Positions 1 to 45,900 of a stretch of DNA of 45,900 nt are shown here, one piece after another. The position numbers were made by a program, and so were the translations under genes. Source of the stretch: Bacteroidota bacterium (GTDB lineage Bacteria > Bacteroidota > Bacteroidia > UKL13-3). The number at the start of each line of letters is the position of its first letter. Positions within the stretch are counted from its first letter, which is position 1. Location of the stretch: the NCBI GenBank assembly GCA_031375995.1, contig JANMIV010000180.1, forward strand, positions 1 through 45,900. Direction: 5' to 3'. The notes beneath the pieces were generated by a model. That model was not told the origin of the DNA, searched no databases, and saw nothing but the letters and a program-made list of their open reading frames with translations.

Positions 1-2430
1 TCACCTTCATTGGTAGCAGGACAGCCAAGTACAGTTCCAGTAACGGTAACGAATATTGGTAACGCACCTACAACAGGTATAATTACGACGACAATTACTT
101 TACCAACAGGCACAAGTGCACCAGCAACTTTTACAAGCAACGGCAATACTTGTACAACAAGTGGTCAAACTGTAACGTGTACCAATCCTGGTCCTTTATC
201 TACTACAAGCCCTACAAATAGTACATTGATTAATGTACCTGTAACGGCTGCGCCAAGTATTGTGGGAACAAATCCTGGTCCATTTGCGGCAATGCCAAGC
301 ACACCAGGAGAAACAACTACGGCTAATAATCCAGCTGCACCAATGACACCAACTATGCCAGTTGTAGCAGCACCAGCACCTGATTTAGTAACAACAATTG
401 GACAACCTTCACCTTCATTGGTAGCAGGACAGCCAAGTACAGTTCCAGTAACGGTAACGAATATTGGTAACGCACCTACAACAGGTGTAATTACGACGAC
501 AATTACTTTACCAACAGGCACAAGTGCGCCAGCAGGCCCATTTGTAACCAATGGCAATACTTGTACAACAAGCGGTCAAACGGTAACTTGTACTAATCCT
601 GGTCCTTTGACAACTACTGCACCAAGCAACAGTACAGTAATGAATATACCTGTAACGGCTGCACCAAGCACCGTAGGAACTAACCCTGGACCATTTGCGG
701 CAACGCCAAGTACACCAGGCGAAACGACAACAGGTAATAATACTGCACCGCCAATGATACCAACAAACCCTGTTATCTCAGCAGCTGCACCAGATTTAGT
801 AACAACTATTGGAGCTGTTTCGCCTTCAATGGTAGTTGGTCAAATCAGTAATTTACCAGTGACGATAACTAATATTGGTACTGCGCCAACAACAGGTACA
901 GTTTCGACAACAATTACTTTACCAGCAGGAATTTCAACACAAACTTTGTTTGTAACAAACGGCTATACTTGTAGCACTTCTGGTCAAACAGTAACTTGTT
1001 TTTCAAATACACCATTGTCAAATGTAGCACCTAACAATGCTGCACTTTTACAAATACCAATTACACCAGCAGCAAGTATAGTAAATACGACACCCGTATT
1101 TAATGCAAATACATCAGGTGGTGGAGAACCAGCAGGAAATACAACAAACAATGCTGCTCCTCCAACAACATCAGGAACTGTATCGCCAGTCCCAGCACCA
1201 GATTTGGTAACGACAATTGGTCAGCCATTGACACCATTCGTAGCGGGTTCTCCAAGTAATGTACCAGTAACAATCAAAAATCAAGGGAATGCGCCTGACA
1301 ATGGCCCAATTACTTCTAATATTACGTTGCCAGCAGGATTTAGCACACCAGCTATTTTCTCGCCATCAGCAGGAACTACTTGTTCGACAACAGGTCAAAA
1401 TATAAGTTGTACAACAGCAGGCCCATTAAGTCAAACTGCACCAAACAATACAACTACATTTAATTTACCAATAACACCAGCTGCCAGTACAATTGGAACA
1501 ATGCCACAAACAACAGGCACAACAAGTTCTCCAAATGAACCAGCTGCAAATACAGGTAACAATCCTGCAACACCAATGTCGCCAACGACACCAGTTGCAG
1601 CTGCACCAGCACCAGATTTAGTAACATTTGTTGGACAGCCAGCGACACCATTCGTGGCAGGTTCTCCAAGTAATGTACCAGTAACGGTAATTAACCAAGG
1701 AACTGCACCAGCAAATGGCCCAGTAACAACAAGCATTACTTTACCAACAGGATTTAGTGCGCCAGCAATTTTTACGTCAAATGGAAATACTTGTACAACA
1801 ACGGGACAAATTGTTTCTTGCTCTAATCCAAGTCCATTGAGTAATATTGCGCCAGGTAATTCTATGACAATACAAGTACCTGTGACACCAGCAGCTTCTA
1901 CGGTAGGAACTACGCCGCAAACTAATGCGACTACTTCTGCACCAAACGAACCAGCTACAAGCACAGGTAATAATCCAGCTACACCAATGTCTCCAACGAC
2001 ACCAGTGGCAGCTGCACCAGCACCAGATTTAGTAACAACTATCGGACAACCATTGACACCATTCGTAGCAGGTTCTCCAAGTATCGTTCCTGTAACAGTA
2101 GCTAATATTGGTTCTGCACCAGCGAATGGTCCAATCAATACTACGATTACTTTGCCAGTAGGCACGAGCGCACCAGCGAGTTTCTCGCCAGTGGCAGGAA
2201 CAAGTTGTGCAACAACAGGTCAAACAGTATCTTGTACAACAACAGGTCTTTTGAGCCAAACTGCCCCAAATAACACAATTGTTATCAATGTACCAGTAAC
2301 GCCAGCAGCAAGTACAGTTGGAACTTCTCCATCTCCATTTACTGCAACACCAACAGCACCAAACGAAACAAATACATCTAATAATGCAGCTGCTCCAATG
2401 ACGCCAACAACGCCAGTTGCACCAGCGGCA
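1..2430 (+). repeat. Intragenic tandem repeat, period 408-414 nt, six units (first unit truncated by the window edge)
   Basis: The unit consensus is 'PDLVTTIGQP.P.(L/F)VAG.PS.VPVTV.N.G.AP..G.I.T.ITLP.G.SAPA.F...G.TC.T.GQ.V.C...GPL....P.N......PVT.AAS.VGT.P'. Units 1 and 2 are very similar at the DNA level (compare nt 1-340 with 401-740). Confidence 0.9.
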
Positions 2431-3225
2431 GTAGTTAATGTAAAATTGAGTGTAAAAGTATTTTTACAAGGGGCTTATGATGCAGCAACAGGTATGATGC
2501 GTGATGATTTACGTTCAAAAGGATTTTTACCAACAGCTCAACCATACTCAGCAATGGCTCGTACTTCTTATCATACAGGTACAGAAACAACAAGCGCAGC
2601 AGCATTGGCAGCAACAGGTTCAAATGCTATCGTAGATTGGGTATTGATAGAGTTACGCACAGGTGTTGGCGCAGCGACAAGAGTAGCTACTCGTGCCGCA
2701 CTCGTACAACGTGACGGCGATGTGGTTGATGTTGATGGTGTTTCGCCAGTGACATTCAATAATCGTGCAGCAGGAGCTTACTATGTTGTGGTTACACACC
2801 GCAATCACTTAGGAGTAATGAGTGAAGTTGCCGTAGCTTTGAGCGCAACACCAGCAACTTGCGATTTTACAGGTGCTTATGATGGTTATGGTTCTAACGC
2901 CATGAGAGCAATCGGTAATTTGAACGCTCTTTGGGCAGGTAATGCAAATCATACAGGAGTGACGCATAAATCATTGATTTTTAGTGGAGCAAGTAATGAC
3001 CCAGATGCGGTTAAAAATAATGTTTTGACTGCACCAGCTAACTCTTCTGCATTAGATTTCAGTTTTGTACCAATGGGTTATCATATCGGCGACACGAATT
3101 TAGATGGCGATGTAAAATACCAAGGTACAACGAATGATTTAGATGAAATGATTTTCTTCAACGTAATGACGCATCCAGCAAATGGTGCTCCATCACCGTT
3201 GCATTTGATTACTGAAAATCATTAA
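1..3225 (+). CDS. 3' portion of a giant secreted repeat protein (5' end outside the window): six ~137-aa DUF11/CARDB-like Ig-fold repeats, then a ~265-aa C-terminal beta-rich domain ending in dockerin/EF-hand-like loops
   Basis: The frame is open from nt 1. The track starts at an internal TTG at 10, but nt 1-9 encode SPS and continue the repeat 'SPSLVAGQPSTVPVTVTNIG'. Repeat boundaries 'PDLVT(T/F)(I/V)G' fall at nt 379, 790, 1198, 1612 and 2023. The C-terminal domain (nt 2431-3222) shares long motifs with the C-terminus of the 29219..44806 product. Stop codon at 3223-3225. Confidence 0.85.
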   Translation, partial: SPSLVAGQPSTVPVTVTNIGNAPTTGIITTTITLPTGTSAPATFTSNGNTCTTSGQTVTCTNPGPLSTTSPTNSTLINVPVTAAPSIVGTNPGPFAAMPSTPGETTTANNPAAPMTPTMPVVAAPAPDLVTTIGQPSPSLVAGQPSTVPVTVTNIGNAPTTGVITTTITLPTGTSAPAGPFVTNGNTCTTSGQTVTCTNPGPLTTTAPSNSTVMNIPVTAAPSTVGTNPGPFAATPSTPGETTTGNNTAPPMIPTNPVISAAAPDLVTTIGAVSPSMVVGQISNLPVTITNIGTAPTTGTVSTTITLPAGISTQTLFVTNGYTCSTSGQTVTCFSNTPLSNVAPNNAALLQIPITPAASIVNTTPVFNANTSGGGEPAGNTTNNAAPPTTSGTVSPVPAPDLVTTIGQPLTPFVAGSPSNVPVTIKNQGNAPDNGPITSNITLPAGFSTPAIFSPSAGTTCSTTGQNISCTTAGPLSQTAPNNTTTFNLPITPAASTIGTMPQTTGTTSSPNEPAANTGNNPATPMSPTTPVAAAPAPDLVTFVGQPATPFVAGSPSNVPVTVINQGTAPANGPVTTSITLPTGFSAPAIFTSNGNTCTTTGQIVSCSNPSPLSNIAPGNSMTIQVPVTPAASTVGTTPQTNATTSAPNEPATSTGNNPATPMSPTTPVAAAPAPDLVTTIGQPLTPFVAGSPSIVPVTVANIGSAPANGPINTTITLPVGTSAPASFSPVAGTSCATTGQTVSCTTTGLLSQTAPNNTIVINVPVTPAASTVGTSPSPFTATPTAPNETNTSNNAAAPMTPTTPVAPAAVVNVKLSVKVFLQGAYDAATGMMRDDLRSKGFLPTAQPYSAMARTSYHTGTETTSAAALAATGSNAIVDWVLIELRTGVGAATRVATRAALVQRDGDVVDVDGVSPVTFNNRAAGAYYVVVTHRNHLGVMSEVAVALSATPATCDFTGAYDGYGSNAMRAIGNLNALWAGNANHTGVTHKSLIFSGASNDPDAVKNNVLTAPANSSALDFSFVPMGYHIGDTNLDGDVKYQGTTNDLDEMIFFNVMTHPANGAPSPLHLITENH

Positions 3226-3310
3226 TTTTTTTTAAACTAAAAAAATTTAATGAATAAAATTATTTTTTTAATGGATATTCTTCTTAGCTAATTTAATAGT
3301 AAAAAGGTCA

Positions 3311-3345
3311 TTTTAAACTCCTTCCTAAAATGGAGGAGTTTAAAA
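3311..3345 (+). terminator. Strong AT-rich hairpin downstream of the 1..3225 gene; possible terminator or regulatory stem
   Basis: Arm 3311-3324 (ttttaaactccttc) pairs with 3332-3345 (ggaggagtttaaaa) over 14 bp including one G.T. The loop is 3325-3331. Only a short T stretch follows (tggctttt), so a terminator function is not certain. Confidence 0.35.
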
Positions 3346-3383
3346 TGGCTTTTAAGAAGAATATTTTATCAATATACATTAAA

Positions 3384-4220
3384 ATGAAAAAGAATATTTT
3401 TAAATCAATACTTATCGCAAGCGGACTTACTTTGAGCATGGCATCTGCTCATGCTCAAGTACAGTTCAAGGTGGAGCGCATGGGCGAAACCAACAATTTT
3501 ATGGTATATGCAGTTTCTTCTGAAACGTATGAAAATCCTAAAAACCTTATTTCCACAGCACAAGTAACGCTTGTTGCGCCTACACGTGATTTTCAGTTGG
3601 ATAAAATTGTAAATTTATATCCTGACGCAAAATGGCGTGTAAATGGTCGTACTGATGCACCAAAAGAAAATCCTAACCAAGATTATATTTATTTTGGTTT
3701 AGAAAATTTAGGTACAGGTGCGTTGAAATTTAAAAAAGGTACAGAAACACCTTTATTTTTAATTCAAGCTAAAACTTGCGAAAGCAATATCAGTTTGATG
3801 GATAACAAAAAAGATCCATTTATTTTTCCAAATTCTCGACAAATCAATGTAGGCAATCAGATTACTATTTTAGGTGCTGGTGGCGATGCGTTTAGAGGAA
3901 ATGTGAAAGACAAACAATCGGCAAATTGTTTGAAATCAAAAGTTGATTTAGATCCTTATGCTATTCGTATTTCACCGAATATCACGCAAGGTGGCTCTGT
4001 AAAAGTTGAATTTTTTAAAAATGATAAAGACAACGAAAAAGCAGAACTTATTATTTATGATGCTACGGGTCGTATGACAGTTTTGCAAAGTATTAGTGCA
4101 AAAAAAGGGTACAACAGTGTAGATGCAGATGTTTCGCAATTTCCAAATGGTACTTATTTCATGTCATTGAGAGGCTTACGAGAAGAGCCTTTGACTGCAA
4201 GATTGGTCATCTCAGAATAA
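3384..4220 (+). CDS. Small secreted protein: signal peptide, one copy of the shared ~160-aa N-module, and a T9SS type-A C-terminal sorting domain
   Basis: The track ORF is 3330..4220. I prefer ATG 3384 because MKKNIFKSILIASGLTLSMASAHA|QVQ is a canonical signal peptide, whereas ATG 3330 and 3345 lie in the hairpin 3311-3345. The module QVQFKVERMG...DYIYFGLENLG...PLFLIQ...DPFIFP...INVGNQITILG parallels the modules of 4642..22818. The last ~85 aa (ISPNITQGGSVKVEFF...IIYDATGRM...FPNGTYFMSL...ARLVISE) fit the Por_Secre_tail/TIGR04183 pattern. Confidence 0.8.
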   Translation: MKKNIFKSILIASGLTLSMASAHAQVQFKVERMGETNNFMVYAVSSETYENPKNLISTAQVTLVAPTRDFQLDKIVNLYPDAKWRVNGRTDAPKENPNQDYIYFGLENLGTGALKFKKGTETPLFLIQAKTCESNISLMDNKKDPFIFPNSRQINVGNQITILGAGGDAFRGNVKDKQSANCLKSKVDLDPYAIRISPNITQGGSVKVEFFKNDKDNEKAELIIYDATGRMTVLQSISAKKGYNSVDADVSQFPNGTYFMSLRGLREEPLTARLVISE

Positions 4221-4299
4221 ATCCAATATAGGGTTTAACAGCAGATGGTTTAGCCTTACCCAACTTTACGACTAGGGTAGGGAAGGGTAAGCTACTGTC

Positions 4300-4464
4300 T
4301 TAGGGACTACGTAACAAATAACTTAACAAGTCGGCTTGTTATCTTACGCCAATACTTCGTTAAAAATACTCGTCGATGCGCTGCGTCGCCTGCGTTTTTT
4401 GCCTCGTCTTAGCATAAAATAACTGCGCCTTGGTTGCTAACTTATTTATTACATAATCCCTTAA
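4300..4464. repeat. Long imperfect inverted repeat (hairpin) in the spacer upstream of the 6058-aa gene; candidate structured RNA (minus strand), MITE-like remnant or inverton
   Basis: Arm 4300-4330 pairs with 4433-4464 at 26 of 31 positions with one bulge. Inner segment 4338-4349 pairs with 4412-4423 at 10 of 12 positions. The 62-nt apical region 4350-4411 is locally GC-rich (tcgtcgatgcgctgcgtcgcctgcg). Confidence 0.5.
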
Positions 4465-4641
4465 TGCTGGAAAATCTTTTTTTATAGTAAGAGTTGTAGT
4501 AATCAATTAAAGTAAAGAATTAAACAAAACGCTTTTTTGGTGTGGGAGCTAAAAAAGTATTTTTAAAACTAAAAAAAAGTATGATTTATCGGGCTAAGAA
4601 AGCTCCATAAACCATTTGATTTATTTCAAAAAAATATAGAT

Positions 4642-7600
4642 ATGAAGAAGCTGTTACAATCTTTATGTTGGTGGTCACTTATGCTTATGCTGTCTTTTGC
4701 AGCAAACGCACAAGTCCAGTACAAAATACAATACAATACCTCATCGCAACGCTACGAGGTTTTTATGAAACCTTTGGTAAGTTACTCTGGTGCGCAAGCC
4801 TACACGGGTTCGGCACAGGTAACGCTTGTAGTTCCTACGGGTAATTTTACGCCTACGGGTCTGCAAAGTCAATTTGGAGCGTGGAACTTGGATAATGCAA
4901 TTGCTCGCCATCCAATCGAAAATCCAAATTTTGATTATATTTCCTTTTATATGCCTGCAACGGTAACAGGGATAAATTACGTCAATGGCGTAGAAATGCC
5001 TTTGTTCACTTTTACAAACTCGGGCTCTTGTATTGGTGGTATTAATTTAATAAATAATGCTACTGATCCATTTTTTCCTTCTCCAATAACGGGAACAAAT
5101 TCAAAAAATATCAATGTTGGTAATCAAATTTCTATTTTTGGTTATCAAAATAACTTGTTGGCAAATGCTTGGCAAAGTAACTACGGTGCAGCAGCTCCTT
5201 GTAGTACGTCGCCATCTTGCGCTATTCAATACCAAATCGTTAAAACAGGAGCTACGTATCAAGTAAATATGATACCAAATGTGACTTATACAACTGTTGG
5301 CAATATTACTGCTACACAGCAAGTTACGCTCAAAGTTCCTACTGGTTTGGTTTATACCAACCTTGTTTCTTTGACAAGTGGAGCAAACTATACACAAGGT
5401 TCTCGTATAAATGCGCCTTCGCAAGCGTTAGGAAGCGATTATATTTTGTTTAATTTGGGTAATTTAGGAACAAGTGCCTTGACTTATACCAATGGCACAA
5501 GTGTTCCTTTATTCAAATTTGATGTAGCAGGCAACTGCTCGGGCGATATTGCTTTTATGCCTAACAACGACCCTTTTACAAGTAATACTTCTTACAATTC
5601 TAAGCAGCAAATTACAGTATTTGGTTATGGGCAACCTGATGCTCCGATTTGTTTTTCGGGTTCAGGTTCAGTGCCTTGTACCAATGCACCGCCAGCGAGT
5701 TGCGGATTGGAATACGAAATTGAGCGTTTGTCGAATGGCAAATTTCAAGTTTCGATGACACCAAAAGTAACTTACACTGCGCCAAATAATACCACTTCTA
5801 CACAACAAATTACATTGAAAGTCCCAACAGGTTTTCAATACACAGGTTTGACAAGTATAAACGCTGGTGCAAATTATGTACAAGGTTCACGTATAAATGC
5901 ACCTTCACAAGCACCAGGTTTTGATTATATTTTGTTCAATTTGAGCAATTTGGGAACTACCGCCTTGACTTATACCAATGGCGTAAAAGTACCTTTGTTC
6001 ACTTTCGACAAATCAGGCGTTTGCAACAATGAGGTCATCGCTTTGATGCCAAACACAGACCCTTTTACAACAAATACTTCTTTTAATTCTAAACAACAAT
6101 GTACAGTGTTGGGCTACGGACAGCCTGATATTCCAATTTGTTTGAAAGGCACAGGTTCTGTAACTTGTACTCCGCCTGCGGCAAGTTGTGGTACAGAATA
6201 CGAAATTGAGCGTTTGCCAAACGGCAAATTTCAAGTTTCTATGACACCAAAAGTAACTTACACTGCGCCAAATAATACGACTTCTACGCAGCAAGTTACA
6301 TTGAAAGTCCCAACAGGTTTTCAATACACAGGTTTGACAAGTATAAATGCTGGTGCAAATTATGTACAAGGTTCACGTGTAAATGCACCTTCACAAGCAC
6401 CAGGTTTTGATTATATTTTATTCAATTTGAGCAATTTGGGAACTACCGCCTTGACTTACACCAATGGCGTAAAAGTACCGTTGTTCACTTTCGACAAATC
6501 AGGCGTTTTTAACAATGAGGTCATCGCTTTGATGCCCAATACAGACCCTTTTACAACAAATACTTCTTTTAATTCTAAGCAACAGCTTACTGTGTTAGGT
6601 TACGGACAGCCTGATATTCCAATTTGTTTGAAAGGCACAGGTTCTGTAACTTGTACTCCGCCTGCGGCAAATGCTTGCCAAATCAAGTACGAATTAGAAA
6701 CAGTTAATGGTTGTGCATACCAAGTCTCAATGACCCCTAACATTACGTGGACAACATCAGGAAATATCACAAAAGCGGCAAAAGTTACCCTTCGTGTTCC
6801 TCACGGTTGTTTTACGGTAGCAGACTTAACAAGCTTCAACTTTGGCGCTTCTTTTATAGTAGCAAATACTGCGCTTGCACCTTCTGACAATCCAGCCTAC
6901 GATTATATTTGTTTTACCATGACTACTGTTCCGACAGTTGGTATTCCATATATTCAAGGGCAAAAAGTACCGCTATTTACTTTTAAAAATGGTGGAACTT
7001 GTTGTGGTAATATTGAATTAATGCCAGCAACAGATCCTTTCGCAAACGGAAATACATTGAACCAAAATTTTGACCAACATTGGGAAACTTCAGGTACAGG
7101 CTCGGCAGGTGTTGAGCCTTGTATTATTGGAAATCCACAACCTTGTATTGCGCCTACTGGTTCAACTATTTTAGGTACAGATAAAACAATTTGTCAAGGT
7201 CAATCTACACAATTGAATGTAACAGGAACTTTTGTTGCTTACAATTGGTCAGGTGCAGGTTTGAGCGCAACAAATGTTTCAAATCCAACTGCGACACCAA
7301 CCGCTACTACGACTTATTACGTGACTGCAACAACCGCTTCGGGTTGTGCTATCAAAGATGATATTATCGTAACAGTAACTCCTTTACCAATTTTCACAAG
7401 CGTAACACCTTCTGCATCAACATCTTGTGTTTCAAGTAATGGTTCAATTACTATTGCAGCAAGTGGTACAGGAACACTCGAGTACAGTATTGACAATGGC
7501 ATATCTTGGCAATTGTCAAATGTATTTTTGGGTTTGAGCGCAGGTTCATATACTACAAAAATTCGCAGACAAGGTACGACTTGTGAAGTGGCAAATCCTT

Positions 7601-10600
7601 CAAATCCAGTTGTGATTACGACATCTGGCGCACCAACTATTGTAAGCGTAACAGGTTCAAATCTGAGTTCTTGCACTATCAATAATGGTCAAATTAGTAT
7701 CGTAGCAAGTGGTTCGGGTGGACCTTTCCGTTACAGTATTGATAACGGAGCGACCTACCAAACATCGCCATTTTTTGCAAGTCTGAGCGTAGGAACGTAT
7801 GCTATTAAAGTTACAGATGCAAGCGGCACTTGTGCTTCAACGGCTTCAACTGTAAATTTAACAGCTCCAAGTACACCAACTATTGTAAGCGTAATTCCTT
7901 CTAATACAACAGATTGTAATTTAAATAATGGTTCTATTTTAATAAATGCAACTAATGCAACGGCAGCAATGGAATACAGTTTAGATGGCTTTAATTGGCA
8001 AACATCAAACGTATTTAATGGTTTAGCGGCAGCGTCATATTTAGTAAGAGTAAGAACTGCAAATACATCTTGTGCAGTGACAGCAGCAGCTCCAATTGCT
8101 GTAAATATGCCTGCAATGCCAACTGTTCAAACTGTTACAACAGTTACTCCTTCTACTTGCGCTTTGGCAAATGGTTCTATCAATATTGCAGCGTCAGGTG
8201 GAAATGGAAATTTTGAATACAGCATAAATAATGGTGCAACATGGCAGTCTTCGCCTAATTTTGCTAACTTAGCATCAGGTACCTATTTTGTAGCAGTACG
8301 TACTTCGGGTACGGCTTGTTCAAAACCTTTTGCAGGAAATCCTGTGGTATTAAACATGACACAAGCACCAGCGATTACAGCTTTGGCAAAAATAAATACA
8401 AGCAATTGTGGTGTAAATGATGGTCAAATTGTAATAACAGCAGCAGGAAATGGCACATTGGAATACAGCGTAAACAATGGTACAACTTTCCAAGCGAGCA
8501 ATACTTTTTCAGCATTAGCTGCAGGAACTTACAACATTATGGTAAGAACAACGAACAATACAGCTTGTACTTCGGTTGTTCCAAACTGTGTAATTCCTAC
8601 GCTTACACAACCTTCGGTAAATAATTTTTCAGTAACACCTACAAGCGATTGCGCTCAAAATAATGGTACAATTAGTATCAACGCATCAGGCGGTGTTGCT
8701 CCTTTACAATACAGTATAAATGGTACAACTTGGCAATCAAGCAATGTCTTTGTCGGTGTAGCAGCAGGATCATACACTTTACGTGTTCGCAATGCAAATG
8801 GTTCTTGTGCAAATACAGGCAATACTCAAGCAGTAATCAGCGCACCAGCTTCGCCAAGTATAACCTCAGCAACAGCAACAGGCGCAACTTGCGGACAAAC
8901 GAATGGTTCAATTACAATTATTGCCAATTCTCCTTCGGGCGTTAGCGGCTTACAATATTCTATCAATAATATTGCTTGGCAAACGTCAAATATTTTTACC
9001 AACGTAGCGGCAGGAACTTATACGGCTTATGTTAGAAATGCCAGCGCAACTTGTACTGCAACTTCTACTTCAACTGTTACCGTTCTTCAAACAGCTGGTG
9101 CAAATATTACAGCGGTTAGCATCACAAATTCAAATACTTGTGCATCGCCAAACGGTATAATTTCAATTACAGCAAATGGTGGAATAACGCCATTGTCATA
9201 CTCTATTGATGGTGGAATAAATTTCCAAACATCAAATACATTCAATAATGTAGCAGCTGGAATGTACGAAATTGTAGTAAGAAATGCCAGTGGAACTTGT
9301 CCAGCGGTACTTTCTCCAATTACAGTTACAGCTCCGACAGCACCAAGTATTGTAACTACTATCAGTACCAATCCTTTGGGTTGTAATCAGGGTAATGGCT
9401 CTATACAAATTTTAGCAAATGCGTTGCCTTTGGGTTTAGGAGGATTATTAGAATACAGCCTTGATGGCAGTATTTGGCAAACATCAAATCTATTTAATAA
9501 TCTGACAGGTGGTTCATATACGGCTCTTGCTCGTAATAGCGGTAATACAACGTGTACTACAAGTGCCAATGCACCAGTAGTTTTGACACCTAACGCAACA
9601 GCTCCAACGATTAGTAATATTTCAAAAACAAACCCAAGTTCTTGTGGTGCATCAAACGGTACTATTACTGTTTTAGCCTCAGGAACTGGCGGATTAGAAT
9701 ACTCTATTGATAATATTCATTGGCAAAATGCAAATTTATTCTCAAATTTAGCAGCAGGCTCATACAATGTTTTTGTTAGAAATGCCAATGGCACTTGTCC
9801 AGTGGCTTATAGCTTAAACCCTGTTGTATTAAACGTGAGTGGAGGATTATCTATCACAAATGTGAATGGTACAAATCCAAGTAACTGTGGTACAAATGAC
9901 GGTTCAATTGCAATTTCAGCAACTGGCTCAGGCGCTCCATATCGTTACTCTATCAATGGCGGCGGATCATTCCAAAATTCTTCTGTCTTTACAGGTTTAG
10001 CCGCAGGCGTTTATAATATCGTAGTGACGATGTCAAATGGAGATTGTCCAACGACTGCACCTGTATTGACATTAACTGCACCATCAGCACCTACTTTGGT
10101 AAGCAGCGCAAGCACAAATCCAACAAGTTGTGTAAATAATGACGGTACAATTACTATCAATGCAATAGGAGGAACAGCTCCTTACGAGTATAGTTTAGAC
10201 GGTAATATTTGGCAAAATTCAAATGTATTTGTAGGTTTAGCAGCAGGTTCGTACACTACTCGTGTACGCAATGCCAACGCTTCGTGTGTAGTTTCATCAT
10301 CAAATGCAATTATACTGATAGCACCAGCATCACCTACGATTTCAAGTTTTTCAAAGACAGACCCGAGTTCTTGTAGTACAGCAAATGGCTCTATTACAAT
10401 TATAACGAGTGCATCAAATGTAGAATTTTCAATAAATAATACGACTTGGCAAGCATCAAATATTTTTTCGGGTTTAAGCGGTGGTTCATATACAGCATAC
10501 ATTCGCAATAATAACGGTACTTGTAAAACAACATACAATACGCCAATTGTTTTGAACGCAGGTGGCGCACATAGTATTGCTAATGTAAGTGTAACAAATC

Positions 10601-13600
10601 CAAGTGATTGTGCTAAAAACGATGGTCAAATCAGCATCACAGTAAATGGTGCAGGCGGACCATTCCGATACAGCATCAACAATGGTACTACATTTCAGTC
10701 ATCGCCAATGTTTAGTGGTTTGGCAGCAGGTTCTTATAGTATTGTTGTAACAGATGCAAGTGGAGTTTGTTCTGCATCATCACCGTCAGTGGTTATTACA
10801 GCACCAAGCGCACCAAGTATTTTATCCGTAACACCTACACCTACATCAGATTGTAGTTTGTCAGACGGAGAAATAAATGTTACAGCAACGTTTGTTGCGC
10901 CTTCTACAGCGGGACAATACAGTATAGATGGTATCAATTGGCAAACTTCTAATAATTTTACAAACGTAGCTTCGGGCGCATATTTAGTACGTGTACGCAA
11001 TGCAAACGGTTCTTGTACTGTTGTTGGAAATACACCAATTATCGTAACAACACCAGCACAAGCAACTATAACAAACGTTAGCTCAACAGCTCCTGCAACT
11101 TGCGGTCAAAATACAGGTACAATTACCGTGTCAGCAACAGGTGGCGCAGGTCAATTAGAGTATTCTATTGACCAAACCAACTGGGGTACAAATACGGTGT
11201 TTACAGGTTTAGCATCAGGTACTTATTATGTTTTTGTTAGAAATCAAGACAACTCTTGTTCAAAACCTTACGGTGGAAATCCAGTAGTTATTAATGCTAC
11301 GGGCGCACCTCAAATTACAAATGTAACTAAAACAGTACCAACGAATTGTAACGTAAATGATGGTAAAATTATCATCACAACTTCTGCGTCTTCAAGTGTT
11401 TTAGAATACAGTATCAATAATGGTGCAAACTACCAAGCGTCTAATACGTTCAACGGATTAGCGTCAGGTACTTATAACATAACAGTAAGAATTGTTGGCG
11501 GAAATACAACTTGTACATCAAGTGTTCCAAATTGTGTAATCCCAACACTAACTCAACCCAATATTTCAAACGTAATCGCTTCAAATCCAAGTGATTGTGC
11601 TTTAAATAACGGAACAATTACCATCGTTGCAAACGGTGGAGTAGCTCCTTTACAATATTCTATCAATGGTTCACAATGGCAATCGAGCAACGTATTTTCA
11701 AATGTAGCCGCAGGGTCTTACAGTGTAAAAGTACGCAACTCAAATGGCTCTTGTGAATATACAAATACAGCAGCAACGGTTTTAGTTCAACCATCTGCAC
11801 CAAGCAATGTAACAGCTACTACGACACCTGCAACTTGCGGTCAAACAAACGGTTCTGTTACAGTAAGTGCAACGGCTTCTTCGGGAGCAGAATATTCTAT
11901 CAACGGAATTCAGTGGCAAACAGCAACTTTATTTAGCAATGTAGCTGCAGGAACTTATACTGTTTTTGCAAGAAACACCAACGGAACGTGCCAAACACAG
12001 GGTGTTTCTACTGCAACAGTTTCACAAACAGGTGGTTCGAATATTTCAAACGTAACAGTTACAAATTCAGTTACTTGTGGTTCAAATAGTGGTCAAATCG
12101 TAATCAATGCGAATGGAGGAACTGCACCTTTGCAATACTCAATCAATGGTGGTCAAACTTACCAAGCGTCTAATATTTTCAATAATTTAGCAGCAGGTAC
12201 ATATAATATTGTAGCAAGCAACAGCAATGGAACTTGTTCAGCAGTATTAAGCCCAATTACTTTGATAGCACCTACTACACCAAATTTAGTAGCTGCAATA
12301 ACTTCAAATCCAACAGCTTGTAACCTTAACGACGGTACTTTGACTGTTTTAGCAACAGGAAATGGAGGTTTGGAATACAGCACAAACGGTACTTCTTGGC
12401 AAACGTCAAATGTATTTACAGGTTTGGCAGCAGGCAGCTACATCGTAAGAGTTCGTGCAGCAGGCAGCGCAACTTGTGTTACAAGTGCAAGTACGCCAAG
12501 TGTTTTGGTAGCACCAACAGCACCAAGTATTACAAACGTAAATTCAACCAATCCATCTTCTTGCGGAGGTACAAATGGTTCTATAACGGTTACAGCTTCG
12601 CCAAGTCAAAATGTGCAATACTCTTTAAATGGTATTGTTTGGCAAAATACAGGTATTTTTAGTGGTTTAGGAGCAGGCTCTTATACCGTCCAAATTCGTA
12701 ACGCAAACGGTACTTGCTTAGTAACAAATCCTTCACAAGTAGTATTAAATGCCACGGGAGGTCCTCAGATTGCAACCACATTGGTCGTAAATTCTGACGA
12801 TTGTAATATTTTAAATAATGGAAAAATAACTGTTTTAGCAAATGGTGGAGTAGGGCAGTTGCAATACAAAATCAGTAGCGCAAACGCTTATCAAATTTCA
12901 AATATTTTTACCAACTTAGCAGCAGGAAATTACAGCATCACAGTAACTGATGCGTCAGGTCTTTGCCAAACGACAACAACAGCAACTTTGACAGGCCCAA
13001 CTGCGCCACAAACGCCAGTAGCATCTGCAACGCCTGTGACAAATTGTGCTATGCAAAATGGTACGATTACAGTAAGCGCACCAATAGGTGTAAATTACGA
13101 ATACAGCATCAATAACGGACTTTCTTGGCAAACAGCTACTACATTTACTAACGTAGCAGCAGGAAACTACATCGTAACAGTACGTACCAGAAATACAAAT
13201 TGTAAATCAGAAAGTACAGTTATCAATGTTGGAAGTCCAGCAGTACCAACTTTTGGTACGGTTGATGTGAACTTTGGAATTTCAGGTTGTAGTATTACAA
13301 ACGGTACAATCGTTGTAAATACTTCAAATACAGGCAATTGGGAATATTCTATAGACAATGGTTTGACTTGGCAAGCAAGCAAAACATTCAGCAATGTAGC
13401 GCAAGGCTCTTACAATGTAATGGTACGTAGTGTAGGCACGCCTATCGCTTGTGCTGTGGCTTATGTAGGAAATCCTATTGCTTTAACTGCACCGAAAGCA
13501 CCAACTGTTTTAGCTATTTTAACCGAACAAGCAACAGTTTGTAACGGTACAGACGGTAAAATTACAATTACAGCAACAGCTAACTCTACGTTAGAATATT

Positions 13601-16600
13601 CTATCAATAATGGAACAAGTTATCAAGCGTCAAACGTTTTTGCAAATTTAAGCGCAGGAACTTATACGATTTTGGTACGTGATGCAGCTTCTTGTACAAG
13701 TAGCGGCGGACAAGTTGTTATTTCAGGCAGCACAACGCCAACTGCAATTGCAGTAGCAACAGCGCAAATGTCTGATTGTAACAAAAACGACGCAACCATT
13801 ACAGTAACAAATGTAATAGGCGGAACAGCTCCTTACGAATACAGCTTAAATGGTACAACTTGGCAAACTTCTTCTACATTTACAAGTGTAGCAGCAGGAA
13901 ATTATACCGTTCGTGTACGAAATGTAGGCTCAAATTGTGTTTTCACAAACTCAACATCTACTGCAATCAACACTTTAAACGCACCAACTATCAATAACAT
14001 TACACCAACAAGTGCAACTTGTGGTCAAAATAATGGACAAATTGTAGCGTCGGGAAGTGTAGGAGCGTTATTTTCTATTGATGGTATAAACTACCAAAAT
14101 ACAGGAACTTTTGCTAATCTCGCATCAGGTACTTATACGGTATTTATTCAAAATGCAAATAATACTTGTACGACAGCAGCAGCAACACCAATTGTGTTGT
14201 CTTCTGTATCAGCACCAACGATAAGCAGCGTAACAACTACCAATCCAACAGAATGTAACTTAACAAATGGTACAATTACGATAAACGCAACTTTCCCTTC
14301 GGGAGCAGCAGGTGCATCGTATTCTATAGACGGAGGTTTAAATTTCCAAGGTAGCAATGTCTTTAATAACATCGCTGCTGGTACTTATCCTATTGTAGTA
14401 AAAGGTTCTGGCGCAAGCGCAGCTTGTCCTGTAACTTACAGTCCTGTAAAAATAACCGCACCAAGCGCACCTCGTATTGTGGTCGTTGTTAGTACAAACC
14501 CAACATCTTGTGTTAATGACGGAAAAATATCCGTAATTGCAAACGACGGTACAGCACCATTACAATATAGCTTAGACGGTATTACTTGGCAAGATAGCAA
14601 AGATTTTACAGGTTTAGCAGCAGGTTCATACACAGTTCGTGTACGTAATTTGAATACTTCTTGTGTAAAAACGGCTAATAATGCAACTGTTTTAGTAGCA
14701 CCTAACGGCATATCAATCAGCAATGTTGCTAAGACAGACCCTACAACTTGTATCGCATCAAACGGTACGATAACAATTACAGCAGGAGTTGGAGGAGCAC
14801 AATATTCTATTGATAATATTCACTGGCAAACGGCAAATGTATTCAATAATTTGCCAGCAGGAGCTTATACAGCTTACATTCGTAATGCTGATGGTACTTG
14901 TGAAACGCCTTACTCAGCAAATCCAATTGTACTCAATGGTACAGGAGCACCAGTTATTACAGCAGTTCAAAAAACAGATGTAACAGACTGTAATTTAGCA
15001 AATGGTTCTATTACCATTCAAATTGCAGGTAGTGTTGCACAATTCAAATACAGTATTGACAATGGCGCTACTTACCAATTGTCACAATATTTCTCAGGTT
15101 TGACCGCAGGAACTTACAATATAAAAGTAACTGACTTGGCAGGAAATTGTCCAGCAGTTATTCCAAATATGGTAGTTTCTTCGCCAATTGCTGCCAATAT
15201 TACGGCAGTAAATGCAGTACCTACAAGCAACTGTGGCGTAAACAATGGCTCTATTTCAATAACAGCTACATTTAGCTCAGGAAATGGAGGATTGTACAGC
15301 ATTGACAACGGTGCAAACTGGACAAGCAGCAACGTATTTAATAATTTAGCCGCAGGCTCATATATTATTAAAGTAAAAAATGCGGACGGCAAATGTGAGC
15401 AAATTTATCCAACAGCAGTAGAAGTAAAAGAGCCTACAAAACCAACTTTCGTAAGCGTAACACAGGTAGATCCTTTGGCTTGTGGACTAAACACGGGTTC
15501 AATTACCGTCGCAGCAACGGGTGGAACAGGTACTTTTGAATACAGTATAAACGGTACAACTTGGCAAGCAAGTGGTTCATTTACAAATCTTACAGCAGGA
15601 GCATATACTGTTGCTGTTCGTAATGCAGGAAGCAATTGTCCTGTTCAATACGCAGGTTTAGTAAATATTGCAGCACCTCCTGCACCAAGTATTATAAGTG
15701 TTTTGTCTAAAAATCCTACTACTTGTAGTGGTAATAATGGCGAAATAAAAATTACAGCAACTTCTGCTACATCAGGTAACGGATTAGAATACAGTATCAA
15801 CGGTTCAAACTATCAAAGTTCAAATACCTTTACAGGTTTATCAACAGGTACTTATAATATTTTAGTTAGAAATGTAGGTGGCACGTGTCCAGTTACTTAT
15901 CCAGCTGTGAGTATTACAGCACCAGTAGCACCAATAATTAATGCTACAATTCCAACAGCAGTTTCTGACTGCAACGGCAATGACGGTAAAATTATCGTAG
16001 GCGCATCGTCAAGTTCCGCTTTGGGATTAGAATACAGCATCGATGGTACAAATTGGTCGGCTTCTAATTTCTTAATGAATTTAGTGGCAGGAACATATAC
16101 TGTTCGTGTTCGTGATTTAGGTACAACTTGTATTGCGACCTCAGCACCTGTAACAGTTTTACAACCTAATAACCTAACTGTTATTAATAATGTTGCAAAA
16201 ATAAACCCAACAGGTTGTGGTAAAAATGATGGTTCAATTACAATTACAGCAACGCCTAACGCTGGCGTAATGTACACTATTGACGGTATCAATTGGACTA
16301 CAAACAATACTTTCAACAACTTAGCAGCAGGTTCTTACACGATAAAAGTTAGAAATGCAAATGGTACTTGTCCAGTGTCTTACAGCGCACTTACAATTTT
16401 AACGCCAGGGCCAATTTCTCCACAAATTACAAATGTAACTATTACAAATGTAAGTGATTGCGCTGCAAATGACGGAAAACTTGAAATCACCGCAACATTC
16501 GGTGCTACAACAGGAGCGTTAAATAAATACTCTATTGACGGTGGTGTAACGTTCCAAAGTTCAAATACTTTTACAGGTTTAGCAGCTCGATATTATGATA

Positions 16601-19600
16601 TTGTAGTTCGCAACAACGATGGTTCTTGCTCTACTTTATTTATTCCTGCAGAAATTAAAAAACCTGCAACACCAGCTTTGGTAACAGCTATTTTGACAAA
16701 ACCGTCAGATTGCTCTATTCCAAATGCTAAAATTACAGTATTGGCTTCGGGTGGTATTAGCCCTTTACAATACTCTATTGACAATGGTGCAACTTGGACA
16801 ACAAATAATGTATTCGGTGGTCTTGCGCCAGGGTATTACTACGTAAAAATTAGAAATGCCAATGGTACTTGTACGCAGACTTACGGACCAAATCCTGTAA
16901 AATCTTGTGAATTTGACTTAGCATTGCGTAAAACGCTTACCAATAAAGCAGATAGCGTAACTCGTTTAGGTCGTGATATTGATTTTACAATTAAAATATT
17001 TAACCAAGGTGCAGTAGCGGCAAAAGATATAGAAGTAGTAGATTATTTACCAAAAGGTACAGTATTAAGTCCGAAAGATCAAAATGGTTGGTCGATGTTG
17101 CCACAAGTAGCAGGCACAACCGTGAACTCAAATACGATTTTTGATCCTTCATTGCCTTTAAAAGCAAAGAAAATTATTACGCAAACTATTCAACCAGGCG
17201 ATAGCGCAGTAGTTCAAATTAAGTTAAGAATTATGTTTGGTGGTGCTTTTGCAAAATTAACAAATGTTGCCGAAATAGCAGGAGCAAAAGATGAAGCGGG
17301 CGTATTCCGTCAAGATGGAGACTCTACTCCTGATGATACAAAAGGTAACGATAAAGAAGTAGATGATGCAATAGACGATAAAGGTATCGTAGATGAAGAT
17401 GATGAAGATCCAGCACCTTTCAAATTAGATGATTATGATCCGCATGGTTACATTTATTGTGACAAAGCAGGTACACTGATGAAAGGTGGTAAAATTCAAT
17501 TGCTTACTGCACCAGTAGGTGGAGCAATTTACTTTGCAACTGATAACAATGGTATTCCAATTGATGGTCGTAATGGTGTTTATCAATTCTTTACAAACGG
17601 TGTTCCTGGTAATTACAACATTACTTATGTAAATCCAAACGGCTATACATTGAGTACGATGGTATTGCCACAAGCAGGTTCATTTAATCCAGCAGGTACA
17701 GACAATACAGCAATTGATAAAGACGGTATAGCAAATAACATCGTAGTTTTAGGTTCTTTGGAGCAAGCAGATACTTTATCAAATAAAGCACCTGTGGCAA
17801 ACCCTTATTATTTGTCATTTACTTTCAATGCAAACGAAACAACTATTATTTCTCATAATAATATTCCTGTTTCTTGTGCTTGCGTAACAGCAACAGTTTG
17901 TGCAGATACCAATGGCGATGGCGCACCAACAGCAGGCGAGCCAGGCATAAACGGTGTTACCGTAGAACTATACAGTTGTACAACAAACGCCTTATTACAA
18001 ACAGCCGTTACTTCAAACGGAGGTAAGTATAAATTTAGCGGTTTATTGGCAGGGAACTATAAATTGAAATTTACTTTAGCAAATGGTTATAGCTATGCAA
18101 CAAACGCAAGTGGACAAACAGTAGGTATTGATAATCAAGGAAATACGCCTTGTTTTGTCTTAGACTACGCAGGTTGTCAAGAAAGAACAGCTTGTTTGAA
18201 GGCTTGCCCAACGATTACAATTTCTCCAAACGTTACTATTTGTGCTGGTTCAAGCACCGTATTAGCAGCAACAGGTGGAAATGGTACATTCTCATGGTCG
18301 CCAGCAGCAGGATTAAATGCGACAAGTGTCGCAAGTGTAACAGCTACGCCAAACGCAACAACAGTTTATACGGTTACTTCGACAGGCGCAGGTTGTACAT
18401 CAATAGCTTCTGTGACAGTAACAGTCGTAACGCCACCTGCAAGTAATTTTACAATTAATGTAAATCAACCTTCAACTTGTACTAATGCGAATGGTTCTAT
18501 TACCGTAAACGCAACAGGCACAGGCTTGGAGTACAGCATAAATGATGGAAATACTTGGCAAGCGTCAAATATATTTAGTGGCTTAGCCTCAGGTTCTTAT
18601 GCGGTAAAAATACGTAATGCAGGTTCTCAATGTGCTGTAAGTTACGCAAGCAATCCAGTAGATTTAACACCAGCAAGCGCACCAAATATTACAAATGCAA
18701 CAGCTGTAAATCCTACAAATTGTACAACGCCAAATGGCTCTATCAACATCACCGCAAACGGTGGTTCAGGAGCTTTGCAGTACAGTATCAACAATGGACT
18801 AAGCTACCAAACAAGTAATTTATTTACAAATTTGGCAGCAGGTACGTATCAGATAAAGGTTAAAAACGGCAATGGTTCTTGCGAAAGCTCTTATCCAAAT
18901 GTTGTTTTAACGAACAATATACCTGTCATTAACGCTGTAAATGTCGTTTCAGATTGTGCAAACAACAACCGTAGCATTACGATTTTAGCTTCGGGCGGTG
19001 TTTCTCCTTTGGAATATAGCATCAACGGTGGTACAACTTGGACAACCAATAATGTATTTACAGGTCTTGCACCAGGTACTTACAATGTAGCAGTTCGCAA
19101 TTTTAACGGTACTTGTGTTGTAAATTACACACAAAACCCGATTACGATGTGTATCTACGATTTGGCTTTAAGCAAAAAATTAGCAGCAGGTCAATCAGGT
19201 TTAGTACGTTTGGGCGATATTGTAAACTACGAAATTACAGTTATCAATCAAGGTGGAAATCCTGTGAAAGATGTACAAGTAGTGGATTATTTGCCACAAG
19301 GAATGCAACTTTCTCCAGCAGGTAACAATGGTTGGGTCCAAACAAGCACAGATATGGTAATAAATACCATTTCTTCTACCATTGCAGCTGGTCAAAGTGT
19401 AGTGCTGAATATGGCAGTTCAATTAGTATATGGTAGCCCAAATACTTCTTTGAAAAACGTTGCGGAGATAAAATCAATGAAAGACGTAAATGGCAATCCT
19501 GTAACGGATATCGACTCTACGCCAGACATGATAAAAGGCAACGACAACGAAAAGGACAATGTTATCAACGAAAATGGTAAAAATAACCCAAGCGACGATG

Positions 19601-22600
19601 AAGATGACAGTGATTTTGAAGATATTTTACTCGATAATTTTGACCCAAGCGGTTATATTTATTGTGAAAAAACAGGTAAAATAATCACAGGTGGAAAGCT
19701 CAAATTGGTTTCTGCACCAGCAGGTGGAGATGTATTTTTCTCAACAGATGCCAATGGTATTTTATTGGATGGTTCGACAGGTATGTATCAAGTATTTACC
19801 AACGGTGTAAGTGGAAATTATACATTTACTTACGTACACCCGAACGGTTATCCATTAAGTACAACTTGTTTGCCAGAAGCAGGTTCATTTAATCCAAAAG
19901 GAAAAGATGGCGATGCTGTGTATGACAAAGACGGCGCTGTAAACGGTACAATTCACTTAGGTTCAGTAGCAAACAACGGTTACATTGCAAATAAATCTTG
20001 TGCAGCAAACAAATATTTCTTGTCATTTACTTTAGAAAAAGACGAAAAAGTATTGATTGCGACCAACAACCTTCCAGTATCTTGTGCTATTATTTCAGGT
20101 ACTATCAAGGACTGCAAAACACAAGCAGGAGTAAGCGGTATGGATGTAAAAATCTACGATTGTAACTCTACAACAGGTGTAGCATTTGCTTTTGGAAAAA
20201 CTGATGCCAACGGAAATTATATTTTTGATGGCTTAAAAACAGGTAAGTATAAAATACAAATCGTAGGTGCTTCGGGACAAATTATCCAAGGTGGTAAGTT
20301 TGACCAATCGGGAACTTCGGCTTGTATAGACATCAAATACGGCGAAATGATTATGGACTTGAACGCTTGTTTAAGCACTTGCCCGACCATCAACAACGTA
20401 TTGACTGTACAACCTTGGTGTCCTAAAAACAATGGTGTAATCATCATTGATGCAGTTTGCCAAGGCGATTTAGAATACAGTATTGATGGTGGAAAAACGT
20501 ATCAGCACCTCAACGCATTTATGAATCTTGCGCCAGGTTCTTACACGATAAAAGTAAAATCGTCAGGTTGTGAGCAAGATTACAAGAGTGTAATTGTTCT
20601 CGCTTGCGAAAACGATAACACAGGCGGAAAAGGTTCTATCTCTGGAAAAACATTCAAATCTTGTAGCGATAGCGGCATCAAAGGTGCAAACAAAGGTTTA
20701 GCAAACGTGAAAGTGACCTTGACTTCAAGTACAGGTACAACTCAAAACGCTATAACAAACGCAACAGGTTTATACAACTTTACAAACGTAGAAGCTGGTG
20801 CGTACTCGATTACTTTTGAAAAAGCAACAGGTTTTGATTTTGCAAAACAAAATCAAGGCAACGATGACGCAAACGATAGCGATGTAGATGCTTCTGGAAA
20901 AACAACAATTAACGTAGCAGCAAACCAATTGTTAGACAATGTTGATGCAGGTTATAAAGATGTTCAAGCACCAGTTCTGACTTTTATCCATCCTTTATTG
21001 GTAGGTAAAAAAGACGGCGAAACCGTCTATATGGAATGTGGTTTTGAAGAAGTTTTAAAAGAAATGCACGCTACGGCAAAAGACAATTGTGACCCGAATC
21101 CAAGCATTAAAATGGAAGACGGTTTGGCAGTCGTGAGCAAAGAATGCAGCAAAGATGGATTTTTGGTAAAAATGTATTGCGGTTGGATAGCAACAGACGA
21201 GTGTGGCAATAAGTCGCAAACTTGGTTGTACATCGTGGTTCGTGATACACAAGCTCCAACTTTGTCAGGCGTTCCTGCGAGCACAACAATTGGCGAAAAA
21301 GATGTTGTTCCTGCTGCTGCAAATGTGACAGCAACGGATAAGTGTGATACAGGTGTAAAAGCTGTTTTTGCAGAAACCAAAAATGGAAATATCATCACAC
21401 GCACTTGGACAGCAACCGACCAATGTGGCAACAAAACAACTGCTACACAAGTCATTACGATTAAAAAAGACAACGCTGGCCCTTGTACCATTAGTGTAAC
21501 ACCAGTTCCAGTAACTTATGCAGCTTCATGTGCGGGTAAAGACGGCAAGGCGAAAATAACGCCAAGCAACTACACCTACAAATGGGCAGATGGTGTTATC
21601 GGAGATACTCGTTTAGATTTGGACAAAGGAACATACAGCGTAACGGCAACAGATGCCAATGGTTGTACTGCAATTTTTAACGTAATCATAAAAGACGGTT
21701 GTACGTTTACAGGTTTAGCATTTGCTAAAAAAGGCGAAATTCGTCAAGTAGCTTGTGGAAATCCGCAAAACGAATATTGTTTAGATTTTGATTTTGCAAC
21801 TTTCGTAACAGAGTACAAATTGCTTGAAAACGGACAGCCTTATGCCAATAAAATTCAGCCTTGCGTGATGCAATCACATGGAGAATACTCTCTTGCTGGT
21901 TTGATAAACGTTCCTTTGAGTGTTCAAGATTGGACAGTTGCTGGTCAGAAAGTGATATTTAGCTTTGCTAACTTAGATGATTTGGCGGCTAAAATGAACC
22001 AATACGACAGCAACGGCGGTTGGAAAATAAATGCTTTGGACGAGAAAATTTACAACGAGAATTTTGATAAAAAACGTTACGGCGACCTTACAATTGGCAA
22101 TACTAATTTGGGTGTAAAATGGATTATGCAAGCAAGTTCATTCTCTATTCCAAAAGGTATAAAACTAATGGTAAGCGGCATGGGTAAGCACGAAATTGTT
22201 TTGGCACACAAAACAAAACCTTACCAAGATACGATGCGCATACAGTTTGCTTGTACTACTCCTCAAACCTTCAATGTTATACTTGACGAAGGCGATATAG
22301 AAGGCGTGGATATTGCAACTACAGAATTAGTAGGTATAAAATGCACTATGGAACAACACGAAATAGACGGATTGAGCAATTCAGCCGAGTTCCGTGGTAC
22401 ACTTCGTGGCGCAGCATCTATGGTAATGGTAACAGGTATGCACGTCGGTGAAAAACGTACGATGTACACCATGTGCGACGAATACGGTATTTGCGATACA
22501 GCTGAAATCCGTGTTTTGGTACGTGAAAAAATAAAAGAAGAGGAAGTTGTAGATAAATACATAAAAGTATATAACGGATTTTCTCCTAACGGCGATGGTC

Positions 22601-22818
22601 AAAATGATGTGTTCACGATAAAAGCAATTGAGTTTTACCCAGACAATACATTGACGATTTACAACCGTTGGGGCAATGAAGTTTATCATATCGAAGGATA
22701 CAAAAACTCATGGAGAGGCACTTATGACGGTAAAGATTTACCAGATGGCACTTATTTCTATCGTTTAGAAATCAAAGGGCAAGAGCCAAGAAATGGGTTT
22801 GTAGAAATTAAAAGATAA
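4642..22818 (+). CDS. Giant (6058 aa) cell-surface repeat protein/adhesin, SprB-repeat-like, with a T9SS type-B (gliding-motility-associated) C-terminal domain
   Basis: Signal peptide: MKKLLQSLCWWSLMLMLSFAANA|QVQ. Five N-modules occupy nt 4711-7150. Ig-like modules 'TICQGQSTQLNVTG...TTYYVTATTASGC' lie at about 7150-7389 and 18200-18440. There are 39 + 3 + 1 units of ~78 aa with the pattern 'C..NG.I.I.A.G....EYSI(D/N).G..WQ.SN.F..L.AG.Y...VRN.NG.C', plus one canonical SprB-type unit (CAGKDGKAKI..YTYKW...GTYSVTATDANGC). Two DUF11-like modules (DLALRKTL.., DLALSKKL..) occur with SdrD-B/CnaB-like modules. Two HYR-like modules span nt 20959-21480. The C-terminus 'YNGFSPNGDGQNDVFTI...IYNRWGNEVY...DGTYFYRLEI' (nt ~22561-22815) matches the TIGR04131/CHU_C pattern. 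Confidence 0.95.
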   Translation: MKKLLQSLCWWSLMLMLSFAANAQVQYKIQYNTSSQRYEVFMKPLVSYSGAQAYTGSAQVTLVVPTGNFTPTGLQSQFGAWNLDNAIARHPIENPNFDYISFYMPATVTGINYVNGVEMPLFTFTNSGSCIGGINLINNATDPFFPSPITGTNSKNINVGNQISIFGYQNNLLANAWQSNYGAAAPCSTSPSCAIQYQIVKTGATYQVNMIPNVTYTTVGNITATQQVTLKVPTGLVYTNLVSLTSGANYTQGSRINAPSQALGSDYILFNLGNLGTSALTYTNGTSVPLFKFDVAGNCSGDIAFMPNNDPFTSNTSYNSKQQITVFGYGQPDAPICFSGSGSVPCTNAPPASCGLEYEIERLSNGKFQVSMTPKVTYTAPNNTTSTQQITLKVPTGFQYTGLTSINAGANYVQGSRINAPSQAPGFDYILFNLSNLGTTALTYTNGVKVPLFTFDKSGVCNNEVIALMPNTDPFTTNTSFNSKQQCTVLGYGQPDIPICLKGTGSVTCTPPAASCGTEYEIERLPNGKFQVSMTPKVTYTAPNNTTSTQQVTLKVPTGFQYTGLTSINAGANYVQGSRVNAPSQAPGFDYILFNLSNLGTTALTYTNGVKVPLFTFDKSGVFNNEVIALMPNTDPFTTNTSFNSKQQLTVLGYGQPDIPICLKGTGSVTCTPPAANACQIKYELETVNGCAYQVSMTPNITWTTSGNITKAAKVTLRVPHGCFTVADLTSFNFGASFIVANTALAPSDNPAYDYICFTMTTVPTVGIPYIQGQKVPLFTFKNGGTCCGNIELMPATDPFANGNTLNQNFDQHWETSGTGSAGVEPCIIGNPQPCIAPTGSTILGTDKTICQGQSTQLNVTGTFVAYNWSGAGLSATNVSNPTATPTATTTYYVTATTASGCAIKDDIIVTVTPLPIFTSVTPSASTSCVSSNGSITIAASGTGTLEYSIDNGISWQLSNVFLGLSAGSYTTKIRRQGTTCEVANPSNPVVITTSGAPTIVSVTGSNLSSCTINNGQISIVASGSGGPFRYSIDNGATYQTSPFFASLSVGTYAIKVTDASGTCASTASTVNLTAPSTPTIVSVIPSNTTDCNLNNGSILINATNATAAMEYSLDGFNWQTSNVFNGLAAASYLVRVRTANTSCAVTAAAPIAVNMPAMPTVQTVTTVTPSTCALANGSINIAASGGNGNFEYSINNGATWQSSPNFANLASGTYFVAVRTSGTACSKPFAGNPVVLNMTQAPAITALAKINTSNCGVNDGQIVITAAGNGTLEYSVNNGTTFQASNTFSALAAGTYNIMVRTTNNTACTSVVPNCVIPTLTQPSVNNFSVTPTSDCAQNNGTISINASGGVAPLQYSINGTTWQSSNVFVGVAAGSYTLRVRNANGSCANTGNTQAVISAPASPSITSATATGATCGQTNGSITIIANSPSGVSGLQYSINNIAWQTSNIFTNVAAGTYTAYVRNASATCTATSTSTVTVLQTAGANITAVSITNSNTCASPNGIISITANGGITPLSYSIDGGINFQTSNTFNNVAAGMYEIVVRNASGTCPAVLSPITVTAPTAPSIVTTISTNPLGCNQGNGSIQILANALPLGLGGLLEYSLDGSIWQTSNLFNNLTGGSYTALARNSGNTTCTTSANAPVVLTPNATAPTISNISKTNPSSCGASNGTITVLASGTGGLEYSIDNIHWQNANLFSNLAAGSYNVFVRNANGTCPVAYSLNPVVLNVSGGLSITNVNGTNPSNCGTNDGSIAISATGSGAPYRYSINGGGSFQNSSVFTGLAAGVYNIVVTMSNGDCPTTAPVLTLTAPSAPTLVSSASTNPTSCVNNDGTITINAIGGTAPYEYSLDGNIWQNSNVFVGLAAGSYTTRVRNANASCVVSSSNAIILIAPASPTISSFSKTDPSSCSTANGSITIITSASNVEFSINNTTWQASNIFSGLSGGSYTAYIRNNNGTCKTTYNTPIVLNAGGAHSIANVSVTNPSDCAKNDGQISITVNGAGGPFRYSINNGTTFQSSPMFSGLAAGSYSIVVTDASGVCSASSPSVVITAPSAPSILSVTPTPTSDCSLSDGEINVTATFVAPSTAGQYSIDGINWQTSNNFTNVASGAYLVRVRNANGSCTVVGNTPIIVTTPAQATITNVSSTAPATCGQNTGTITVSATGGAGQLEYSIDQTNWGTNTVFTGLASGTYYVFVRNQDNSCSKPYGGNPVVINATGAPQITNVTKTVPTNCNVNDGKIIITTSASSSVLEYSINNGANYQASNTFNGLASGTYNITVRIVGGNTTCTSSVPNCVIPTLTQPNISNVIASNPSDCALNNGTITIVANGGVAPLQYSINGSQWQSSNVFSNVAAGSYSVKVRNSNGSCEYTNTAATVLVQPSAPSNVTATTTPATCGQTNGSVTVSATASSGAEYSINGIQWQTATLFSNVAAGTYTVFARNTNGTCQTQGVSTATVSQTGGSNISNVTVTNSVTCGSNSGQIVINANGGTAPLQYSINGGQTYQASNIFNNLAAGTYNIVASNSNGTCSAVLSPITLIAPTTPNLVAAITSNPTACNLNDGTLTVLATGNGGLEYSTNGTSWQTSNVFTGLAAGSYIVRVRAAGSATCVTSASTPSVLVAPTAPSITNVNSTNPSSCGGTNGSITVTASPSQNVQYSLNGIVWQNTGIFSGLGAGSYTVQIRNANGTCLVTNPSQVVLNATGGPQIATTLVVNSDDCNILNNGKITVLANGGVGQLQYKISSANAYQISNIFTNLAAGNYSITVTDASGLCQTTTTATLTGPTAPQTPVASATPVTNCAMQNGTITVSAPIGVNYEYSINNGLSWQTATTFTNVAAGNYIVTVRTRNTNCKSESTVINVGSPAVPTFGTVDVNFGISGCSITNGTIVVNTSNTGNWEYSIDNGLTWQASKTFSNVAQGSYNVMVRSVGTPIACAVAYVGNPIALTAPKAPTVLAILTEQATVCNGTDGKITITATANSTLEYSINNGTSYQASNVFANLSAGTYTILVRDAASCTSSGGQVVISGSTTPTAIAVATAQMSDCNKNDATITVTNVIGGTAPYEYSLNGTTWQTSSTFTSVAAGNYTVRVRNVGSNCVFTNSTSTAINTLNAPTINNITPTSATCGQNNGQIVASGSVGALFSIDGINYQNTGTFANLASGTYTVFIQNANNTCTTAAATPIVLSSVSAPTISSVTTTNPTECNLTNGTITINATFPSGAAGASYSIDGGLNFQGSNVFNNIAAGTYPIVVKGSGASAACPVTYSPVKITAPSAPRIVVVVSTNPTSCVNDGKISVIANDGTAPLQYSLDGITWQDSKDFTGLAAGSYTVRVRNLNTSCVKTANNATVLVAPNGISISNVAKTDPTTCIASNGTITITAGVGGAQYSIDNIHWQTANVFNNLPAGAYTAYIRNADGTCETPYSANPIVLNGTGAPVITAVQKTDVTDCNLANGSITIQIAGSVAQFKYSIDNGATYQLSQYFSGLTAGTYNIKVTDLAGNCPAVIPNMVVSSPIAANITAVNAVPTSNCGVNNGSISITATFSSGNGGLYSIDNGANWTSSNVFNNLAAGSYIIKVKNADGKCEQIYPTAVEVKEPTKPTFVSVTQVDPLACGLNTGSITVAATGGTGTFEYSINGTTWQASGSFTNLTAGAYTVAVRNAGSNCPVQYAGLVNIAAPPAPSIISVLSKNPTTCSGNNGEIKITATSATSGNGLEYSINGSNYQSSNTFTGLSTGTYNILVRNVGGTCPVTYPAVSITAPVAPIINATIPTAVSDCNGNDGKIIVGASSSSALGLEYSIDGTNWSASNFLMNLVAGTYTVRVRDLGTTCIATSAPVTVLQPNNLTVINNVAKINPTGCGKNDGSITITATPNAGVMYTIDGINWTTNNTFNNLAAGSYTIKVRNANGTCPVSYSALTILTPGPISPQITNVTITNVSDCAANDGKLEITATFGATTGALNKYSIDGGVTFQSSNTFTGLAARYYDIVVRNNDGSCSTLFIPAEIKKPATPALVTAILTKPSDCSIPNAKITVLASGGISPLQYSIDNGATWTTNNVFGGLAPGYYYVKIRNANGTCTQTYGPNPVKSCEFDLALRKTLTNKADSVTRLGRDIDFTIKIFNQGAVAAKDIEVVDYLPKGTVLSPKDQNGWSMLPQVAGTTVNSNTIFDPSLPLKAKKIITQTIQPGDSAVVQIKLRIMFGGAFAKLTNVAEIAGAKDEAGVFRQDGDSTPDDTKGNDKEVDDAIDDKGIVDEDDEDPAPFKLDDYDPHGYIYCDKAGTLMKGGKIQLLTAPVGGAIYFATDNNGIPIDGRNGVYQFFTNGVPGNYNITYVNPNGYTLSTMVLPQAGSFNPAGTDNTAIDKDGIANNIVVLGSLEQADTLSNKAPVANPYYLSFTFNANETTIISHNNIPVSCACVTATVCADTNGDGAPTAGEPGINGVTVELYSCTTNALLQTAVTSNGGKYKFSGLLAGNYKLKFTLANGYSYATNASGQTVGIDNQGNTPCFVLDYAGCQERTACLKACPTITISPNVTICAGSSTVLAATGGNGTFSWSPAAGLNATSVASVTATPNATTVYTVTSTGAGCTSIASVTVTVVTPPASNFTINVNQPSTCTNANGSITVNATGTGLEYSINDGNTWQASNIFSGLASGSYAVKIRNAGSQCAVSYASNPVDLTPASAPNITNATAVNPTNCTTPNGSINITANGGSGALQYSINNGLSYQTSNLFTNLAAGTYQIKVKNGNGSCESSYPNVVLTNNIPVINAVNVVSDCANNNRSITILASGGVSPLEYSINGGTTWTTNNVFTGLAPGTYNVAVRNFNGTCVVNYTQNPITMCIYDLALSKKLAAGQSGLVRLGDIVNYEITVINQGGNPVKDVQVVDYLPQGMQLSPAGNNGWVQTSTDMVINTISSTIAAGQSVVLNMAVQLVYGSPNTSLKNVAEIKSMKDVNGNPVTDIDSTPDMIKGNDNEKDNVINENGKNNPSDDEDDSDFEDILLDNFDPSGYIYCEKTGKIITGGKLKLVSAPAGGDVFFSTDANGILLDGSTGMYQVFTNGVSGNYTFTYVHPNGYPLSTTCLPEAGSFNPKGKDGDAVYDKDGAVNGTIHLGSVANNGYIANKSCAANKYFLSFTLEKDEKVLIATNNLPVSCAIISGTIKDCKTQAGVSGMDVKIYDCNSTTGVAFAFGKTDANGNYIFDGLKTGKYKIQIVGASGQIIQGGKFDQSGTSACIDIKYGEMIMDLNACLSTCPTINNVLTVQPWCPKNNGVIIIDAVCQGDLEYSIDGGKTYQHLNAFMNLAPGSYTIKVKSSGCEQDYKSVIVLACENDNTGGKGSISGKTFKSCSDSGIKGANKGLANVKVTLTSSTGTTQNAITNATGLYNFTNVEAGAYSITFEKATGFDFAKQNQGNDDANDSDVDASGKTTINVAANQLLDNVDAGYKDVQAPVLTFIHPLLVGKKDGETVYMECGFEEVLKEMHATAKDNCDPNPSIKMEDGLAVVSKECSKDGFLVKMYCGWIATDECGNKSQTWLYIVVRDTQAPTLSGVPASTTIGEKDVVPAAANVTATDKCDTGVKAVFAETKNGNIITRTWTATDQCGNKTTATQVITIKKDNAGPCTISVTPVPVTYAASCAGKDGKAKITPSNYTYKWADGVIGDTRLDLDKGTYSVTATDANGCTAIFNVIIKDGCTFTGLAFAKKGEIRQVACGNPQNEYCLDFDFATFVTEYKLLENGQPYANKIQPCVMQSHGEYSLAGLINVPLSVQDWTVAGQKVIFSFANLDDLAAKMNQYDSNGGWKINALDEKIYNENFDKKRYGDLTIGNTNLGVKWIMQASSFSIPKGIKLMVSGMGKHEIVLAHKTKPYQDTMRIQFACTTPQTFNVILDEGDIEGVDIATTELVGIKCTMEQHEIDGLSNSAEFRGTLRGAASMVMVTGMHVGEKRTMYTMCDEYGICDTAEIRVLVREKIKEEEVVDKYIKVYNGFSPNGDGQNDVFTIKAIEFYPDNTLTIYNRWGNEVYHIEGYKNSWRGTYDGKDLPDGTYFYRLEIKGQEPRNGFVEIKR
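4711..7150 (+). repeat. Five tandem copies of the ~160-aa N-module, with copy starts near 4711, 5218, 5701, 6187 and 6676
   Basis: Each copy runs 'C..(Y/E)(Q/E)I......YQV.M.P.(V/I)T(Y/W)T...N.T...QVTL(K/R)VP.G......L.S......................DYI.F.......T....Y..G..VPLF.F...G.C...I.LMP..DPF......N...Q..V.GYG'. Copies 3 and 4 (5701-6186 and 6187-6672) are nearly identical at the DNA level. Confidence 0.85.
7390..16905 (+). repeat. Array of 39 consecutive ~78-aa (~234 nt) SprB-repeat-like units
   Basis: I counted the units one by one from the translation. Unit 1 is 'IFTSVTPSASTSCVSSNGSITIAASGTGTLEYSIDNGISWQ...' and unit 39 is '...SDCSIPNAKITVLASGGISPLQYSIDNGATWTTNNVFGGLAPGYYYVKIRNANGTCTQTYGPNPVKS'. 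Three more units lie at about 18433-19150 and one at about 20380-20610. Confidence 0.85.
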
Positions 22819-22861
22819 GGAACTTTGTAAGTTCTTTAAGAGCATCAATTTAGTCAAGATT

Positions 22862-22897
22862 AGGCAGTCATACAAATGTGTATGGCTGCCTTTTTTA
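22862..22897 (+). terminator. Rho-independent terminator of the 6058-aa gene
   Basis: The stem aggcagtcataca / tgtatggctgcct is 13 bp with one G.U, and the loop is aatg. A T run (ttttttatttt) follows directly, 44 nt after the stop codon. Confidence 0.8.
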
Positions 22898-22970
22898 TTT
22901 TAGCGAGGTATAAAAATAGAAATCACAATACTCTCAACAATAAACCTTACCTTACAGAAATATTGGTTTT

Positions 22971-23585
22971 ATGCCAATTTTTAAACCATTTCTGTTGCAA
23001 AATACCTTCGATAGTCTTATTGATAGCTTTTTAGAAAATAAAGTAGGCATCTCAGAAACATTTTTAAATGACCTTTTAGCCGCCCATCTCAAACAAAATT
23101 TACTAACCCTTTATGCTGACGAACAGATGCGTTCTGCTGGTATCGGAAACGATAATCTGCTTACGCACGACAAACTTTTGCGCAGTGATAAGATTTATTG
23201 GTTGGATAGAGCGCACGAGAATATCCACGAAAACTCCTTTTTTGACCTCATGGACGAGTTCGTCCTTTACCTCAACAGAACTTGTTTTACAGGCATTACA
23301 GGCTACGAATTTCACTACACTATGTACGAGAAAGGGAGTTTTTATAAAAAACATCTCGACCAATTTCGCAACAATAAAAGCCGTGCTTTTTCTATGATTA
23401 TGTACCTTAATTTGGATTGGAAAATCGGAGATGGCGGCGAGTTGTGTATTTATCAAGCGGAAATACCACAGTTAATTTCGCCTATGAATGGAAAGTGTGT
23501 ATTTTTTAAAAGCGACGAACTCGAACATGAAGTTTTACTTGCAAACAAAACTCGATTGAGCATTACAGGCTGGTTAAAATGTTGA
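22971..23585 (+). CDS. 2OG-Fe(II) oxygenase superfamily protein (prolyl 4-hydroxylase-like), cytoplasmic
   Basis: The HxD...H facial triad and 2OG-binding Arg are present in the expected order: 'YKKHLDQF' (H-L-D), 'SDELEHEVLL' (distal His) and 'RLSITGWLK' (Arg). 'FSMIMYLN..W....GGEL.IY' is typical of the P4Hc/2OG-FeII_Oxy_3 fold. There is no signal peptide. Confidence 0.75.
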   Translation: MPIFKPFLLQNTFDSLIDSFLENKVGISETFLNDLLAAHLKQNLLTLYADEQMRSAGIGNDNLLTHDKLLRSDKIYWLDRAHENIHENSFFDLMDEFVLYLNRTCFTGITGYEFHYTMYEKGSFYKKHLDQFRNNKSRAFSMIMYLNLDWKIGDGGELCIYQAEIPQLISPMNGKCVFFKSDELEHEVLLANKTRLSITGWLKC

Positions 23586-23696
23586 AAAAGCACGCTCTAT
23601 TTTAAGCATAAATTATATTTTTATTTATCCTAATAATTATAGTTATGTTAAATAGTGTTGAATATTTGACAATTAAAATTCGCTTCGCTCAAAAAA

Positions 23697-24545
23697 TCAA
23701 ATACCCAGTTTTCCAGTATTTGGCGGCAAAAAATTATCTCCACTTATTACTTTTTGCCCCGTTTTTTCCTCCAAAGCAAGACGAGCATTTTTAGCAATTG
23801 TGCCACCTTTTTGACCTGCTTGAGCATTTTCAATCATACCTTGTGCATTTTCTACTTCCGCAATCTGACGAGTAGAAAGCTCCGCTAAAGCCGTAAAAAT
23901 CAATTCCGCTTCGCTCATGTGATCCCGCAAATTTTGAGATTTCAATGCTTTTAGTTCTTTGTGTTTTTTGACAGAAAGACCAGTCCATTCTTGATGAATA
24001 ATATTAGTCAAAAAAGCAAATTCTTCTGATTTTTCTACGCCATTTTCTTTCCAATAATCCGTCAGTTTATTGCGGGTTTCTTGTCCTGTCATGCGCTGCT
24101 GAATCCATTTTTCGCCGCGCCCGAGCTTTTGCCAATTCTCTCTCGCACGGTCTAAACTTTGTGCAGGATCAGCGATTTCTTGTATGCGCTCATAACCTAC
24201 TTTCGCTAACCAAATCTTAAAAGGTTCTGCCTTTGGCGAAGGAATAGACTGTACCACACGCAAAATATCTTGTGCATTGCCACCTAAAATTTTGCGTTTT
24301 TTGCCTGTGGAAGTTTCCATTTCTACCTGGGGACAATTTGTCCCTACGTACTCCCCTAACGCTGCATCACGTTTGCGCAACTTTTTGAGATAGTCCGTTG
24401 GATTAACAGAATCCGTCAATGCGCCAACAATATCTACGATTGAAAAATACCAAATGTCGTTTTTTTCATCGTAACAACGTCTTATTTTTTTGTCCTCAAA
24501 AAGCGTAATACTTGTGTTCTCTTGCATAGTTTTGTTTTTACTCAA
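23697..24545 (-). CDS. Bro-N domain / DinD-like (phage antirepressor-like, DNA-damage-inducible protein D-like) protein
   Basis: The N-terminus 'ITLFEDKKIRRCYDEKNDIWYFSIVDIVGALTDS.NP..Y' fits the Bro-N pattern (F....IR.....g..WF...Di...L). The C-terminal part 'LKSQNLRDHMSEAELIFTALAELSTRQIAE...GGTIAKNARLALEEKTGQKVIS..NFLP' resembles E. coli DinD as I recall it (KILDHMGSTELAANLF...). It lies 45 nt downstream of rep on the same strand. Confidence 0.55.
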   Translation of the reverse strand: MSKNKTMQENTSITLFEDKKIRRCYDEKNDIWYFSIVDIVGALTDSVNPTDYLKKLRKRDAALGEYVGTNCPQVEMETSTGKKRKILGGNAQDILRVVQSIPSPKAEPFKIWLAKVGYERIQEIADPAQSLDRARENWQKLGRGEKWIQQRMTGQETRNKLTDYWKENGVEKSEEFAFLTNIIHQEWTGLSVKKHKELKALKSQNLRDHMSEAELIFTALAELSTRQIAEVENAQGMIENAQAGQKGGTIAKNARLALEEKTGQKVISGDNFLPPNTGKLGI

Positions 24546-24590
24546 ATATAATTTTCTTTAAAAGAAAAAATAATTAAAGTAATTTTATTT

Positions 24591-25997
24591 TTACCTCAAA
24601 AAAGTGTCATAGCGTATAAAAATTTCCTTGAAATCGTCCGCATACAATTCCATAATTGCCTCTTTTACAAAATCTCTCAGAATAGCGTCAGTTCTAAAAT
24701 GCTCAATTTCAGGCGTTTCGATTTTCATTGTTTTCAAACGAAACTTCCCTGCTTTGCTTTGCTTTACAAACGCAATTGCTCGCAAAGTGACATTGGGGTC
24801 AGCTGCCGTGAGTTCTCTTATTTTATCATTTATGGCTTGCACACGTTCTGATTTGAGAAGTTCTATTTGCGTAACTTGTTCTGCTTTTTTTAGCTGTGCT
24901 AATCTTTTTTCTTCCTTTTCATTCGTAAAACCTTGGCGCAATGCCTCTATAAAAAAACCTGCCAAATTCTTCACTTCGCCTGTTTTTTTCGCTTGCTCTG
25001 TAATCCGAATTGCTTTTAAAATAGCTTCTTCCGTTTTGTTTTCTAAAGATTTTAAAAATACAGAAGCCGACACACCAAAACTCGTCAGCACTATATTTTG
25101 ATACTTGTTAAAAAGATTATCTAATTCATTTTCATCACCTTCTATTTCTTCAAAAATCGGAAGCTCCTCTCCTACCCTATTTTCATTTTCTGAAAAATCG
25201 CTAAAAAGATTTACAGCAGTTTTTTTCTTCGGCAGTACAGTATCTTTATGCAATTTGCGAAGTTCTTCCTCTTCTTTTTTCTTGAAAAAAAACTGTAAAG
25301 CAACCACATTCCTGTCCTCTTTGATCTTCAAAATATCTATAATTTTGAGATCAGTATGCTCGTTTATTTCCTTTACGGCAGGTTGTATTATTTTTTGATA
25401 AAAATTAGAAAATCTTGGATATTGCGAGGTCAATTCAAACATTTTTTTCATCTCGTCAATCTTCAATGTCCGTTTTCCAATATTTTCATATTGTTTTAAA
25501 AGCTCATATATACGGATTGGATAAACACCAAGTTGTACCACATTTCGCAAATCATAAGCCGTAAAATTCTTTTGCAATTCCAACAAAAAAGGCTTCATTT
25601 CTTCTTCTACCACCACATCGATATACTCATGCTTCTCCCCTACTTTCAAATCTTTATCTTCTTTCAAATAATCTACCTTTCTGATGATGTGATATAAAAT
25701 TTCACGGGTCGCACCATCTTTTTCGTAAGCCACCGCCACCTTCCTATCCATGATACTTTTTGCAGCTTCACGCAACAAATCATAAGAGCTATTAGACTTC
25801 AAATCAAATGTTTTTATCACGTCTTTGAAGCGAATGCGATACACGTGCAATTCCTTGTCGTCTTTGTGTATCAGGCTCAAAATAGCAAGAAAAAAACGAG
25901 TTTCCCAAAGGTCAAACATATACCGAGCCTCTATCAAATCATTCGATTTTTTGATAAGGGTCATTCGATTTTTCTTGGTCGCTTTTATTTTTTTCAT
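24591..25997 (-). CDS. Plasmid replication initiator protein, Rep_3 (RepB/initiator replication protein) family, with a long K/E-rich C-terminal extension
   Basis: The N-terminal 'LIKKSNDLIEARYMFDLWETRFFLAILSLIHKDD' is the hallmark Rep_3 opening (KSN.LIEA.Y.L.L.E.R.....+S.I). The gene is directly adjacent to tandem 22-bp iterons. At 468 aa it is longer than I recall for typical Rep_3 proteins (around 300 aa). Confidence 0.85.
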   Translation of the reverse strand: MKKIKATKKNRMTLIKKSNDLIEARYMFDLWETRFFLAILSLIHKDDKELHVYRIRFKDVIKTFDLKSNSSYDLLREAAKSIMDRKVAVAYEKDGATREILYHIIRKVDYLKEDKDLKVGEKHEYIDVVVEEEMKPFLLELQKNFTAYDLRNVVQLGVYPIRIYELLKQYENIGKRTLKIDEMKKMFELTSQYPRFSNFYQKIIQPAVKEINEHTDLKIIDILKIKEDRNVVALQFFFKKKEEEELRKLHKDTVLPKKKTAVNLFSDFSENENRVGEELPIFEEIEGDENELDNLFNKYQNIVLTSFGVSASVFLKSLENKTEEAILKAIRITEQAKKTGEVKNLAGFFIEALRQGFTNEKEEKRLAQLKKAEQVTQIELLKSERVQAINDKIRELTAADPNVTLRAIAFVKQSKAGKFRLKTMKIETPEIEHFRTDAILRDFVKEAIMELYADDFKEIFIRYDTFLR

Positions 25998-26049
25998 CGA
26001 AAGATTAAGAAAGTTAGGGAGTAAAAGTTTTTAGGAATAAAAGTAAGCA

Positions 26050-26112
26050 CAAAACTAAGTATTTTTTTTGAAAAGCAACTGATTTAGGACAACTTTTTCC
26101 TAAATTAGTTGC
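26050..26112 (-). promoter_or_regulatory. Candidate rep promoter (Bacteroidota -33 TTG / -7 TAnnTTTG) overlapped by an inverted iteron pair (autoregulatory operator)
   Basis: The minus strand reads ...GTCCTAAATCAGTTGC-ttttcaaaaaaaatact-TAGTTTTG. The -7 box is plus-strand 26050-26057. The TTG is plus-strand 26076-26078, with an 18-nt spacer, and the rep ATG (25997) lies about 53 nt downstream. The inverted iteron 26075-26090 faces the direct iteron 26098-26112. Confidence 0.45.
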
Positions 26113-26547
26113 TTTTCATTTTTTATACGTTTTTGTCCTAAATTGGTTGCCCTATTTTCCCAAATTGGTTGCCTTTGAGTCCTAAATTGGTTGCCCTATT
26201 TTCCCAAATTGGTTGCCTTTGAGTCCCAAATTGGTTGCTTTTCGACTTGTAACTTACTGATTATCAATGTGTTACAAGGGCGTAAAAGATATTAAAAGAA
26301 TATTAAAAGAAAAGAAAACAACAACAAAAGGTTTTTTGCTGTTGTTTTTTTATTAAAAATTTGTCCTAAATTGGTTGCTTTTCGCTATTTTGAAGAGTTT
26401 CTGTGGCAAAAACGAAGCCATTTTTTAAGTTTTAAAAAAAATAAAAATAAGCTTTATTTTTATTTTTTCCAAAATACGCTCATAAATAACTGATTATCAA
26501 TATATTACGTGAAAAAAATGTATATTTTTTTGTCCCAAATTAGTTGC
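26075..26547. other. Origin-of-replication region: iterons plus dispersed iteron copies, an AT-rich stretch and a repeated 20-mer
   Basis: Additional iteron copies lie at 26075-26090 (inverted), 26098-26112, 26364-26378 and 26533-26547. A very AT-rich block at about 26380-26530 is a candidate unwinding element. ACTGATTATCAAT(G/A)T(G/A)TTAC occurs at 26256-26275 and 26489-26508. An imperfect hairpin plus T run lies at about 26316-26350. Confidence 0.75.
26136..26238. repeat. Five tandem 22-bp iterons (core of oriV)
   Basis: TCC(T/C)AAATTGGTTGC starts at 26136, 26158, 26180, 26202 and 26224, an exact 22-bp phasing. Segments 26136-26179 and 26180-26223 are an identical 44-bp doublet. Confidence 0.9.
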
Positions 26548-26696
26548 TTTTCATTTTTATCAAAACGAATAACTTAAATTTTGTCTTAAATTCGATTTGA
26601 TTTTAAAATCAGCGTTAGTAAAAATGGATTTTGCAGAACTTCGTTTAATGGCAAAATAAGATACACTAAGTTTTTTTAATAAGTATATAATTAAAT

Positions 26697-26941
26697 AATT
26701 ACCTAATTATAGTAGTATATAATTAAATAATTATGTACTTTTGCACTCATATAATTACCTAATTATTTAATTACGTAATTATGTAAATCAAACAACTATT
26801 TTTTCAATTTTATAATTACGTAATTACGTAATTATGTAATTACGAATTGTTTTTAATTTATTAAAAAAATAAATTTTTTGAAACTTACATTCTGTAATTA
26901 CGTAATTACGTAATTATATAATTACATAATTACGTAATTAT
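26697..26941. repeat. Centromere-like/operator repeats (parC-like): 19 copies of the 8-bp unit NTAATTAN in five clusters directly upstream of parA
   Basis: The clusters are 26697-26720 (3 units), 26729-26744 (2), 26751-26782 (4), 26812-26843 (4) and 26894-26941 (6: gtaattac gtaattac gtaattat ataattac ataattac gtaattat). Adjacent units form the perfect palindrome TAATTACGTAATTA. The last unit contains the first two bases of the parA ATG (26940). Confidence 0.7.
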
Positions 26942-27590
26942 GTCAATCGTAGCAATTAGCAATTTAAAAGGCGGTGTAGGGAAATCCACCGTCGCACAAA
27001 ATTTAGCAGTCTGTTTAGCACAAAAAGGTTTGTCCATTTGCATAGCCGACACAGATACCGAACAAAGAACATCTTCAAAATGGGCTTCCTTGCGCTCCAC
27101 AGACGATTTAAGCGTTCCTGTCTTCGCAATCAACCCAGACAAGGTTTCGCAAGAAATATTGGCTCTAAAACAAAATTACGAGGTCGTTATCATCGATGGT
27201 ACACCCGCTTTGACCGAATTAACGACCAGAATCATCATTTTATCTGAGTTGGTAATCGTTCCAATCCTCCCAGGAGGAGGCGATTTATGGGCTTTGGAGA
27301 ACTTTTTGGAGCGTTACAAAGAGGCAAAAGTGACCAAAGAAAGTTATGGCGGCAAGGTCGAATTAGCCGTTTTAATCAACCGTTATAATGACAGAACGAC
27401 GCTCGATAGAGAAGTTGTGAACGCTGTCGCAGGTCTAAATATACCAGTTTTAAATACCAAATTGACCAATCGTGTAGCCTATCGAGAAGCTACAATTACA
27501 GGAAATAGCACCGTTGAAATGAAAGATGATAAGGCAAAAATAGAAATTGAAAGCCTTACAAAGGAGATTTTAGCATTTCTAAAACGCTAA
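26940..27590 (+). CDS. parA: ParA-family partition ATPase (small, type Ib-like, no N-terminal HTH)
   Basis: The deviant Walker A 'AISNLKGGVGKST' lies at the N-terminus. Also present are 'VVIIDGTPAL' (Walker A'/B region) and 'VLINRY'. At 216 aa it has the typical ParF/Soj-like size. Confidence 0.9.
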   Translation: MSIVAISNLKGGVGKSTVAQNLAVCLAQKGLSICIADTDTEQRTSSKWASLRSTDDLSVPVFAINPDKVSQEILALKQNYEVVIIDGTPALTELTTRIIILSELVIVPILPGGGDLWALENFLERYKEAKVTKESYGGKVELAVLINRYNDRTTLDREVVNAVAGLNIPVLNTKLTNRVAYREATITGNSTVEMKDDKAKIEIESLTKEILAFLKR

Positions 27591-27625
27591 AAAACTAATT
27601 TATCAATCCAAAAAATAATAAAATT

Positions 27626-28024
27626 ATGGCTAAAAAATTTGAATTAGGCAAGACATTAGGTAATCCAACACCGTCTTTTAGTGTAGAAAATATTGAAGAA
27701 ATGACTAAAAAAATTCACGATAAGGAAAAAATAATGCCTATTATAGAACAAAAAAAAGCTCCGAAAAAGGAAAAAATAGCAAAAATAAAGCCTGTAATAG
27801 AACTAAAATCAACTGTAAAAGAAGATAAAATCGTCTCGCCTGTATCAGTAGAATCTGCAAAACGTGGTCGTAAACCTAATCCACCAGCATCAGATGAGCG
27901 CATGATACGGGTATCTGTGGACTTACCCGAAAGCGTTTTTATAAAATTAAAAACCAAAGTGATACAAGATAGGACAGATATGAAAACATTTGTCTGGCGT
28001 TTGGTAGAAACAACTTTACAATAA
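27626..28024 (+). CDS. Small partition/centromere-binding protein candidate (ParG/CopG-like ribbon-helix-helix at the C-terminus, K-rich disordered N-terminus)
   Basis: It lies immediately downstream of parA with a 35-nt gap. The C-terminal 'RMIRVSVDLPESVFIKLKTKVIQDRTDMKTFVWRLVETTL' has the strand-helix-helix pattern of RHH proteins. The basic 'KRGRKPNP' tail precedes it. Confidence 0.6.
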   Translation: MAKKFELGKTLGNPTPSFSVENIEEMTKKIHDKEKIMPIIEQKKAPKKEKIAKIKPVIELKSTVKEDKIVSPVSVESAKRGRKPNPPASDERMIRVSVDLPESVFIKLKTKVIQDRTDMKTFVWRLVETTLQ

Positions 28025-28356
28025 TAAATAGGGTAGGGTAGTATGCCGTTAATTTTTCAGCAATAAGAATAGTGCAACAAGGTTAAATAAGGCAAGAAGT
28101 TTATTATTCTTATAAAAAAAATTGAAAAAAATAAGTAGAATTTAGTCACAACTTTGATAAATTTTTTTAGACTAAAAAAATATTTAATTATATCATTTTC
28201 TTATATTATTTTTTTATATACAAAGACTGTTTTCAGTAAAAATTTTACATTTTAATTTTATATAAAAATAGTCATTTATACTGTTAATATGTTGATTAAT
28301 AAATAATTAGACAATATAATTTTTATAATATTTAATTAAATCATACATATTTTTGT

Positions 28357-28391
28357 AAGCTGTAAACGGGTAACTTTTTACAGCTTTTTTT
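28357..28391 (+). terminator. Orphan intrinsic terminator in the AT-rich spacer
   Basis: The stem aagctgtaaa (28357-28366) / tttacagctt (28377-28386) is 10 bp and is followed by tttttg. It lies 333 nt downstream of the parG-like stop, with no ORF of 60 aa or more in between. Confidence 0.5.
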
Positions 28392-28572
28392 GTAAATTTT
28401 TTATATAAAAATACTTAAAAATGACGTCACAAAATTTCAATAATAATATTTTTTTTTAGTAGCAAGTCATTTTATTAGTCATAACTTTGCCAAACAAAAG
28501 AAAAAGTCATTAGCGATTATCCCTCCTAAAACTAATGCAAAGAAGTGAAATTCATTTTGAGAAATATCAAAA

Positions 28573-28604
28573 AAAATTCCCTTTGCGCTAACAAAAGGAA
28601 TTTT
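28573..28604. terminator. Bidirectional-looking intrinsic terminator hairpin
   Basis: The sequence is aaaattccctttg-cgctaa-caaaaggaatttt, with 8 perfect bp plus 4 of 5 more. An A run lies upstream and a T run downstream. It sits 13 nt beyond the stop of the minus-strand ORF 28617..28811. Confidence 0.45.
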
Positions 28605-28616
28605 ATATTTTAAAAA

Positions 28617-28811
28617 TCATACTTCAAGGTATTGATATTTCCCACAAAGGTAACACATCTTTTGCTCTGAGTCAAGAGCCACTTTCTTTTTTAGTATCAT
28701 TTTTTCAAAAAAATATCCTGCAAGTGCCTTAACAGCACTTTTGCAATAGTCATTCCTTTGCTTATTATCAAAATCTGGTAGTAAGCAAAGGAATACTATT
28801 TTTTTAATCAA
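28617..28811 (-). CDS. Hypothetical small protein (64 aa), unsupported beyond the ORF and its downstream hairpin
   Basis: An ORF is present in the track and the terminator-like hairpin 28573-28604 lies just downstream on the minus strand. I recognise no motif. Confidence 0.3.
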   Translation of the reverse strand: MIKKIVFLCLLPDFDNKQRNDYCKSAVKALAGYFFEKMILKKKVALDSEQKMCYLCGKYQYLEV

Positions 28812-28831
28812 GAAAAAATAGACTTAAATTG

Positions 28832-29074
28832 ATGATAGAAAATTCGACAAATAATATCAATTATGTGTCAGTGATAAGCACTTTAACGTGGTTTCTGATA
28901 TGTAATGTATTGCTTAGAAATAGGCTTAATACAAAGCGTCCCCTAACGCCAAGTAACGTCCCTTTTATAGAGGAGCAAAAACGTTCCAATCCGCTTTTCA
29001 ATTACATTCACATTCCTATTTTAGCCTTTATAGCTCGTTTTATACGAGCCATTCCCATTTATGCTTCTGACTAA
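28832..29074 (+). CDS. Hypothetical small hydrophobic protein (about 80 aa), doubtful
   Basis: The track ORF is 28829..29074 (TTG), and the first ATG is at 28832. Two hydrophobic stretches are present. I recognise no motif and see no clear expression signals. Confidence 0.2.
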   Translation: MIENSTNNINYVSVISTLTWFLICNVLLRNRLNTKRPLTPSNVPFIEEQKRSNPLFNYIHIPILAFIARFIRAIPIYASD

Positions 29075-29110
29075 ATATTAATACTCATAGCAAATTATAG
29101 TCATAATGTA

Positions 29111-29136
29111 TTGACTACTAAATACTTATACTTTTG
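29111..29136 (+). promoter_or_regulatory. Candidate promoter for the 5195-aa gene (Bacteroidota -7 box TAnnTTTG)
   Basis: TACTTTTG at 29129-29136 lies 83 nt upstream of ATG 29219. TTGACT is at 29111-29116, but the spacer is shorter than the usual ~19 nt. Confidence 0.3.
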
Positions 29137-29218
29137 ATTATTCATTATTAATTATTAACTACTTACCGCCTCCCATCTTCAATTAATACTAATTCTTACA
29201 AATCACAAATTTTTGTAA

Positions 29219-32200
29219 ATGAAAAATAATTACATTTTAAACAAAATAACAGCTATCCCAAAGGGAATGATTGCATTATGGAGCGTTGCTTTTTTGCTTT
29301 TATTTTCATTTGTGGCAATAGCAAAAAGCTACCTCAATGCAGGTACTACCACCGATATTGCAGATAGCTTCACACTCGCTCTGTTCGCAGGGCTTTTGTT
29401 GTTGGTTATTATACCAACTATCAAACACCTTTCTCATTTAGTCAGTATCCGCAAAGCGGTGTTGCTGACGATGGTCATGGCAGCGTGTTTGGGGAATGCT
29501 TCAAAGATTTATGCACAAGCTGTTGATGCAGCACAAGCTGTTCAGATATGCAATGGTATTTGGCCCGAGCCTTCTGCTACTGCCACAATAGGAACGAATG
29601 ACTTACCTTCTGCAACGAGTAAAGGTTGCCTTGTAACAGGAGAGATTGGCTCTAACTGGTACTATGTAAAAGTAACAACAAGCGGCAAGATGGCTTTTAA
29701 AGTTGATGGTATCACGAGTACTGGCGCAATGGCAGATATTGATGGTGCAGTTTGGGGACCTTTTACTTCGGTCGCTGCTGGTGCTACTGCTATTAGGTCA
29801 GTAGCAGGACTTGCACCTGCAAGATGTAACTATTCGGCTGGTAAAGGTTTTACCTTAACAAATTCAACTACTGCGACATCAGTAGGAGCAGGAACACTCC
29901 TATTTCCGACGTCTCGTAATGTTAAGTCAATGGATGTTCTCGCAGGAGAATATTATTTGATATATATAGATAACTTTGCCGCTGGTACAGCTAACGGAGC
30001 AGTTTCAATTTCAATAGATTTTACAAGCGAAAATATAGCTGCTTATGAGTGTCCAGCAATGCCCACGACTTGCGGTCCTTTATGTAGTTCAGCTACTTGC
30101 CCTGTAAGTGATTTGGGTGTTAAGGCAGCAGCAGGCGTACAGCCTTCAGGAACTTTTACTGCACTTCAAAAAGCTAATTATACTGCTACGCCTTTTAAAG
30201 CAGGTGACGGAACATTTACGCAATGCTACACATTAAACTCAGGAGCGCATGGAACATTAGGTATCGTGCAAACTATCTTAGTACGTGGTACAGATGCTAA
30301 TGTGGATAATATTCCTGATGGACTTTCTGCAATAGCCTCCTCGAGAATGGCGACACTTACTTTGGCCTCCAATGCTTGTGGAACGGCAATACCTCCCACA
30401 ACTGCTAATGGAGGCAATAGCGGAACACTTAATCCTGAATGGACAGGGCTTACGCCTAATACCAATTATGTGCTTTGTATCGCTACAACGATGCCCGCAG
30501 CTGGTGCTACGGTTATCAACTATCGACAAAGTGCATTAGATGTTTATCACTGGGCTCCTCCATTCAGTGGACTTGCTCCTGGTTGTACTTCAGTAGCTCC
30601 AACAGTTTGGATAAAAGCTAATCAGGGTATAAGTACCGCAACACAGGGCGCACAAGTGACGTCTTGGACAAATTTAGGTAGTGTAGGTGGAAATGTAACA
30701 GGTGGAACAGGTTCTGGTACAAGTTCAATCGCTAATCAGACGACAAGTCCTACTTTTGATGAAAAAACATTTAATTTTAATCCTTCTGTATTCGCAAATG
30801 CAACATCTGGTATGGGTATGCTAAATGCCTTACCTGCTAGTCCTACCAAATGGGTAGTTTATTACGTTAATAAATTGGGCGATATTACGACTTGGAAATC
30901 TCATGTTTCCTTTTCGGCTGCTACTACTTTATCTCAAACAGTAGGTATTGGCGTGGCTCAGGAAAACTCTTTGATGAGTGATAATGCTGCTCCGTATATT
31001 TGGCAAGGCGCAAATGCTGGTGTTACTAATCCAATTTCTTACACCCTTGACAAGCCATATATTACAGGATGGCAATGGGCAAGTGCGGGTACAGGTGTAA
31101 CCAATAGCATCAATGGTCGCGCTGGTAATACAGGTGCGGCACTTTCTGCCAATAATCTTAGAACTTTTATTTTAACAGCTGATCCTGATGGTGGTCCAGA
31201 AGATGGTGGTCGTAGTGGTGGTACATACTATGCAGAAGCGATGGTATTTCCCAGTACAATTTCTGCTGCTGAACATCAAAGAGTACAATCTTATTTGGCT
31301 ATCAAATATGGTATTACCTTAGACCAAACCGTGGCTACGAATTACCTTTCGGGTGATGGCTCAGTGGTATGGAATGTCACTACAAATACAGGTTTTAATA
31401 ACAATATAATAGGCATTGGAAAAGACGATTGTCAAGGTCTAAATCAAAAACAATCAAAGTCAGCAAATGGAGGTTTTCAACCAGTAATCTCTACAACAGG
31501 TTTTGCAGCAACAAATGCAACAAACGCAACAGATTTAACTGGCAGTAAGTCATTTGAAATATCTGGCTCTGATGCAGGTGCTACAAGCTTTGGAGCATCT
31601 TATGCCTTCGCTGGTATGACACACCGCATTACCCGTATCTGGAAAATCCAAGAAACAGGTACAGTAGGTACAGTAAAAGTAGCGATAGAAAAAACAGAGT
31701 TTTCAGGAAATGCTACAAATATTAATTTATTACGCAGTTTAGATGCGACGTTCGACAACAGCGATACCAAAATAGTAATGGTTTCTGAGACTATTGGTGG
31801 TGTTGAGTATTACACCGCTACGATTGATTTTACAAACGGCGATTACTATACTTTTGGCGCATACTTAACAGTGCCAGGTTGTGTAGCAGCGGACTTGAAA
31901 ACTTGGTATAAAGCCAATGATTTTGCAACATCAGCAACATCAATAAGCCAATGGAATGATGCTGTGAATGGTTTTCATGCTAAACAAACAGTGGTTGCGA
32001 ATCAACCTCTTTATCAAGCGGCAAGTGCAGCAAACAACTTTAATCCTACACTTAAATTTGATGGTACAAGTGATCACTTAGAATATACAGCAAGCCGTTT
32101 TATGAGCACTACAAGCTCTGGCTCTTTGTTTGGTTCCGGTACAAATGAACTCAATGCAGGATACGAAAATTTTGCTGATTTGGGTATCGATAATCCTCAC

Positions 32201-35200
32201 ATGGGTACATTGGTAAATGAGCAAATTATGTGGATGAACGGCTCTGCTCCTGTGCGTATTGACCACCCTACAAAATTAACAGCCAATAAAGTACACCAAT
32301 TGGGTTATTATTGGAATGGTGGTGCCAATGCAGGTAGTGGGTTACGTTTAGATGGAACAGATTTTTACGATGCTACAACAGATGCAACTCTTGTTGGTAA
32401 TGGTGCGCCATCTGATGGTCAATTTTCTATCGGAGGTTATGGTGCAGTAGAGAACTGGACTGGTAATATTTCTGAGCTATTTTTATATGGAAGAAATTTA
32501 ACGACACAAGAAAAAGAGCGTGTGGAAACGTATTTGGCTATCAAATATGGTACTACTTTGGCACACGATTATTTGGCAGGAGACAATACAAAAATTTGGG
32601 ATAAAACAGCAAATACAGCTTACCACAACAATGTTTTTGGTATTGGTCGTGATGATTGTCAAGGTTTGAGCCAAAAACAATCTAATGCTACAAATGGTGG
32701 TTTCCAACCAATTATTTCAACAATAGGTTTTGCAGGTACAAACGCTACAAATACAGTGGTATTGGATGACAAATCTTTTGAAATGTCTGGCTCTGATGCA
32801 GCAGTAGCAAGTTTCGGTACTGCATTTGTCATTAGCGGTATGAATAACCGAATGACACGTGTTTGGAAAATTCAAGAAACAGGTATAGCAGGTACAGTAA
32901 AAGTAGCGGTTGCTAAAAGTGATTTTGGTGGTATTAATCATCACTTAATCCGCAGTACAGACGCTTCTATTGCAACAACAGATGAGTTATTACCAATGAC
33001 TGTGGAAACAATCGGTGGTGTAGAATACTTAACGGCAACGATTGATTTTGCGAATGGAGATTATTATACGTTTGGAGCAATGTTAGTTGGTCCAGGTGGT
33101 GTTGTGAATACAGATTTTTGGGTAAAATCTGATGATGCAGGTACAATTGGTACAGCATGGAAAGACCACTCTAAGTTTGGCAACGCAATTGAAGCAGTTG
33201 GTGCTTGGTCATTGTCTGCGGCTGATGCTGCACACAACTTTAACCCCTATACAACTGGTTTTAGTACTACAAAATATTTCAAAGATAATAATACGTCACT
33301 GACCGCAGATGATAGTTATGGCGTACAAACACGTACACCATTCTCTGTATTTTCGGCAGTAAAACCTTCGAGTGGTTCGGGTTCAGGTCGTATTATTGGT
33401 ATAGATAATGATGCACTTTATGCAGCAGAACCAGGTTTTTCTCTCTCTGCTGGCAAACCATATTTTTATAAATATTGGGAAACTGTTACAAGTGGAACAC
33501 ATACAAGTGTTGTAACAGGTGGTCAAAATACGGTTATTTCTTACAATGCGACACAAAATGCTGTAAATGATGCGACCATGCGTATTGGTAAAGATGGTAC
33601 TTACCAAAACTTTAACCACGTAGGGCATTGGCATAACTTAGGCGATGACTTGGTATTGGGTTATGGTACTTGGGATTTGAATGGAGCGTTTCCAGGTGAC
33701 ATCATGGAAGCAATTTGGTACAAACGTACTTTAACACAAAATGAGCAAGACCGTGTTAATTCTTACTTAGCAATCAAAAATGGTACAACCTTAGCGATTG
33801 ATTATTTGTCTTCTAATAGCACTATCATTTGGAATAAAACAGCTAATAGTGCTTTCCATAACAACGTATTTGGTATTGGTCGTGATGATGCTTCGGCATT
33901 ACACCAAAGACAATCAAAATCAACAAACGCTACTGGAAAAATAACACTTGGTGTTGATGATCAAATAGCAGCAACGAATATAGCACATACAGGCGGAGTA
34001 GCAGTTGATGCTAACTTCTTAATGGTTGGCGACAATGGTTTGGCAGGTGTGACTACACTTGTGCCAGGTGGTGCTTGTACGCCAGCAGGACCTGACAAGG
34101 GAACAAATAGAATTTGGAAATTTGTAGAAACGGGTACAGTAGAAAGTGTTAAAGTAAGTACTGATTTATCGCCTGACTTTAACGGAGCAAGCACACAAGT
34201 ATTTATGCAAGTTTCAACTGATGCTGCATTTACAGGCGTTATTGCCAATATTCCTGCAAGATTTAATAGTACTTCGGGACAATTTGAAACGAATTACGAC
34301 TTTACTGGTACGCAATATATTCGTTACATTGGTGTACAAACACCTCCTGCAAACGCTTGTATTGGTGGAAGTAAAGATTTGAATTGGTTGTCATTTGCAC
34401 CATTCAATTGGTGGTATTGGGGTACTCGTTCTAAGTCTTACAACTTAGGCGACGGCTTAAATGCGCAAGTATCAATTGACGACAGCAGCAACAAGATTTT
34501 ATATGGTAATACACCAGCATACAATCCACCATTGACACCAAATCCAACAACAGGATATTATCCAGTGAACTACGGTAATCACTTGTATATTCCTCGTTAC
34601 GATGGTAATCCAACTTCGACCATTACTACTAAAATTAAATTAGTAGATGCGACGAATGTAGCAATGCCAGCAAATGGTGTAAGTTTCAAAATCAAAGACA
34701 TCGACGGTTGGTGGTGGGGCAAGGATAACGTGAAAGTCTATGGAAAATTAGGCGGTTCAATCGTTAATCCTAAATTATCGACCAACAAACTTTATACAAA
34801 CGTTACCATTACACAACCAAATCAAGGCAAAGGTTCTATCTATCCTTGGGATTGGACAGTGTTAGGCGATATGTATGTGAACTTTGATAGCCCAGTAGAT
34901 GAGATTTATGTAGAACACACAAAAGATAACTTATTTAGTTTCAAAGTGTTCAATGACATCGCTATTGGTGGTTTGGATATACAATGTAAAGCACCAGAAC
35001 CAGAAGTGGTTACGCCAGACAATGTATATTTATTCAAAGAAGTTTCTCCTAAAACAGCTCGTGCAGGAGAAGCATTTACCTACAAATTTACATTTAAAAA
35101 CTTCAACTGTACAGACAAAGTTGTGAGTTTTACAGATGCTTTACCTTCGGGTATGGTATGGAAAGATAGTACATTGGCAACGACCATGACTATCGGTTCT

Positions 35201-38200
35201 ACAAGTGCTTATGGTGGGTCAGCAAACTTGAATTTGACAAGTTTAGTTGTTCCAACGGGTACATCTTATATGTATGCAGAAGCAGTAGCTTCTACAACAG
35301 GGGTACAAAATAATCAGGCTTCATTTACAGTCAATGGCAATACTTATCAATCTGATGAGCCAAGTATCGCAGGTGCAGCAAATGCTACACCAGTAACGAT
35401 TATTGCAGCACCTCAGGTAGCGAATTTGACATTGACAAAATCAGTTAATAAAACATCTTCGCCTCAGAATGGCACAATAGAATACACATTATCTGTTAAA
35501 AACAATGGTGCAGCAACGGTTAATGCGCAAGTACAGGACTTCTTAGAAGGTGACGCAACTTACACAGCTGATCCATTGGTGTTCACACCAGCTTCTGCAA
35601 GTACAGGTACAGTCGTGAATACTTATGCAACAACAGGTACGCTTGATGTCAGAGATTTAGCTGTGGCAGCAGGTGCAACTATTACAATTAAGGTAAAAGC
35701 AAAATTAGGCACTAACCCAGTTGTAAACGATACCTTGTCAAATAATTTTACTGCAAAAACAGGTTTAGGTGCTGATGCAGAATTTTATTCTTACAAACAA
35801 TTTACATCTAATAAAGTAAAAACATTGGTACAAAACCTACCAAGCCTTGCAGGTACAGTCTTCAATGATGGTGGTGCAGGTGGAGGAACGCCAGGCAATT
35901 GTACCAAAGATGGTACAGAAGGCGCAACAGGTTTACCAACGGGACTTTATGCAAAATTAATCGCTTCGGGTGCAACAGTTGTAGCACAAGCAGTAGCCGT
36001 AAATTCGGGAACATATTCATTTACAGCCGTAAATGATGGTGCTTATACTGTAATTTTAGATGATAATACTACTTTATCTGACATTACTTCTACGCTTCCT
36101 TCGGGTTGGGCAGGTACAAGCAGCCTTACAGGTAACTCTGCAAGTGGTTTATTTACACCAACTTTGACCTTCTGTATCAGCAATGTACCAGCACAAGTTA
36201 CAATCGTAGCAGGAGCAGGTACGGTATTTAATGACAATGGTGCAGGTGGTGGTACAGCCAATAACTGTACAAAAGATGGTACTGAAACCGCAGCAGGTAT
36301 TCCTTCGGGCTTATTTGCAAAATTGATAAAAGCAGGAACAGTTCTAAAAGTAGAGCCAATTGATGCCAATGGTGGATTTACAATGACTGCCGTTTCAGTA
36401 GGAACTGGTTATTCAATGATTATTGACAACAACAATTCTTATACCGATGCAATCTCTAACATACCAGCCAATTGGACAGCCAACACTTGGACAGGAGATG
36501 TAACGGCAACAACGCCATTTACAAATCCAGCATTGAAATTATGTATGTATTACAGCTTACCAACGTTCACAGTAACAGCGGCAGCAAATACAGTATTACA
36601 TGATGATGGTGCAGGTGGTGGAACAGCAGGTAACTGTACCTTAGATGGTGCAGAAAGCGCAACAGGTCTTCCTTCTCCGCTTTTTGCAAAATTAATCCAA
36701 TCAGGTGCAGTCGTACAAGCAGCAGCCGTAGCAAGTGGAGGTTTTACGTTTAGTAATATTCCTGATGGTTCATACACGATTATTTTAGACAATAATAATA
36801 CTTTAACAGATGCTACAACTACACTTCCTTCGGGTTGGACAGGTACAACTTCATGGGCAGGTACACTCACAAGTGGAGTAGCAAGTCCAGCATTGAAATT
36901 CTGTATTTACAGTCCGCCTCCTGGTCCATGTTTCGGAACGACAAGTGTCGTAGGTGCAATGCCAGCAGGTGCTTACGTCACAGCAGGTAATGTAAATGCA
37001 GTATCAAATTCAGTAGATTTTGGCGCATCAGCAACGGGTATTTTAGGTACAGACCGTAATCCTGGTAGTGTAGGTGCATACTTATTCAAAGCAGCAGCAA
37101 TGCCTTTGAATGCAAGTAATGCCAACTTTATTGATGGTTATGTGAGAAAAACAGGTGGAGCAAACGTAACTTTCCCTGTTGGAGATAATGGTTCTTATCG
37201 TCCAGCGATTGTAAATTGGGCGGCAGCTTGTCCATCACAAATGGAAGTTGCTTATTTTGGCGCAGACCCTAATATTGGTGTAACATCTAAGTTAGCAGCA
37301 GGAGGCGGAGGTTTTTTCCCAACTGCACCACTAGGCGGGCCATTCCCAACCAATCAGCGTGTGACCAATTTATTCTCTGTTTCTGACAAAGAATATTGGG
37401 ATATCAATGGTACAGATCCAGCAGAAATTACTTTGACTTGGAATGCAGCAAGTAACATTTCAGGATTATCAACCTCGAATGTCAATAATTTAAGTATTGC
37501 AGGTTGGAACGCAACGACAGGCAAATGGGAGCGTATCGCTTCTACTATTATTGCAGGTTCTAATCTTACAAGTGGTTCAATCAAAACAGATGCAACACTT
37601 GTTCCAAATACGTATAACGTTTATACTTTTGCAGGAACAATCATTCCTAATATCGCAACAGTTAAAACAGCACCAGCTACAATTTCTCAATTTGTTCCAT
37701 TTAATTATTCATTTACAATTAAAAACAATGGAACAGTAGCAACAACAGCCAATACGATTGTTCGTGATACGTTGAAAAATGGTTTGAAATATATCAGCTA
37801 CTCAGGTGCATGGACTTGTGCTTTTTTAGGAACAACAGCCTCAGGAGATGATGTAGTAGAATGTACTATTTATGCTACCTTAGCACCAAGTACAAGTGTT
37901 TTAGCAGGGCTTCGTGTCAATCCTACATTGGGAGGCGCTATCTCAAATACTTCTCGCACAAGTGGCGGTGGTATGACTGGTGGTCCTTACAAATCAAGTA
38001 CCAACGAGTCTTCGGCAGGTACACCTCAAAATCCAAATGCAGGAGCAGCGACTACTTCAAATGTAACGCCGATACCTAATTTGGTAACAACAAAAGTAGC
38101 ACCAACAACGCCAGTTTCACAAGGTACGAAATTTGACTATACTATTACTGTAAATAACACGGGTAGTGTAGCTACGTCAGGTGCAATTACAGTAAGAGAT

Positions 38201-41200
38201 ACCTTGAAAAATGGCTTGAAATACGTTTCTTATACAGGTACGGATTGGACTTGTACAAAAACAGGTATTGATTTAAGTGGAAACGACGTAGTGGTTTGTA
38301 CTTCAAATATATCACTTGTGGCAAATACAGGTACATCAGGTGTTATTTTGACGGTTTTACCAACACAAGCAACCAATATCAGTAACATGACTTGGACAAG
38401 CGGTGGCGGTATGCCAGGTGGTCCTTACAAATCAGGTCCTACAACAAGTACAGCAGGTAGTGTTCAAAACCCAACAGACGGTGATCCGACAGGTGTGGGC
38501 AATAACCCTGGTGTATTGCCAGTAGTTCCAAAACCTATTTTGGTAACAACCAAAGTTGGTCCAGGTACGCCTATTACACAGTTCCAAGATTTTGATTACA
38601 TCTTTAATGTTACCAACAATGGTGCAGCAAATACAACAGGTGCAATTACAATTTTAGATACGCTACGCAACGGCTTAATCTACCAATCAACAGGTAGTGC
38701 AGGTTGGAGTTGTACAGTAACAGGTGCTGATGCCAATGGCAATCAAATCTTAGAATGTATCACTAGTAACGTTATCAATGCCAACGGAGATAATGATATT
38801 TTAAATCTAACAGTAAAAGCAACAAAAGCAGCGGCACTCTCTAATATAGCTTATGTTAACGGTGGCGGAATTCCAGGTGGTCCATATCCTACAAGTCCAG
38901 TTTCGACGACAGCAGGAAATGCACTTAACCCAACGCCTAACGCACTAGTGCCAACGCCTAATACAGCAAGTCCGATACCAAGTATCACGACTGTAAAAGC
39001 GGCATTGTCATCAACCATTGAGCAATTTATGCCTTTTGATTATAAATTTGATTTAGAAAACAAAGGTTCAGCAGCAACAAGTGGTTTATTGACAGTAAGA
39101 GATACGTTGAAAAGTGGTTTAAAATATATGTCTATGACAGCAGGTTCTCCTGATTGGACGTGTTCGTTGGTAGGTCAAGATTTAAGTGGAAACGACGTTG
39201 TTCAATGTCAAACTTCTACTCCGATTGCAGCATACAATCCACTCACTTTGACAGGCGGTACAAGCACTTATACTATTCGTGTAAAACCAACATTGTCAGG
39301 GAGTATCACTAATCTTGCTTGGGTAAATGGCGGCGGTATGCCAAACGGGCCTTACAAAACAGGTGGAACACCAGGAACAGCAGGAAGCCCTATCAATTCA
39401 GGTGGTGGCTCTCCAACTTCTCCAACAGTAGTAACACCAGTACCAATTTTAAAAACGGCTAAGGTAGCACCAAGTGTAGCAGTACAACAGTTTATTCCTT
39501 TTGCTTATACATTTAATGTCTTCAACGACGGTGCAGCAGCAACAGCAGGCGTAATTACGATAAAAGATACTTTGAAAAACGGTTTAGTATTCGTTTCAGG
39601 CGGTAGCGCATCATGGACTTGTGCCGTGACAGGTACTGACATTAGCGGAAACCAAATCGTAGAATGTACTTCTTCAACTGCTATTGTACCAACAGCAACA
39701 TCTTCTTTCCCGCTTAATGTAAAATCTACAACAGGTGGCACAACAAGTAATATTGCTTATGTAAATGGCGGCGGTATGCCAGGCGGTCCTTATAGAACAG
39801 CACCAACAACTATGGGTAGTGGAAATCCTACTAACCCAATGGGCGGAGGTTCAACTACAAACAACGTAACAGCAGTACCCAATCTGATAACCGTAAAAGA
39901 AGCGCCTGCAACAGCTATCACTCAGTTTGTTCCATTTGATTATACCATCAAAGTAACAAATTCGGGCGGCTCTAATTCGGGTGGTACAGTTACCGTAAGA
40001 GATACTTTAAAAACAGGTTTAAAATACAATGGTTTTGCAGGTACAGATTGGACTTGTGCAAAAACAGGTATTGATTTATACGGCAACGATGTTGTGGTTT
40101 GCACTTACTCAAACGCAATTGCAGTAAATCAAACTGTTTTTTACACATTGAATGTAAAACCTACTATGGCTACAAATATAACCAATATGACTTGGACAAA
40201 CGGTGGTGGTATGCCAGGCGGTCCTTACAAGTCAGGTTCTACACCAAGCACAGCAGGTAGCATCAATAACCCAACAGGTGGTGGTCCAACAGGCACAAGC
40301 CCGACCACATCAGTAGTACCAGTACCAGATTTACAAACGGCTAAAATAGTTGGCGCAGGTCCATTTAACCAAAACCAACCATTTACTTATAACTTCCAAA
40401 TCACGAATGCAGGTGGAGTTTCTACCTCAGGTTTAGTGACTATTTTAGATACCTTGAAAAACGGATTAAAATACGTTTCGGGTGGTAATACAGATTGGAC
40501 TTGTGTAAAAACAGGTGTTGATGCAGCAGGTAATGACATCGTAAGATGTACGAGTTTAGAGGTAATTGCAACAGGCAATACCACTTCGTTCCCATTACAA
40601 GTCAATCCAACACAAGCAAGTAATACTGCTAACTTGGCATGGACAAGCGGTGGCGGTATGCCAGGCGGTCCTTACAAATCAGGTACAACGGCAGCAACAG
40701 CGGCAGGACCTTCTAACCCAGGCGGCGGTACACCAACTGCACCAACGCCAGTAGGCCCAGGTTTGCCAGATGTGATTTTATTAATTTCACAACCAAGCCC
40801 AGTATTAACAGAAGGATTACAAAGTGTTGTTCAATTTACAGTTACCAACCAAGGAAATGGTGCAGCAACAGGACCAATCAATGTAAATATTACATTGCCT
40901 ACGGAATTGTCAGCTCCTCCAACTTTCACAAGTGGTGCTTGGACTTGTACAACAGCAGGTGTCAATATTTCGTGTTCTTCACAGAATACAGCAACTATCG
41001 CAATCAATACTTCTGTACAATTTGATGTACCAGTAGTACCAGCAGCAGGTTCTCTTGGTAAAATATTGAGTATATCGGGTGCTATTCCAGCAGTAACCAA
41101 TGAGAATATTGTCAATAACAATGGTGCAACAATGACGGCAAACAACCCTGTTCAAACAGGTACAAGACCAGATTTATTGACAGTTATTGGTACAATTCCT

Positions 41201-44200
41201 ACATTGACAGAAGGCACTACATCATTGATACCAGTTACCGTTTCTAATATTGGAAATGGTGCAGCAGCGGGTGTATTGACATTCTCTACGAACCTTCCAA
41301 ACGGATTGTCTGCACCAGCTACCTTCACTCAAAATGGTTGGACTTGTAACACTTCGGGTCAAACCGTAAGTTGTAGCAACCCTAATACAGCAGGAGTAGC
41401 ACCAAATGCAGCAGTTCCATTTGACATTCCAGTAACGCCAGCAGTTGGTTCAGCAGGAACGACACCAACCGTAACAGGTTTAGTAAATCAAGTTTTAAAT
41501 GAATTAGTAACTAATAACAATACAGGGGCTTCAACGGCAGCGCAATCAATACAACCAGCAAATCGTCCAGATGTGCAAACTGTTATTGGTCAGCCTTCAA
41601 CGCCTTTGGTAGAAGGTTCTCCTTCTAATATTCCTGTAATGTTGAATAACATAGGTACAGCACCAGCAACAGGCGCATTGACTTTCAGTACCAATTTGCC
41701 AAATGGCATTACCGCACCATTAACTTTTACAGAAAATGGTTGGACTTGTAATACTTCGGGTCAAACAGTAAGTTGTTCTAATCCTAATACAGCAGGACTT
41801 CCTGCAACAACAGGTACAACGAACTTCAATATTCCGATTACACCAAGTGTTGGTACAGCAGGTCAAACACCTACACTTACGGGTGCAGCATCGCCAGTAG
41901 TAAATGAAACGGCAACGACGAACAATACAACGTCAATGACACCAACAGGCGCAATTGCTCCATTGGCAAGACCAGATTTGACTACTACAATCGGACAACC
42001 AGCACCAGATTTGACAGAAGGCGTTACTTCTAATATTCCAGTAACACTTGCGAATATTGGTAATGCACCAGTAACAGGACCACTGACGTTCAGTATGTCT
42101 TTGCCAAATGGAATGACGACACCACCAACCTTTACAAACAACGGTTGGACGTGTTCTACTTCGGGTCAATCAGTGAATTGTACGAACCCTAATGCAGCAG
42201 GACTTCCTGCAACAACAGGTACAACAACATTTACTATTCCAGTTACACCAGCAGCAGGAACGGCAGGTCAAACACCTACACTGACAGGTAATTCAGCACC
42301 AGCACCGAACGAAACTTCGACAGCTAATAACAGTGGCTCAATGACACCTACAAATCCAGTAGTAGCAATGGCTCGTCCAGATATCTTAACGACAATCGGA
42401 CAACCAGCACCAGGATTTACAGAAGGTACAACATCGCTTGTTCCTGTAACTCTTGCAAATATTGGAAATGGTCTAGCGACGGGTCCTTTATCATTCAGCA
42501 CAACATTGCCGAATGGTTTGACTTCGCCTTTGACTTTTACCAATAATGGTTGGACTTGTTCTACTACGGGTCAAACAGTGAATTGTACAAATCCCAATAC
42601 AACAGGACTTCCTGCAACAACAGGTACGACAATGTTTGAAATACCTGTAACACCATTGGTTGGTTCGGCAGGTCAAACACCAAGTATTTCGGGTAATACA
42701 CCACCAGTAACGAATGAAACGACCACTACAAATAATAGTGGTTCAATGACACCAACAACACCAATTGTAGCAATGGCTCGTCCAGATGTACAAACAGTAA
42801 TCGGAGCAATACCAACTTTGACAGAAGGTACGACTTCTAATATTCCTGTGACGCTCAATAATATTGGAAATGCAGCAGCAACAGGGACATTGTCATTCAG
42901 TACAACATTGCCAAATGGTCTTTCAACAGCACCAACCTTTACAAACAACGGTTGGACTTGTTCTACTTCGGGTCAAACTGTAAATTGTTCTACGCCTAAT
43001 GCAGCAGGACTTCCTGCAACAACAGGTACAACAACGTTTAATTTACCAGTAACACCAGCAGCAGGATCAGCAGGTCAAACACCAACAGTATCAGGTACAG
43101 TAGCAGCAGCAATCAATGAAACGGTAACAACAAACAACACCGCTTCATCAACCGCAACAAGCGCAATTGTTGCCGCAGCAAGACCAGATATGACAACGAC
43201 AATTGGCACACCAAGCCCAGTATTGACAGAAGGCGTGCAATCAAACATTCCAATTACATTGGCTAATATCGGTAATGCACCAGCAACGGGACCATTGACC
43301 TTTACTTCAATGTTACCAAATGGCTTGACGACACCTTCAACCTTTACAAACAATGGTTGGACTTGTACGACTTCGGCACAGACAGTAAGTTGTTCTAATC
43401 CTAATACAGCAGGACTTCCTGCAACAACAGGTACAACAACGTTCAATTTACCAGTAACGCCAAGCGCAGGAACAGCAGGTCAAACACCTACGCTTTCAGG
43501 AACGTCGCCATCTGTACCAGGTGAAACAACAACAGGTAACAACGGAGGTTCTCTCACACTACCTGCCATTGTAGCGGCTGTAAAACCAGACTTAGCTTTA
43601 AGTTTCGGTTCGCCAAGCCCAGCATTAGCAGAAACAGTGCTTTCGAGTATTCCAGTTACTGTTGCAAACATTGGAACAGCAACGGCAACAGGTCAAGTGG
43701 TCGTAACCATCAGTATTCCAAACAACACAACAAGCCTTGCGTCTTACGTGACAAATGGTTGGACTTGTAATGCTTCGGGAACAACACTGACTTGTGCAAC
43801 ACCTAATTTTGCAGGAATTGCATCAGCAGCATCTACTACATTTGACATTAGGCTTACGCCAAATGCAGGTACAGCAGGGCAGTATGTATTGCTAAACGGT
43901 AACGTATCAACAGTTGCAGGCGAAACGAATACAGTTAATAATACCAATGTAACGATTGTTCCAACGCCAATTGCAGCACCGCCAGCTTACGCTTTAAATG
44001 TAAAAATGATGTTACAAGGTGCAATGTTAGGCACAACGGACGGTTTAATGCGTGATAATTTACGTACTCAAAACCTTATTCCATTGACTTCGCCTTATGA
44101 TGTTAGCTTACATACTCGCTTCACGAAAGTAGCAGAAAGTACAACTGCAACAACAATTGCGGCAGTATTGAGTGCAAACGCAGGTACAAGCGATGCTATC

Positions 44201-44806
44201 GTAGATTGGGTATTCATCGAATTACGTAATAGTGCTTCTCCTTCAACAGTAGTGAGAACTATTTCAGCACTCGTTCAACGTGATGGAGATGTAGTAGCAG
44301 CCGACGGACAACCATTGCTTATCAGTGGTATAAACGCAGGTAGTTATTTTGTAGCAATCAAACACCGCAACCACTTGGGCGCAATGACTGCATCAACAGT
44401 AGCATTAAGTACAGCGCAAACAGCAATCGTTGATTTTACAACGATGACCAATGCACAGGTATTCAATAATGCAGGTTATGACGGTTACGAGCGTGCAACG
44501 ATTGGTGCAGTAAAAGCACTTTGGGCAGGTAACTGCAACTCAGATACTCGTGCAAAGTACGACGGCGCAAGCACTGACCGACAAATGATTGCAACCAATG
44601 TTTTAGGTCATACAGTAAATACAAGCGGTTCTTATGTATTCAACAACGCTATTGGGTATTTCTCAGGCGACGTGAATATGGACGGAAAAGCGAAATACGA
44701 TGGTTCAGGTAATGATCGTATCTTAATCCAACAACTCATTCAGACATTTGGATTAAATGCCACATTATCAAATAATTACAATAATTTCTTAGAGCAACTT
44801 CCATAA
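29219..44806 (+). CDS. Giant (5195 aa) secreted multi-array repeat protein with LamG-like supermodules, CnaB-like repeats, two DUF11/CARDB-like arrays and a C-terminal dockerin-like domain; no recognisable T9SS CTD
   Basis: The N-terminus has three hydrophobic segments, the third resembling a signal peptide (AVLLTMVMAACLGNASKIYA|QA). The N-terminal domain 'CNGIWPE...GSNWYYVKVTTSGKMAFKVDG...DIDGAVWGPF...YLIYIDNFA' resembles the N-terminal module of many Bacteroidota giant surface proteins. The internal arrays are listed as separate repeat features. The C-terminal ~270 aa are homologous to the end of the 1..3225 product. Confidence 0.95.
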   Translation: MKNNYILNKITAIPKGMIALWSVAFLLLFSFVAIAKSYLNAGTTTDIADSFTLALFAGLLLLVIIPTIKHLSHLVSIRKAVLLTMVMAACLGNASKIYAQAVDAAQAVQICNGIWPEPSATATIGTNDLPSATSKGCLVTGEIGSNWYYVKVTTSGKMAFKVDGITSTGAMADIDGAVWGPFTSVAAGATAIRSVAGLAPARCNYSAGKGFTLTNSTTATSVGAGTLLFPTSRNVKSMDVLAGEYYLIYIDNFAAGTANGAVSISIDFTSENIAAYECPAMPTTCGPLCSSATCPVSDLGVKAAAGVQPSGTFTALQKANYTATPFKAGDGTFTQCYTLNSGAHGTLGIVQTILVRGTDANVDNIPDGLSAIASSRMATLTLASNACGTAIPPTTANGGNSGTLNPEWTGLTPNTNYVLCIATTMPAAGATVINYRQSALDVYHWAPPFSGLAPGCTSVAPTVWIKANQGISTATQGAQVTSWTNLGSVGGNVTGGTGSGTSSIANQTTSPTFDEKTFNFNPSVFANATSGMGMLNALPASPTKWVVYYVNKLGDITTWKSHVSFSAATTLSQTVGIGVAQENSLMSDNAAPYIWQGANAGVTNPISYTLDKPYITGWQWASAGTGVTNSINGRAGNTGAALSANNLRTFILTADPDGGPEDGGRSGGTYYAEAMVFPSTISAAEHQRVQSYLAIKYGITLDQTVATNYLSGDGSVVWNVTTNTGFNNNIIGIGKDDCQGLNQKQSKSANGGFQPVISTTGFAATNATNATDLTGSKSFEISGSDAGATSFGASYAFAGMTHRITRIWKIQETGTVGTVKVAIEKTEFSGNATNINLLRSLDATFDNSDTKIVMVSETIGGVEYYTATIDFTNGDYYTFGAYLTVPGCVAADLKTWYKANDFATSATSISQWNDAVNGFHAKQTVVANQPLYQAASAANNFNPTLKFDGTSDHLEYTASRFMSTTSSGSLFGSGTNELNAGYENFADLGIDNPHMGTLVNEQIMWMNGSAPVRIDHPTKLTANKVHQLGYYWNGGANAGSGLRLDGTDFYDATTDATLVGNGAPSDGQFSIGGYGAVENWTGNISELFLYGRNLTTQEKERVETYLAIKYGTTLAHDYLAGDNTKIWDKTANTAYHNNVFGIGRDDCQGLSQKQSNATNGGFQPIISTIGFAGTNATNTVVLDDKSFEMSGSDAAVASFGTAFVISGMNNRMTRVWKIQETGIAGTVKVAVAKSDFGGINHHLIRSTDASIATTDELLPMTVETIGGVEYLTATIDFANGDYYTFGAMLVGPGGVVNTDFWVKSDDAGTIGTAWKDHSKFGNAIEAVGAWSLSAADAAHNFNPYTTGFSTTKYFKDNNTSLTADDSYGVQTRTPFSVFSAVKPSSGSGSGRIIGIDNDALYAAEPGFSLSAGKPYFYKYWETVTSGTHTSVVTGGQNTVISYNATQNAVNDATMRIGKDGTYQNFNHVGHWHNLGDDLVLGYGTWDLNGAFPGDIMEAIWYKRTLTQNEQDRVNSYLAIKNGTTLAIDYLSSNSTIIWNKTANSAFHNNVFGIGRDDASALHQRQSKSTNATGKITLGVDDQIAATNIAHTGGVAVDANFLMVGDNGLAGVTTLVPGGACTPAGPDKGTNRIWKFVETGTVESVKVSTDLSPDFNGASTQVFMQVSTDAAFTGVIANIPARFNSTSGQFETNYDFTGTQYIRYIGVQTPPANACIGGSKDLNWLSFAPFNWWYWGTRSKSYNLGDGLNAQVSIDDSSNKILYGNTPAYNPPLTPNPTTGYYPVNYGNHLYIPRYDGNPTSTITTKIKLVDATNVAMPANGVSFKIKDIDGWWWGKDNVKVYGKLGGSIVNPKLSTNKLYTNVTITQPNQGKGSIYPWDWTVLGDMYVNFDSPVDEIYVEHTKDNLFSFKVFNDIAIGGLDIQCKAPEPEVVTPDNVYLFKEVSPKTARAGEAFTYKFTFKNFNCTDKVVSFTDALPSGMVWKDSTLATTMTIGSTSAYGGSANLNLTSLVVPTGTSYMYAEAVASTTGVQNNQASFTVNGNTYQSDEPSIAGAANATPVTIIAAPQVANLTLTKSVNKTSSPQNGTIEYTLSVKNNGAATVNAQVQDFLEGDATYTADPLVFTPASASTGTVVNTYATTGTLDVRDLAVAAGATITIKVKAKLGTNPVVNDTLSNNFTAKTGLGADAEFYSYKQFTSNKVKTLVQNLPSLAGTVFNDGGAGGGTPGNCTKDGTEGATGLPTGLYAKLIASGATVVAQAVAVNSGTYSFTAVNDGAYTVILDDNTTLSDITSTLPSGWAGTSSLTGNSASGLFTPTLTFCISNVPAQVTIVAGAGTVFNDNGAGGGTANNCTKDGTETAAGIPSGLFAKLIKAGTVLKVEPIDANGGFTMTAVSVGTGYSMIIDNNNSYTDAISNIPANWTANTWTGDVTATTPFTNPALKLCMYYSLPTFTVTAAANTVLHDDGAGGGTAGNCTLDGAESATGLPSPLFAKLIQSGAVVQAAAVASGGFTFSNIPDGSYTIILDNNNTLTDATTTLPSGWTGTTSWAGTLTSGVASPALKFCIYSPPPGPCFGTTSVVGAMPAGAYVTAGNVNAVSNSVDFGASATGILGTDRNPGSVGAYLFKAAAMPLNASNANFIDGYVRKTGGANVTFPVGDNGSYRPAIVNWAAACPSQMEVAYFGADPNIGVTSKLAAGGGGFFPTAPLGGPFPTNQRVTNLFSVSDKEYWDINGTDPAEITLTWNAASNISGLSTSNVNNLSIAGWNATTGKWERIASTIIAGSNLTSGSIKTDATLVPNTYNVYTFAGTIIPNIATVKTAPATISQFVPFNYSFTIKNNGTVATTANTIVRDTLKNGLKYISYSGAWTCAFLGTTASGDDVVECTIYATLAPSTSVLAGLRVNPTLGGAISNTSRTSGGGMTGGPYKSSTNESSAGTPQNPNAGAATTSNVTPIPNLVTTKVAPTTPVSQGTKFDYTITVNNTGSVATSGAITVRDTLKNGLKYVSYTGTDWTCTKTGIDLSGNDVVVCTSNISLVANTGTSGVILTVLPTQATNISNMTWTSGGGMPGGPYKSGPTTSTAGSVQNPTDGDPTGVGNNPGVLPVVPKPILVTTKVGPGTPITQFQDFDYIFNVTNNGAANTTGAITILDTLRNGLIYQSTGSAGWSCTVTGADANGNQILECITSNVINANGDNDILNLTVKATKAAALSNIAYVNGGGIPGGPYPTSPVSTTAGNALNPTPNALVPTPNTASPIPSITTVKAALSSTIEQFMPFDYKFDLENKGSAATSGLLTVRDTLKSGLKYMSMTAGSPDWTCSLVGQDLSGNDVVQCQTSTPIAAYNPLTLTGGTSTYTIRVKPTLSGSITNLAWVNGGGMPNGPYKTGGTPGTAGSPINSGGGSPTSPTVVTPVPILKTAKVAPSVAVQQFIPFAYTFNVFNDGAAATAGVITIKDTLKNGLVFVSGGSASWTCAVTGTDISGNQIVECTSSTAIVPTATSSFPLNVKSTTGGTTSNIAYVNGGGMPGGPYRTAPTTMGSGNPTNPMGGGSTTNNVTAVPNLITVKEAPATAITQFVPFDYTIKVTNSGGSNSGGTVTVRDTLKTGLKYNGFAGTDWTCAKTGIDLYGNDVVVCTYSNAIAVNQTVFYTLNVKPTMATNITNMTWTNGGGMPGGPYKSGSTPSTAGSINNPTGGGPTGTSPTTSVVPVPDLQTAKIVGAGPFNQNQPFTYNFQITNAGGVSTSGLVTILDTLKNGLKYVSGGNTDWTCVKTGVDAAGNDIVRCTSLEVIATGNTTSFPLQVNPTQASNTANLAWTSGGGMPGGPYKSGTTAATAAGPSNPGGGTPTAPTPVGPGLPDVILLISQPSPVLTEGLQSVVQFTVTNQGNGAATGPINVNITLPTELSAPPTFTSGAWTCTTAGVNISCSSQNTATIAINTSVQFDVPVVPAAGSLGKILSISGAIPAVTNENIVNNNGATMTANNPVQTGTRPDLLTVIGTIPTLTEGTTSLIPVTVSNIGNGAAAGVLTFSTNLPNGLSAPATFTQNGWTCNTSGQTVSCSNPNTAGVAPNAAVPFDIPVTPAVGSAGTTPTVTGLVNQVLNELVTNNNTGASTAAQSIQPANRPDVQTVIGQPSTPLVEGSPSNIPVMLNNIGTAPATGALTFSTNLPNGITAPLTFTENGWTCNTSGQTVSCSNPNTAGLPATTGTTNFNIPITPSVGTAGQTPTLTGAASPVVNETATTNNTTSMTPTGAIAPLARPDLTTTIGQPAPDLTEGVTSNIPVTLANIGNAPVTGPLTFSMSLPNGMTTPPTFTNNGWTCSTSGQSVNCTNPNAAGLPATTGTTTFTIPVTPAAGTAGQTPTLTGNSAPAPNETSTANNSGSMTPTNPVVAMARPDILTTIGQPAPGFTEGTTSLVPVTLANIGNGLATGPLSFSTTLPNGLTSPLTFTNNGWTCSTTGQTVNCTNPNTTGLPATTGTTMFEIPVTPLVGSAGQTPSISGNTPPVTNETTTTNNSGSMTPTTPIVAMARPDVQTVIGAIPTLTEGTTSNIPVTLNNIGNAAATGTLSFSTTLPNGLSTAPTFTNNGWTCSTSGQTVNCSTPNAAGLPATTGTTTFNLPVTPAAGSAGQTPTVSGTVAAAINETVTTNNTASSTATSAIVAAARPDMTTTIGTPSPVLTEGVQSNIPITLANIGNAPATGPLTFTSMLPNGLTTPSTFTNNGWTCTTSAQTVSCSNPNTAGLPATTGTTTFNLPVTPSAGTAGQTPTLSGTSPSVPGETTTGNNGGSLTLPAIVAAVKPDLALSFGSPSPALAETVLSSIPVTVANIGTATATGQVVVTISIPNNTTSLASYVTNGWTCNASGTTLTCATPNFAGIASAASTTFDIRLTPNAGTAGQYVLLNGNVSTVAGETNTVNNTNVTIVPTPIAAPPAYALNVKMMLQGAMLGTTDGLMRDNLRTQNLIPLTSPYDVSLHTRFTKVAESTTATTIAAVLSANAGTSDAIVDWVFIELRNSASPSTVVRTISALVQRDGDVVAADGQPLLISGINAGSYFVAIKHRNHLGAMTASTVALSTAQTAIVDFTTMTNAQVFNNAGYDGYERATIGAVKALWAGNCNSDTRAKYDGASTDRQMIATNVLGHTVNTSGSYVFNNAIGYFSGDVNMDGKAKYDGSGNDRILIQQLIQTFGLNATLSNNYNNFLEQLP
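30572..34360 (+). repeat. Three tandem ~410-aa supermodules (LamG/concanavalin-like jelly-roll candidate plus a following beta module)
   Basis: The recurrent landmarks are 'NFNP(S/T/Y)', '(E)(H/K/Q)(Q/E)RV(Q/E/N)(S/T)YLAIK(Y/N)G(I/T)TL' at nt 31293, 32531 and 33764, 'N(N)(I/V)(I/F)GIG(K/R)DD...L.Q(K/R)QSKS', 'R(I/M)(T)R(I/V)WKIQETG..GTVKVA' and 'GGVEY.TATIDF.NGDYYTFGA'. Module starts lie near 30572, 31865 and 33083. Confidence 0.7.
35849..36915 (+). repeat. Three ~122-aa tandem repeats, CnaB/SdrD-B-like candidates
   Basis: The unit is 'AGTVFND.GAGGGT..NCTKDGTE.A.G(L/I)P.GL(Y/F)AKLI..G.V.......GGFT........Y..I(L/I)D.N....D....(L/I)P..W.(G/A).......G.......P.L.(F/L)C(I/M)Y', with starts at 35849, 36215 and 36584. 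Confidence 0.7.
37652..40765 (+). repeat. Seven ~148-aa DUF11-like repeats (type A)
   Basis: Each unit is '(V/T)(K)(T/V)AP......QF.PF.Y.F.(I/V).N.G..AT.G.ITVRDTLKNGLKY(V/I)S......WTC...G.D..GN(D/Q)(V/I)V.CT......N....GGGMPGGPYK(S/T)G.....AG...NP.GG'. Unit openers are IATVKTAP, LVTTKVAP, LVTTKVGP, ITTVKAAL, ILKTAKVAP, LITVKEAP and DLQTAKIV. Confidence 0.8.
40766..43975 (+). repeat. Eight ~134-aa DUF11/CARDB-like repeats (type B), the same family as the repeats in 1..3225 and 44951..45900
   Basis: The unit is 'PD(L/V/I/M).T.IG.P.P.LTEG..S.IPVT..NIGN..A.G.L.FS..LPNG(L/M).(A/T)P.TFT.NGWTC.TSGQTV.C.NPN.AGLPATTGTT.F.(I/L)PVTP..G(T/S)AGQTPT(L/V).G......NE...(T/N)NN'. Openers are PDVILLIS, PDLLTVIG, PDVQTVIG, PDLTTTIG, PDILTTIG, PDVQTVIG, PDMTTTIG and PDLALSFG. 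Confidence 0.85.
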
Positions 44807-44836
44807 AGTTGTTGTGCAATAGTTTAACTATTTTTT

Positions 44837-44905
44837 GAAATACTTTTTCTGTTAGTGATTGATTTTTTAATTTTTATAAAAAAAATTGCTAACAGAAAAG
44901 TATTC
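44837..44905. repeat. Long inverted repeat/hairpin between the 5195-aa gene and the next gene (terminator and/or regulatory stem)
   Basis: Arm gaaatactttttctgttag (44837-44855) pairs with ctaacagaaaagtattc (44889-44905), with one extra T. The 33-nt AT-only loop is itself near-palindromic (ttttttaatttttataaaaaaaa). It lies 31 nt after the stop at 44806 and 46 nt before ATG 44951. Confidence 0.5.
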
Positions 44906-44950
44906 AAATGAATGAAAAAAAGAATTTTATAATCATTAACATTTTTAATA

Positions 44951-45900
44951 ATGAAAAAAATAACTCTACATCAATTAATACTTTGGGTAATGTTATTATT
45001 TATGGGAAATTCATTGTTTGCACAACAGCAAGTTGATTTTACTCTAAAATATAATACAACCACAAGTGAATATGAAGTATATGGAAAACCAACTCAAAGT
45101 GGTTCGTTTTCCGTTGGCGGTGGTTCTCAATTAACCATAATGACCCCTGCATCTTATGTAGATGCACCTATTACTGTGACCAGCGTAGCAGGCGGGCCTT
45201 GGGCAGATAATACGCAAATGTACAATCCAATTCCTTCATTAGGAGTTGATTTTCATAGTATTACGACCAATGGTACATTTCCAATTTTCAATTTTACGGC
45301 AAATCAAGAACAACTGATTTACAAATTTACCTTAACGGGTGGTTGTGTTGCAGGTGTTCGTTTGTACCGAAATGCTGACGAAGGCACAACACCACGTGAT
45401 CCAGACAGTAACGTAGCAGGTATGGCAGGTAATGACTTTGAAAATTACTTTGCGCCAGTTTCTACGGGCAATCAAGAGTATCGTGCCAATTACAACAACA
45501 CGGGTATTTTATGCGCTCCACCAGCAGCAGCAGATTTGATTACGAGTATTGGACAACCTTCGCCTTCTTTGGTAGCAGGACAGCCAAGTACAGTTCCAGT
45601 AACGGTAACGAATATTGGTACTGCACCTACAACAGGTGTAATCACAACGACAATCACATTGCCAACAGGCACAAGTGCACCAGCGGGTCCTTTTGTTACA
45701 AACGGTAACACTTGTACAACAAGCGGTCAAACTGTAACTTGTACTAATCCAGGACCTTTATCAACGACAAGTCCTACAAATAGTACATTGATTAATATAC
45801 CAGTAACGGCTGCACCAAGCACCGTTGGTACAAATCCTGGACCATTTGCGGCAATGCCAAGCACACCAGGAGAAACAACTACGGCTAATAATCCAGCTGC
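44951..45900 (+). CDS. 5' portion of a giant secreted repeat protein (runs off the right edge): signal peptide, divergent copy of the N-module, and first DUF11/CARDB-like repeat
   Basis: This ORF is not in the track because it has no stop in the window. I translated it by hand from ATG 44951 to nt 45900 and found no stop. It starts MKKITLHQLILWVMLLFMGNSLFA|QQQVDFTLKYNTTTSEYEVYGKP... From nt 45531 it reads 'ADLITSIGQPSPSLVAGQPSTVPVTVTNIGTAPTTGVITTTITLPTGTSAPAGPFVTNGNTCTTSGQTVTCTNPGPL', the same repeat family as nt 1-2430. The upstream in-frame ATG at 44912 hits a stop after 6 codons. Confidence 0.85.
   Translation, partial: MKKITLHQLILWVMLLFMGNSLFAQQQVDFTLKYNTTTSEYEVYGKPTQSGSFSVGGGSQLTIMTPASYVDAPITVTSVAGGPWADNTQMYNPIPSLGVDFHSITTNGTFPIFNFTANQEQLIYKFTLTGGCVAGVRLYRNADEGTTPRDPDSNVAGMAGNDFENYFAPVSTGNQEYRANYNNTGILCAPPAAADLITSIGQPSPSLVAGQPSTVPVTVTNIGTAPTTGVITTTITLPTGTSAPAGPFVTNGNTCTTSGQTVTCTNPGPLSTTSPTNSTLINIPVTAAPSTVGTNPGPFAAMPSTPGETTTANNPA

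Follow-up and report, generated by a model that had tools for sequence, protein, structure and literature searches.

The 45,900-nt stretch of DNA that was analyzed (the window) can with good confidence be regarded as an essentially complete circular low-copy plasmid, at least 46 kb in size, whose host is an uncultured bacterium of low GC content within the Saprospiraceae (Bacteroidota). Because four genes for very large cell-surface proteins take up approximately 85% of its DNA, it is most likely an extreme case of a surface-remodelling plasmid and not a new kind of system. The surface-protein ORFs A, B, C, I and J all lie on the plus strand and amount to 38,831 nt or 84.6% of the window, in agreement with the share of about 85% (about 38.8 kb) given in an earlier sequence-only reading. 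The five ORFs counted there were found again, but most likely they correspond to four genes, since the truncated A and J would be the two halves of one gene (J/A).

Replication and partition module

All parts of the complete low-copy maintenance set that had been proposed for the window were present, namely a Rep_3 initiator, iterons, ParA, a partner gene and centromere-like repeats. Rep (24591-25997, minus strand) is a replication initiator of the Rep_3 family with 468 aa and WH1 and WH2 domains (Rep3_N, 6.7e-28; Rep3_C, 1.6e-18). The origin region (26075-26547, no strand assigned) harbors nine iterons: TCCYAAATTRGTTGC occurred in nine copies, all of them within this region, versus 0.03 expected by chance. 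An inverted pair is located immediately upstream of rep (26075-26112), followed by five tandem copies with a spacing of 22 bp (26136-26238) and single copies at 26364 and 26533. The interval covering the origin region is AT-rich (GC content of about 29%), and no DnaA box was detected near the iterons. A centromere-like array of 15 overlapping 8-bp repeats (TAATTAYR) in three clusters adjoins the parA start codon (26680-26940, no strand assigned); here, all 15 copies of TAATTAYRTAATTA were found, versus 0.17 expected.

ParA (26940-27590, plus strand) is a small Walker-type partition ATPase of 216 aa, which matched AAA_31/CbiA and scored 169.7 bits on the ParA_partition model, slightly below the curated equivalog cut-off of 180 bits. 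Downstream, H (27626-28024, plus strand; 132 aa) encodes the partner of ParA and putative centromere-binding protein. It is conserved in seven relatives, and its conserved C-terminal 45 aa display a strand-helix-helix pattern. The sequence-only reading had named an RHH partner; the partner gene was retained, while the RHH fold was not confirmed, as H had no family or PDB match. From what is known of these families, the Rep_3 initiator would bind the 22-bp iterons, leading to theta replication, and Rep probably represses its own promoter via the inverted iteron pair. ParA and H would segregate the copies via the 8-bp array upstream of parA in a type Ib-like layout. An AT-rich spacer of 1.2 kb (28025-29218) precedes giant I and contains an ORF of 81 aa (28829-29074) without family match; a small gene was called at the equivalent place in two related contigs (L085 and L095).

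On the other side of rep, a Bro-N/DinD-like DNA-binding protein of 282 aa is encoded (E, 23697-24545, minus strand; phrog_15286, 4.6e-95). In most relatives examined a Bro-N/KilA-N protein was found beside Rep or within about 4 kb, with none in L089, and E is a companion of the plasmid backbone. D (22971-23585, plus strand), a 2OG-Fe(II) oxygenase of 204 aa without signal peptide (2OG-FeII_Oxy_3, 1.5e-20), is the sole gene that is neither surface nor backbone; its synteny is kept in three relatives (L001, L083 and L084) and its dN/dS is 0.07. A terminator-like hairpin with a 13-bp stem and a T-run (22862-22891, plus strand) follows gene C.

Domain searches revealed no transposase, integrase, relaxase or resistance domains in the ORFs tested outside the giants, nor in the six larger antisense ORFs tested within them. 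Neither an IS element nor a tRNA or other Rfam RNA was found in the window. The earlier statement that transposase, integrase, mobilisation and resistance genes are missing holds for the ORFs tested, with the correction that the cargo includes D, an enzyme-type, non-surface gene. These results also bear on the idea that the rep/par module is an integrated chromosomal relic, with the giants being adhesin genes of the usual chromosomal kind. Giant T9SS substrates are indeed plentiful in Saprospiraceae chromosomes, e.g. GhpA and SprB in Aureispira (10.1101/2024.01.29.577165). However, Rep, ParA and H are undamaged and strongly constrained by purifying selection (dN/dS 0.02-0.08; Rep 0.08, ParA 0.02), the iteron and centromere arrays are intact, 45.9 kb pass without chromosomal genes, tRNAs or integrase, and separate contigs with this layout were seen in at least five samples from independent metagenomes, which makes such a relic extremely improbable.

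Surface-protein genes and the ends of the window

Giant gene 1 is represented by its 5' part J (44951-45900, plus strand), which runs off the end of the window, and its 3' part A (1-3225, plus strand; CARDB, 1.1e-10). J encodes a Sec signal peptide and, at the N-terminus, a beta module that measures about 150 aa and is 31% identical to the N-terminus of C. It also encodes a first CARDB-like repeat, which shares 87-93% protein identity with the first repeats of A. A comprises about seven CARDB-like repeats, each roughly 132-137 aa long (411-nt tandem period), and a C-terminal domain of 271 aa (2410-3225). The last 341 nt of the window share 88.6% identity with its first 338 nt and belong to a common repeat array, and the best and most likely explanation is that the assembly broke inside this one tandem-repeat gene. 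The two ends have no exact overlap and joining them directly is out of frame; read from the sequence, an in-frame join would require 79 nt in addition to any number of complete repeat units. On the related scaffold L102 the order is I-end, J-start, repeats, a gap of 100 N, A-end, B and C. This indirectly supports a putative circular map with the order I, J/A, B, C.

It was considered whether the window is part of a larger plasmid or chromid, the remainder of which carries ordinary cargo, so that the near-exclusive content of giants would be an assembly artefact. The ends of the window are not closed, and the contigs that carry more distant members of the Rep family measure 98-200 kb and have a mixed metabolic cargo. 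Against this, both ends lie in one repeat array of one gene, L102 bridges them with a scaffold gap alone in between, the closest relatives have the same gene neighbours, and two related contigs of 31-46 kb likewise consist to at least 60% of giant genes. A larger replicon is thus unlikely, and an essentially complete plasmid is the preferred reading.

T9SS signals were identified in only two cargo proteins, B and C, in line with the two CTD-bearing proteins of the earlier reading; both domains were confirmed by profile scores. B (3330-4220, plus strand) is a small type A substrate of 296 aa. The N-module common to C and J occurs in it once, ahead of a Por_Secre_tail CTD (approximately 3996-4175) that scored 30.5 bits on Por_Secre_tail (cut-off 27) and 25.9 bits on TIGR04183 (cut-off 23). 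Its true start is likely the internal MKKNIF at 3384. C (4642-22818, plus strand) is a SprB-like giant of 6058 aa, in which a signal peptide is followed by five N-modules, some 43 SprB-type repeats (6.9e-54) that recur every 82 aa or so, DUF11 and SdrD_B, and a type B CTD (approximately 22561-22809; CHU_C, 9.9e-28; TIGR04131, 2.8e-19). As had been pointed out before, no PorP/SprF-type gene follows this type B CTD gene, the next gene being the 2OG-Fe(II) oxygenase, and C is an 'orphan' type B substrate. For F. johnsoniae it is already documented (PMC12618676) that an unlinked shuttle can serve 'orphan' type B substrates. B and C would be exported by a chromosomal T9SS, B via PorV, and C would need a compatible chromosomal shuttle of the PorP/SprF type.

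I (29219-44806, plus strand) is a giant of 5195 aa, so that together with C two giants above 5000 aa are encoded, as described earlier. A and I share 40% identity over about 1090 aa. In the domain search no recognised T9SS CTD was found in I or J/A, and apart from the Sec leader neither possesses a recognised secretion or anchoring signal. Both end in the uncharacterised 271-aa domain, which is probably composed of a beta-sandwich and a dockerin-like domain; its Foldseek match to X-dockerin modules was weak (E of about 0.02). This common C-terminal domain probably brings I and J/A to the surface or attaches them there. Taken together, modules are shared among the four surface genes, in line with the mutual relatedness of the giants that had been proposed.

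Relatives, selection and comparison with known systems

The closest annotated relatives of Rep and ParA are encoded on complete circular plasmids of Bacteroidota, as a comparison suggested in the sequence-only reading revealed. Rep matched best to pHALHY03 of Haliscomenobacter (44% identity over 98% of its length), and ParA matched plasmids of Runella slithyformis and Spirosoma as well as pHALHY03 (41-44% identity). Relatives of Rep are encoded in 437 stretches of GTDB genomes; among the 80 loci listed of these, 79 are assigned to Saprospiraceae, Saprospirales, Lewinellaceae, Lewinella, Neolewinella, Flavilitoribacter or unclassified Bacteroidota, and the remaining one is labelled just 'uncultured bacterium'. 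The window itself was not found in GTDB species-representative genomes, JGI metagenome contigs or IMG/VR, and the host was therefore assigned from homologues only. Synteny is kept in copies from other samples with Rep identities of 100%, 97% and 88%: L001 matches over 11.5 kb at 100% identity, L083 is colinear over 12 kb with 85% identity, and L085 shares 91.6% identity across the backbone. For the giants, dN/dS was 0.11 for C (versus the L083 orthologue, 2739 codons), 0.175 for the N-terminus of I and 0.18 for the C-terminus of A. Since they are under purifying selection, the giants are not pseudogenes, a possibility that had been raised against the plasmid's cargo.

The nearest sequenced example of an iteron-controlled Rep_3 and ParA plasmid is the circular pHALHY03 of Haliscomenobacter hydrossis (92 kb). 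Alike are the WH1/WH2 Rep, ParA with a small downstream partner, a KilA-N/Bro-N gene downstream of rep, and the absence of conjugation genes. However, pHALHY03 carries metabolic, regulatory and IS cargo with its largest nearby gene below 1000 aa, in contrast to 85% surface genes here. Large Ig-like or SprB-like proteins are encoded on pAUEa of Aureispira anguillae (122 kb, circular) and on Runella and Emticicia plasmids, which are likewise from Bacteroidota, are rated non-mobilizable and harbor surface-protein genes of 1800-4100 aa as well as T9SS substrates. On these plasmids, though, the giants are a minority of the cargo beside O-antigen, regulatory and metabolic genes, and Rep shares only 32% identity with that of pAUEa. 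As related Saprospiraceae plasmids often carry giants, and the two contigs mentioned above consist largely of them, the giant-carrying theme belongs to the lineage. Judged from these comparisons, the putative plasmid lies at the far end of this tendency, and the dominance of its cargo by giants is conserved in the copies from other samples. It had been called unusual; the giant-dominated cargo is real, while its rarity is tempered by these relatives.

Possible role of the surface proteins

C resembles SprB in size (6058 versus 6497 aa), in its SprB repeats and in the type B CTD at the extreme C-terminus, but differs in being plasmid-borne and in its five uncharacterised N-modules, DUF11 and SdrD_B. 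A second point of comparison is GhpA of Aureispira, a giant Ig-like repeat surface protein from the same class, Saprospiria. This 5898-aa T9SS substrate is used by ixotrophic predators to catch prey (10.1101/2024.01.29.577165). On the same plasmid, the giants could accordingly be meant less for gliding than for capturing prey or partners, in parallel to the GhpA grappling hooks, for aggregating filaments or for shielding the surface against phages or grazers. SprB repeats are present in only one of the four cargo proteins, and near-identical backbones differ in the passenger carried by the giant that follows par, a pattern that fits a surface protein exposed to diversifying pressure. On the other hand, none of the solved chains (among them GhpA, if deposited) was similar in sequence to residues 1-5000 of C or 201-5195 of I. 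Moreover, the GhpA locus is chromosomal and encodes ghpB (PorP) and ghpC (PorE), neither of which is present here, and C bears the signature of SprB, with its repeat and a type B CTD. A mainly non-gliding role is a tentative, less likely alternative.

Very unlikely is a further proposal, by which the giants serve the plasmid itself through cell-to-cell contact or exclusion, favouring horizontal spread without conjugation genes. In four backbones, whose Rep identities are 53-100%, the par operon is immediately followed by a giant with a rare conserved leader, and mobilisation genes are absent; yet this support is purely circumstantial, other relatives of the backbone lack the giant, and transfer machinery of any kind was not found.

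With B and C exported as outlined and I and J/A at the surface, the surface-remodelling plasmid would add an adhesin/filament set to the host surface as one unit. From the gene content we infer that a gliding or adhesion phenotype might be gained or lost together with the plasmid. Such a set could alter adhesion, the range of substrates for gliding, or cell-to-cell or prey contact.

Gene content and maintenance module

Across the 45,900 bases of the window ten ORFs were identified, which represent nine genes, as J (44951-45900, plus strand, 316 aa) and A (1-3225, plus strand, 1074 aa) are most likely the 5' and 3' fragments of one gene split over the window ends. Together with B (3330-4220, plus strand, 296 aa), C (4642-22818, plus strand, 6058 aa) and I (29219-44806, plus strand, 5195 aa), these surface-protein ORFs sum up to 38,831 nt or 84.6% of the window, in line with the sequence-only reading, in which about 85% had been estimated. 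The other ORFs encode a 2OG-Fe(II) oxygenase (D, 22971-23585, plus strand, 204 aa), a Bro-N protein (E, 23697-24545, minus strand, 282 aa), the replication initiator Rep (24591-25997, minus strand, 468 aa), the partition ATPase ParA (26940-27590, plus strand, 216 aa) and its partner H (27626-28024, plus strand, 132 aa). tRNA and Rfam RNA scans of the window were negative, and neither six of the larger antisense ORFs within the giants nor the small ORFs in the spacers matched any family. GC skew in the window tracks repeat composition and was uninformative on the origin.

A phage or phage-plasmid identity was rejected, as structural and lysis genes are absent from the window. The only strong phage-family match was that of E to phrog_15286, which covers the full length of the protein (4.6e-95), while D matches the phage auxiliary-gene family phrog_61. 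The C-terminal half of E is DinD-like. Since most of the examined relatives encode a Bro-N or KilA-N protein next to Rep or close to it, E looks like a backbone gene.

Rep contains the Rep3_N (WH1, 6.7e-28) and Rep3_C (WH2, 1.6e-18) domains, both exceeding the gathering scores. A 15-nt iteron core is present in nine copies, all located at 26075-26547 (0.03 expected by chance): five stand in tandem with a spacing of 22 bp, two are single, and two form an inverted pair near rep. The inverted iterons (26075-26089, minus strand, and 26098-26112, plus strand) are situated 78-115 nt upstream of the rep start, and their position at the rep promoter fits a putative autorepression operator. The origin region is AT-rich (29% GC), and no DnaA box (TTWTNCACA) was found within 25998-26940. 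The single iteron at 26364 lies between the two copies of a 26-nt direct repeat, TAAnTnACTGATTATCAATnTnTTAC (26250-26275 and 26483-26508), and the stretch 26257-26357 shows 76% identity to non-coding DNA of the Aureispira anguillae plasmid pAUEa, located about 570 nt upstream of rep. This region may constitute an extra origin element.

ParA is of the small Walker type and lacks an N-terminal HTH. It passed the AAA_31 and CbiA thresholds and scored 169.7 bits on the NCBI ParA_partition model, just under the cut-off of 180 bits. Fifteen overlapping TAATTAYR repeats form three clusters, all of which are confined to 26680-26940 and reach up to the parA start codon (0.17 expected). Such a repetitive, centromere-like array upstream of parA agrees with a type Ib ParA/ParG-like system. 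H adjoins ParA, is conserved in seven relatives, and its C-terminal 45 residues display a strand-helix-helix pattern; profile and sequence searches against Pfam, PHROG and PDB gave no match for an RHH fold. Within the lysine-rich linker of H a 54-nt tandem duplication was noticed (27727-27831), and among the relatives the length of this linker varies while both ends of the protein are conserved. As judged from domains and repeat statistics, the Rep_3 initiator, iterons, ParA and centromere-like repeats that had been proposed before are present, and the maintenance module appears complete.

Giant surface proteins and their secretion signals

C is an SprB-like giant with SprB repeats (PF13573, 6.9e-54 and 1.8e-19; about 43 repeat motifs counted) and additional DUF11 and SdrD_B domains. 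At its C-terminus it carries a type B T9SS C-terminal domain (CTD; CHU_C 9.9e-28, TIGR04131 2.8e-19). B ends in a type A CTD, which was recognized with modest margins (Por_Secre_tail 30.5 bits vs 27, TIGR04183 25.9 vs 23). Profile matches thus assign the two CTD-bearing proteins of the sequence-only reading to type A (B) and type B (C). The same reading had listed no PorP/SprF-type partner gene behind the type B gene, which was borne out: a cognate porP/sprF is absent directly downstream of C, where the oxygenase gene D is found instead. C is therefore predicted to be an orphan type B substrate. Adjacent porP/sprF genes are common but not universal for type B substrates, and of the 12 type B substrates of F. 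johnsoniae, 3 are orphans sharing an unlinked shuttle (PMC12618676). The window is also different from the locus of the Aureispira grappling-hook giant GhpA, which has ghpB (PorP) and ghpC (PorE) adjacent to it, whereas neither a PorP nor a PorE gene is present here. The gene for the cytoplasmic oxygenase D immediately follows an SprB-like giant in three further loci (L001, L083 and L084) as well, and D is possibly tied to giant C, e.g. as a putative modification enzyme.

B, C and J share an N-terminal, all-beta module of about 160 aa, with one copy in B (3456-3900), five in the N-terminal part of C (4711-7146) and one in J (45020-45475). No Pfam family matches it, and AlphaFold modelled B and this module with low confidence (pLDDT 54.6).

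A and I are 40% identical over about 1090 aa. Both contain CARDB-like repeats, each about 135 aa long, and end in a common domain of 271 aa (2410-3225 in A, 43970-44806 in I). This domain, which belongs to no Pfam family, has about 990 homologues in Saprospiraceae, Flavobacteriales, Runella and the gammaproteobacterium Thiothrix. Its AlphaFold model was confident (pLDDT 93.5), and the sole structural neighbours were weak type II X-module-dockerin matches (E about 0.02). In profile searches neither a type A nor a type B CTD was recognized in I or in the split gene J/A. Both end in the 271-aa domain, and a recognized T9SS signal is therefore absent from them. PDB sequence searches returned only an SdrD B-domain match for residues 1-5000 of C, with no GhpA-like match, and no match for residues 201-5195 of I.

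Plasmid relatives, host and circularity

Rep and ParA were searched against PLSDB, as the sequence-only reading had proposed. The closest Rep is encoded on the circular Haliscomenobacter hydrossis plasmid pHALHY03 (44% over 98% of the length), and the closest ParA proteins on Runella slithyformis and Spirosoma plasmids and again on pHALHY03 (41-44%), so that the nearest annotated relatives of both proteins are found on Bacteroidota plasmids. When one genome per GTDB species was scanned, Rep relatives were encoded in 437 stretches. The 80 listed among these all belong to Saprospiraceae, Saprospirales, Lewinellaceae or unclassified Bacteroidota, except for one 'uncultured bacterium', and reach at most 51% Rep identity. 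On account of the taxonomy of these listed relatives, the host is predicted to be a member of an unsampled Saprospiraceae lineage; the GC content of the window (about 39%) fits a low-GC member of this family. Searches of the GTDB species-representative genomes, JGI metagenome contigs and IMG/VR did not recover the window itself. The sole identical match found was a Logan contig from SRR20217215 (100% identity over 11.5 kb), and no recorded protein matches B exactly. Several single MAGs contain two to four contigs of the same Rep family (e.g. JADKBS01, CAZQTE01, JANNMS01 and JAYTMW01), which suggests that one Saprospiraceae host harbors several related plasmids side by side.

Copies of the replicon with Rep identities of 100%, 97% and 88%, recovered from Logan, ENA and JGI samples, retain one gene order: giant, oxygenase, Bro-N, Rep, ParA, H, giant. 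The dN/dS values were low for the giants (0.11 for C over 2739 codons, 0.175 for the N-terminus of I, 0.18 for the C-terminal domain of A) as well as for Rep (0.08), D (0.07) and ParA (0.02). The genes are likely functional and the layout conserved, judging from these alignments. An apparently pseudogenised C orthologue in the homologous locus L088 was rejected as such, since the break is a 100-N scaffold gap. The earlier interpretation as a plasmid is supported by the complete Rep_3/ParA backbone, the plasmid relatives and the conserved layout.

An already circularised contig was rejected, as the window ends have no exact terminal overlap and a direct end-to-start join runs into a stop after five codons. 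The last 341 nt of the window are 88.6% identical to the first 338 nt. At the protein level, the repeat in J shows 87-93% identity to the first two repeats of A and only 48-56% to the later ones. This is the pattern that would be expected if the assembler broke within a young tandem array of one gene. As read from the sequence, an in-frame join of J and A requires 79 nt plus whole repeat units. Independent support comes from the homologous scaffold L102 (ENA ERZ28573614; 63-75% nucleotide identity to the window), which displays the order I-like giant end, J-like start, repeats, 100-N gap, A-like end, B-like gene and C-like giant. Combined with the order from A to J in the window itself, this closes the circle, and the replicon is very probably circular.

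The replicon had also been called unusual for being dedicated to giants. Contigs with related Rep proteins show that giants recur: at 68% Rep identity an 18.8 kb contig carries one 1827-aa SprB/CHU_C protein among mixed cargo, at 58% a 98 kb contig, likewise with mixed cargo, encodes a protein of at least 1542 aa with a type A CTD, at 56% a 6397-aa giant takes up about 62% of a 30.8 kb contig, and at 53% a 5979-aa giant and a second one of at least 3102 aa occupy at least 60% of a 45.7 kb contig. A 28 kb contig at 58% Rep identity contains no giant. Among the 80 more distant listed genome loci, only 19 have an ORF of at least 1000 aa within 10 kb of Rep, the longest being 2148 aa. On complete plasmids of isolates (Aureispira anguillae pAUEa, Emticicia pEMTOL03 and a Runella plasmid), large surface proteins are found amid mixed cargo. 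As giants recur in the closer Rep clade and large surface proteins are found on isolate plasmids, plasmid-borne giants are a habit of the lineage. The claim of an unusual replicon holds insofar as the window is the extreme case, but not for the presence of giants as such. A literature search for Saprospiraceae plasmids carrying giant adhesins, or for the sample accessions, returned nothing relevant. All parts come from known families, namely a Rep_3/ParA backbone and T9SS type A and type B substrates; new are the overall composition and the proposed leader slot behind the partition genes.

The proposed leader slot and its possible biological meaning

Giant I begins with a 95-aa leader (29219-29503) that comprises three hydrophobic segments, the third of which resembles a normal signal peptide ending in AQA. 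In the homologous loci L089 and L095, the giants of about 6000 aa that immediately follow the partition genes (par) carry the same leader pattern. In an exhaustive representative search of 1.84 billion proteins, only three cluster representatives matched the leader. The leader coordinates in the related loci are 6545-6829 (L085), 6302-6586 (L089) and 5497-5802 (L095). When L085 (1-6829) is compared with the window from 29219 onward, the Rep is 97% identical, the backbone 91.6% and the leader 97%, while the passenger past residue 95 is a different protein from I with beta-helix-like repeats. A near-identical leader in front of a different passenger suggests a conserved slot after par with a swappable passenger and cassette-like exchange of that passenger. 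The 1.2 kb AT-rich spacer upstream of I (28025-29218) harbors an ORF of 81 aa (28829-29074) as well as two long hairpins (28573-28604 and 28752-28794); in L085 and L095 a small gene was called at the equivalent position.

Tentatively, and with doubt prevailing, a lineage of small Saprospiraceae plasmids could be regarded as exchangeable 'surface-identity cassettes', in which the Rep/Par backbone would be genetically coupled to a fixed slot for a giant just after par. The passenger behind the rare 95-aa leader would be replaced via recombination. Other giants would be carried along, as would an orphan type B adhesin that resembles SprB, and two of the giants would be exported through a C-terminal anchoring domain other than a T9SS CTD. 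In this way filamentous predators might trade adhesion, gliding substrate range or prey capture horizontally as one unit.

For metagenomics, such plasmids would be split at repeats and are readily overlooked or mis-binned. Three uncharacterised modules are worth studying further, namely the 271-aa domain that ends A and I, the beta module shared by B, C and J, and the rare leader of I with its three hydrophobic segments.

In Bacteroidota, gliding adhesins and giant surface filaments are usually regarded as chromosomal traits. Saprospiraceae include filamentous bacteria of activated sludge, aquatic habitats and animal-associated samples. With regard to the phenotypic effects of the plasmid, which we infer from its gene content, the orphan type B giant would need a compatible chromosomal PorP/SprF shuttle, which would constrain the host range. 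A small plasmid that carries almost only giants would let Saprospiraceae gain, lose or swap adhesion, gliding range or prey contact at once.

Follow-up and report, generated by a model that had tools for sequence, protein, structure and literature searches.

Cohesins (PF00963) are nine-stranded jelly-roll beta-sandwiches of about 140-150 aa, and dockerins (PF00404) consist of two tandem segments of about 22 aa, each with a 12-residue EF-hand-like loop (DxNxDGxxxxxD) followed by a helix. Proteins secreted through the T9SS are generally thought to need a C-terminal signal of their own, as carried by the SprB and RemA gliding adhesins of Flavobacterium johnsoniae, which have a T9SS type B CTD and are PorP/SprF-dependent. 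Among the known systems closest to the one described here is the type II anchoring of the clostridial cellulosome, in which the XDoc of C. thermocellum CipA is paired with the cohesins of SdbA, OlpB or Orf2p (PDB 2b59, 5k39, 4wi0). Bacteroidetes are stated to be without cohesin and dockerin components (PMC5831590). The window studied here, meaning the whole stretch of 45,900 nucleotides that was analysed, bears both on this statement and on the expectation that T9SS cargo carries its own signal.

Organisation of the locus

The window contains a surface-protein kit of four genes, carried on a Rep3/ParA plasmid of an uncultured Bacteroidota bacterium. Two domains recur in it, termed here the N-module and the C-domain. 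The features are:

1-3225, plus strand: 3' part of the edge gene, with a stalk of CARDB-like repeats of about 135 aa at 1-2418 (Pfam CARDB, E 1.1e-10), colinear with the orthologues P0047 and P0048
2419-3222, plus strand: C-domain of the edge protein (AF2 model; top Foldseek PDB matches to XDoc chains; family search)
3384-4220, plus strand: small protein of 278 aa, with a signal peptide, one N-module (3456-3929) and a T9SS type A CTD (about 3996-4217)
4642-22818, plus strand: SprB-like giant of 6058 aa, with a signal peptide, five N-modules, SprB, SdrD_B and DUF11 repeats, and a T9SS type B CTD (22564-22815)
4711-5202, 5224-5682, 5707-6171, 6193-6657 and 6679-7146, plus strand: the five N-modules of this giant (HMM E 1e-59 to 1e-71)
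24591-25997, minus strand: Rep3 initiator of the plasmid backbone (Pfam Rep3_N 6.7e-28, Rep3_C 1.6e-18)
26940-27590, plus strand: ParA of the plasmid backbone (Pfam ParA/AAA_31, 6e-19)
29219-44806, plus strand: second giant, of 5195 aa, with DUF11 and CARDB-like repeats and a C-domain (43958-44797), without N-module or T9SS CTD
44951-45898, plus strand: 5' part of the edge gene, with a signal peptide, a divergent N-module (45029-45514; HMM E 4.7e-53) and the first CARDB-like repeat, running off the contig end

The contig ends are repeats that are 86-89% identical. As they provide no exact overlap that would prove a circle, circularity rests on synteny, from which we infer that the contig is circular. 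The 5' part of the edge gene is 68% identical to, and colinear with, residues 1-315 of P0047. Both P0047 (1537 aa) and P0048 (1673 aa) hold N-module, CARDB-like repeats and C-domain in a single frame, and the possibility raised in the earlier note, of a single edge gene bearing both the module and the dockerin-like end, is true of the orthologous loci.

Proteins with T9SS signals

The C-terminus of the small protein scores above the curated cut-offs of two type A CTD models, PF18962 (30.5 bits, E 4.6e-7; cut-off 27) and TIGR04183 (25.9 bits, E 7e-6; cut-off 23). Since homologues are 277-279 aa long, position 3384 is likely the true start of the gene; a set of 40 homologues spans 274-295 aa. 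The AF2 model of the protein consists of two beta-sandwiches (pLDDT 87). Type A CTD proteins of F. johnsoniae are often released rather than anchored, which makes the role of the small protein as an anchor doubtful.

For the 6058-aa giant, we identified SprB repeats in 10 stretches (PF13573, 223.8 bits) and a type B CTD above the curated cut-offs of TIGR04131 (68.8 bits, E 3.2e-19; cut-off 35) and of CHU_C PF13585 (97.5 bits; cut-off 27), a combination that, in a protein of several thousand residues, is the one expected of an SprB-type gliding adhesin. No cognate PorP/SprF-like gene accompanies this type B cargo on the plasmid contig, and we saw no genes like sprC or sprD. Elsewhere in the MAG, other contigs carry four PorP/SprF matches, and in one genome (G241) a chromosomal homologue of the giant is followed downstream by PorP/SprF and OmpA-family genes. 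PorP/SprF was uninformative as a T9SS marker, being found (E<=1e-10) in 74 of 75 genomes of the same class and, outside that class, in 1 of 226.

The N-terminal module

The N-module is a new beta-sandwich of about 160 aa, and is the first domain past the signal peptide in most proteins examined. Within the window it is 154-165 aa long, all-beta and placed directly after the signal peptide, with one copy in the 278-aa protein, five in the 6058-aa giant and one in the edge gene. The size and beta-richness proposed for it previously were borne out by a confident AF2 model, all-beta over about 160 aa (pLDDT 87). It was also correctly noted to be without sequence-level similarity to cohesins: neither Pfam nor a PDB profile search gave a cohesin match, and homology by sequence was rejected by hhalign (probability 1%, for 72 N-modules against 20 Bacteroidota PF00963 domains). 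Foldseek searches, made with a query model of two domains, returned generic Ig/FN3 beta-sandwiches, with cohesins among them. With this two-domain query, the cohesin chain 4fl4_I, itself of two domains, ranked fourth, and the cohesins 6kgc_A and 6kgd_A ranked 45-46 with target-normalised TM of 0.51-0.52.

In most proteins examined, the N-module begins the mature chain, at the end farthest from the C-terminal anchor; it is partnered only by repeats of the stalk type (SprB, CARDB, cadherin-like, SdrD_B), and its tandem copies fit multivalent ligand binding. These features would suit a distal ligand-binding tip, adhesin- or lectin-like, in a set of adhesins that share one tip specificity on different stalks and anchors (T9SS CTD or C-domain), the C-domain being a general retention or export domain with another receptor. 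We consider this explanation unlikely, if the most credible of the alternatives to docking. Tandem arrays are common, and every cluster contains three diverged types of N-module, as might be expected if N-modules bound one another head-to-head and bundled the tips of the giants with the small protein, the C-domain having an unrelated role. Such self-association is without evidence, and would leave unused both the dockerin-like features of the C-domain and the parallel with cohesins described below; we rate it the least probable of the readings considered.

The C-terminal domain

The edge protein and the 5195-aa giant share a C-domain of 265 aa (42% identical, E 1e-51), predicted by a confident AF2 model (pLDDT 95.7, pTM 0.93) to be a beta-sandwich followed by two calcium-loop-like/helix units. 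In the edge protein, the beta-sandwich spans about 2431-2910, and the tail contains two D/N-rich loop-helix units, with loops at 2941-3000 and 3091-3138 and helices at about 2998-3027 and 3142-3168. In the model these correspond to residues N175-D194 with helix 194-203, and D225-D240 with helix 242-250.

The best PDB neighbours of the C-domain in Foldseek are clostridial type II X-module-dockerins, with 4wi0_B, 4u3s_B and 5k39_B on top, and 2b59_B and 5g5d_B bringing the XDoc chains to five of the top 20, at weak scores (E 0.011-0.16, target-normalised TM 0.40-0.56, rmsd 5.6-6.7). The tail loops in the window have 16 residues (DxNxDGxVxYxGxxND) rather than 12, in units about 50 aa apart, and gave no Dockerin_1 match even at E<=10. 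Homology to solved dockerins, of the tail or of the whole C-domain, was not found in PDB profile searches. Pairs of canonical 12-residue DxNxDGxxxxxD loops follow the beta-sandwich in other C-domain homologues (G166, G205, G136 and the MAG's own C350); relatives with canonical-looking tails score 10-17.5 bits with Dockerin_1 against a cut-off of 22.9, two of them reaching E 0.005-0.007. For the dockerin-like end that the earlier note ascribed to the proteins lacking a CTD, the weak XDoc matches in fold and the pair of loop-helix units are suggestive; a dockerin sequence match was found in neither Pfam nor the PDB.

The C-domain is part of a very large family without annotation, whose members are found at the very C-terminus of secreted Bacteroidota proteins of diverse kinds. 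The 9952 relatives that we found (about 10,000 clusters at 50% identity) nearly all have it in C-terminal position, and neither Pfam nor NCBIfam has a model for the family. The C-domain was rejected as a recognised T9SS CTD, having no match to TIGR04183, TIGR04131 or PF18962. The proteins that carry it have Sec signals and neither a CTD nor a lipobox.

Distribution and coupling of the two domains

Of the 301 genomes sampled, 41 have the C-domain and 3 the N-module, a distribution that rules out the N-module as a universal partner for the C-domain. No N-module turned up when 40 relatives were searched. Likewise, PF00963 was rejected as universal partner: it occurs in 19 of the 40 genomes with a C-domain and in 71 of the 260 that lack one, a weak enrichment that is confounded by phylogeny. 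Neither N-module nor PF00963 is present in 20 of the 40 other C-domain genomes, and thus the general partner of the family, if it has one, is something else. The C-domain, which is some 100 times as widespread as the N-module and is found on many enzymes in genomes with neither N-module nor cohesin, behaves here as would be expected were the N-module a ligand-binding tip.

Where both domains occur, they are closely associated. Complete N-module proteins all end, among those examined, in either a T9SS CTD (type A or B) or a C-domain, so that the division of labour that had been described among the genes of the window is general. One to three N-modules are present in 28 of 260 C-domain proteins examined, including a minimal form of signal peptide, N-module and C-domain (456 aa), and further proteins consist of two to four N-modules and a C-domain with no other domain. 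The same clusters encode cargo with neither CTD nor N-module, namely the 5195-aa giant of the window and an 815-aa ORF in G241.

We compared 16 loci: that of the window, 4 from metagenomes or relatives, and 11 from species genomes, mostly Saprospiraceae, the last group found with the small-protein alignment as query. A C-domain gene lies directly upstream of the small N-module/T9SS gene in 16 of 16, and in every locus examined this preceding gene has an N-module at one end and a C-domain at the other. Because the N-module clusters all derive from a single ancestral operon, the loci are not independent, and 16 same-operon pairs cannot tell co-evolution from shared ancestry.

The strict conservation of order and adjacency in this two-gene unit could also reflect export. 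The small protein, with its type A CTD, might bind in the periplasm to the C-domain of the protein encoded upstream and escort the folded complex through the T9SS translocon, so that the giants without a CTD were exported piggy-back and anchoring was secondary. The T9SS transports folded substrates, and Sec signals without CTD or lipobox on C-domain proteins agree with this scheme. Against it, we know of no description of hitch-hiking through the T9SS, many C-domain genomes have no N-module or cohesin partner at all, and Thiothrix lacustris, which as a gammaproteobacterium belongs to a group in which no T9SS is known, has a full C-domain. We judge it very unlikely, though slightly less so than head-to-head binding of N-modules.

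Parallel clusters with cohesins were identified in three Bacteroidota genomes (G227, G327 and G092). Proteins composed of a signal peptide, a Pfam cohesin and a C-domain adjoin proteins of 273-543 aa composed of a signal peptide, a cohesin and a T9SS type A CTD, such that cohesins take both positions of the N-module, N-terminal to the C-domain and N-terminal to the type A CTD. The N-module thus occupies the architectural positions of cohesin in otherwise parallel clusters, which argues for a functional analogy, not homology. A ligand-binding tip would leave unexplained these protein-docking modules at the same two positions, the proteins made only of N-modules and C-domain, and the small gene with N-module and CTD following the gene with N-module and C-domain in all 16 loci.

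A possible docking system

We tentatively favour docking between N-module and C-domain as a variant of the cohesin-dockerin principle, at somewhat less than an even chance. The hypothesis of such docking in the earlier note is partly supported: the XDoc chains as best structural matches, the canonical loop pairs of relatives, the coupling in 16 of 16 loci, the 28 fusions and the cohesin parallel speak for it. The lack of sequence similarity, the generic fold matches of the N-module and the wider distribution of the C-domain do not. In this view the N-module would do the work of a cohesin, as socket, and the C-domain that of an X-dockerin, as plug. Exported and retained on the cell surface through the T9SS, the small protein would present one socket and the SprB-like giant five, on which the edge protein and the 5195-aa giant, both without a CTD, may dock through their C-domains. 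With both socket and plug, the edge protein could serve as adaptor or chain extension.

A more far-reaching version, which we think improbable as a whole but less so than the export scheme, takes the N-module as an unrecognised receptor family, unrelated to cohesin by sequence, with the widespread X-dockerin-like C-domain as its ligand. Small proteins of N-module and T9SS CTD would give the CTD-less giants both their exit, by T9SS co-export, and their anchor, and the five-socket head of the SprB-like giant would be a mobile scaffold, a tip with exchangeable plug-in proteins.

A family of about 10,000 clusters, without a database model and with an X-dockerin-like predicted fold, is systematically paired with T9SS-CTD proteins that bear cohesins or the N-module. 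If the pairing reflects binding, it would explain the retention of signal-less proteins, amount to a phylum-wide means by which enzymes and adhesins without a signal are displayed on the outer membrane, and provide protein engineering with a new, orthogonal plug/socket pair.

Comparison with known systems

The 6058-aa giant resembles the F. johnsoniae gliding adhesins in its SprB repeats and its CHU_C/TIGR04131 CTD. It differs from SprB in the five N-modules at its tip, a feature not known from that protein, and in being plasmid-borne without an sprF-like gene there. The cohesin-bearing clusters of G227, G327 and G092 share the two-protein logic of the window, with a homologous C-domain beta-sandwich (E 1e-34 to 1e-66), but use PF00963; in its place the window and the clusters of Saprospiraceae type have the N-module, which has no profile similarity to those cohesins.

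The likeness to the cellulosome is one of predicted fold and domain layout, and the pairing here is putative. The putative receptor is the N-module, of unrelated sequence, in place of a Pfam cohesin, and the tail differs from the cellulosomal dockerin in loop length, spacing and Dockerin_1 score, as described above. Anchoring would be by a T9SS CTD in a Gram-negative outer membrane instead of by SLH or sortase, and the cargo consists of giant repeat adhesins, not glycoside hydrolases. As in XDoc, the chains of which are its best structural neighbours, the C-domain is predicted to combine a C-terminal beta-sandwich with a duplicated unit of Ca-loop-like stretch and helix. Both systems contain scaffold proteins, putative ones here, with N-terminal receptor modules and a C-terminal plug, and in both a separate protein, here probably surface-anchored, bears the receptor module.

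T9SS signals, N-modules and C-domains in the window

The proteins considered here are built from N-modules (~160 aa, putative sockets) and C-domains (at the C-terminus, putative plugs), and are encoded as follows.

1-3225: left edge ORF, very probably the 3' part of a gene split over the contig ends; CARDB-like repeats, C-domain (2419-3222)
3384-4220: small gene (278 aa); signal peptide, one N-module (3456-3929), T9SS type A C-terminal signal (CTD)
4642-22818: SprB-like giant (6058 aa); signal peptide, five N-modules, SprB, SdrD_B, DUF11, type B CTD
29219-44806: second giant (5195 aa); C-domain (43958-44797)
44951-45898: right edge ORF, very probably the 5' part of the split gene; signal peptide, divergent N-module (45029-45514, E 5e-53), CARDB-like repeats shared with the left edge
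3453-3461, 4708-4716 and 45023-45031: predicted cleavage sites of the N-module proteins

The earlier note had assigned a type A T9SS signal to the small protein and a type B signal to the SprB-like giant, and both score above cut-offs, the former with PF18962 (30.5 bits) and TIGR04183 (25.9 bits), the latter with TIGR04131 (68.8 bits) and CHU_C (97.5 bits), alongside SprB repeats of 223.8 bits. The N-module counts of one and five were likewise borne out, the copies of the giant measuring 154-165 aa each. Copies 3 and 4 (5707-6657) are near-identical, indicating a recent tandem duplication, and relatives carry five to seven copies (five at locus L004, seven at L001), indicating that socket number differs between strains. 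The left edge ORF and the 5195-aa protein have no T9SS CTD and share an end domain of ~265 aa (42% identity, E 1e-51), in line with the note's account of CTD-less proteins with a dockerin-like end. All three N-module proteins of the window have Gln as mature N-terminus (predicted cleavage AHA|QVQ, ANA|QVQ and LFA|QQQ); N-terminal Gln of Bacteroidota secreted proteins has been described as cyclised to pyroglutamate. Translation of the second giant from its annotated start (29219-29520) puts ~100 residues, several hydrophobic stretches among them, ahead of a signal-peptide-like 'MVMAACLGNASKIYA|QA'; its true start codon is uncertain.

Judging from sequence, the two edge fragments are very probably one gene, bearing both the module and the dockerin-like end that the earlier note had envisaged for it. 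The L001 and L004 orthologues are single genes (1537 or 1673 aa) with signal peptide, N-module, CARDB repeats and C-domain; the window fragments are colinear with their two ends (68% and 79% identity), and the conserved order of X-C-domain, N-module-CARDB-C-domain, small protein and giant is regained once the contig ends are joined.

Plasmid context

The window contig (C266, 45.9 kb) is the longest of a 2.7-Mb, 541-contig MAG that is 88% complete, and is best read as a plasmid: it encodes a Rep3-type initiator, ParA and a BRO-N protein, and ~85% of its length belongs to four or five very large genes on the plus strand. Its ends lie within CARDB-like repeats that are 86-89% identical, with exact overlap absent. 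The GC content is 39%, against 35% in the MAG, and the N-module cluster was not found in the 18 same-genus and 6 same-family genomes searched, its relatives occurring mostly in Saprospiraceae MAGs. The plasmid may have been horizontally acquired or mis-binned. No PorP/SprF gene was found on this contig despite its type B CTD giant, and the four PorP/SprF matches of the MAG are all on other contigs; in genome G241, PorP/SprF (E 4e-91) and an OmpA-family gene come immediately after the chromosomal homologue of the cluster (contig C24; L015, 15488-18376).

Directly 3' of the SprB-like giant lies a 204-aa PF13640 2OG-Fe(II) oxygenase (22971-23585, E 1.5e-20), a possible source of post-translational modification of the giants, such as hydroxylation of Asp/Asn or Pro.

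N-module architectures, neighbourhood and fold

All complete N-module proteins examined have one of three ends: the type A CTD of the 278-aa family, a type B CTD (as in proteins of 470-640 aa with signal peptide, two N-modules and CHU_C) or a C-domain. One to three N-modules were identified in 28 of 260 C-domain proteins, the minimal form being a signal peptide, N-module and C-domain in 456 aa (P0208, P0209); some proteins consist of two or three N-modules and a C-domain alone, and a further search added more of this type, with as many as four N-modules (P0305). The first N-module directly follows the signal peptide in most proteins examined, while a few have N-modules in internal positions only (P0122, P0125, P0137). 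Tandem N-modules could reflect modules associating with one another, a homotypic reading to which we give very little credence. At 16 of 16 loci, the small N-module/CTD gene is immediately preceded by a gene with a C-domain at its end, and this gene starts with an N-module wherever the contig includes its 5' end. These loci are the window, four metagenome or relative clusters (L001/L002, L003, L004/L005 and G241) and 11 species genomes (mostly Saprospiraceae MAGs, with one Emticicia MAG); since they descend from one operon, they represent conservation and not 16 independent events. Several clusters have an extra C-domain gene without an N-module; in the window this is the second giant, and G241 has such an ORF of 815 aa.

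The N-module had no sequence match in Pfam, NCBIfam or the PDB. The small-protein family is conserved, with 40 relatives, mostly of 274-295 aa and nearly all with PF18962, and an AF2 model of the small protein (35 sequences, pLDDT 87) shows the N-module and the CTD as two domains, both all-beta, in agreement with the beta-rich character noted earlier. A Foldseek search with this two-domain model, which blurs the comparison, returned mainly tandem Ig/FN3-type chains, with cohesin chains at rank 4 (4fl4_I) and ranks 45-46 (6kgc_A and 6kgd_A; TM 0.51-0.52 on the cohesin). The modelled fold is compatible with a cohesin-like sandwich, though not specifically so.

Sequence homology of the N-module to cohesin was not supported: 72 N-modules compared with 20 Bacteroidota PF00963 sequences gave a profile-profile probability of 1%, consistent with the lack of sequence similarity already remarked upon.

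The C-domain as a probable sandwich with a dockerin-like tail

The C-domain is unmatched in Pfam and NCBIfam, and may merit a curated family of its own. In a full HMMER search of 1.84 billion cluster representatives, 9952 clusters passed E<=0.001 and 7357 passed E<=1e-10; the proteins range from about 220 to 6763 aa. The domain is almost always terminal, with a median distance of 3 residues from its end to the C-terminus across 258 full-length matches, and more than 30 residues in only 3 of them. Its passengers are very diverse, including Calx-beta, cadherin-like, Big_9 and TSP3 repeats, esterases, sortilin/BNR and an M43 peptidase with a ricin domain, and where named, the proteins are "hypothetical" or "hemagglutinin protein". 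Named hosts are Saprospiraceae, Flavobacteriales, Spirosoma, Runella, Psychroserpens and one Thiothrix lacustris.

The AF2 model (61-sequence alignment; pLDDT 95.7, pTM 0.93) has a beta-sandwich (residues about 5-150) and then a tail in which a D/N-rich loop leads into each of two helices (194-203 and 242-250). Against the PDB, Foldseek placed the type II X-module-dockerin chains 4wi0_B, 4u3s_B and 5k39_B first, with 2b59_B and 5g5d_B lower and transthyretin-like sandwiches after the X-module-dockerin chains. These matches are weak (E 0.011-0.16, target-normalised TM 0.40-0.56), and cover the two-part layout of sandwich and duplicated loop/helix. The window's tail loops follow DxNxDGxVxYxGxxND (16 residues), in two units ~50 aa apart, and had no match to Dockerin_1 or, by sequence, to a solved dockerin in Pfam and PDB searches. 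Homologues of the sandwich are followed by textbook dockerin loops in G166 ("GDFNMDGQGSSFDF"), G205 ("GDFDGNGIINYADF") and G136 ("GDVNQDGVVDFQDL...DLNGDSFTEIDDV"), and two G136 proteins match nearly the whole Dockerin_1 profile (E 0.005-0.007) under the gathering score. The MAG's own contig C350 (G000:C350:2394-2825, L018) has an ORF of >2255 aa with the same sandwich end and a canonical dockerin-type pair, "DADSNTYIDSDDF...DFDLDGDVDVDDF"; beyond the window, the MAG yielded no cohesin and no N-module. In our reading, the family combines an X-module-like sandwich with a dockerin-type tail, of which the window has an expanded-loop variant. "Dockerin-like", the term of the earlier note, is a fair structural description, while membership of the Pfam dockerin family is not supported.

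Locus L055 (G136:C1:3258000-3276000) holds a five-enzyme array (Exo_endo_phos, GSDH, BNR/sortilin and others), each enzyme ending in the sandwich and a near-threshold Pfam dockerin. On either side of it lie T9SS type A CTD proteins with N-terminal modules matching neither cohesin nor N-module, which may be a third socket type.

Docking and its alternatives

Across the 301 sampled genomes of the phylum, we identified the C-domain in 41, the N-module in three (G000, G241 and, marginally, G315) and PF00963 cohesins in 90. Neither N-module nor PF00963 was found in 20 of the 40 other C-domain genomes, some of which have 8 or more C-domain ORFs (for example G205, G136 and G251), so the C-domain family as a whole must have other partners or act differently. 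A ligand-binding N-module tip combined with a generic C-domain anchor would accommodate such genomes, but seems rather unlikely to us when set beside G227, G327 and G092. There, one protein joins a Pfam-positive cohesin directly to the N-terminal side of a homologous C-domain (in G092 with an expanded "DVNMNGQVKYSGSSNDRSVIL" tail, as in the window), and the next genes encode a signal peptide, cohesin and type A CTD in 273-543 aa. With cohesins at the place of the N-module, the two-gene logic exists elsewhere with a bona fide docking module. This parallel makes the best case for a cohesin-like function of the N-module, a case that is made by analogy.

We tentatively favour docking between N-module and C-domain, at somewhat less than even probability. 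In this model the T9SS would hold the SprB-like giant and the small protein as bearers of sockets, with the edge protein as adaptor and the second giant as cargo. The docking interpretation of the earlier note is supported in part. Also counted against docking is P0229 (Thiothrix lacustris, complete genome, 430 aa), which has a complete C-domain with expanded tail and an N-terminal half without a Pfam match; gammaproteobacteria, to our knowledge, have no T9SS. Type A CTD proteins of F. johnsoniae are often released and not anchored, so it is uncertain whether the small protein acts as a "minimal anchor". It might instead be a carrier on which CTD-less C-domain proteins piggy-back across the outer membrane, a variant that we judge improbable; its conserved place beside a C-domain gene would suit carrier and docking alike.

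Bacteroidetes have been stated to be without cellulosomal components (PMC5831590), and C. hutchinsonii without a cellulosome (PMC11611037). The description that suits the system best is a T9SS-wired variant of the cohesin/X-dockerin principle.

Follow-up and report, generated by a model that had tools for sequence, protein, structure and literature searches.

Analysis of a 45,900-nucleotide stretch of Bacteroidota DNA (hereafter the window) and of homologous loci defined two sizeable uncatalogued domain families that are tied to each other by a sharp genomic rule. The first (hereafter the module) is an extracellular beta-sandwich domain of ~160 residues with conserved cysteines, which belongs to a large uncatalogued family and opens the mature chain of Bacteroidota T9SS-type surface proteins. 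The second (domain X) spans ~270 aa, is always C-terminal, and occurs in long and short forms. Position, predicted cohesin-like fold, and genomic coupling to the C-terminal domain of neighboring proteins suggest a partner-binding role as the best-supported reading of the module. We tentatively propose, at somewhat less than even chances, that it serves as the socket into which long-form X docks.

Three genes of the window share one module

The initial annotation had proposed that a small protein of 278 aa, a giant protein of 6058 aa, and a gene running off the right edge of the window share one module behind their signal peptides, and sequence comparisons bear this out. BLASTP matches the small-protein module to the five giant copies with E-values of 7e-22, 3e-21, 4e-21, 2e-20, and 3e-13, and leave-one-out profiles recover the small-protein copy (7e-29), giant copy 1 (1.4e-33), giant copy 5 (1.1e-35), and the divergent right-edge copy (2.8e-4; all at Z=1e6). 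The two module subtypes of the window are only ~16–19% identical, and the nearest relative of the right-edge module is homologue P0040. The landmark motifs listed earlier are seen in the alignment; the small protein and copy 1 of the giant show them most clearly, and the right-edge copy keeps only some of them, with DPF replaced and INVGNQ absent. Giant copies 3 and 4 are 96% identical in protein and ~93% identical in DNA sequence, and two cysteines of copy 3 are jointly replaced in copy 4. A six-frame scan of the window detected no further copies, including in the gene for a 5195-aa protein and in the ORF at the left edge.

As had been read by eye, the small protein consists of exactly a signal peptide, one module, and a T9SS type A anchor signal. 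Its Por_Secre_tail/TIGR04183 sorting domain (aa 205–264) exceeds the curated cut-offs of both PF18962 (E 4.5e-7, 30.5 bits; cut-off 27) and TIGR04183 (E 6.3e-6, 26.1 bits; cut-off 23), and with the signal peptide recognized by eye these matches classify it as type A cargo. An MKK... start is common to the 278-aa protein and homologues P0001–P0039, and residues 5–20 are helical with low pLDDT in the AF2 model; an exact-sequence look-up of this protein returned no record. The 6058-aa protein carries both CHU_C and SprB repeats, as expected of type B cargo and SprB-like adhesins, and its stalk is matched in Pfam by SprB (E 2.7e-61, 8 stretches), SdrD_B (9e-47), and DUF11 (7e-16). No neighboring PorP/SprF-like gene was seen in the window.

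The left-edge ORF and the right-edge gene probably represent opposite ends of a single gene. A complete homologue of the right-edge gene in locus L013 encodes 1673 aa comprising the module, repeats, and domain X. In a check for circularity, the ends of the window did not overlap and a direct end-to-end junction would be out of frame, so a closed circle finds no support. A promoter and terminator scan of the intergenic stretches remained at chance level.

Table 1 Features of the window that carry or accompany the module and domain X
Feature	Position	Strand	Basis and remarks
Long-form X, C-terminus of left-edge ORF	2407..3222	+	X profile E 2.8e-108; directly upstream of small module gene; candidate docking partner
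Small protein, 278 aa	3384..4220	+	
Small protein, signal peptide	3384..3455	+	Translation; cleavage would leave Gln25, the first module residue
Small protein, single module copy (aa 25–186)	3456..3941	+	Window alignment; BLASTP E down to 7e-22 against giant copies; AF2
Small protein, T9SS type A C-terminal sorting domain	3996..4220	+	PF18962, TIGR04183
Giant protein, 6058 aa	4642..22818	+	
Giant protein, signal peptide	4642..4710	+	Translation; module from Q24
Giant module copy 1 (aa 24–192)	4711..5217	+	N-terminal type; starts AQVQYK, has INVGNQ motif
Giant module copy 2 (aa 193–353)	5218..5700	+	Internal type; Cys at start
Giant module copy 3 (aa 354–515)	5701..6186	+	Copy modelled alone (AF2)
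Giant module copy 4 (aa 516–678)	6187..6675	+	Recent duplicate of copy 3
Giant module copy 5 (aa 679–841)	6676..7164	+	Most divergent among the giant's five; BLASTP E 3e-13
Giant stalk: Ig_7, SprB repeats, SdrD_B, DUF11, CarboxypepD_reg-like	7156..22560	+	Pfam
Giant T9SS type B (CHU_C) C-terminal sorting domain	22561..22818	+	PF13585 E 4.1e-28
Long-form X, C-terminus of 5195-aa protein	43973..44803	+	X profile E 3e-95; directly upstream of right-edge module gene
Right-edge gene, signal peptide	44951..45019	+	Translation, frame 2; gene start 44951
Right-edge module, divergent subtype	45020..45535	+	Leave-one-out profile; followed by CARDB-like repeats running off the window

The module is absent from curated families and its predicted fold is nearest to cohesins

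Lenient scans of the three module genes against Pfam and NCBIfam, and of 63 diverse module members against Pfam, returned nothing credible, and PDB sequence searches with module profiles from the window and from the broader family gave chance-level matches only. The earlier suspicion that the module lacks a curated family is thus borne out for Pfam 2025, NCBIfam 2026, and PDB sequences, and profile searches place it in no characterized family. The sole trace in NCBIfam was choice_anch_W on the right-edge copy (E 0.093, 12.3 bits; cut-off 45). Pfam Cohesin (PF00963) matched neither the window proteins at E<=1 nor the 63 diverse members at E<=10, and as a positive control the same model detected a genuine cohesin in locus L022 (E 5.8e-6). 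A tblastn search of PLSDB plasmids with the module found no match.

Structure prediction yielded confident all-beta models. The whole small protein was modelled with AF2 at a pLDDT of 89.6 and giant copy 3 alone at a pLDDT of 92.1 and a pTM of 0.88, and the two copies share the same strand order, in keeping with a consistent fold across copies. A Foldseek search with the full two-domain model of the small protein returned generic tandem Ig/FN3 structures only (TM 0.2–0.27, rmsd 13–20 Å) and was uninformative, so one module was remodelled alone. With giant copy 3 as the query against the PDB, ~31 of the best 50 matches were cohesins or cohesin-like modules (TM 0.45–0.55, best 0.52/0.55; probability 1.0; rmsd 5–6 Å; best E 1.5e-3), with 2ccl_A, 6kgc_A, 5nrm_A, 3ul4_A, 4fl4, and 2xdh as the top cohesin structures. 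The predicted fold of the module is nearest to the nine-stranded jelly roll of cohesins, at a borderline level of similarity. Alignment of the module profile to a cohesin profile with hhalign gave a probability of 0.08%, a weak negative given that the cohesin profile was thin (7 close sequences, Neff 1.7), as the large-database search with 1aoh from which it was built gave only 11 close matches. Foldseek against viral structures (BFVD) found nothing.

CBM3 modules (CelQ 5gxx/5gy0, 4b96, 3ndy) and integrin leg domains also appear in the Foldseek list. The cohesin-type jelly roll shared by these CBM3 modules lends weight to a serious, if unlikely, rival to the docking socket, in which the module is a CBM-like tip on gliding or adhesion stalks that grips polysaccharide or another external surface and the small protein is its short-range version. 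The hosts bear SprB repeats and cadherin-like and Ig-like adhesin domains, an N-terminal module would lie at the far end if the C-terminal T9SS domain attaches, as is usual for T9SS cargo, and tandem copies would increase avidity, as in many lectins. However, the CBM3 matches are fewer and lower-ranked than those to cohesins, and no CBM family in Pfam matches the window module genes or the 63 diverse members. The module of the small protein, on a linker of ~15 residues by the membrane, would also reach external substrates poorly.

The module opens a large family of Bacteroidota surface proteins

The module family comprises 860 clusters at 50% identity, with one to seven copies per protein. The first copy directly follows the signal peptide in 129 of 132 complete proteins (median start residue 23), while 72 of 150 representative proteins have a second or later copy more than 150 aa past the first, and later copies can sit more than 1500 residues into a protein. 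The strictly N-terminal position assigned by the initial annotation therefore holds for first copies, but later copies are not confined to the tip. Among the 150 representatives, ~83 end in a T9SS CTD and 14 in domain X, and never in both together; the iterated type A and type B CTD profiles overlap (46 proteins match both), and only "A or B" was counted. Named sources of the module include Saprospirales and Cytophagales (Bacteroidota), with Saprospiraceae MAGs among them. Saprospiraceae are known as filamentous or floc-associated bacteria. A further contig with a match derives from an activated-sludge metagenome.

Long-form X is encoded immediately upstream of module genes

Domain X contains a duplicated unit of a DxNxDG...ND loop and a hydrophobic segment, terminates in ...FIIxEQLP, and forms a family of at least 1614 clusters at 90% identity. 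It ends giant proteins that have no recognizable T9SS sorting domain of either type A or type B. Comparison with Pfam and NCBIfam gave no match (14 X members were scanned against Pfam at lenient thresholds), and a PDB sequence search with the X profile gave chance-level matches only.

At 12 of 12 genome loci found via the small protein, as well as at L013–L018, the gene immediately upstream ends in X, and the X of the left-edge ORF is 35–52% identical to the C-termini of the genes that precede the small module gene at the 12 genome loci. Among loci selected by X, the module opens the next gene in L022 (twice), in L023, and in Spirosoma foliorum, a named species whose complete genome carries the same arrangement. 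In a blind sample of 80 metagenome loci picked by X without regard to the module, a module gene came next after long-form X in 31 of 36 cases, against 0 of 50 for the short form (Fisher p 1.6e-18). The coupling extends to subtypes. The X of the 5195-aa protein shares 57–58% identity with X domains found ahead of the divergent subtype of the module in two further genomes, but only 42% with the window's other X, that of the left-edge ORF, and across genomes the subtypes of X co-cluster with those of the module (Mantel r 0.91, p 2e-4, 20 pairs). A carbohydrate-binding tip leaves unexplained both this co-clustering and the restriction of the adjacency to long-form X.

A second alternative, which we regard as rather improbable, is that no mechanism connects the two domains: the module would be an N-terminal structural element, a cap or spacer, in a fast-duplicating adhesin family, and its adjacency to X a by-product of tandem arrays of module...X paralogues. 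Genes that start with the module and end in X are known (14 representatives, the L013 homologue g2, and L019), their arrays would automatically juxtapose X and module, and giant copies 3 and 4 testify to recent internal duplication. Against this origin, 14 of the 31 downstream module genes in the blind sample encode a small module with a type A CTD and without X, and some upstream X genes contain no module (the 5195-aa gene of the window and a 475-aa gene in L023). Moreover, 39 of 41 protein clusters (90% identity) from the homologue search have the conserved stand-alone form of ~277 aa, which speaks in favor of the module being functional in its own right.

A third and still less probable alternative is homotypic contact, in which giant tips would bind small-protein modules on the same or neighboring cells and so hold filaments or flocs together. 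One locus does show the same domain near the surface, in the small protein, and far out, in the giants, and the Saprospiraceae and activated-sludge sources suit such cohesion. It has no role, however, for X, the strongest genomic correlate of the module; identity of ~16–19% between the window subtypes also fits distinct partners better than self-recognition.

A candidate plug-and-socket arrangement

As a docking socket for long-form X, the module would bind other chains of the same system and would not be a head that grips an external target; the initial annotation had proposed a functional head that binds a ligand or partner. The small protein would be tethered to the surface by its type A sorting domain and offer one socket near the membrane, while the SprB-like 6058-aa protein would present five sockets at its far end. 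The putative protein whose ends are the right-edge module and the left-edge X could serve as an adaptor, plugging in through X while presenting a further socket, and the 5195-aa protein, with X only, would be terminal cargo. That the module physically binds X, that the small protein is anchored at the surface, and that calcium plays any part are inferences. A complete Bacteroidota-own system built from the two uncatalogued families, with N-terminal module sockets, long-form X plugs, small type A anchors, and module...X chains that extend the assembly head to tail, is conceivable but doubtful; in it, the small type A proteins might even supply a T9SS sorting domain in trans, with X-ending giants exported while bound.

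Several observations weigh against docking. The similarity to cohesins is borderline and at the level of fold only, the hhalign comparison with the thin cohesin profile being negative. X is no demonstrable dockerin: Dockerin_1 does not match at E<=10, and hhalign against the CelS dockerin aligned only an 11-residue GDxNxDGK loop at a probability of 3%. Both adjacency and co-clustering could arise without contact if module...X paralogues lay in tandem arrays and each array passed on as a unit. Module copies exceed X domains in the window (7 vs 2), and docking gives no account of how X-ending proteins cross the outer membrane. In addition, at Flavobacteriales loci and in L024 the small protein that follows X and has a type A CTD carries an N-terminal domain missed by the module profile, and hhalign of the 257-aa Flavobacteriales protein was significant against neither the module nor cohesin. 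In favor of docking, the cohesin detected in L022, above the Pfam cut-off, is fused to a type A CTD in a locus that also contains X and module genes, so such fusions exist in this genomic context.

Docking of X by the module, if real, would account for the anchoring of proteins without a T9SS sorting domain, add a docking system analogous to cohesin–dockerin without detectable sequence relationship to it, and give surface display new orthogonal docking pairs. Giant T9SS adhesins are among the largest bacterial proteins. The 278-aa protein, and likewise the 270 C-terminal residues of the neighbor encoded upstream, are small enough for direct tests.

Relation to known systems

The resemblance to cohesins lies in a predicted all-beta jelly roll of ~150–160 residues whose best and most numerous structural matches are cohesins. 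Unlike cohesins, the module sits at the mature N-terminus, and it has no sequence or profile similarity to them, with structural similarity borderline at a TM of ~0.5. Like a dockerin, the candidate partner X is C-terminal and has a duplicated Asp/Asn-rich loop with a hydrophobic segment, but it spans ~270 aa instead of ~60–70 and has longer loops. The overall layout also recalls cellulosomes, with the module single on a putatively anchored protein, in tandem on a giant "scaffold", and with a candidate plug on adaptor-like chains. The hosts, however, are Bacteroidota T9SS adhesins and not secreted enzymes of cellulosome-producing Firmicutes. CBM3 modules share a related jelly-roll fold.

TANFOR in large Bacteroidota proteins is an N-terminal domain that occurs with different C-terminal domains for sorting or anchoring (PMC7073777). 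The module, although no NCBIfam model matches it above cut-off, resembles TANFOR and the NCBIfam "choice-of-anchor" families in being N-terminal and combining with type A, type B, or X termini. Searches of the T9SS literature found no N-terminal head domain of the module's family. With SprB repeats and CHU_C type B on the giant and a type A domain on the small protein, the two hosts otherwise resemble SprB-type gliding adhesins and T9SS cargo, from which the X-ending proteins differ in lacking type A and type B domains alike. Type B cargo genes typically precede the gene of a cognate PorP/SprF-like partner (PMC9143113), which sets a precedent for pairing the gene of a giant cargo with a dedicated partner gene downstream, although those partners are outer-membrane proteins and not small type A cargo that bears a cohesin-like domain.

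An N-terminal module absent from curated libraries

Three genes in the window, encoding a 278-aa protein (hereafter the small protein), a 6058-aa giant and a protein running off the right edge, share a module of ~160 aa. The initial annotation had placed the module in these genes, and BLASTP, leave-one-out profiles and alignment agree on its presence and position. It begins directly past the predicted signal peptide in all three, at Q25 (nt 3456; the first residue past the peptide) in the small protein, at Q24 (nt 4711) in the giant and at nt 45020 in the right-edge gene. The small-protein module matched all five copies in the giant (BLASTP E 7e-22 to 3e-13, 33–36% identity), every copy tested was retrieved by leave-one-out profiles (the weakest being the right-edge copy, E 2.8e-4 with Z = one million), and a six-frame scan found no further copies in the window. 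Copies 3 and 4 of the giant (window 5701-6675) share 96% protein and ~93% DNA identity and are, to judge from these values, recent duplicates. Two cysteines of copy 3 were lost together in copy 4 (SGVC to SGVF and QQC to QQL), which hints at a disulfide between them in copy 3. The family alignment of the module has two nearly invariant cysteines.

Genes, module copies and X domains in the window
Feature	Position	Strand	Remarks
Left-edge ORF, cut by the window end	10..3225	+	1071 aa
X domain of left-edge ORF	2407-3222
Small protein gene	3384..4220	+	278 aa
Giant gene	4642..22818	+	6058 aa
Giant module copy 1	aa 24-192		back-to-back; from alignment
Giant module copy 2	aa 193-353		back-to-back; from alignment
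Giant module copy 3	aa 354-515		back-to-back; from alignment
Giant module copy 4	aa 516-678		back-to-back; from alignment
Giant module copy 5	aa 679-841		back-to-back; from alignment
2OG-Fe(II) oxygenase gene	22971..23585		next gene after the giant
BRO-N protein gene	23697..24545	-
Rep3 replication initiator gene	24591..25997	-	PF01051, E 7e-28
ParA-like ATPase gene	26940..27590
5195-aa protein gene	29219..44806	+
X domain of 5195-aa protein	43973-44803
Right-edge gene, leaves the window at its right end	starts 44951	+

Pfam-A (2025) and NCBIfam (2026) gave no match in the module region. The same libraries identified its flanks: Por_Secre_tail/TIGR04183, the type A T9SS sorting domain, in the small protein, and Ig_7, SprB repeats, SdrD_B, DUF11 and CHU_C, the last being the type B sorting domain, in the giant. 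The small protein, composed of signal peptide, module and type A sorting domain, is indeed the minimal displayed form of the module that it had been taken for. No Pfam family recurred among 63 diverse module members scanned singly at E up to 10, profile searches of PDB sequences returned chance-level matches only, and no description of the module was found in the literature on T9SS adhesins, Bacteroidetes cohesin-like modules or Saprospiraceae adhesins. The module is a domain family absent from curated libraries, and the earlier inability to assign it by eye extends to profile searches, which place it nowhere.

When 1.84 billion representative proteins were searched exhaustively with the module profile, 860 clusters matched at E up to 1e-3, 646 of them at E up to 1e-10, and architectures were counted in the 150 best representatives. 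Of the 132 proteins whose N terminus is complete, 129 have a first module that begins no later than residue 70 (median start residue 23, typically QVxFK following ...A). Proteins carry one to seven copies, and because 72 of the 150 have an additional copy more than 150 residues beyond the first, the module is not confined to the tip; the strict N-terminal position proposed for it holds for first copies only. Later copies usually begin with Cys (82/124). The C terminus is a T9SS sorting domain in ~83 of the 150 proteins and the domain X described below in 14, the rest being missing or unknown, many of them in metagenome fragments; none of the 150 combines a T9SS domain with X. Of the 41 clusters (90% identity) that a homologue search returned, 39 consist of a stand-alone form of ~277 aa with module and type A sorting domain. 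Named sources are mainly Saprospiraceae/Saprospirales MAGs, along with Emticicia and Spirosoma. One contig labelled as a Gemmatales (Planctomycetota) MAG (L006, BPJP01000034.1) encodes an X gene followed by a small module gene; since it is only 5.6 kb long, it is probably a binning error and not a true occurrence outside Bacteroidota.

The module is predicted to adopt a cohesin-like fold

AlphaFold2 models built from a 24-sequence alignment were confident for both the whole small protein (pLDDT 89.6, pTM 0.82) and copy 3 of the giant alone (pLDDT 92.1, pTM 0.88). Once the signal peptide is subtracted, strands fall at nearly identical residues in both models; the predicted fold is therefore consistent between copies sharing only 35% identity, which answers in the affirmative, for the two copies modelled, whether the copies share a fold.

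Foldseek searches with the two-domain small-protein model were uninformative. With a single module, ~31 of the top 50 PDB matches were cohesins or cohesin-like modules, including those of C. thermocellum CipA and OlpA/OlpC, C. acetobutylicum CohA2, A. cellulolyticus ScaB and R. flavefaciens ScaC, as well as cohesin-type entries from C. perfringens and A. fulgidus. These matches reached TM values of up to 0.52/0.55 at probability 1.0, with a best E of just 1.5e-3 and an rmsd of 5-6 A, and CBM3 modules and integrin leg domains were likewise among them. A viral structure library yielded nothing. Aligning a cohesin profile with the module in hhalign gave a probability of 0.08%, the cohesin profile being thin, as a search with 1aoh gave close relatives only. 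The models thus describe a module that is cohesin-like in predicted fold. It was not classified as a cohesin proper, the sequence link to cohesin being absent and the likeness lying in the predicted fold alone.

Long-form domain X usually lies upstream of module genes

The left-edge ORF and the 5195-aa protein end in a second shared domain of ~270 aa, X (39% identity, BLASTP E 6e-39). Alignments divide it into an N-terminal segment (VKVxLQGA...MRDxLR...LPxxxPY), a probable beta domain (VDWVxIELR...ALxQRDGDIVDxDG...HRNHLG), a duplicated repeat (WxGNxN...YQGxxxDxDxIFFxVL then GDTNMDGxxIFQGxxNDVDxxIFFNVL) and a tail that closes the protein. X is strictly C-terminal, measures ~250-270 aa and comprises at least 1614 clusters at 90% identity. 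It has no match in Pfam, NCBIfam or PDB sequences, and module and X are both families new to curated libraries. The long form carries the tail ...IFFNVLxHPxN...FIIxEQLP, and the short form ends in ...NDRDPILVNVGGTxPTxTRxEQLP. The extreme C terminus of both forms reads (E/Q)Q(L/I)P and resembles a tag for sorting or processing. X-bearing proteins lack type A and type B T9SS domains. One member is named "hemagglutinin protein" in its source, and in locus L025 four small X-only genes (262-296 aa) stand in tandem (3161-6695); ~2 kb further downstream lies a giant that opens with two modules and has a CHU_C domain.

Each of the 12 genome loci found through the small module protein has an X-ending gene as the immediate same-strand upstream neighbour (35-52% identity to the window copies, E down to 2e-82), and so do six more contigs of close relatives. 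Searches started from X gave the same order: the cultivable Spirosoma foliorum (CP059732.1, about 6.669-6.682 Mb) encodes a 352-aa X protein, then a 1752-aa module...X protein and then another module-first gene, L022 holds two X-then-module gene pairs and L023 has X followed by a small module and type A protein. The S. foliorum locus itself lacks a small protein of the module and type A kind. Metagenomes scanned with X, in a way blind to the module, yielded 80 loci, which were counted where at least 700 nt of downstream DNA was available, scoring a module-first gene within 1.5 kb. Such a gene followed long-form X in 31 of 36 cases and short-form X in 0 of 50 (Fisher p 1.6e-18), at a median of ~170 nt from X stop codon to module start. 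The downstream gene was the small module and type A protein in 14 of the 31. This adjacency could be a pure artefact of tandem arrays, an explanation weakened because the commonest downstream gene is the small protein, which has no X, and because some upstream X genes have no module.

Two other possible explanations concern what the module binds. A carbohydrate-binding tip would agree with the jelly-roll fold and distal position, but leaves the gene-order rule, specific to long-form X, unexplained; homotypic module-module contacts give X no role. Across 20 adjacent X-module pairs, pairwise identities of X and module correlate strongly (Mantel r 0.91, p 2e-4). More telling is the X of the 5195-aa protein, which stands ahead of the divergent module of the right-edge gene: it is 57-58% identical to the X ahead of divergent-subtype modules in L013 (a close relative) and L022, versus just 42% to the left-edge X of the same window in this subtype comparison. 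By these identities, the two specificity classes are old and have stayed paired. The pairing fits cognate recognition, and inheritance of gene pairs as units would give it too.

In three Flavobacteriales MAG loci (L020, L021 and L026) and in L024 (3950-4807), the gene after an X-ending one encodes a protein of 257-285 aa that bears a type A sorting domain. The ~160-aa N-terminal domain of these proteins is unmatched by the module profile (hhalign probability <1%), and they may be a very divergent or an unrelated counterpart of the small module protein.

A tentative docking mechanism

The earlier description of the module as a binding head is refined here, short of proof, to partner-binding as the best-supported reading; the best-supported partner would be the long-form X tail of neighbouring giants, not an external ligand. 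We tentatively propose, with somewhat less than even confidence, that the module is a docking socket for long-form X. Cell-surface tethering is established for type A cargo. The T9SS would export the small protein, which would be tethered to the cell surface and show one module on a short linker, and the SprB-like giant would present five modules at its distal end. Long-form-X proteins, in which no T9SS sorting domain could be recognised, would dock in these modules, and module...X chains could lengthen the assembly. We infer three steps of this scheme, namely module-X binding, the dependence of that binding on calcium and the route by which X proteins are exported. The known principle that module and X most resemble is the modular docking of the cohesin-dockerin system, and the anchoring, adaptor and primary scaffoldins of the cellulosome are a working parallel for the proposed assembly.

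Directly downstream of its two X-then-module pairs, L022 encodes an 831-aa protein (9701-12196) with a Pfam Cohesin domain above the cut-off (E 5.8e-6) and sub-threshold matches to Dockerin_1 (E 0.003) and Por_Secre_tail (E 0.0038, 17.9 bits vs a cut-off of 27); our own type A profile also matches it. This protein, lying beside X and module genes, shows, as far as domain matches can, that fusions of a cohesin with a type A T9SS sorting domain exist in such surroundings.

Locus layout and plasmid context

The small protein of L013 is 87% identical to that of the window. Gene order in L013 runs from an X-ending giant through a complete 1673-aa protein (divergent module, CARDB-like repeats and X) and the small module protein to a five-module protein of 6513 aa that also has SprB repeats and CHU_C, and the window has this order if its right end runs on into its left. 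The right-edge gene (44951-45900) and the left-edge ORF (10-3225) match, respectively, the N-terminal and C-terminal parts of the 1673-aa protein (61% and 66% identity) and have ~135-aa CARDB-like repeats in common; by this comparison, the window ends probably divide a single gene. The termini do not overlap and a direct end-to-end junction is out of frame; therefore, either some of the repeat sequence is absent or the window was cut from a longer stretch.

Its Rep3 and ParA genes suggest that the window may cover the greater part of an adhesin plasmid of ~46-47 kb from a Saprospirales-like bacterium. The Rep protein points the same way, as its top match among plasmids is NC_015513 of Haliscomenobacter hydrossis DSM 1100 (44% identity across 98% of Rep). 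A plasmid-type backbone lies between the giant genes (window 22971-28024), and GC drops to 0.31 at window 26-30 kb. The 6058-aa gene, which bears a type B sorting domain, has no PorP/SprF-like gene directly after it, the 2OG-Fe(II) oxygenase gene standing there instead. The 5195-aa gene, whose start codon is uncertain, encodes an N-terminal leader of unusual length (window 29219-30000), in which two hydrophobic stretches come ahead of a possible cleavage site between ...IYA and QAVD.

Follow-up and report, generated by a model that had tools for sequence, protein, structure and literature searches.

We found that two giant proteins encoded in the window (the whole 45,900-nt stretch of DNA analysed here) end in one and the same domain of about 270 residues, termed CTD-X below. 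Judged from sequence, CTD-X is homologous to dockerin via family intermediates. As to its role, we tentatively favor, at somewhat less than even confidence, the reading that CTD-X is a Ca-dependent dockerin-type module that would dock the C-termini of giant proteins to a conserved cell-surface receptor. The features of the window needed for the argument are as follows.

1..3225, + strand (ORF from 10, open at the 5' end of the window): 5'-truncated gene of a CARDB/DUF11-repeat protein with CTD-X at its end
2431..3222, + strand: the other, more divergent CTD-X copy, which ends that ORF (from alignment to the 5195-aa protein's copy)
3330..4220, + strand: 296-aa paralogue with a T9SS type A CTD (PF18962 and TIGR04183 matches)
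4642..22818, + strand: 6058-aa SprB-like protein with a T9SS type B CTD (TIGR04131/PF13585)
29219..44806, + strand: protein of 5195 aa that combines a signal peptide, DUF11/CARDB repeats and CTD-X
43991..44803, + strand: CTD-X of the 5195-aa protein (C-terminal, 271 aa, residues 4925-5195; from the match to the other copy, homologues and AlphaFold)
44951..45900, + strand: start of a further giant gene, with a signal peptide and an 'FTLKYN..YEVY' N-terminal domain

That the two giants share their C-terminal domain had been proposed in the initial annotation, and the alignment bears this out: the last ~270 residues are 39% identical (E 5e-43), and both translations contain all the listed landmarks, V(K)(V/M)(F/M)LQGA, MRD(D/N)LR, AIVDWV(L/F)IELR, ALVQRDGDVV, HRNHLG, ALWAGN and the pair of loop-helix strings. 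The extent given for the domain, 43990-44803, is right, but its start lies one base out of frame, the correct position being 43991. The copy at 2431..3222 has an extra insertion within loop 1 and ends in ...ITENH, compared with (E/Q)Q(L/I)P in the family. Searches with the 43991..44803 copy returned 1203 homologues at E<=1e-3, and the family comprises 4,753 cluster representatives at E<=1e-30. Members with a name are nearly all called 'hypothetical protein', and one homologue is annotated as 'hemagglutinin protein'. Sequence and profile searches of the PDB, with the whole domain and with its C-terminal 100 aa, gave chance matches only (LpxD and Candida pepsin), and no description of CTD-X was found in the literature on T9SS CTD classes, on dockerins together with T9SS or Bacteroidota, or on non-cellulosomal dockerins.

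The genes around the two copies are related to one another. The 'FTLKYN..YEVY' domain of ORF 44951.. is typical of CTD-X proteins, the N-terminal 142 aa of the 4642..22818 product are homologous to the N-terminus of the same ORF, and the 296-aa type A paralogue shares homology with repeats in the type B giant. Between the repeats of ORF 44951.. and the start of ORF 1..3225, identity is 87-93%. Joining these two ORFs by circularising the sequence gave no simple fit, as the repeats fall short of full identity and the frames are off by one. The DNA of the window is that of a Saprospiraceae-like plasmid; among PLSDB plasmids, no CTD-X homologues were found.

The AlphaFold model of CTD-X is a single compact fold (pLDDT 96.6, pTM 0.92) in which an N-terminal wrap is followed by a transthyretin-like beta-sandwich and then by two duplicated loop-helix units.

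43991..44197, + strand: N-terminal wrap, residues 1-69, with the LQGA, MRDxLR and (I/L)P...PY motifs and short helices (DSSP of the model)
44198..44521, + strand: beta-sandwich core, residues 70-177, with the DWVxxELR, QRDGDVV and HRNHLG motifs (model strands)
44531..44605, + strand: loop-helix unit 1, N181-x-N183-x-D185 ... KY-x-G ... D196, helix 196-205
44669..44743, + strand: loop-helix unit 2, D227-x-N229-x-D231-G ... KY-x-G ... D242, helix 242-251
44792..44803, + strand: terminal EQLP motif

Within the wrap, L24, P31 and P35 are invariant and M20, D22, R25 and Y36 are at least 90% conserved. The residues conserved most (DW, E.R, QRDGD, HRNH) lie in the sandwich, where D72, W73, G99, G106, H125, R126, H128 and G130 are invariant. 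The EQLP motif is kept across the family as well (E 85%/Q 13%, Q 98%, L/I 91%, P 93%). Since this motif is internal rather than terminal in the tandem-copy proteins P0121 and P0122, a requirement for its free terminal carboxylate is unlikely. Modelled alone, the C-terminal 100 aa reach a pLDDT of 51.6, and therefore the dockerin-like part has no independent fold; this model was left out of the Foldseek search.

The initial annotation had likened the layout of the paired loops to that of dockerin repeats, and the likeness holds in part. In the 5195-aa protein, both loop-helix segments indeed stem from an internal duplication (36% identity over 42 residues, gapless, E 1e-8). The conservation of the loop residues that was expected of homologues is also found, with the Asp/Asn ligand positions conserved at 93-100% among 361 distinct sequences: loop 1 has N/D at 99%, D/N at 96% and the terminal D at 99%, and loop 2 has D at 100%, N/D at 96%, D/N at 97%, G at 89% and the terminal D/E at 100%. 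In the AlphaFold model, the helix of both units begins at the conserved Asp. The link to dockerin passes through P0131, a distant member that the family HMM recognizes at E 1e-22 to 1e-28 per module and that carries, at the homologous position, a significant Pfam Dockerin_1 match (E 6e-8, 33.2 bits, cut-off 22.9). In the family HMM alignment, ALWAGNxNxD..VKYxGxxND pairs with MWSGDINEDGLVDHT----D of P0131.

Profile and structure comparisons point in the same direction. With hhalign, the C-terminal 100 aa of the window copy match a dockerin set at 96.6% (E 6e-10), a value that is partly circular because the set includes P0131 segments, and match CelS and CelD alone, which are PDB-verified cellulosomal dockerins, at 62%. 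The best Foldseek matches of CTD-X are the type II X-module plus dockerin structures 4u3s_B, 4wi0_B and 2b59_B, aligned over the entire target with the domains in matching order, albeit weakly (E 1.3e-2, TM 0.28-0.47, identity 12-15%). What does not follow the dockerin pattern is the length of the loops, which have 16 residues against the canonical 12 owing to a four-residue KYxG insertion relative to P0131 and cellulosomal dockerins, and the Pfam score of the domain itself. Neither window copy gives any PF00404 hit, and only 3 of 40 homologous C-terminal segments match it at all, each below threshold (best E 0.073); even so, no family other than Dockerin_1 is matched more than once among these 40.

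The position of CTD-X within its host proteins is equally regular. Across ~110 copies from 79 loci, nearly all full-length alignments end 0-3 residues before the stop codon, and where an alignment breaks off early, the same terminal motif still lies downstream; the exceptions are P0121-P0124 and P0131, whose copies are in tandem or internal. The N-termini of the complete ORFs, inspected by eye in a list, are signal-peptide-like, and the cargo (S8 peptidases, cadherin-like or DUF11 adhesins) is typical of the cell surface. A T1SS/RTX-type signal was rejected because these proteins carry Sec signal peptides. The proposal that CTD-X replaces a T9SS CTD is upheld by paralogous neighbors, whose homologous passengers end in T9SS or other sorting signals: the ends of 44 neighboring ORFs with passenger homology include 18 of type A, 7 of type B, 2 CVP-CTERM and 1 IPTL-CTERM. 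Within the window itself, members of one N-terminal domain family occur with type A, type B or CTD-X ends. Therefore, CTD-X fills an 'anchor slot', and since it sits where its relatives carry a secretion or anchoring tag, it is probably an alternative means of surface fixing. Clustering of ~550 neighboring ORFs from the 79 loci revealed no conserved partner gene or candidate receptor, but only paralogous adhesins, LuxR-type regulators (10 loci) and PorP/SprF-like genes (5 loci). No PorP/SprF-like gene is present in the window, and no cohesin domain was found in any of its proteins.

How CTD-X would bind Ca, dock, meet its receptor and, in Bacteroidota, pass the outer membrane with its cargo we infer as follows. 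CTD-X would be a self-contained binding module, probably Ca2+-stabilised, in which the transthyretin-like sandwich (compare the cellulosomal X-module) packs on a duplicated dockerin-type loop-helix pair, each putative Ca-loop being lengthened by the four residues KYxG. Placed at the C-terminus of giant adhesins and enzymes exported by Sec, it would most likely serve to dock this end non-covalently to a conserved surface receptor, be it a cohesin-like protein or a glycan of the envelope, a job that T9SS type A/B CTDs or CVP-/IPTL-CTERM signals would do in the paralogues. Passage through the outer membrane in Bacteroidota would presumably rely on T9SS, directly or via an adaptor.

An alternative to docking is that CTD-X forms a fourth class of T9SS CTD, which in Bacteroidota the T9SS translocon or a shuttle protein would recognize so that the cargo crosses the outer membrane. 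We consider this rather unlikely. The C-terminal placement on signal-peptide-bearing, surface-type cargo, the predominance of Bacteroidota (76 of the 79 best loci) and the exchange with type A or B CTDs in paralogues would all fit such a class, and no other outer-membrane route is known for such non-lipoprotein giants in this phylum. It is also established that atypical T9SS CTDs exist (type C/ChiA) and that type B export needs >200 residues (PMC10202324). However, no similarity of sequence or profile connects CTD-X to types A, B or C. In agreement with the initial annotation, the two neighbors carry T9SS CTDs of types A and B, whereas both CTD-X copies lack any relevant NCBIfam or Pfam match even at E<=10; the searches that are blank on CTD-X do detect the type A neighbor 3330..4220. 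By hhalign, CTD-X matches 16 type A CTDs (picked by the [YFW]PNP motif) with a probability of only 1.7-4.6% and 8 type B CTDs (picked by motif) with <1%, and no T9SS CTD structure is among its best 50 Foldseek PDB matches. The type C model (NF033708, ChiA-like) does not match CTD-X in NCBIfam at E<=10, although it was in the searched library, where it weakly matches the tail of P0131. Moreover, CTD-X is three times as long as known CTDs, its sandwich is not terminal, and PorP/SprF-like neighbors occur in just 5 of the 79 loci. The distribution of CTD-X adds to this. T9SS CTDs strictly track T9SS genes (PMC10202324), whereas CTD-X also occurs on a Thiothrix-like gammaproteobacterial contig, where three tandem CTD-X genes lie beside surE-pcm (SurE 76-79% identical to Thiothrix), and on two MAG contigs binned as Chloroflexota (bin labels only). 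Multi-copy proteins hold 2-5 copies each, and stand-alone proteins consisting of a signal peptide and CTD-X exist, also as tandem pairs. In P0131, five copies precede a weak T9SS type C-like tail, so the module there is a passenger, not a signal. Given the Thiothrix-like contig, the tandem and internal copies and the stand-alone secreted proteins, CTD-X is not simply a T9SS tag.

The same unusual architectures bear on a different reading, namely that CTD-X faces outward and acts as an adhesive or lectin-type module, a 'hemagglutinin' tip for a foreign ligand (a polysaccharide or another cell), whose dockerin-like part would only stabilise the fold through Ca2+. This is possible, although we doubt it. 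Stand-alone proteins, including secreted tandem pairs, and proteins with 2-5 copies fit a ligand-binding lectin at least as well as an anchor. The passenger role in P0131 also speaks for this reading. An invariant polar cluster (D72 W73, E77, R79, Q96-D100, H125 R126 N127 H128) persists even in the distant internal-repeat subfamily, and beyond the X-dockerin matches, Foldseek places the sandwich among many transthyretin-like or carboxypeptidase-regulatory-like structures. On the other hand, CTD-X is nearly always the last domain and fills the exact slot of sorting or anchoring signals in the paralogue sets of the present subfamily, and the 'hemagglutinin' name, which would favor a lectin, comes from just one annotation that is left unexplained. 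It would be quite improbable, by contrast, that CTD-X is a mere structural cap or folding nucleus on which long repeat proteins end and that has no specific part in binding or sorting. In favor of a cap, the fold seems to be closed by the terminal EQLP strand (DSSP strand, residue 267), and the search for a partner gene came up empty; yet surface-type polar residues are invariant over thousands of clusters, and CTD-X is found on short enzymes and stand-alone proteins that have no repeat array to cap. We also regard as unlikely a further reading, in which CTD-X is a new, phylum-crossing C-terminal surface-sorting class: a stretched X-dockerin that would recruit cargo for outer-membrane export (in Bacteroidota via T9SS or an adaptor) and then plug it, in a Ca-dependent manner, into a dedicated receptor. 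If true, that reading would mean cohesin-dockerin-like anchoring of giant adhesins in Gram-negative environmental bacteria.

In environmental Bacteroidota (Saprospiraceae, Spirosomataceae, Flavobacteriales, Chitinophagaceae), large surface proteins and secreted enzymes that end in CTD-X number in the thousands; Flavobacterium suzhouense KCTC 42107 is one natural carrier. Neither Pfam nor NCBIfam has a model for the domain, and no relative has a solved structure. T9SS cargo predictors based on type A, B and C CTDs will overlook these proteins, and a curated family model would bring an immediate gain in annotation. If CTD-X is a docking module, an unrecognised receptor is to be expected, and hence a cohesin-dockerin-like surface assembly in Gram-negatives; if it is a T9SS signal, the definition of substrates accepted by the translocon becomes broader. 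Either reading offers a testable handle on how CTD-less giants arrive at the surface and are retained there.

Among known systems, T9SS CTDs of types A, B and C resemble CTD-X in their place at the extreme C-terminus of Sec-exported surface or secreted Bacteroidota proteins, and they are interchangeable with it among paralogues. They differ in that they span 55-100 aa rather than ~270 aa, and CTD-X is not confined to T9SS phyla and has internal, repeated or stand-alone copies. The 'choice-of-anchor' sets of NCBIfam offer a second parallel, in that the 'FTLKYN..YEVY' domain and its passengers are likewise found on type A, type B, CVP-CTERM, IPTL-CTERM or CTD-X ends. However, this N-terminal domain matches no curated model (the best, choice_anch_W at E 0.093, is not significant), and CTD-X is a folded 270-aa domain, whereas the signals of those sets are short and sortase-type.

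The dockerins are the closer comparison. With type I dockerin (PF00404), CTD-X shares two tandem D-x-N-x-D-G loops, each followed by an amphipathic helix, whereas its KYxG insertion puts the last acidic ligand at position 16 instead of 12 and its dockerin-like subdomain does not fold independently in modelling. In cellulosomes, the type II X-module-dockerin pair (XDoc) anchors the scaffoldin to cohesins on the cell surface. This pair (2B59, 4U3S, 4WI0) resembles CTD-X in having a beta-sandwich followed by a duplicated Ca-loop/helix dockerin at the C-terminus of a very large secreted protein. Relative to it, CTD-X has an additional N-terminal wrap of ~65 residues, loops of 16 instead of 12 residues, a sandwich that bears its own invariant DW/E.R/QRDGD/HRNH cluster, and hosts that are mostly Gram-negative Bacteroidota.

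The last ~270 residues of the two giant proteins encoded by ORFs 10..3225 and 29219..44806 align at 39% identity (pairwise alignment, E 5e-43). The initial annotation had proposed that both giants end in the same domain, here called CTD-X, and all the motifs quoted for it are found in both translations. Its location was likewise correct, but the start at 43990 lies one base out of frame, which is the sole correction needed.

CTD-X proteins of the window and their neighbors
10..3225, + strand: first CTD-X protein, 5' end open at the window edge (ORF search)
3330..4220: protein with a T9SS type A C-terminal sorting domain (CTD), PF18962/TIGR04183 match
4642..22818: protein with a T9SS type B CTD, PF13585/TIGR04131 match
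29219..44806, + strand: second CTD-X protein, 5195 aa (ORF search)
43991..44803, + strand: in-frame CTD-X of the 5195-aa protein (translation and homology search)

The type A and type B matches agree with the signals previously assigned to the two neighbors. These patterns are indeed absent from the CTD-X proteins, as no Pfam or NCBIfam model matches either, even at E ≤ 10; NF033708 (type C, ChiA-like) was among the NCBIfam models searched, since it gave a weak match elsewhere. Immediately upstream of CTD-X, the 5195-aa protein carries 405-nt in-frame tandem repeats (4.6 copies, 41660-43500), and the type B giant carries 486-nt ones (2.7 copies, 5379-6670). Fast-evolving adhesin stalks typically contain long in-frame tandem repeats of this kind. 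Directly downstream of the type B protein (6058 aa, SprB-like) lies a 2OG-Fe(II) oxygenase (prolyl-hydroxylase-like, PF13640; 22971-23585), which may modify the adhesins as substrates.

CTD-X represents a genuine domain family that is very large yet uncatalogued. A word-indexed search returned 1203 homologs at E ≤ 1e-3, while searching 1.84 billion cluster representatives with a profile returned 4,753 proteins at E ≤ 1e-30 and 13,267 at E ≤ 1e-3, where flanking profile columns may contribute to the weakest matches. Among the matches listed, none has a precomputed Pfam domain over the CTD-X region, and the named members are each a “hypothetical protein”, except for one “hemagglutinin protein”. 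Sequence and profile searches of the PDB gave no match, and no description of CTD-X was found in the literature searched.

GTDB genomes contain more than 581 stretches with a CTD-X coding sequence. Bacteroidota account for 76 of the 79 best loci (Saprospiraceae, Haliscomenobacter, Lewinella, Flavobacteriales, Chitinophagaceae and, within Spirosomataceae, Runella, Spirosoma, Fibrella and Emticicia); the remaining three are binned as Chloroflexota (two) and Pseudomonadota (one). The Pseudomonadota occurrence is genuine: its contig carries surE-pcm with a SurE 76-79% identical to that of Thiothrix. On this Thiothrix-like contig (JBDKID010000021.1; L062 1-15503), three CTD-X genes lie in tandem, accompanied by a fourth paralog that ends in IPTL-CTERM. 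Other carriers (Haliscomenobacter, Saprospiraceae, Runella and MAGs binned as Caldilineaceae) are likewise filamentous bacteria of sludge or freshwater, a distribution suggesting horizontal transfer within a common habitat.

The 79 best loci hold ~110 copies of CTD-X. Where an alignment runs to the end of the domain, nearly always only 0-3 residues separate it from the stop codon; alignments ending early are followed further on by a terminal motif that is identical, (E/Q)Q(L/I)P. The N-termini of complete ORFs resemble signal peptides (judged by eye), many share an N-terminal “FTLKYN..YEVY” domain that is also present in the window ORF from 44951, and the cargo includes giants of DUF11, CARDB and cadherin-like type as well as S8 peptidases. 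The protein end is not the only place where CTD-X occurs. Three homologs (P0121-P0123) carry two full copies each, so that the EQL/QQVP motif of the first copy is internal, and P0124 and P0131 carry three and five copies, respectively. In addition, two metagenomic contigs that are unrelated to each other (L081 824-2640; L082 3-1934) each have a tandem gene pair for stand-alone proteins of 283-297 aa, consisting of a signal peptide and CTD-X. The L081 pair is flanked by ORFs with tails that, by eye, resemble T9SS type A CTDs. P0131 (1313 aa, ENA metagenome) and P0124 (1083 aa, with an S8 peptidase fragment at its N-terminus) represent a distant subfamily with 3-5 internal modules of sandwich plus canonical dockerin; the tail of P0131 matches type C (ChiA-like) weakly (NF033708, E 1.5e-3, below cut-off).

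The AlphaFold2 model of CTD-X, built on a 57-sequence alignment, is one compact fold (pLDDT 96.6, pTM 0.92).

Parts of CTD-X in the AlphaFold2 model
residues 1-69: wrap with short helices
residues 70-177: beta-sandwich
residues 178-271: two loop-helix units (helices 196-205 and 242-251)
residue 267: final short strand

Modeled alone, the C-terminal 100 residues reach a pLDDT of 51.6 and are therefore not an independent fold. Foldseek against the PDB returned no match below E 1e-3. The top matches are type II X-module plus dockerin structures of cellulosomal scaffoldins (4u3s_B, 4wi0_B and 2b59_B); for 4u3s_B, the E value is 1.3e-2, the probability 0.90 and the TM on target 0.44. The alignments cover the whole target and share its order, with the sandwich preceding the dockerin. 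Among the other matches, many are transthyretin-like or carboxypeptidase-regulatory-like sandwiches.

The initial annotation had read the end of CTD-X as paired dockerin-like loop-helix segments. This layout gains from the pairing itself, from a link to Dockerin_1 and from conserved loops, but PF00404 matches neither window copy. In the 5195-aa protein, the two segments are a genuine internal duplication, 36% identical over 42 ungapped residues (E 1e-8). Compared directly, CTD-X resembles dockerin weakly: Dockerin_1 is the only Pfam family matched more than once among 40 homologous C-terminal segments, with three members matching (best E 0.073). Indirectly, via P0131 and hhalign, it is nonetheless dockerin-like. 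Each of the five P0131 modules matches the CTD-X HMM (E 1e-22 to 1e-28), and P0131 matches Dockerin_1 exactly after a sandwich (E 6e-8, 33.2 bits; gathering score 22.9). In the CTD-X HMM alignment, the window-type “ALWAGNxNxD..VKYxGxxND” pairs with “MWSGDINEDGLVDHT----D” of P0131 and “GYxxGDxNMDG” with “EYLSADITMDG”, so that the window loops are F-hand loops of dockerin type, lengthened by four residues (KYxG). Whereas the last acidic ligand of canonical dockerins is at position 12, in CTD-X it is shifted by this insertion to position 16. With hhalign, the C-terminal 100 residues score 96.6% (E 6e-10) against a set combining the five P0131 segments with the CelS and CelD dockerins (both PDB-verified), 62% against CelS and CelD alone, and <5% against type A or type B CTD alignments. 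Loop conservation, whose absence had been named beforehand as refuting this reading, proved high at the putative ligand positions of 361 distinct sequences: N/D (99%), N (62%), D/N (96%) and terminal D (99%) in loop 1, and D (100%), N/D (96%), D/N (97%), G (89%) and terminal D/E (100%) in loop 2.

That CTD-X takes the place of a T9SS CTD is borne out by paralogs with homologous passengers that end in type A or B signals. We compared the last 120 residues of the 44 neighbor ORFs with homologous passengers in the 79 loci with NCBIfam and found 18 type A, 7 type B, 2 CVP-CTERM and 1 IPTL-CTERM tails, the last on the Thiothrix-like contig. The same holds in the window: over its first 142 residues, the type B giant shares homology with the start of the protein encoded from 44951 (E 5.5e-14). 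The repeats of the latter show 87-93% identity to those in the CTD-X protein that ends at 3225, and repeats of the type B giant have a further homolog in the small type A protein. On these homologies, CTD-X holds the surface-sorting or anchoring position in a “choice-of-anchor” pattern.

The CVP-CTERM tails (NF058574, a recently defined putative sorting domain; tail type ...CCPVQLCVPVAVKKRKK) apparently belong, going by sequence-list order, to the Runella loci L009 17706-19844 and probably L052. The “FTLKYN..YEVY” domain follows the signal peptide at 44951-45500 and 4642-5070 (type B giant) of the window and in loci L001, L003, L004, L007-L009 and others. Neither Pfam nor NCBIfam has a model for this domain (best choice_anch_W, E 0.093), which behaves like a head domain in the “choice-of-anchor” manner.

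With a Rep3 initiator, iteron-like repeats, a ParA gene and a Bro-N protein, the window resembles a plasmid segment from a Saprospiraceae-like bacterium. The plasmid-type backbone spans 23697-28024.

Plasmid-type features
23697..24545: Bro-N protein
24591..25997, - strand: Rep3 initiator, best PLSDB match a Haliscomenobacter hydrossis DSM 1100 plasmid (44% identity)
26135-26238: 22-bp iteron-like direct repeats, 4.7 copies
26684-26941: AT-rich repeats
26940..27590: ParA
27626..28024: small ORF, faint ParB_N match

Elsewhere, the Rep protein was found on only one 15.5-kb Logan contig. The ORF from 44951, with repeats of ~135 aa, extends past the window end (45900), and ORF 1..3225 starts in 411-nt tandem repeats (1-929). 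If the replicon is circular and its repeats were collapsed, both ORFs could belong to a single gene; simply joining the window ends was rejected, as the frames are off by one base.

The best-supported reading is that CTD-X would be a Ca-stabilized X-dockerin-type docking module, by which Sec-exported cargo would be held non-covalently, at its C-terminal end, on a conserved receptor of the surface. It draws on the fold prediction, the line of homology leading to dockerin, the loop conservation, the C-terminal position and the sorting-signal swap. Against it counts that neither a cohesin-like protein nor any conserved neighbor gene was found among the window proteins and the 79 loci, and that the most conserved residues (DW, E.R, QRDGD, HRNH) lie in the sandwich, where docking leaves them unexplained. 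A lectin-like binder would fit the multi-copy and stand-alone forms equally well.

The initial annotation had called the export route of these proteins unexplained, which stands. T9SS is the only known outer-membrane route for such signal-peptide-bearing giants in Bacteroidota, and they still have that membrane to cross, so CTD-X might be a new signal recognized by T9SS directly or via an adaptor. This explanation is weakened by the internal and stand-alone copies, by the ~270-aa size with the sandwich away from the terminus, and by the lack of profile or fold similarity to known CTDs. Moreover, CTD-X extends beyond T9SS lineages, unlike T9SS CTDs, which strictly track T9SS genes (PMC10202324).

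Altogether, the parts of CTD-X are of familiar kinds, the sandwich being transthyretin-like and the duplicated loop-helix of dockerin type, whereas its stretched loops, fused composite fold and invariant sandwich motifs are new. Its putative service as C-terminal “anchor” of giant Bacteroidota surface proteins would also be new. The model for the proposed docking is the anchoring of cellulosomal scaffoldins, in which a C-terminal XDoc plugs into cell-surface cohesins.
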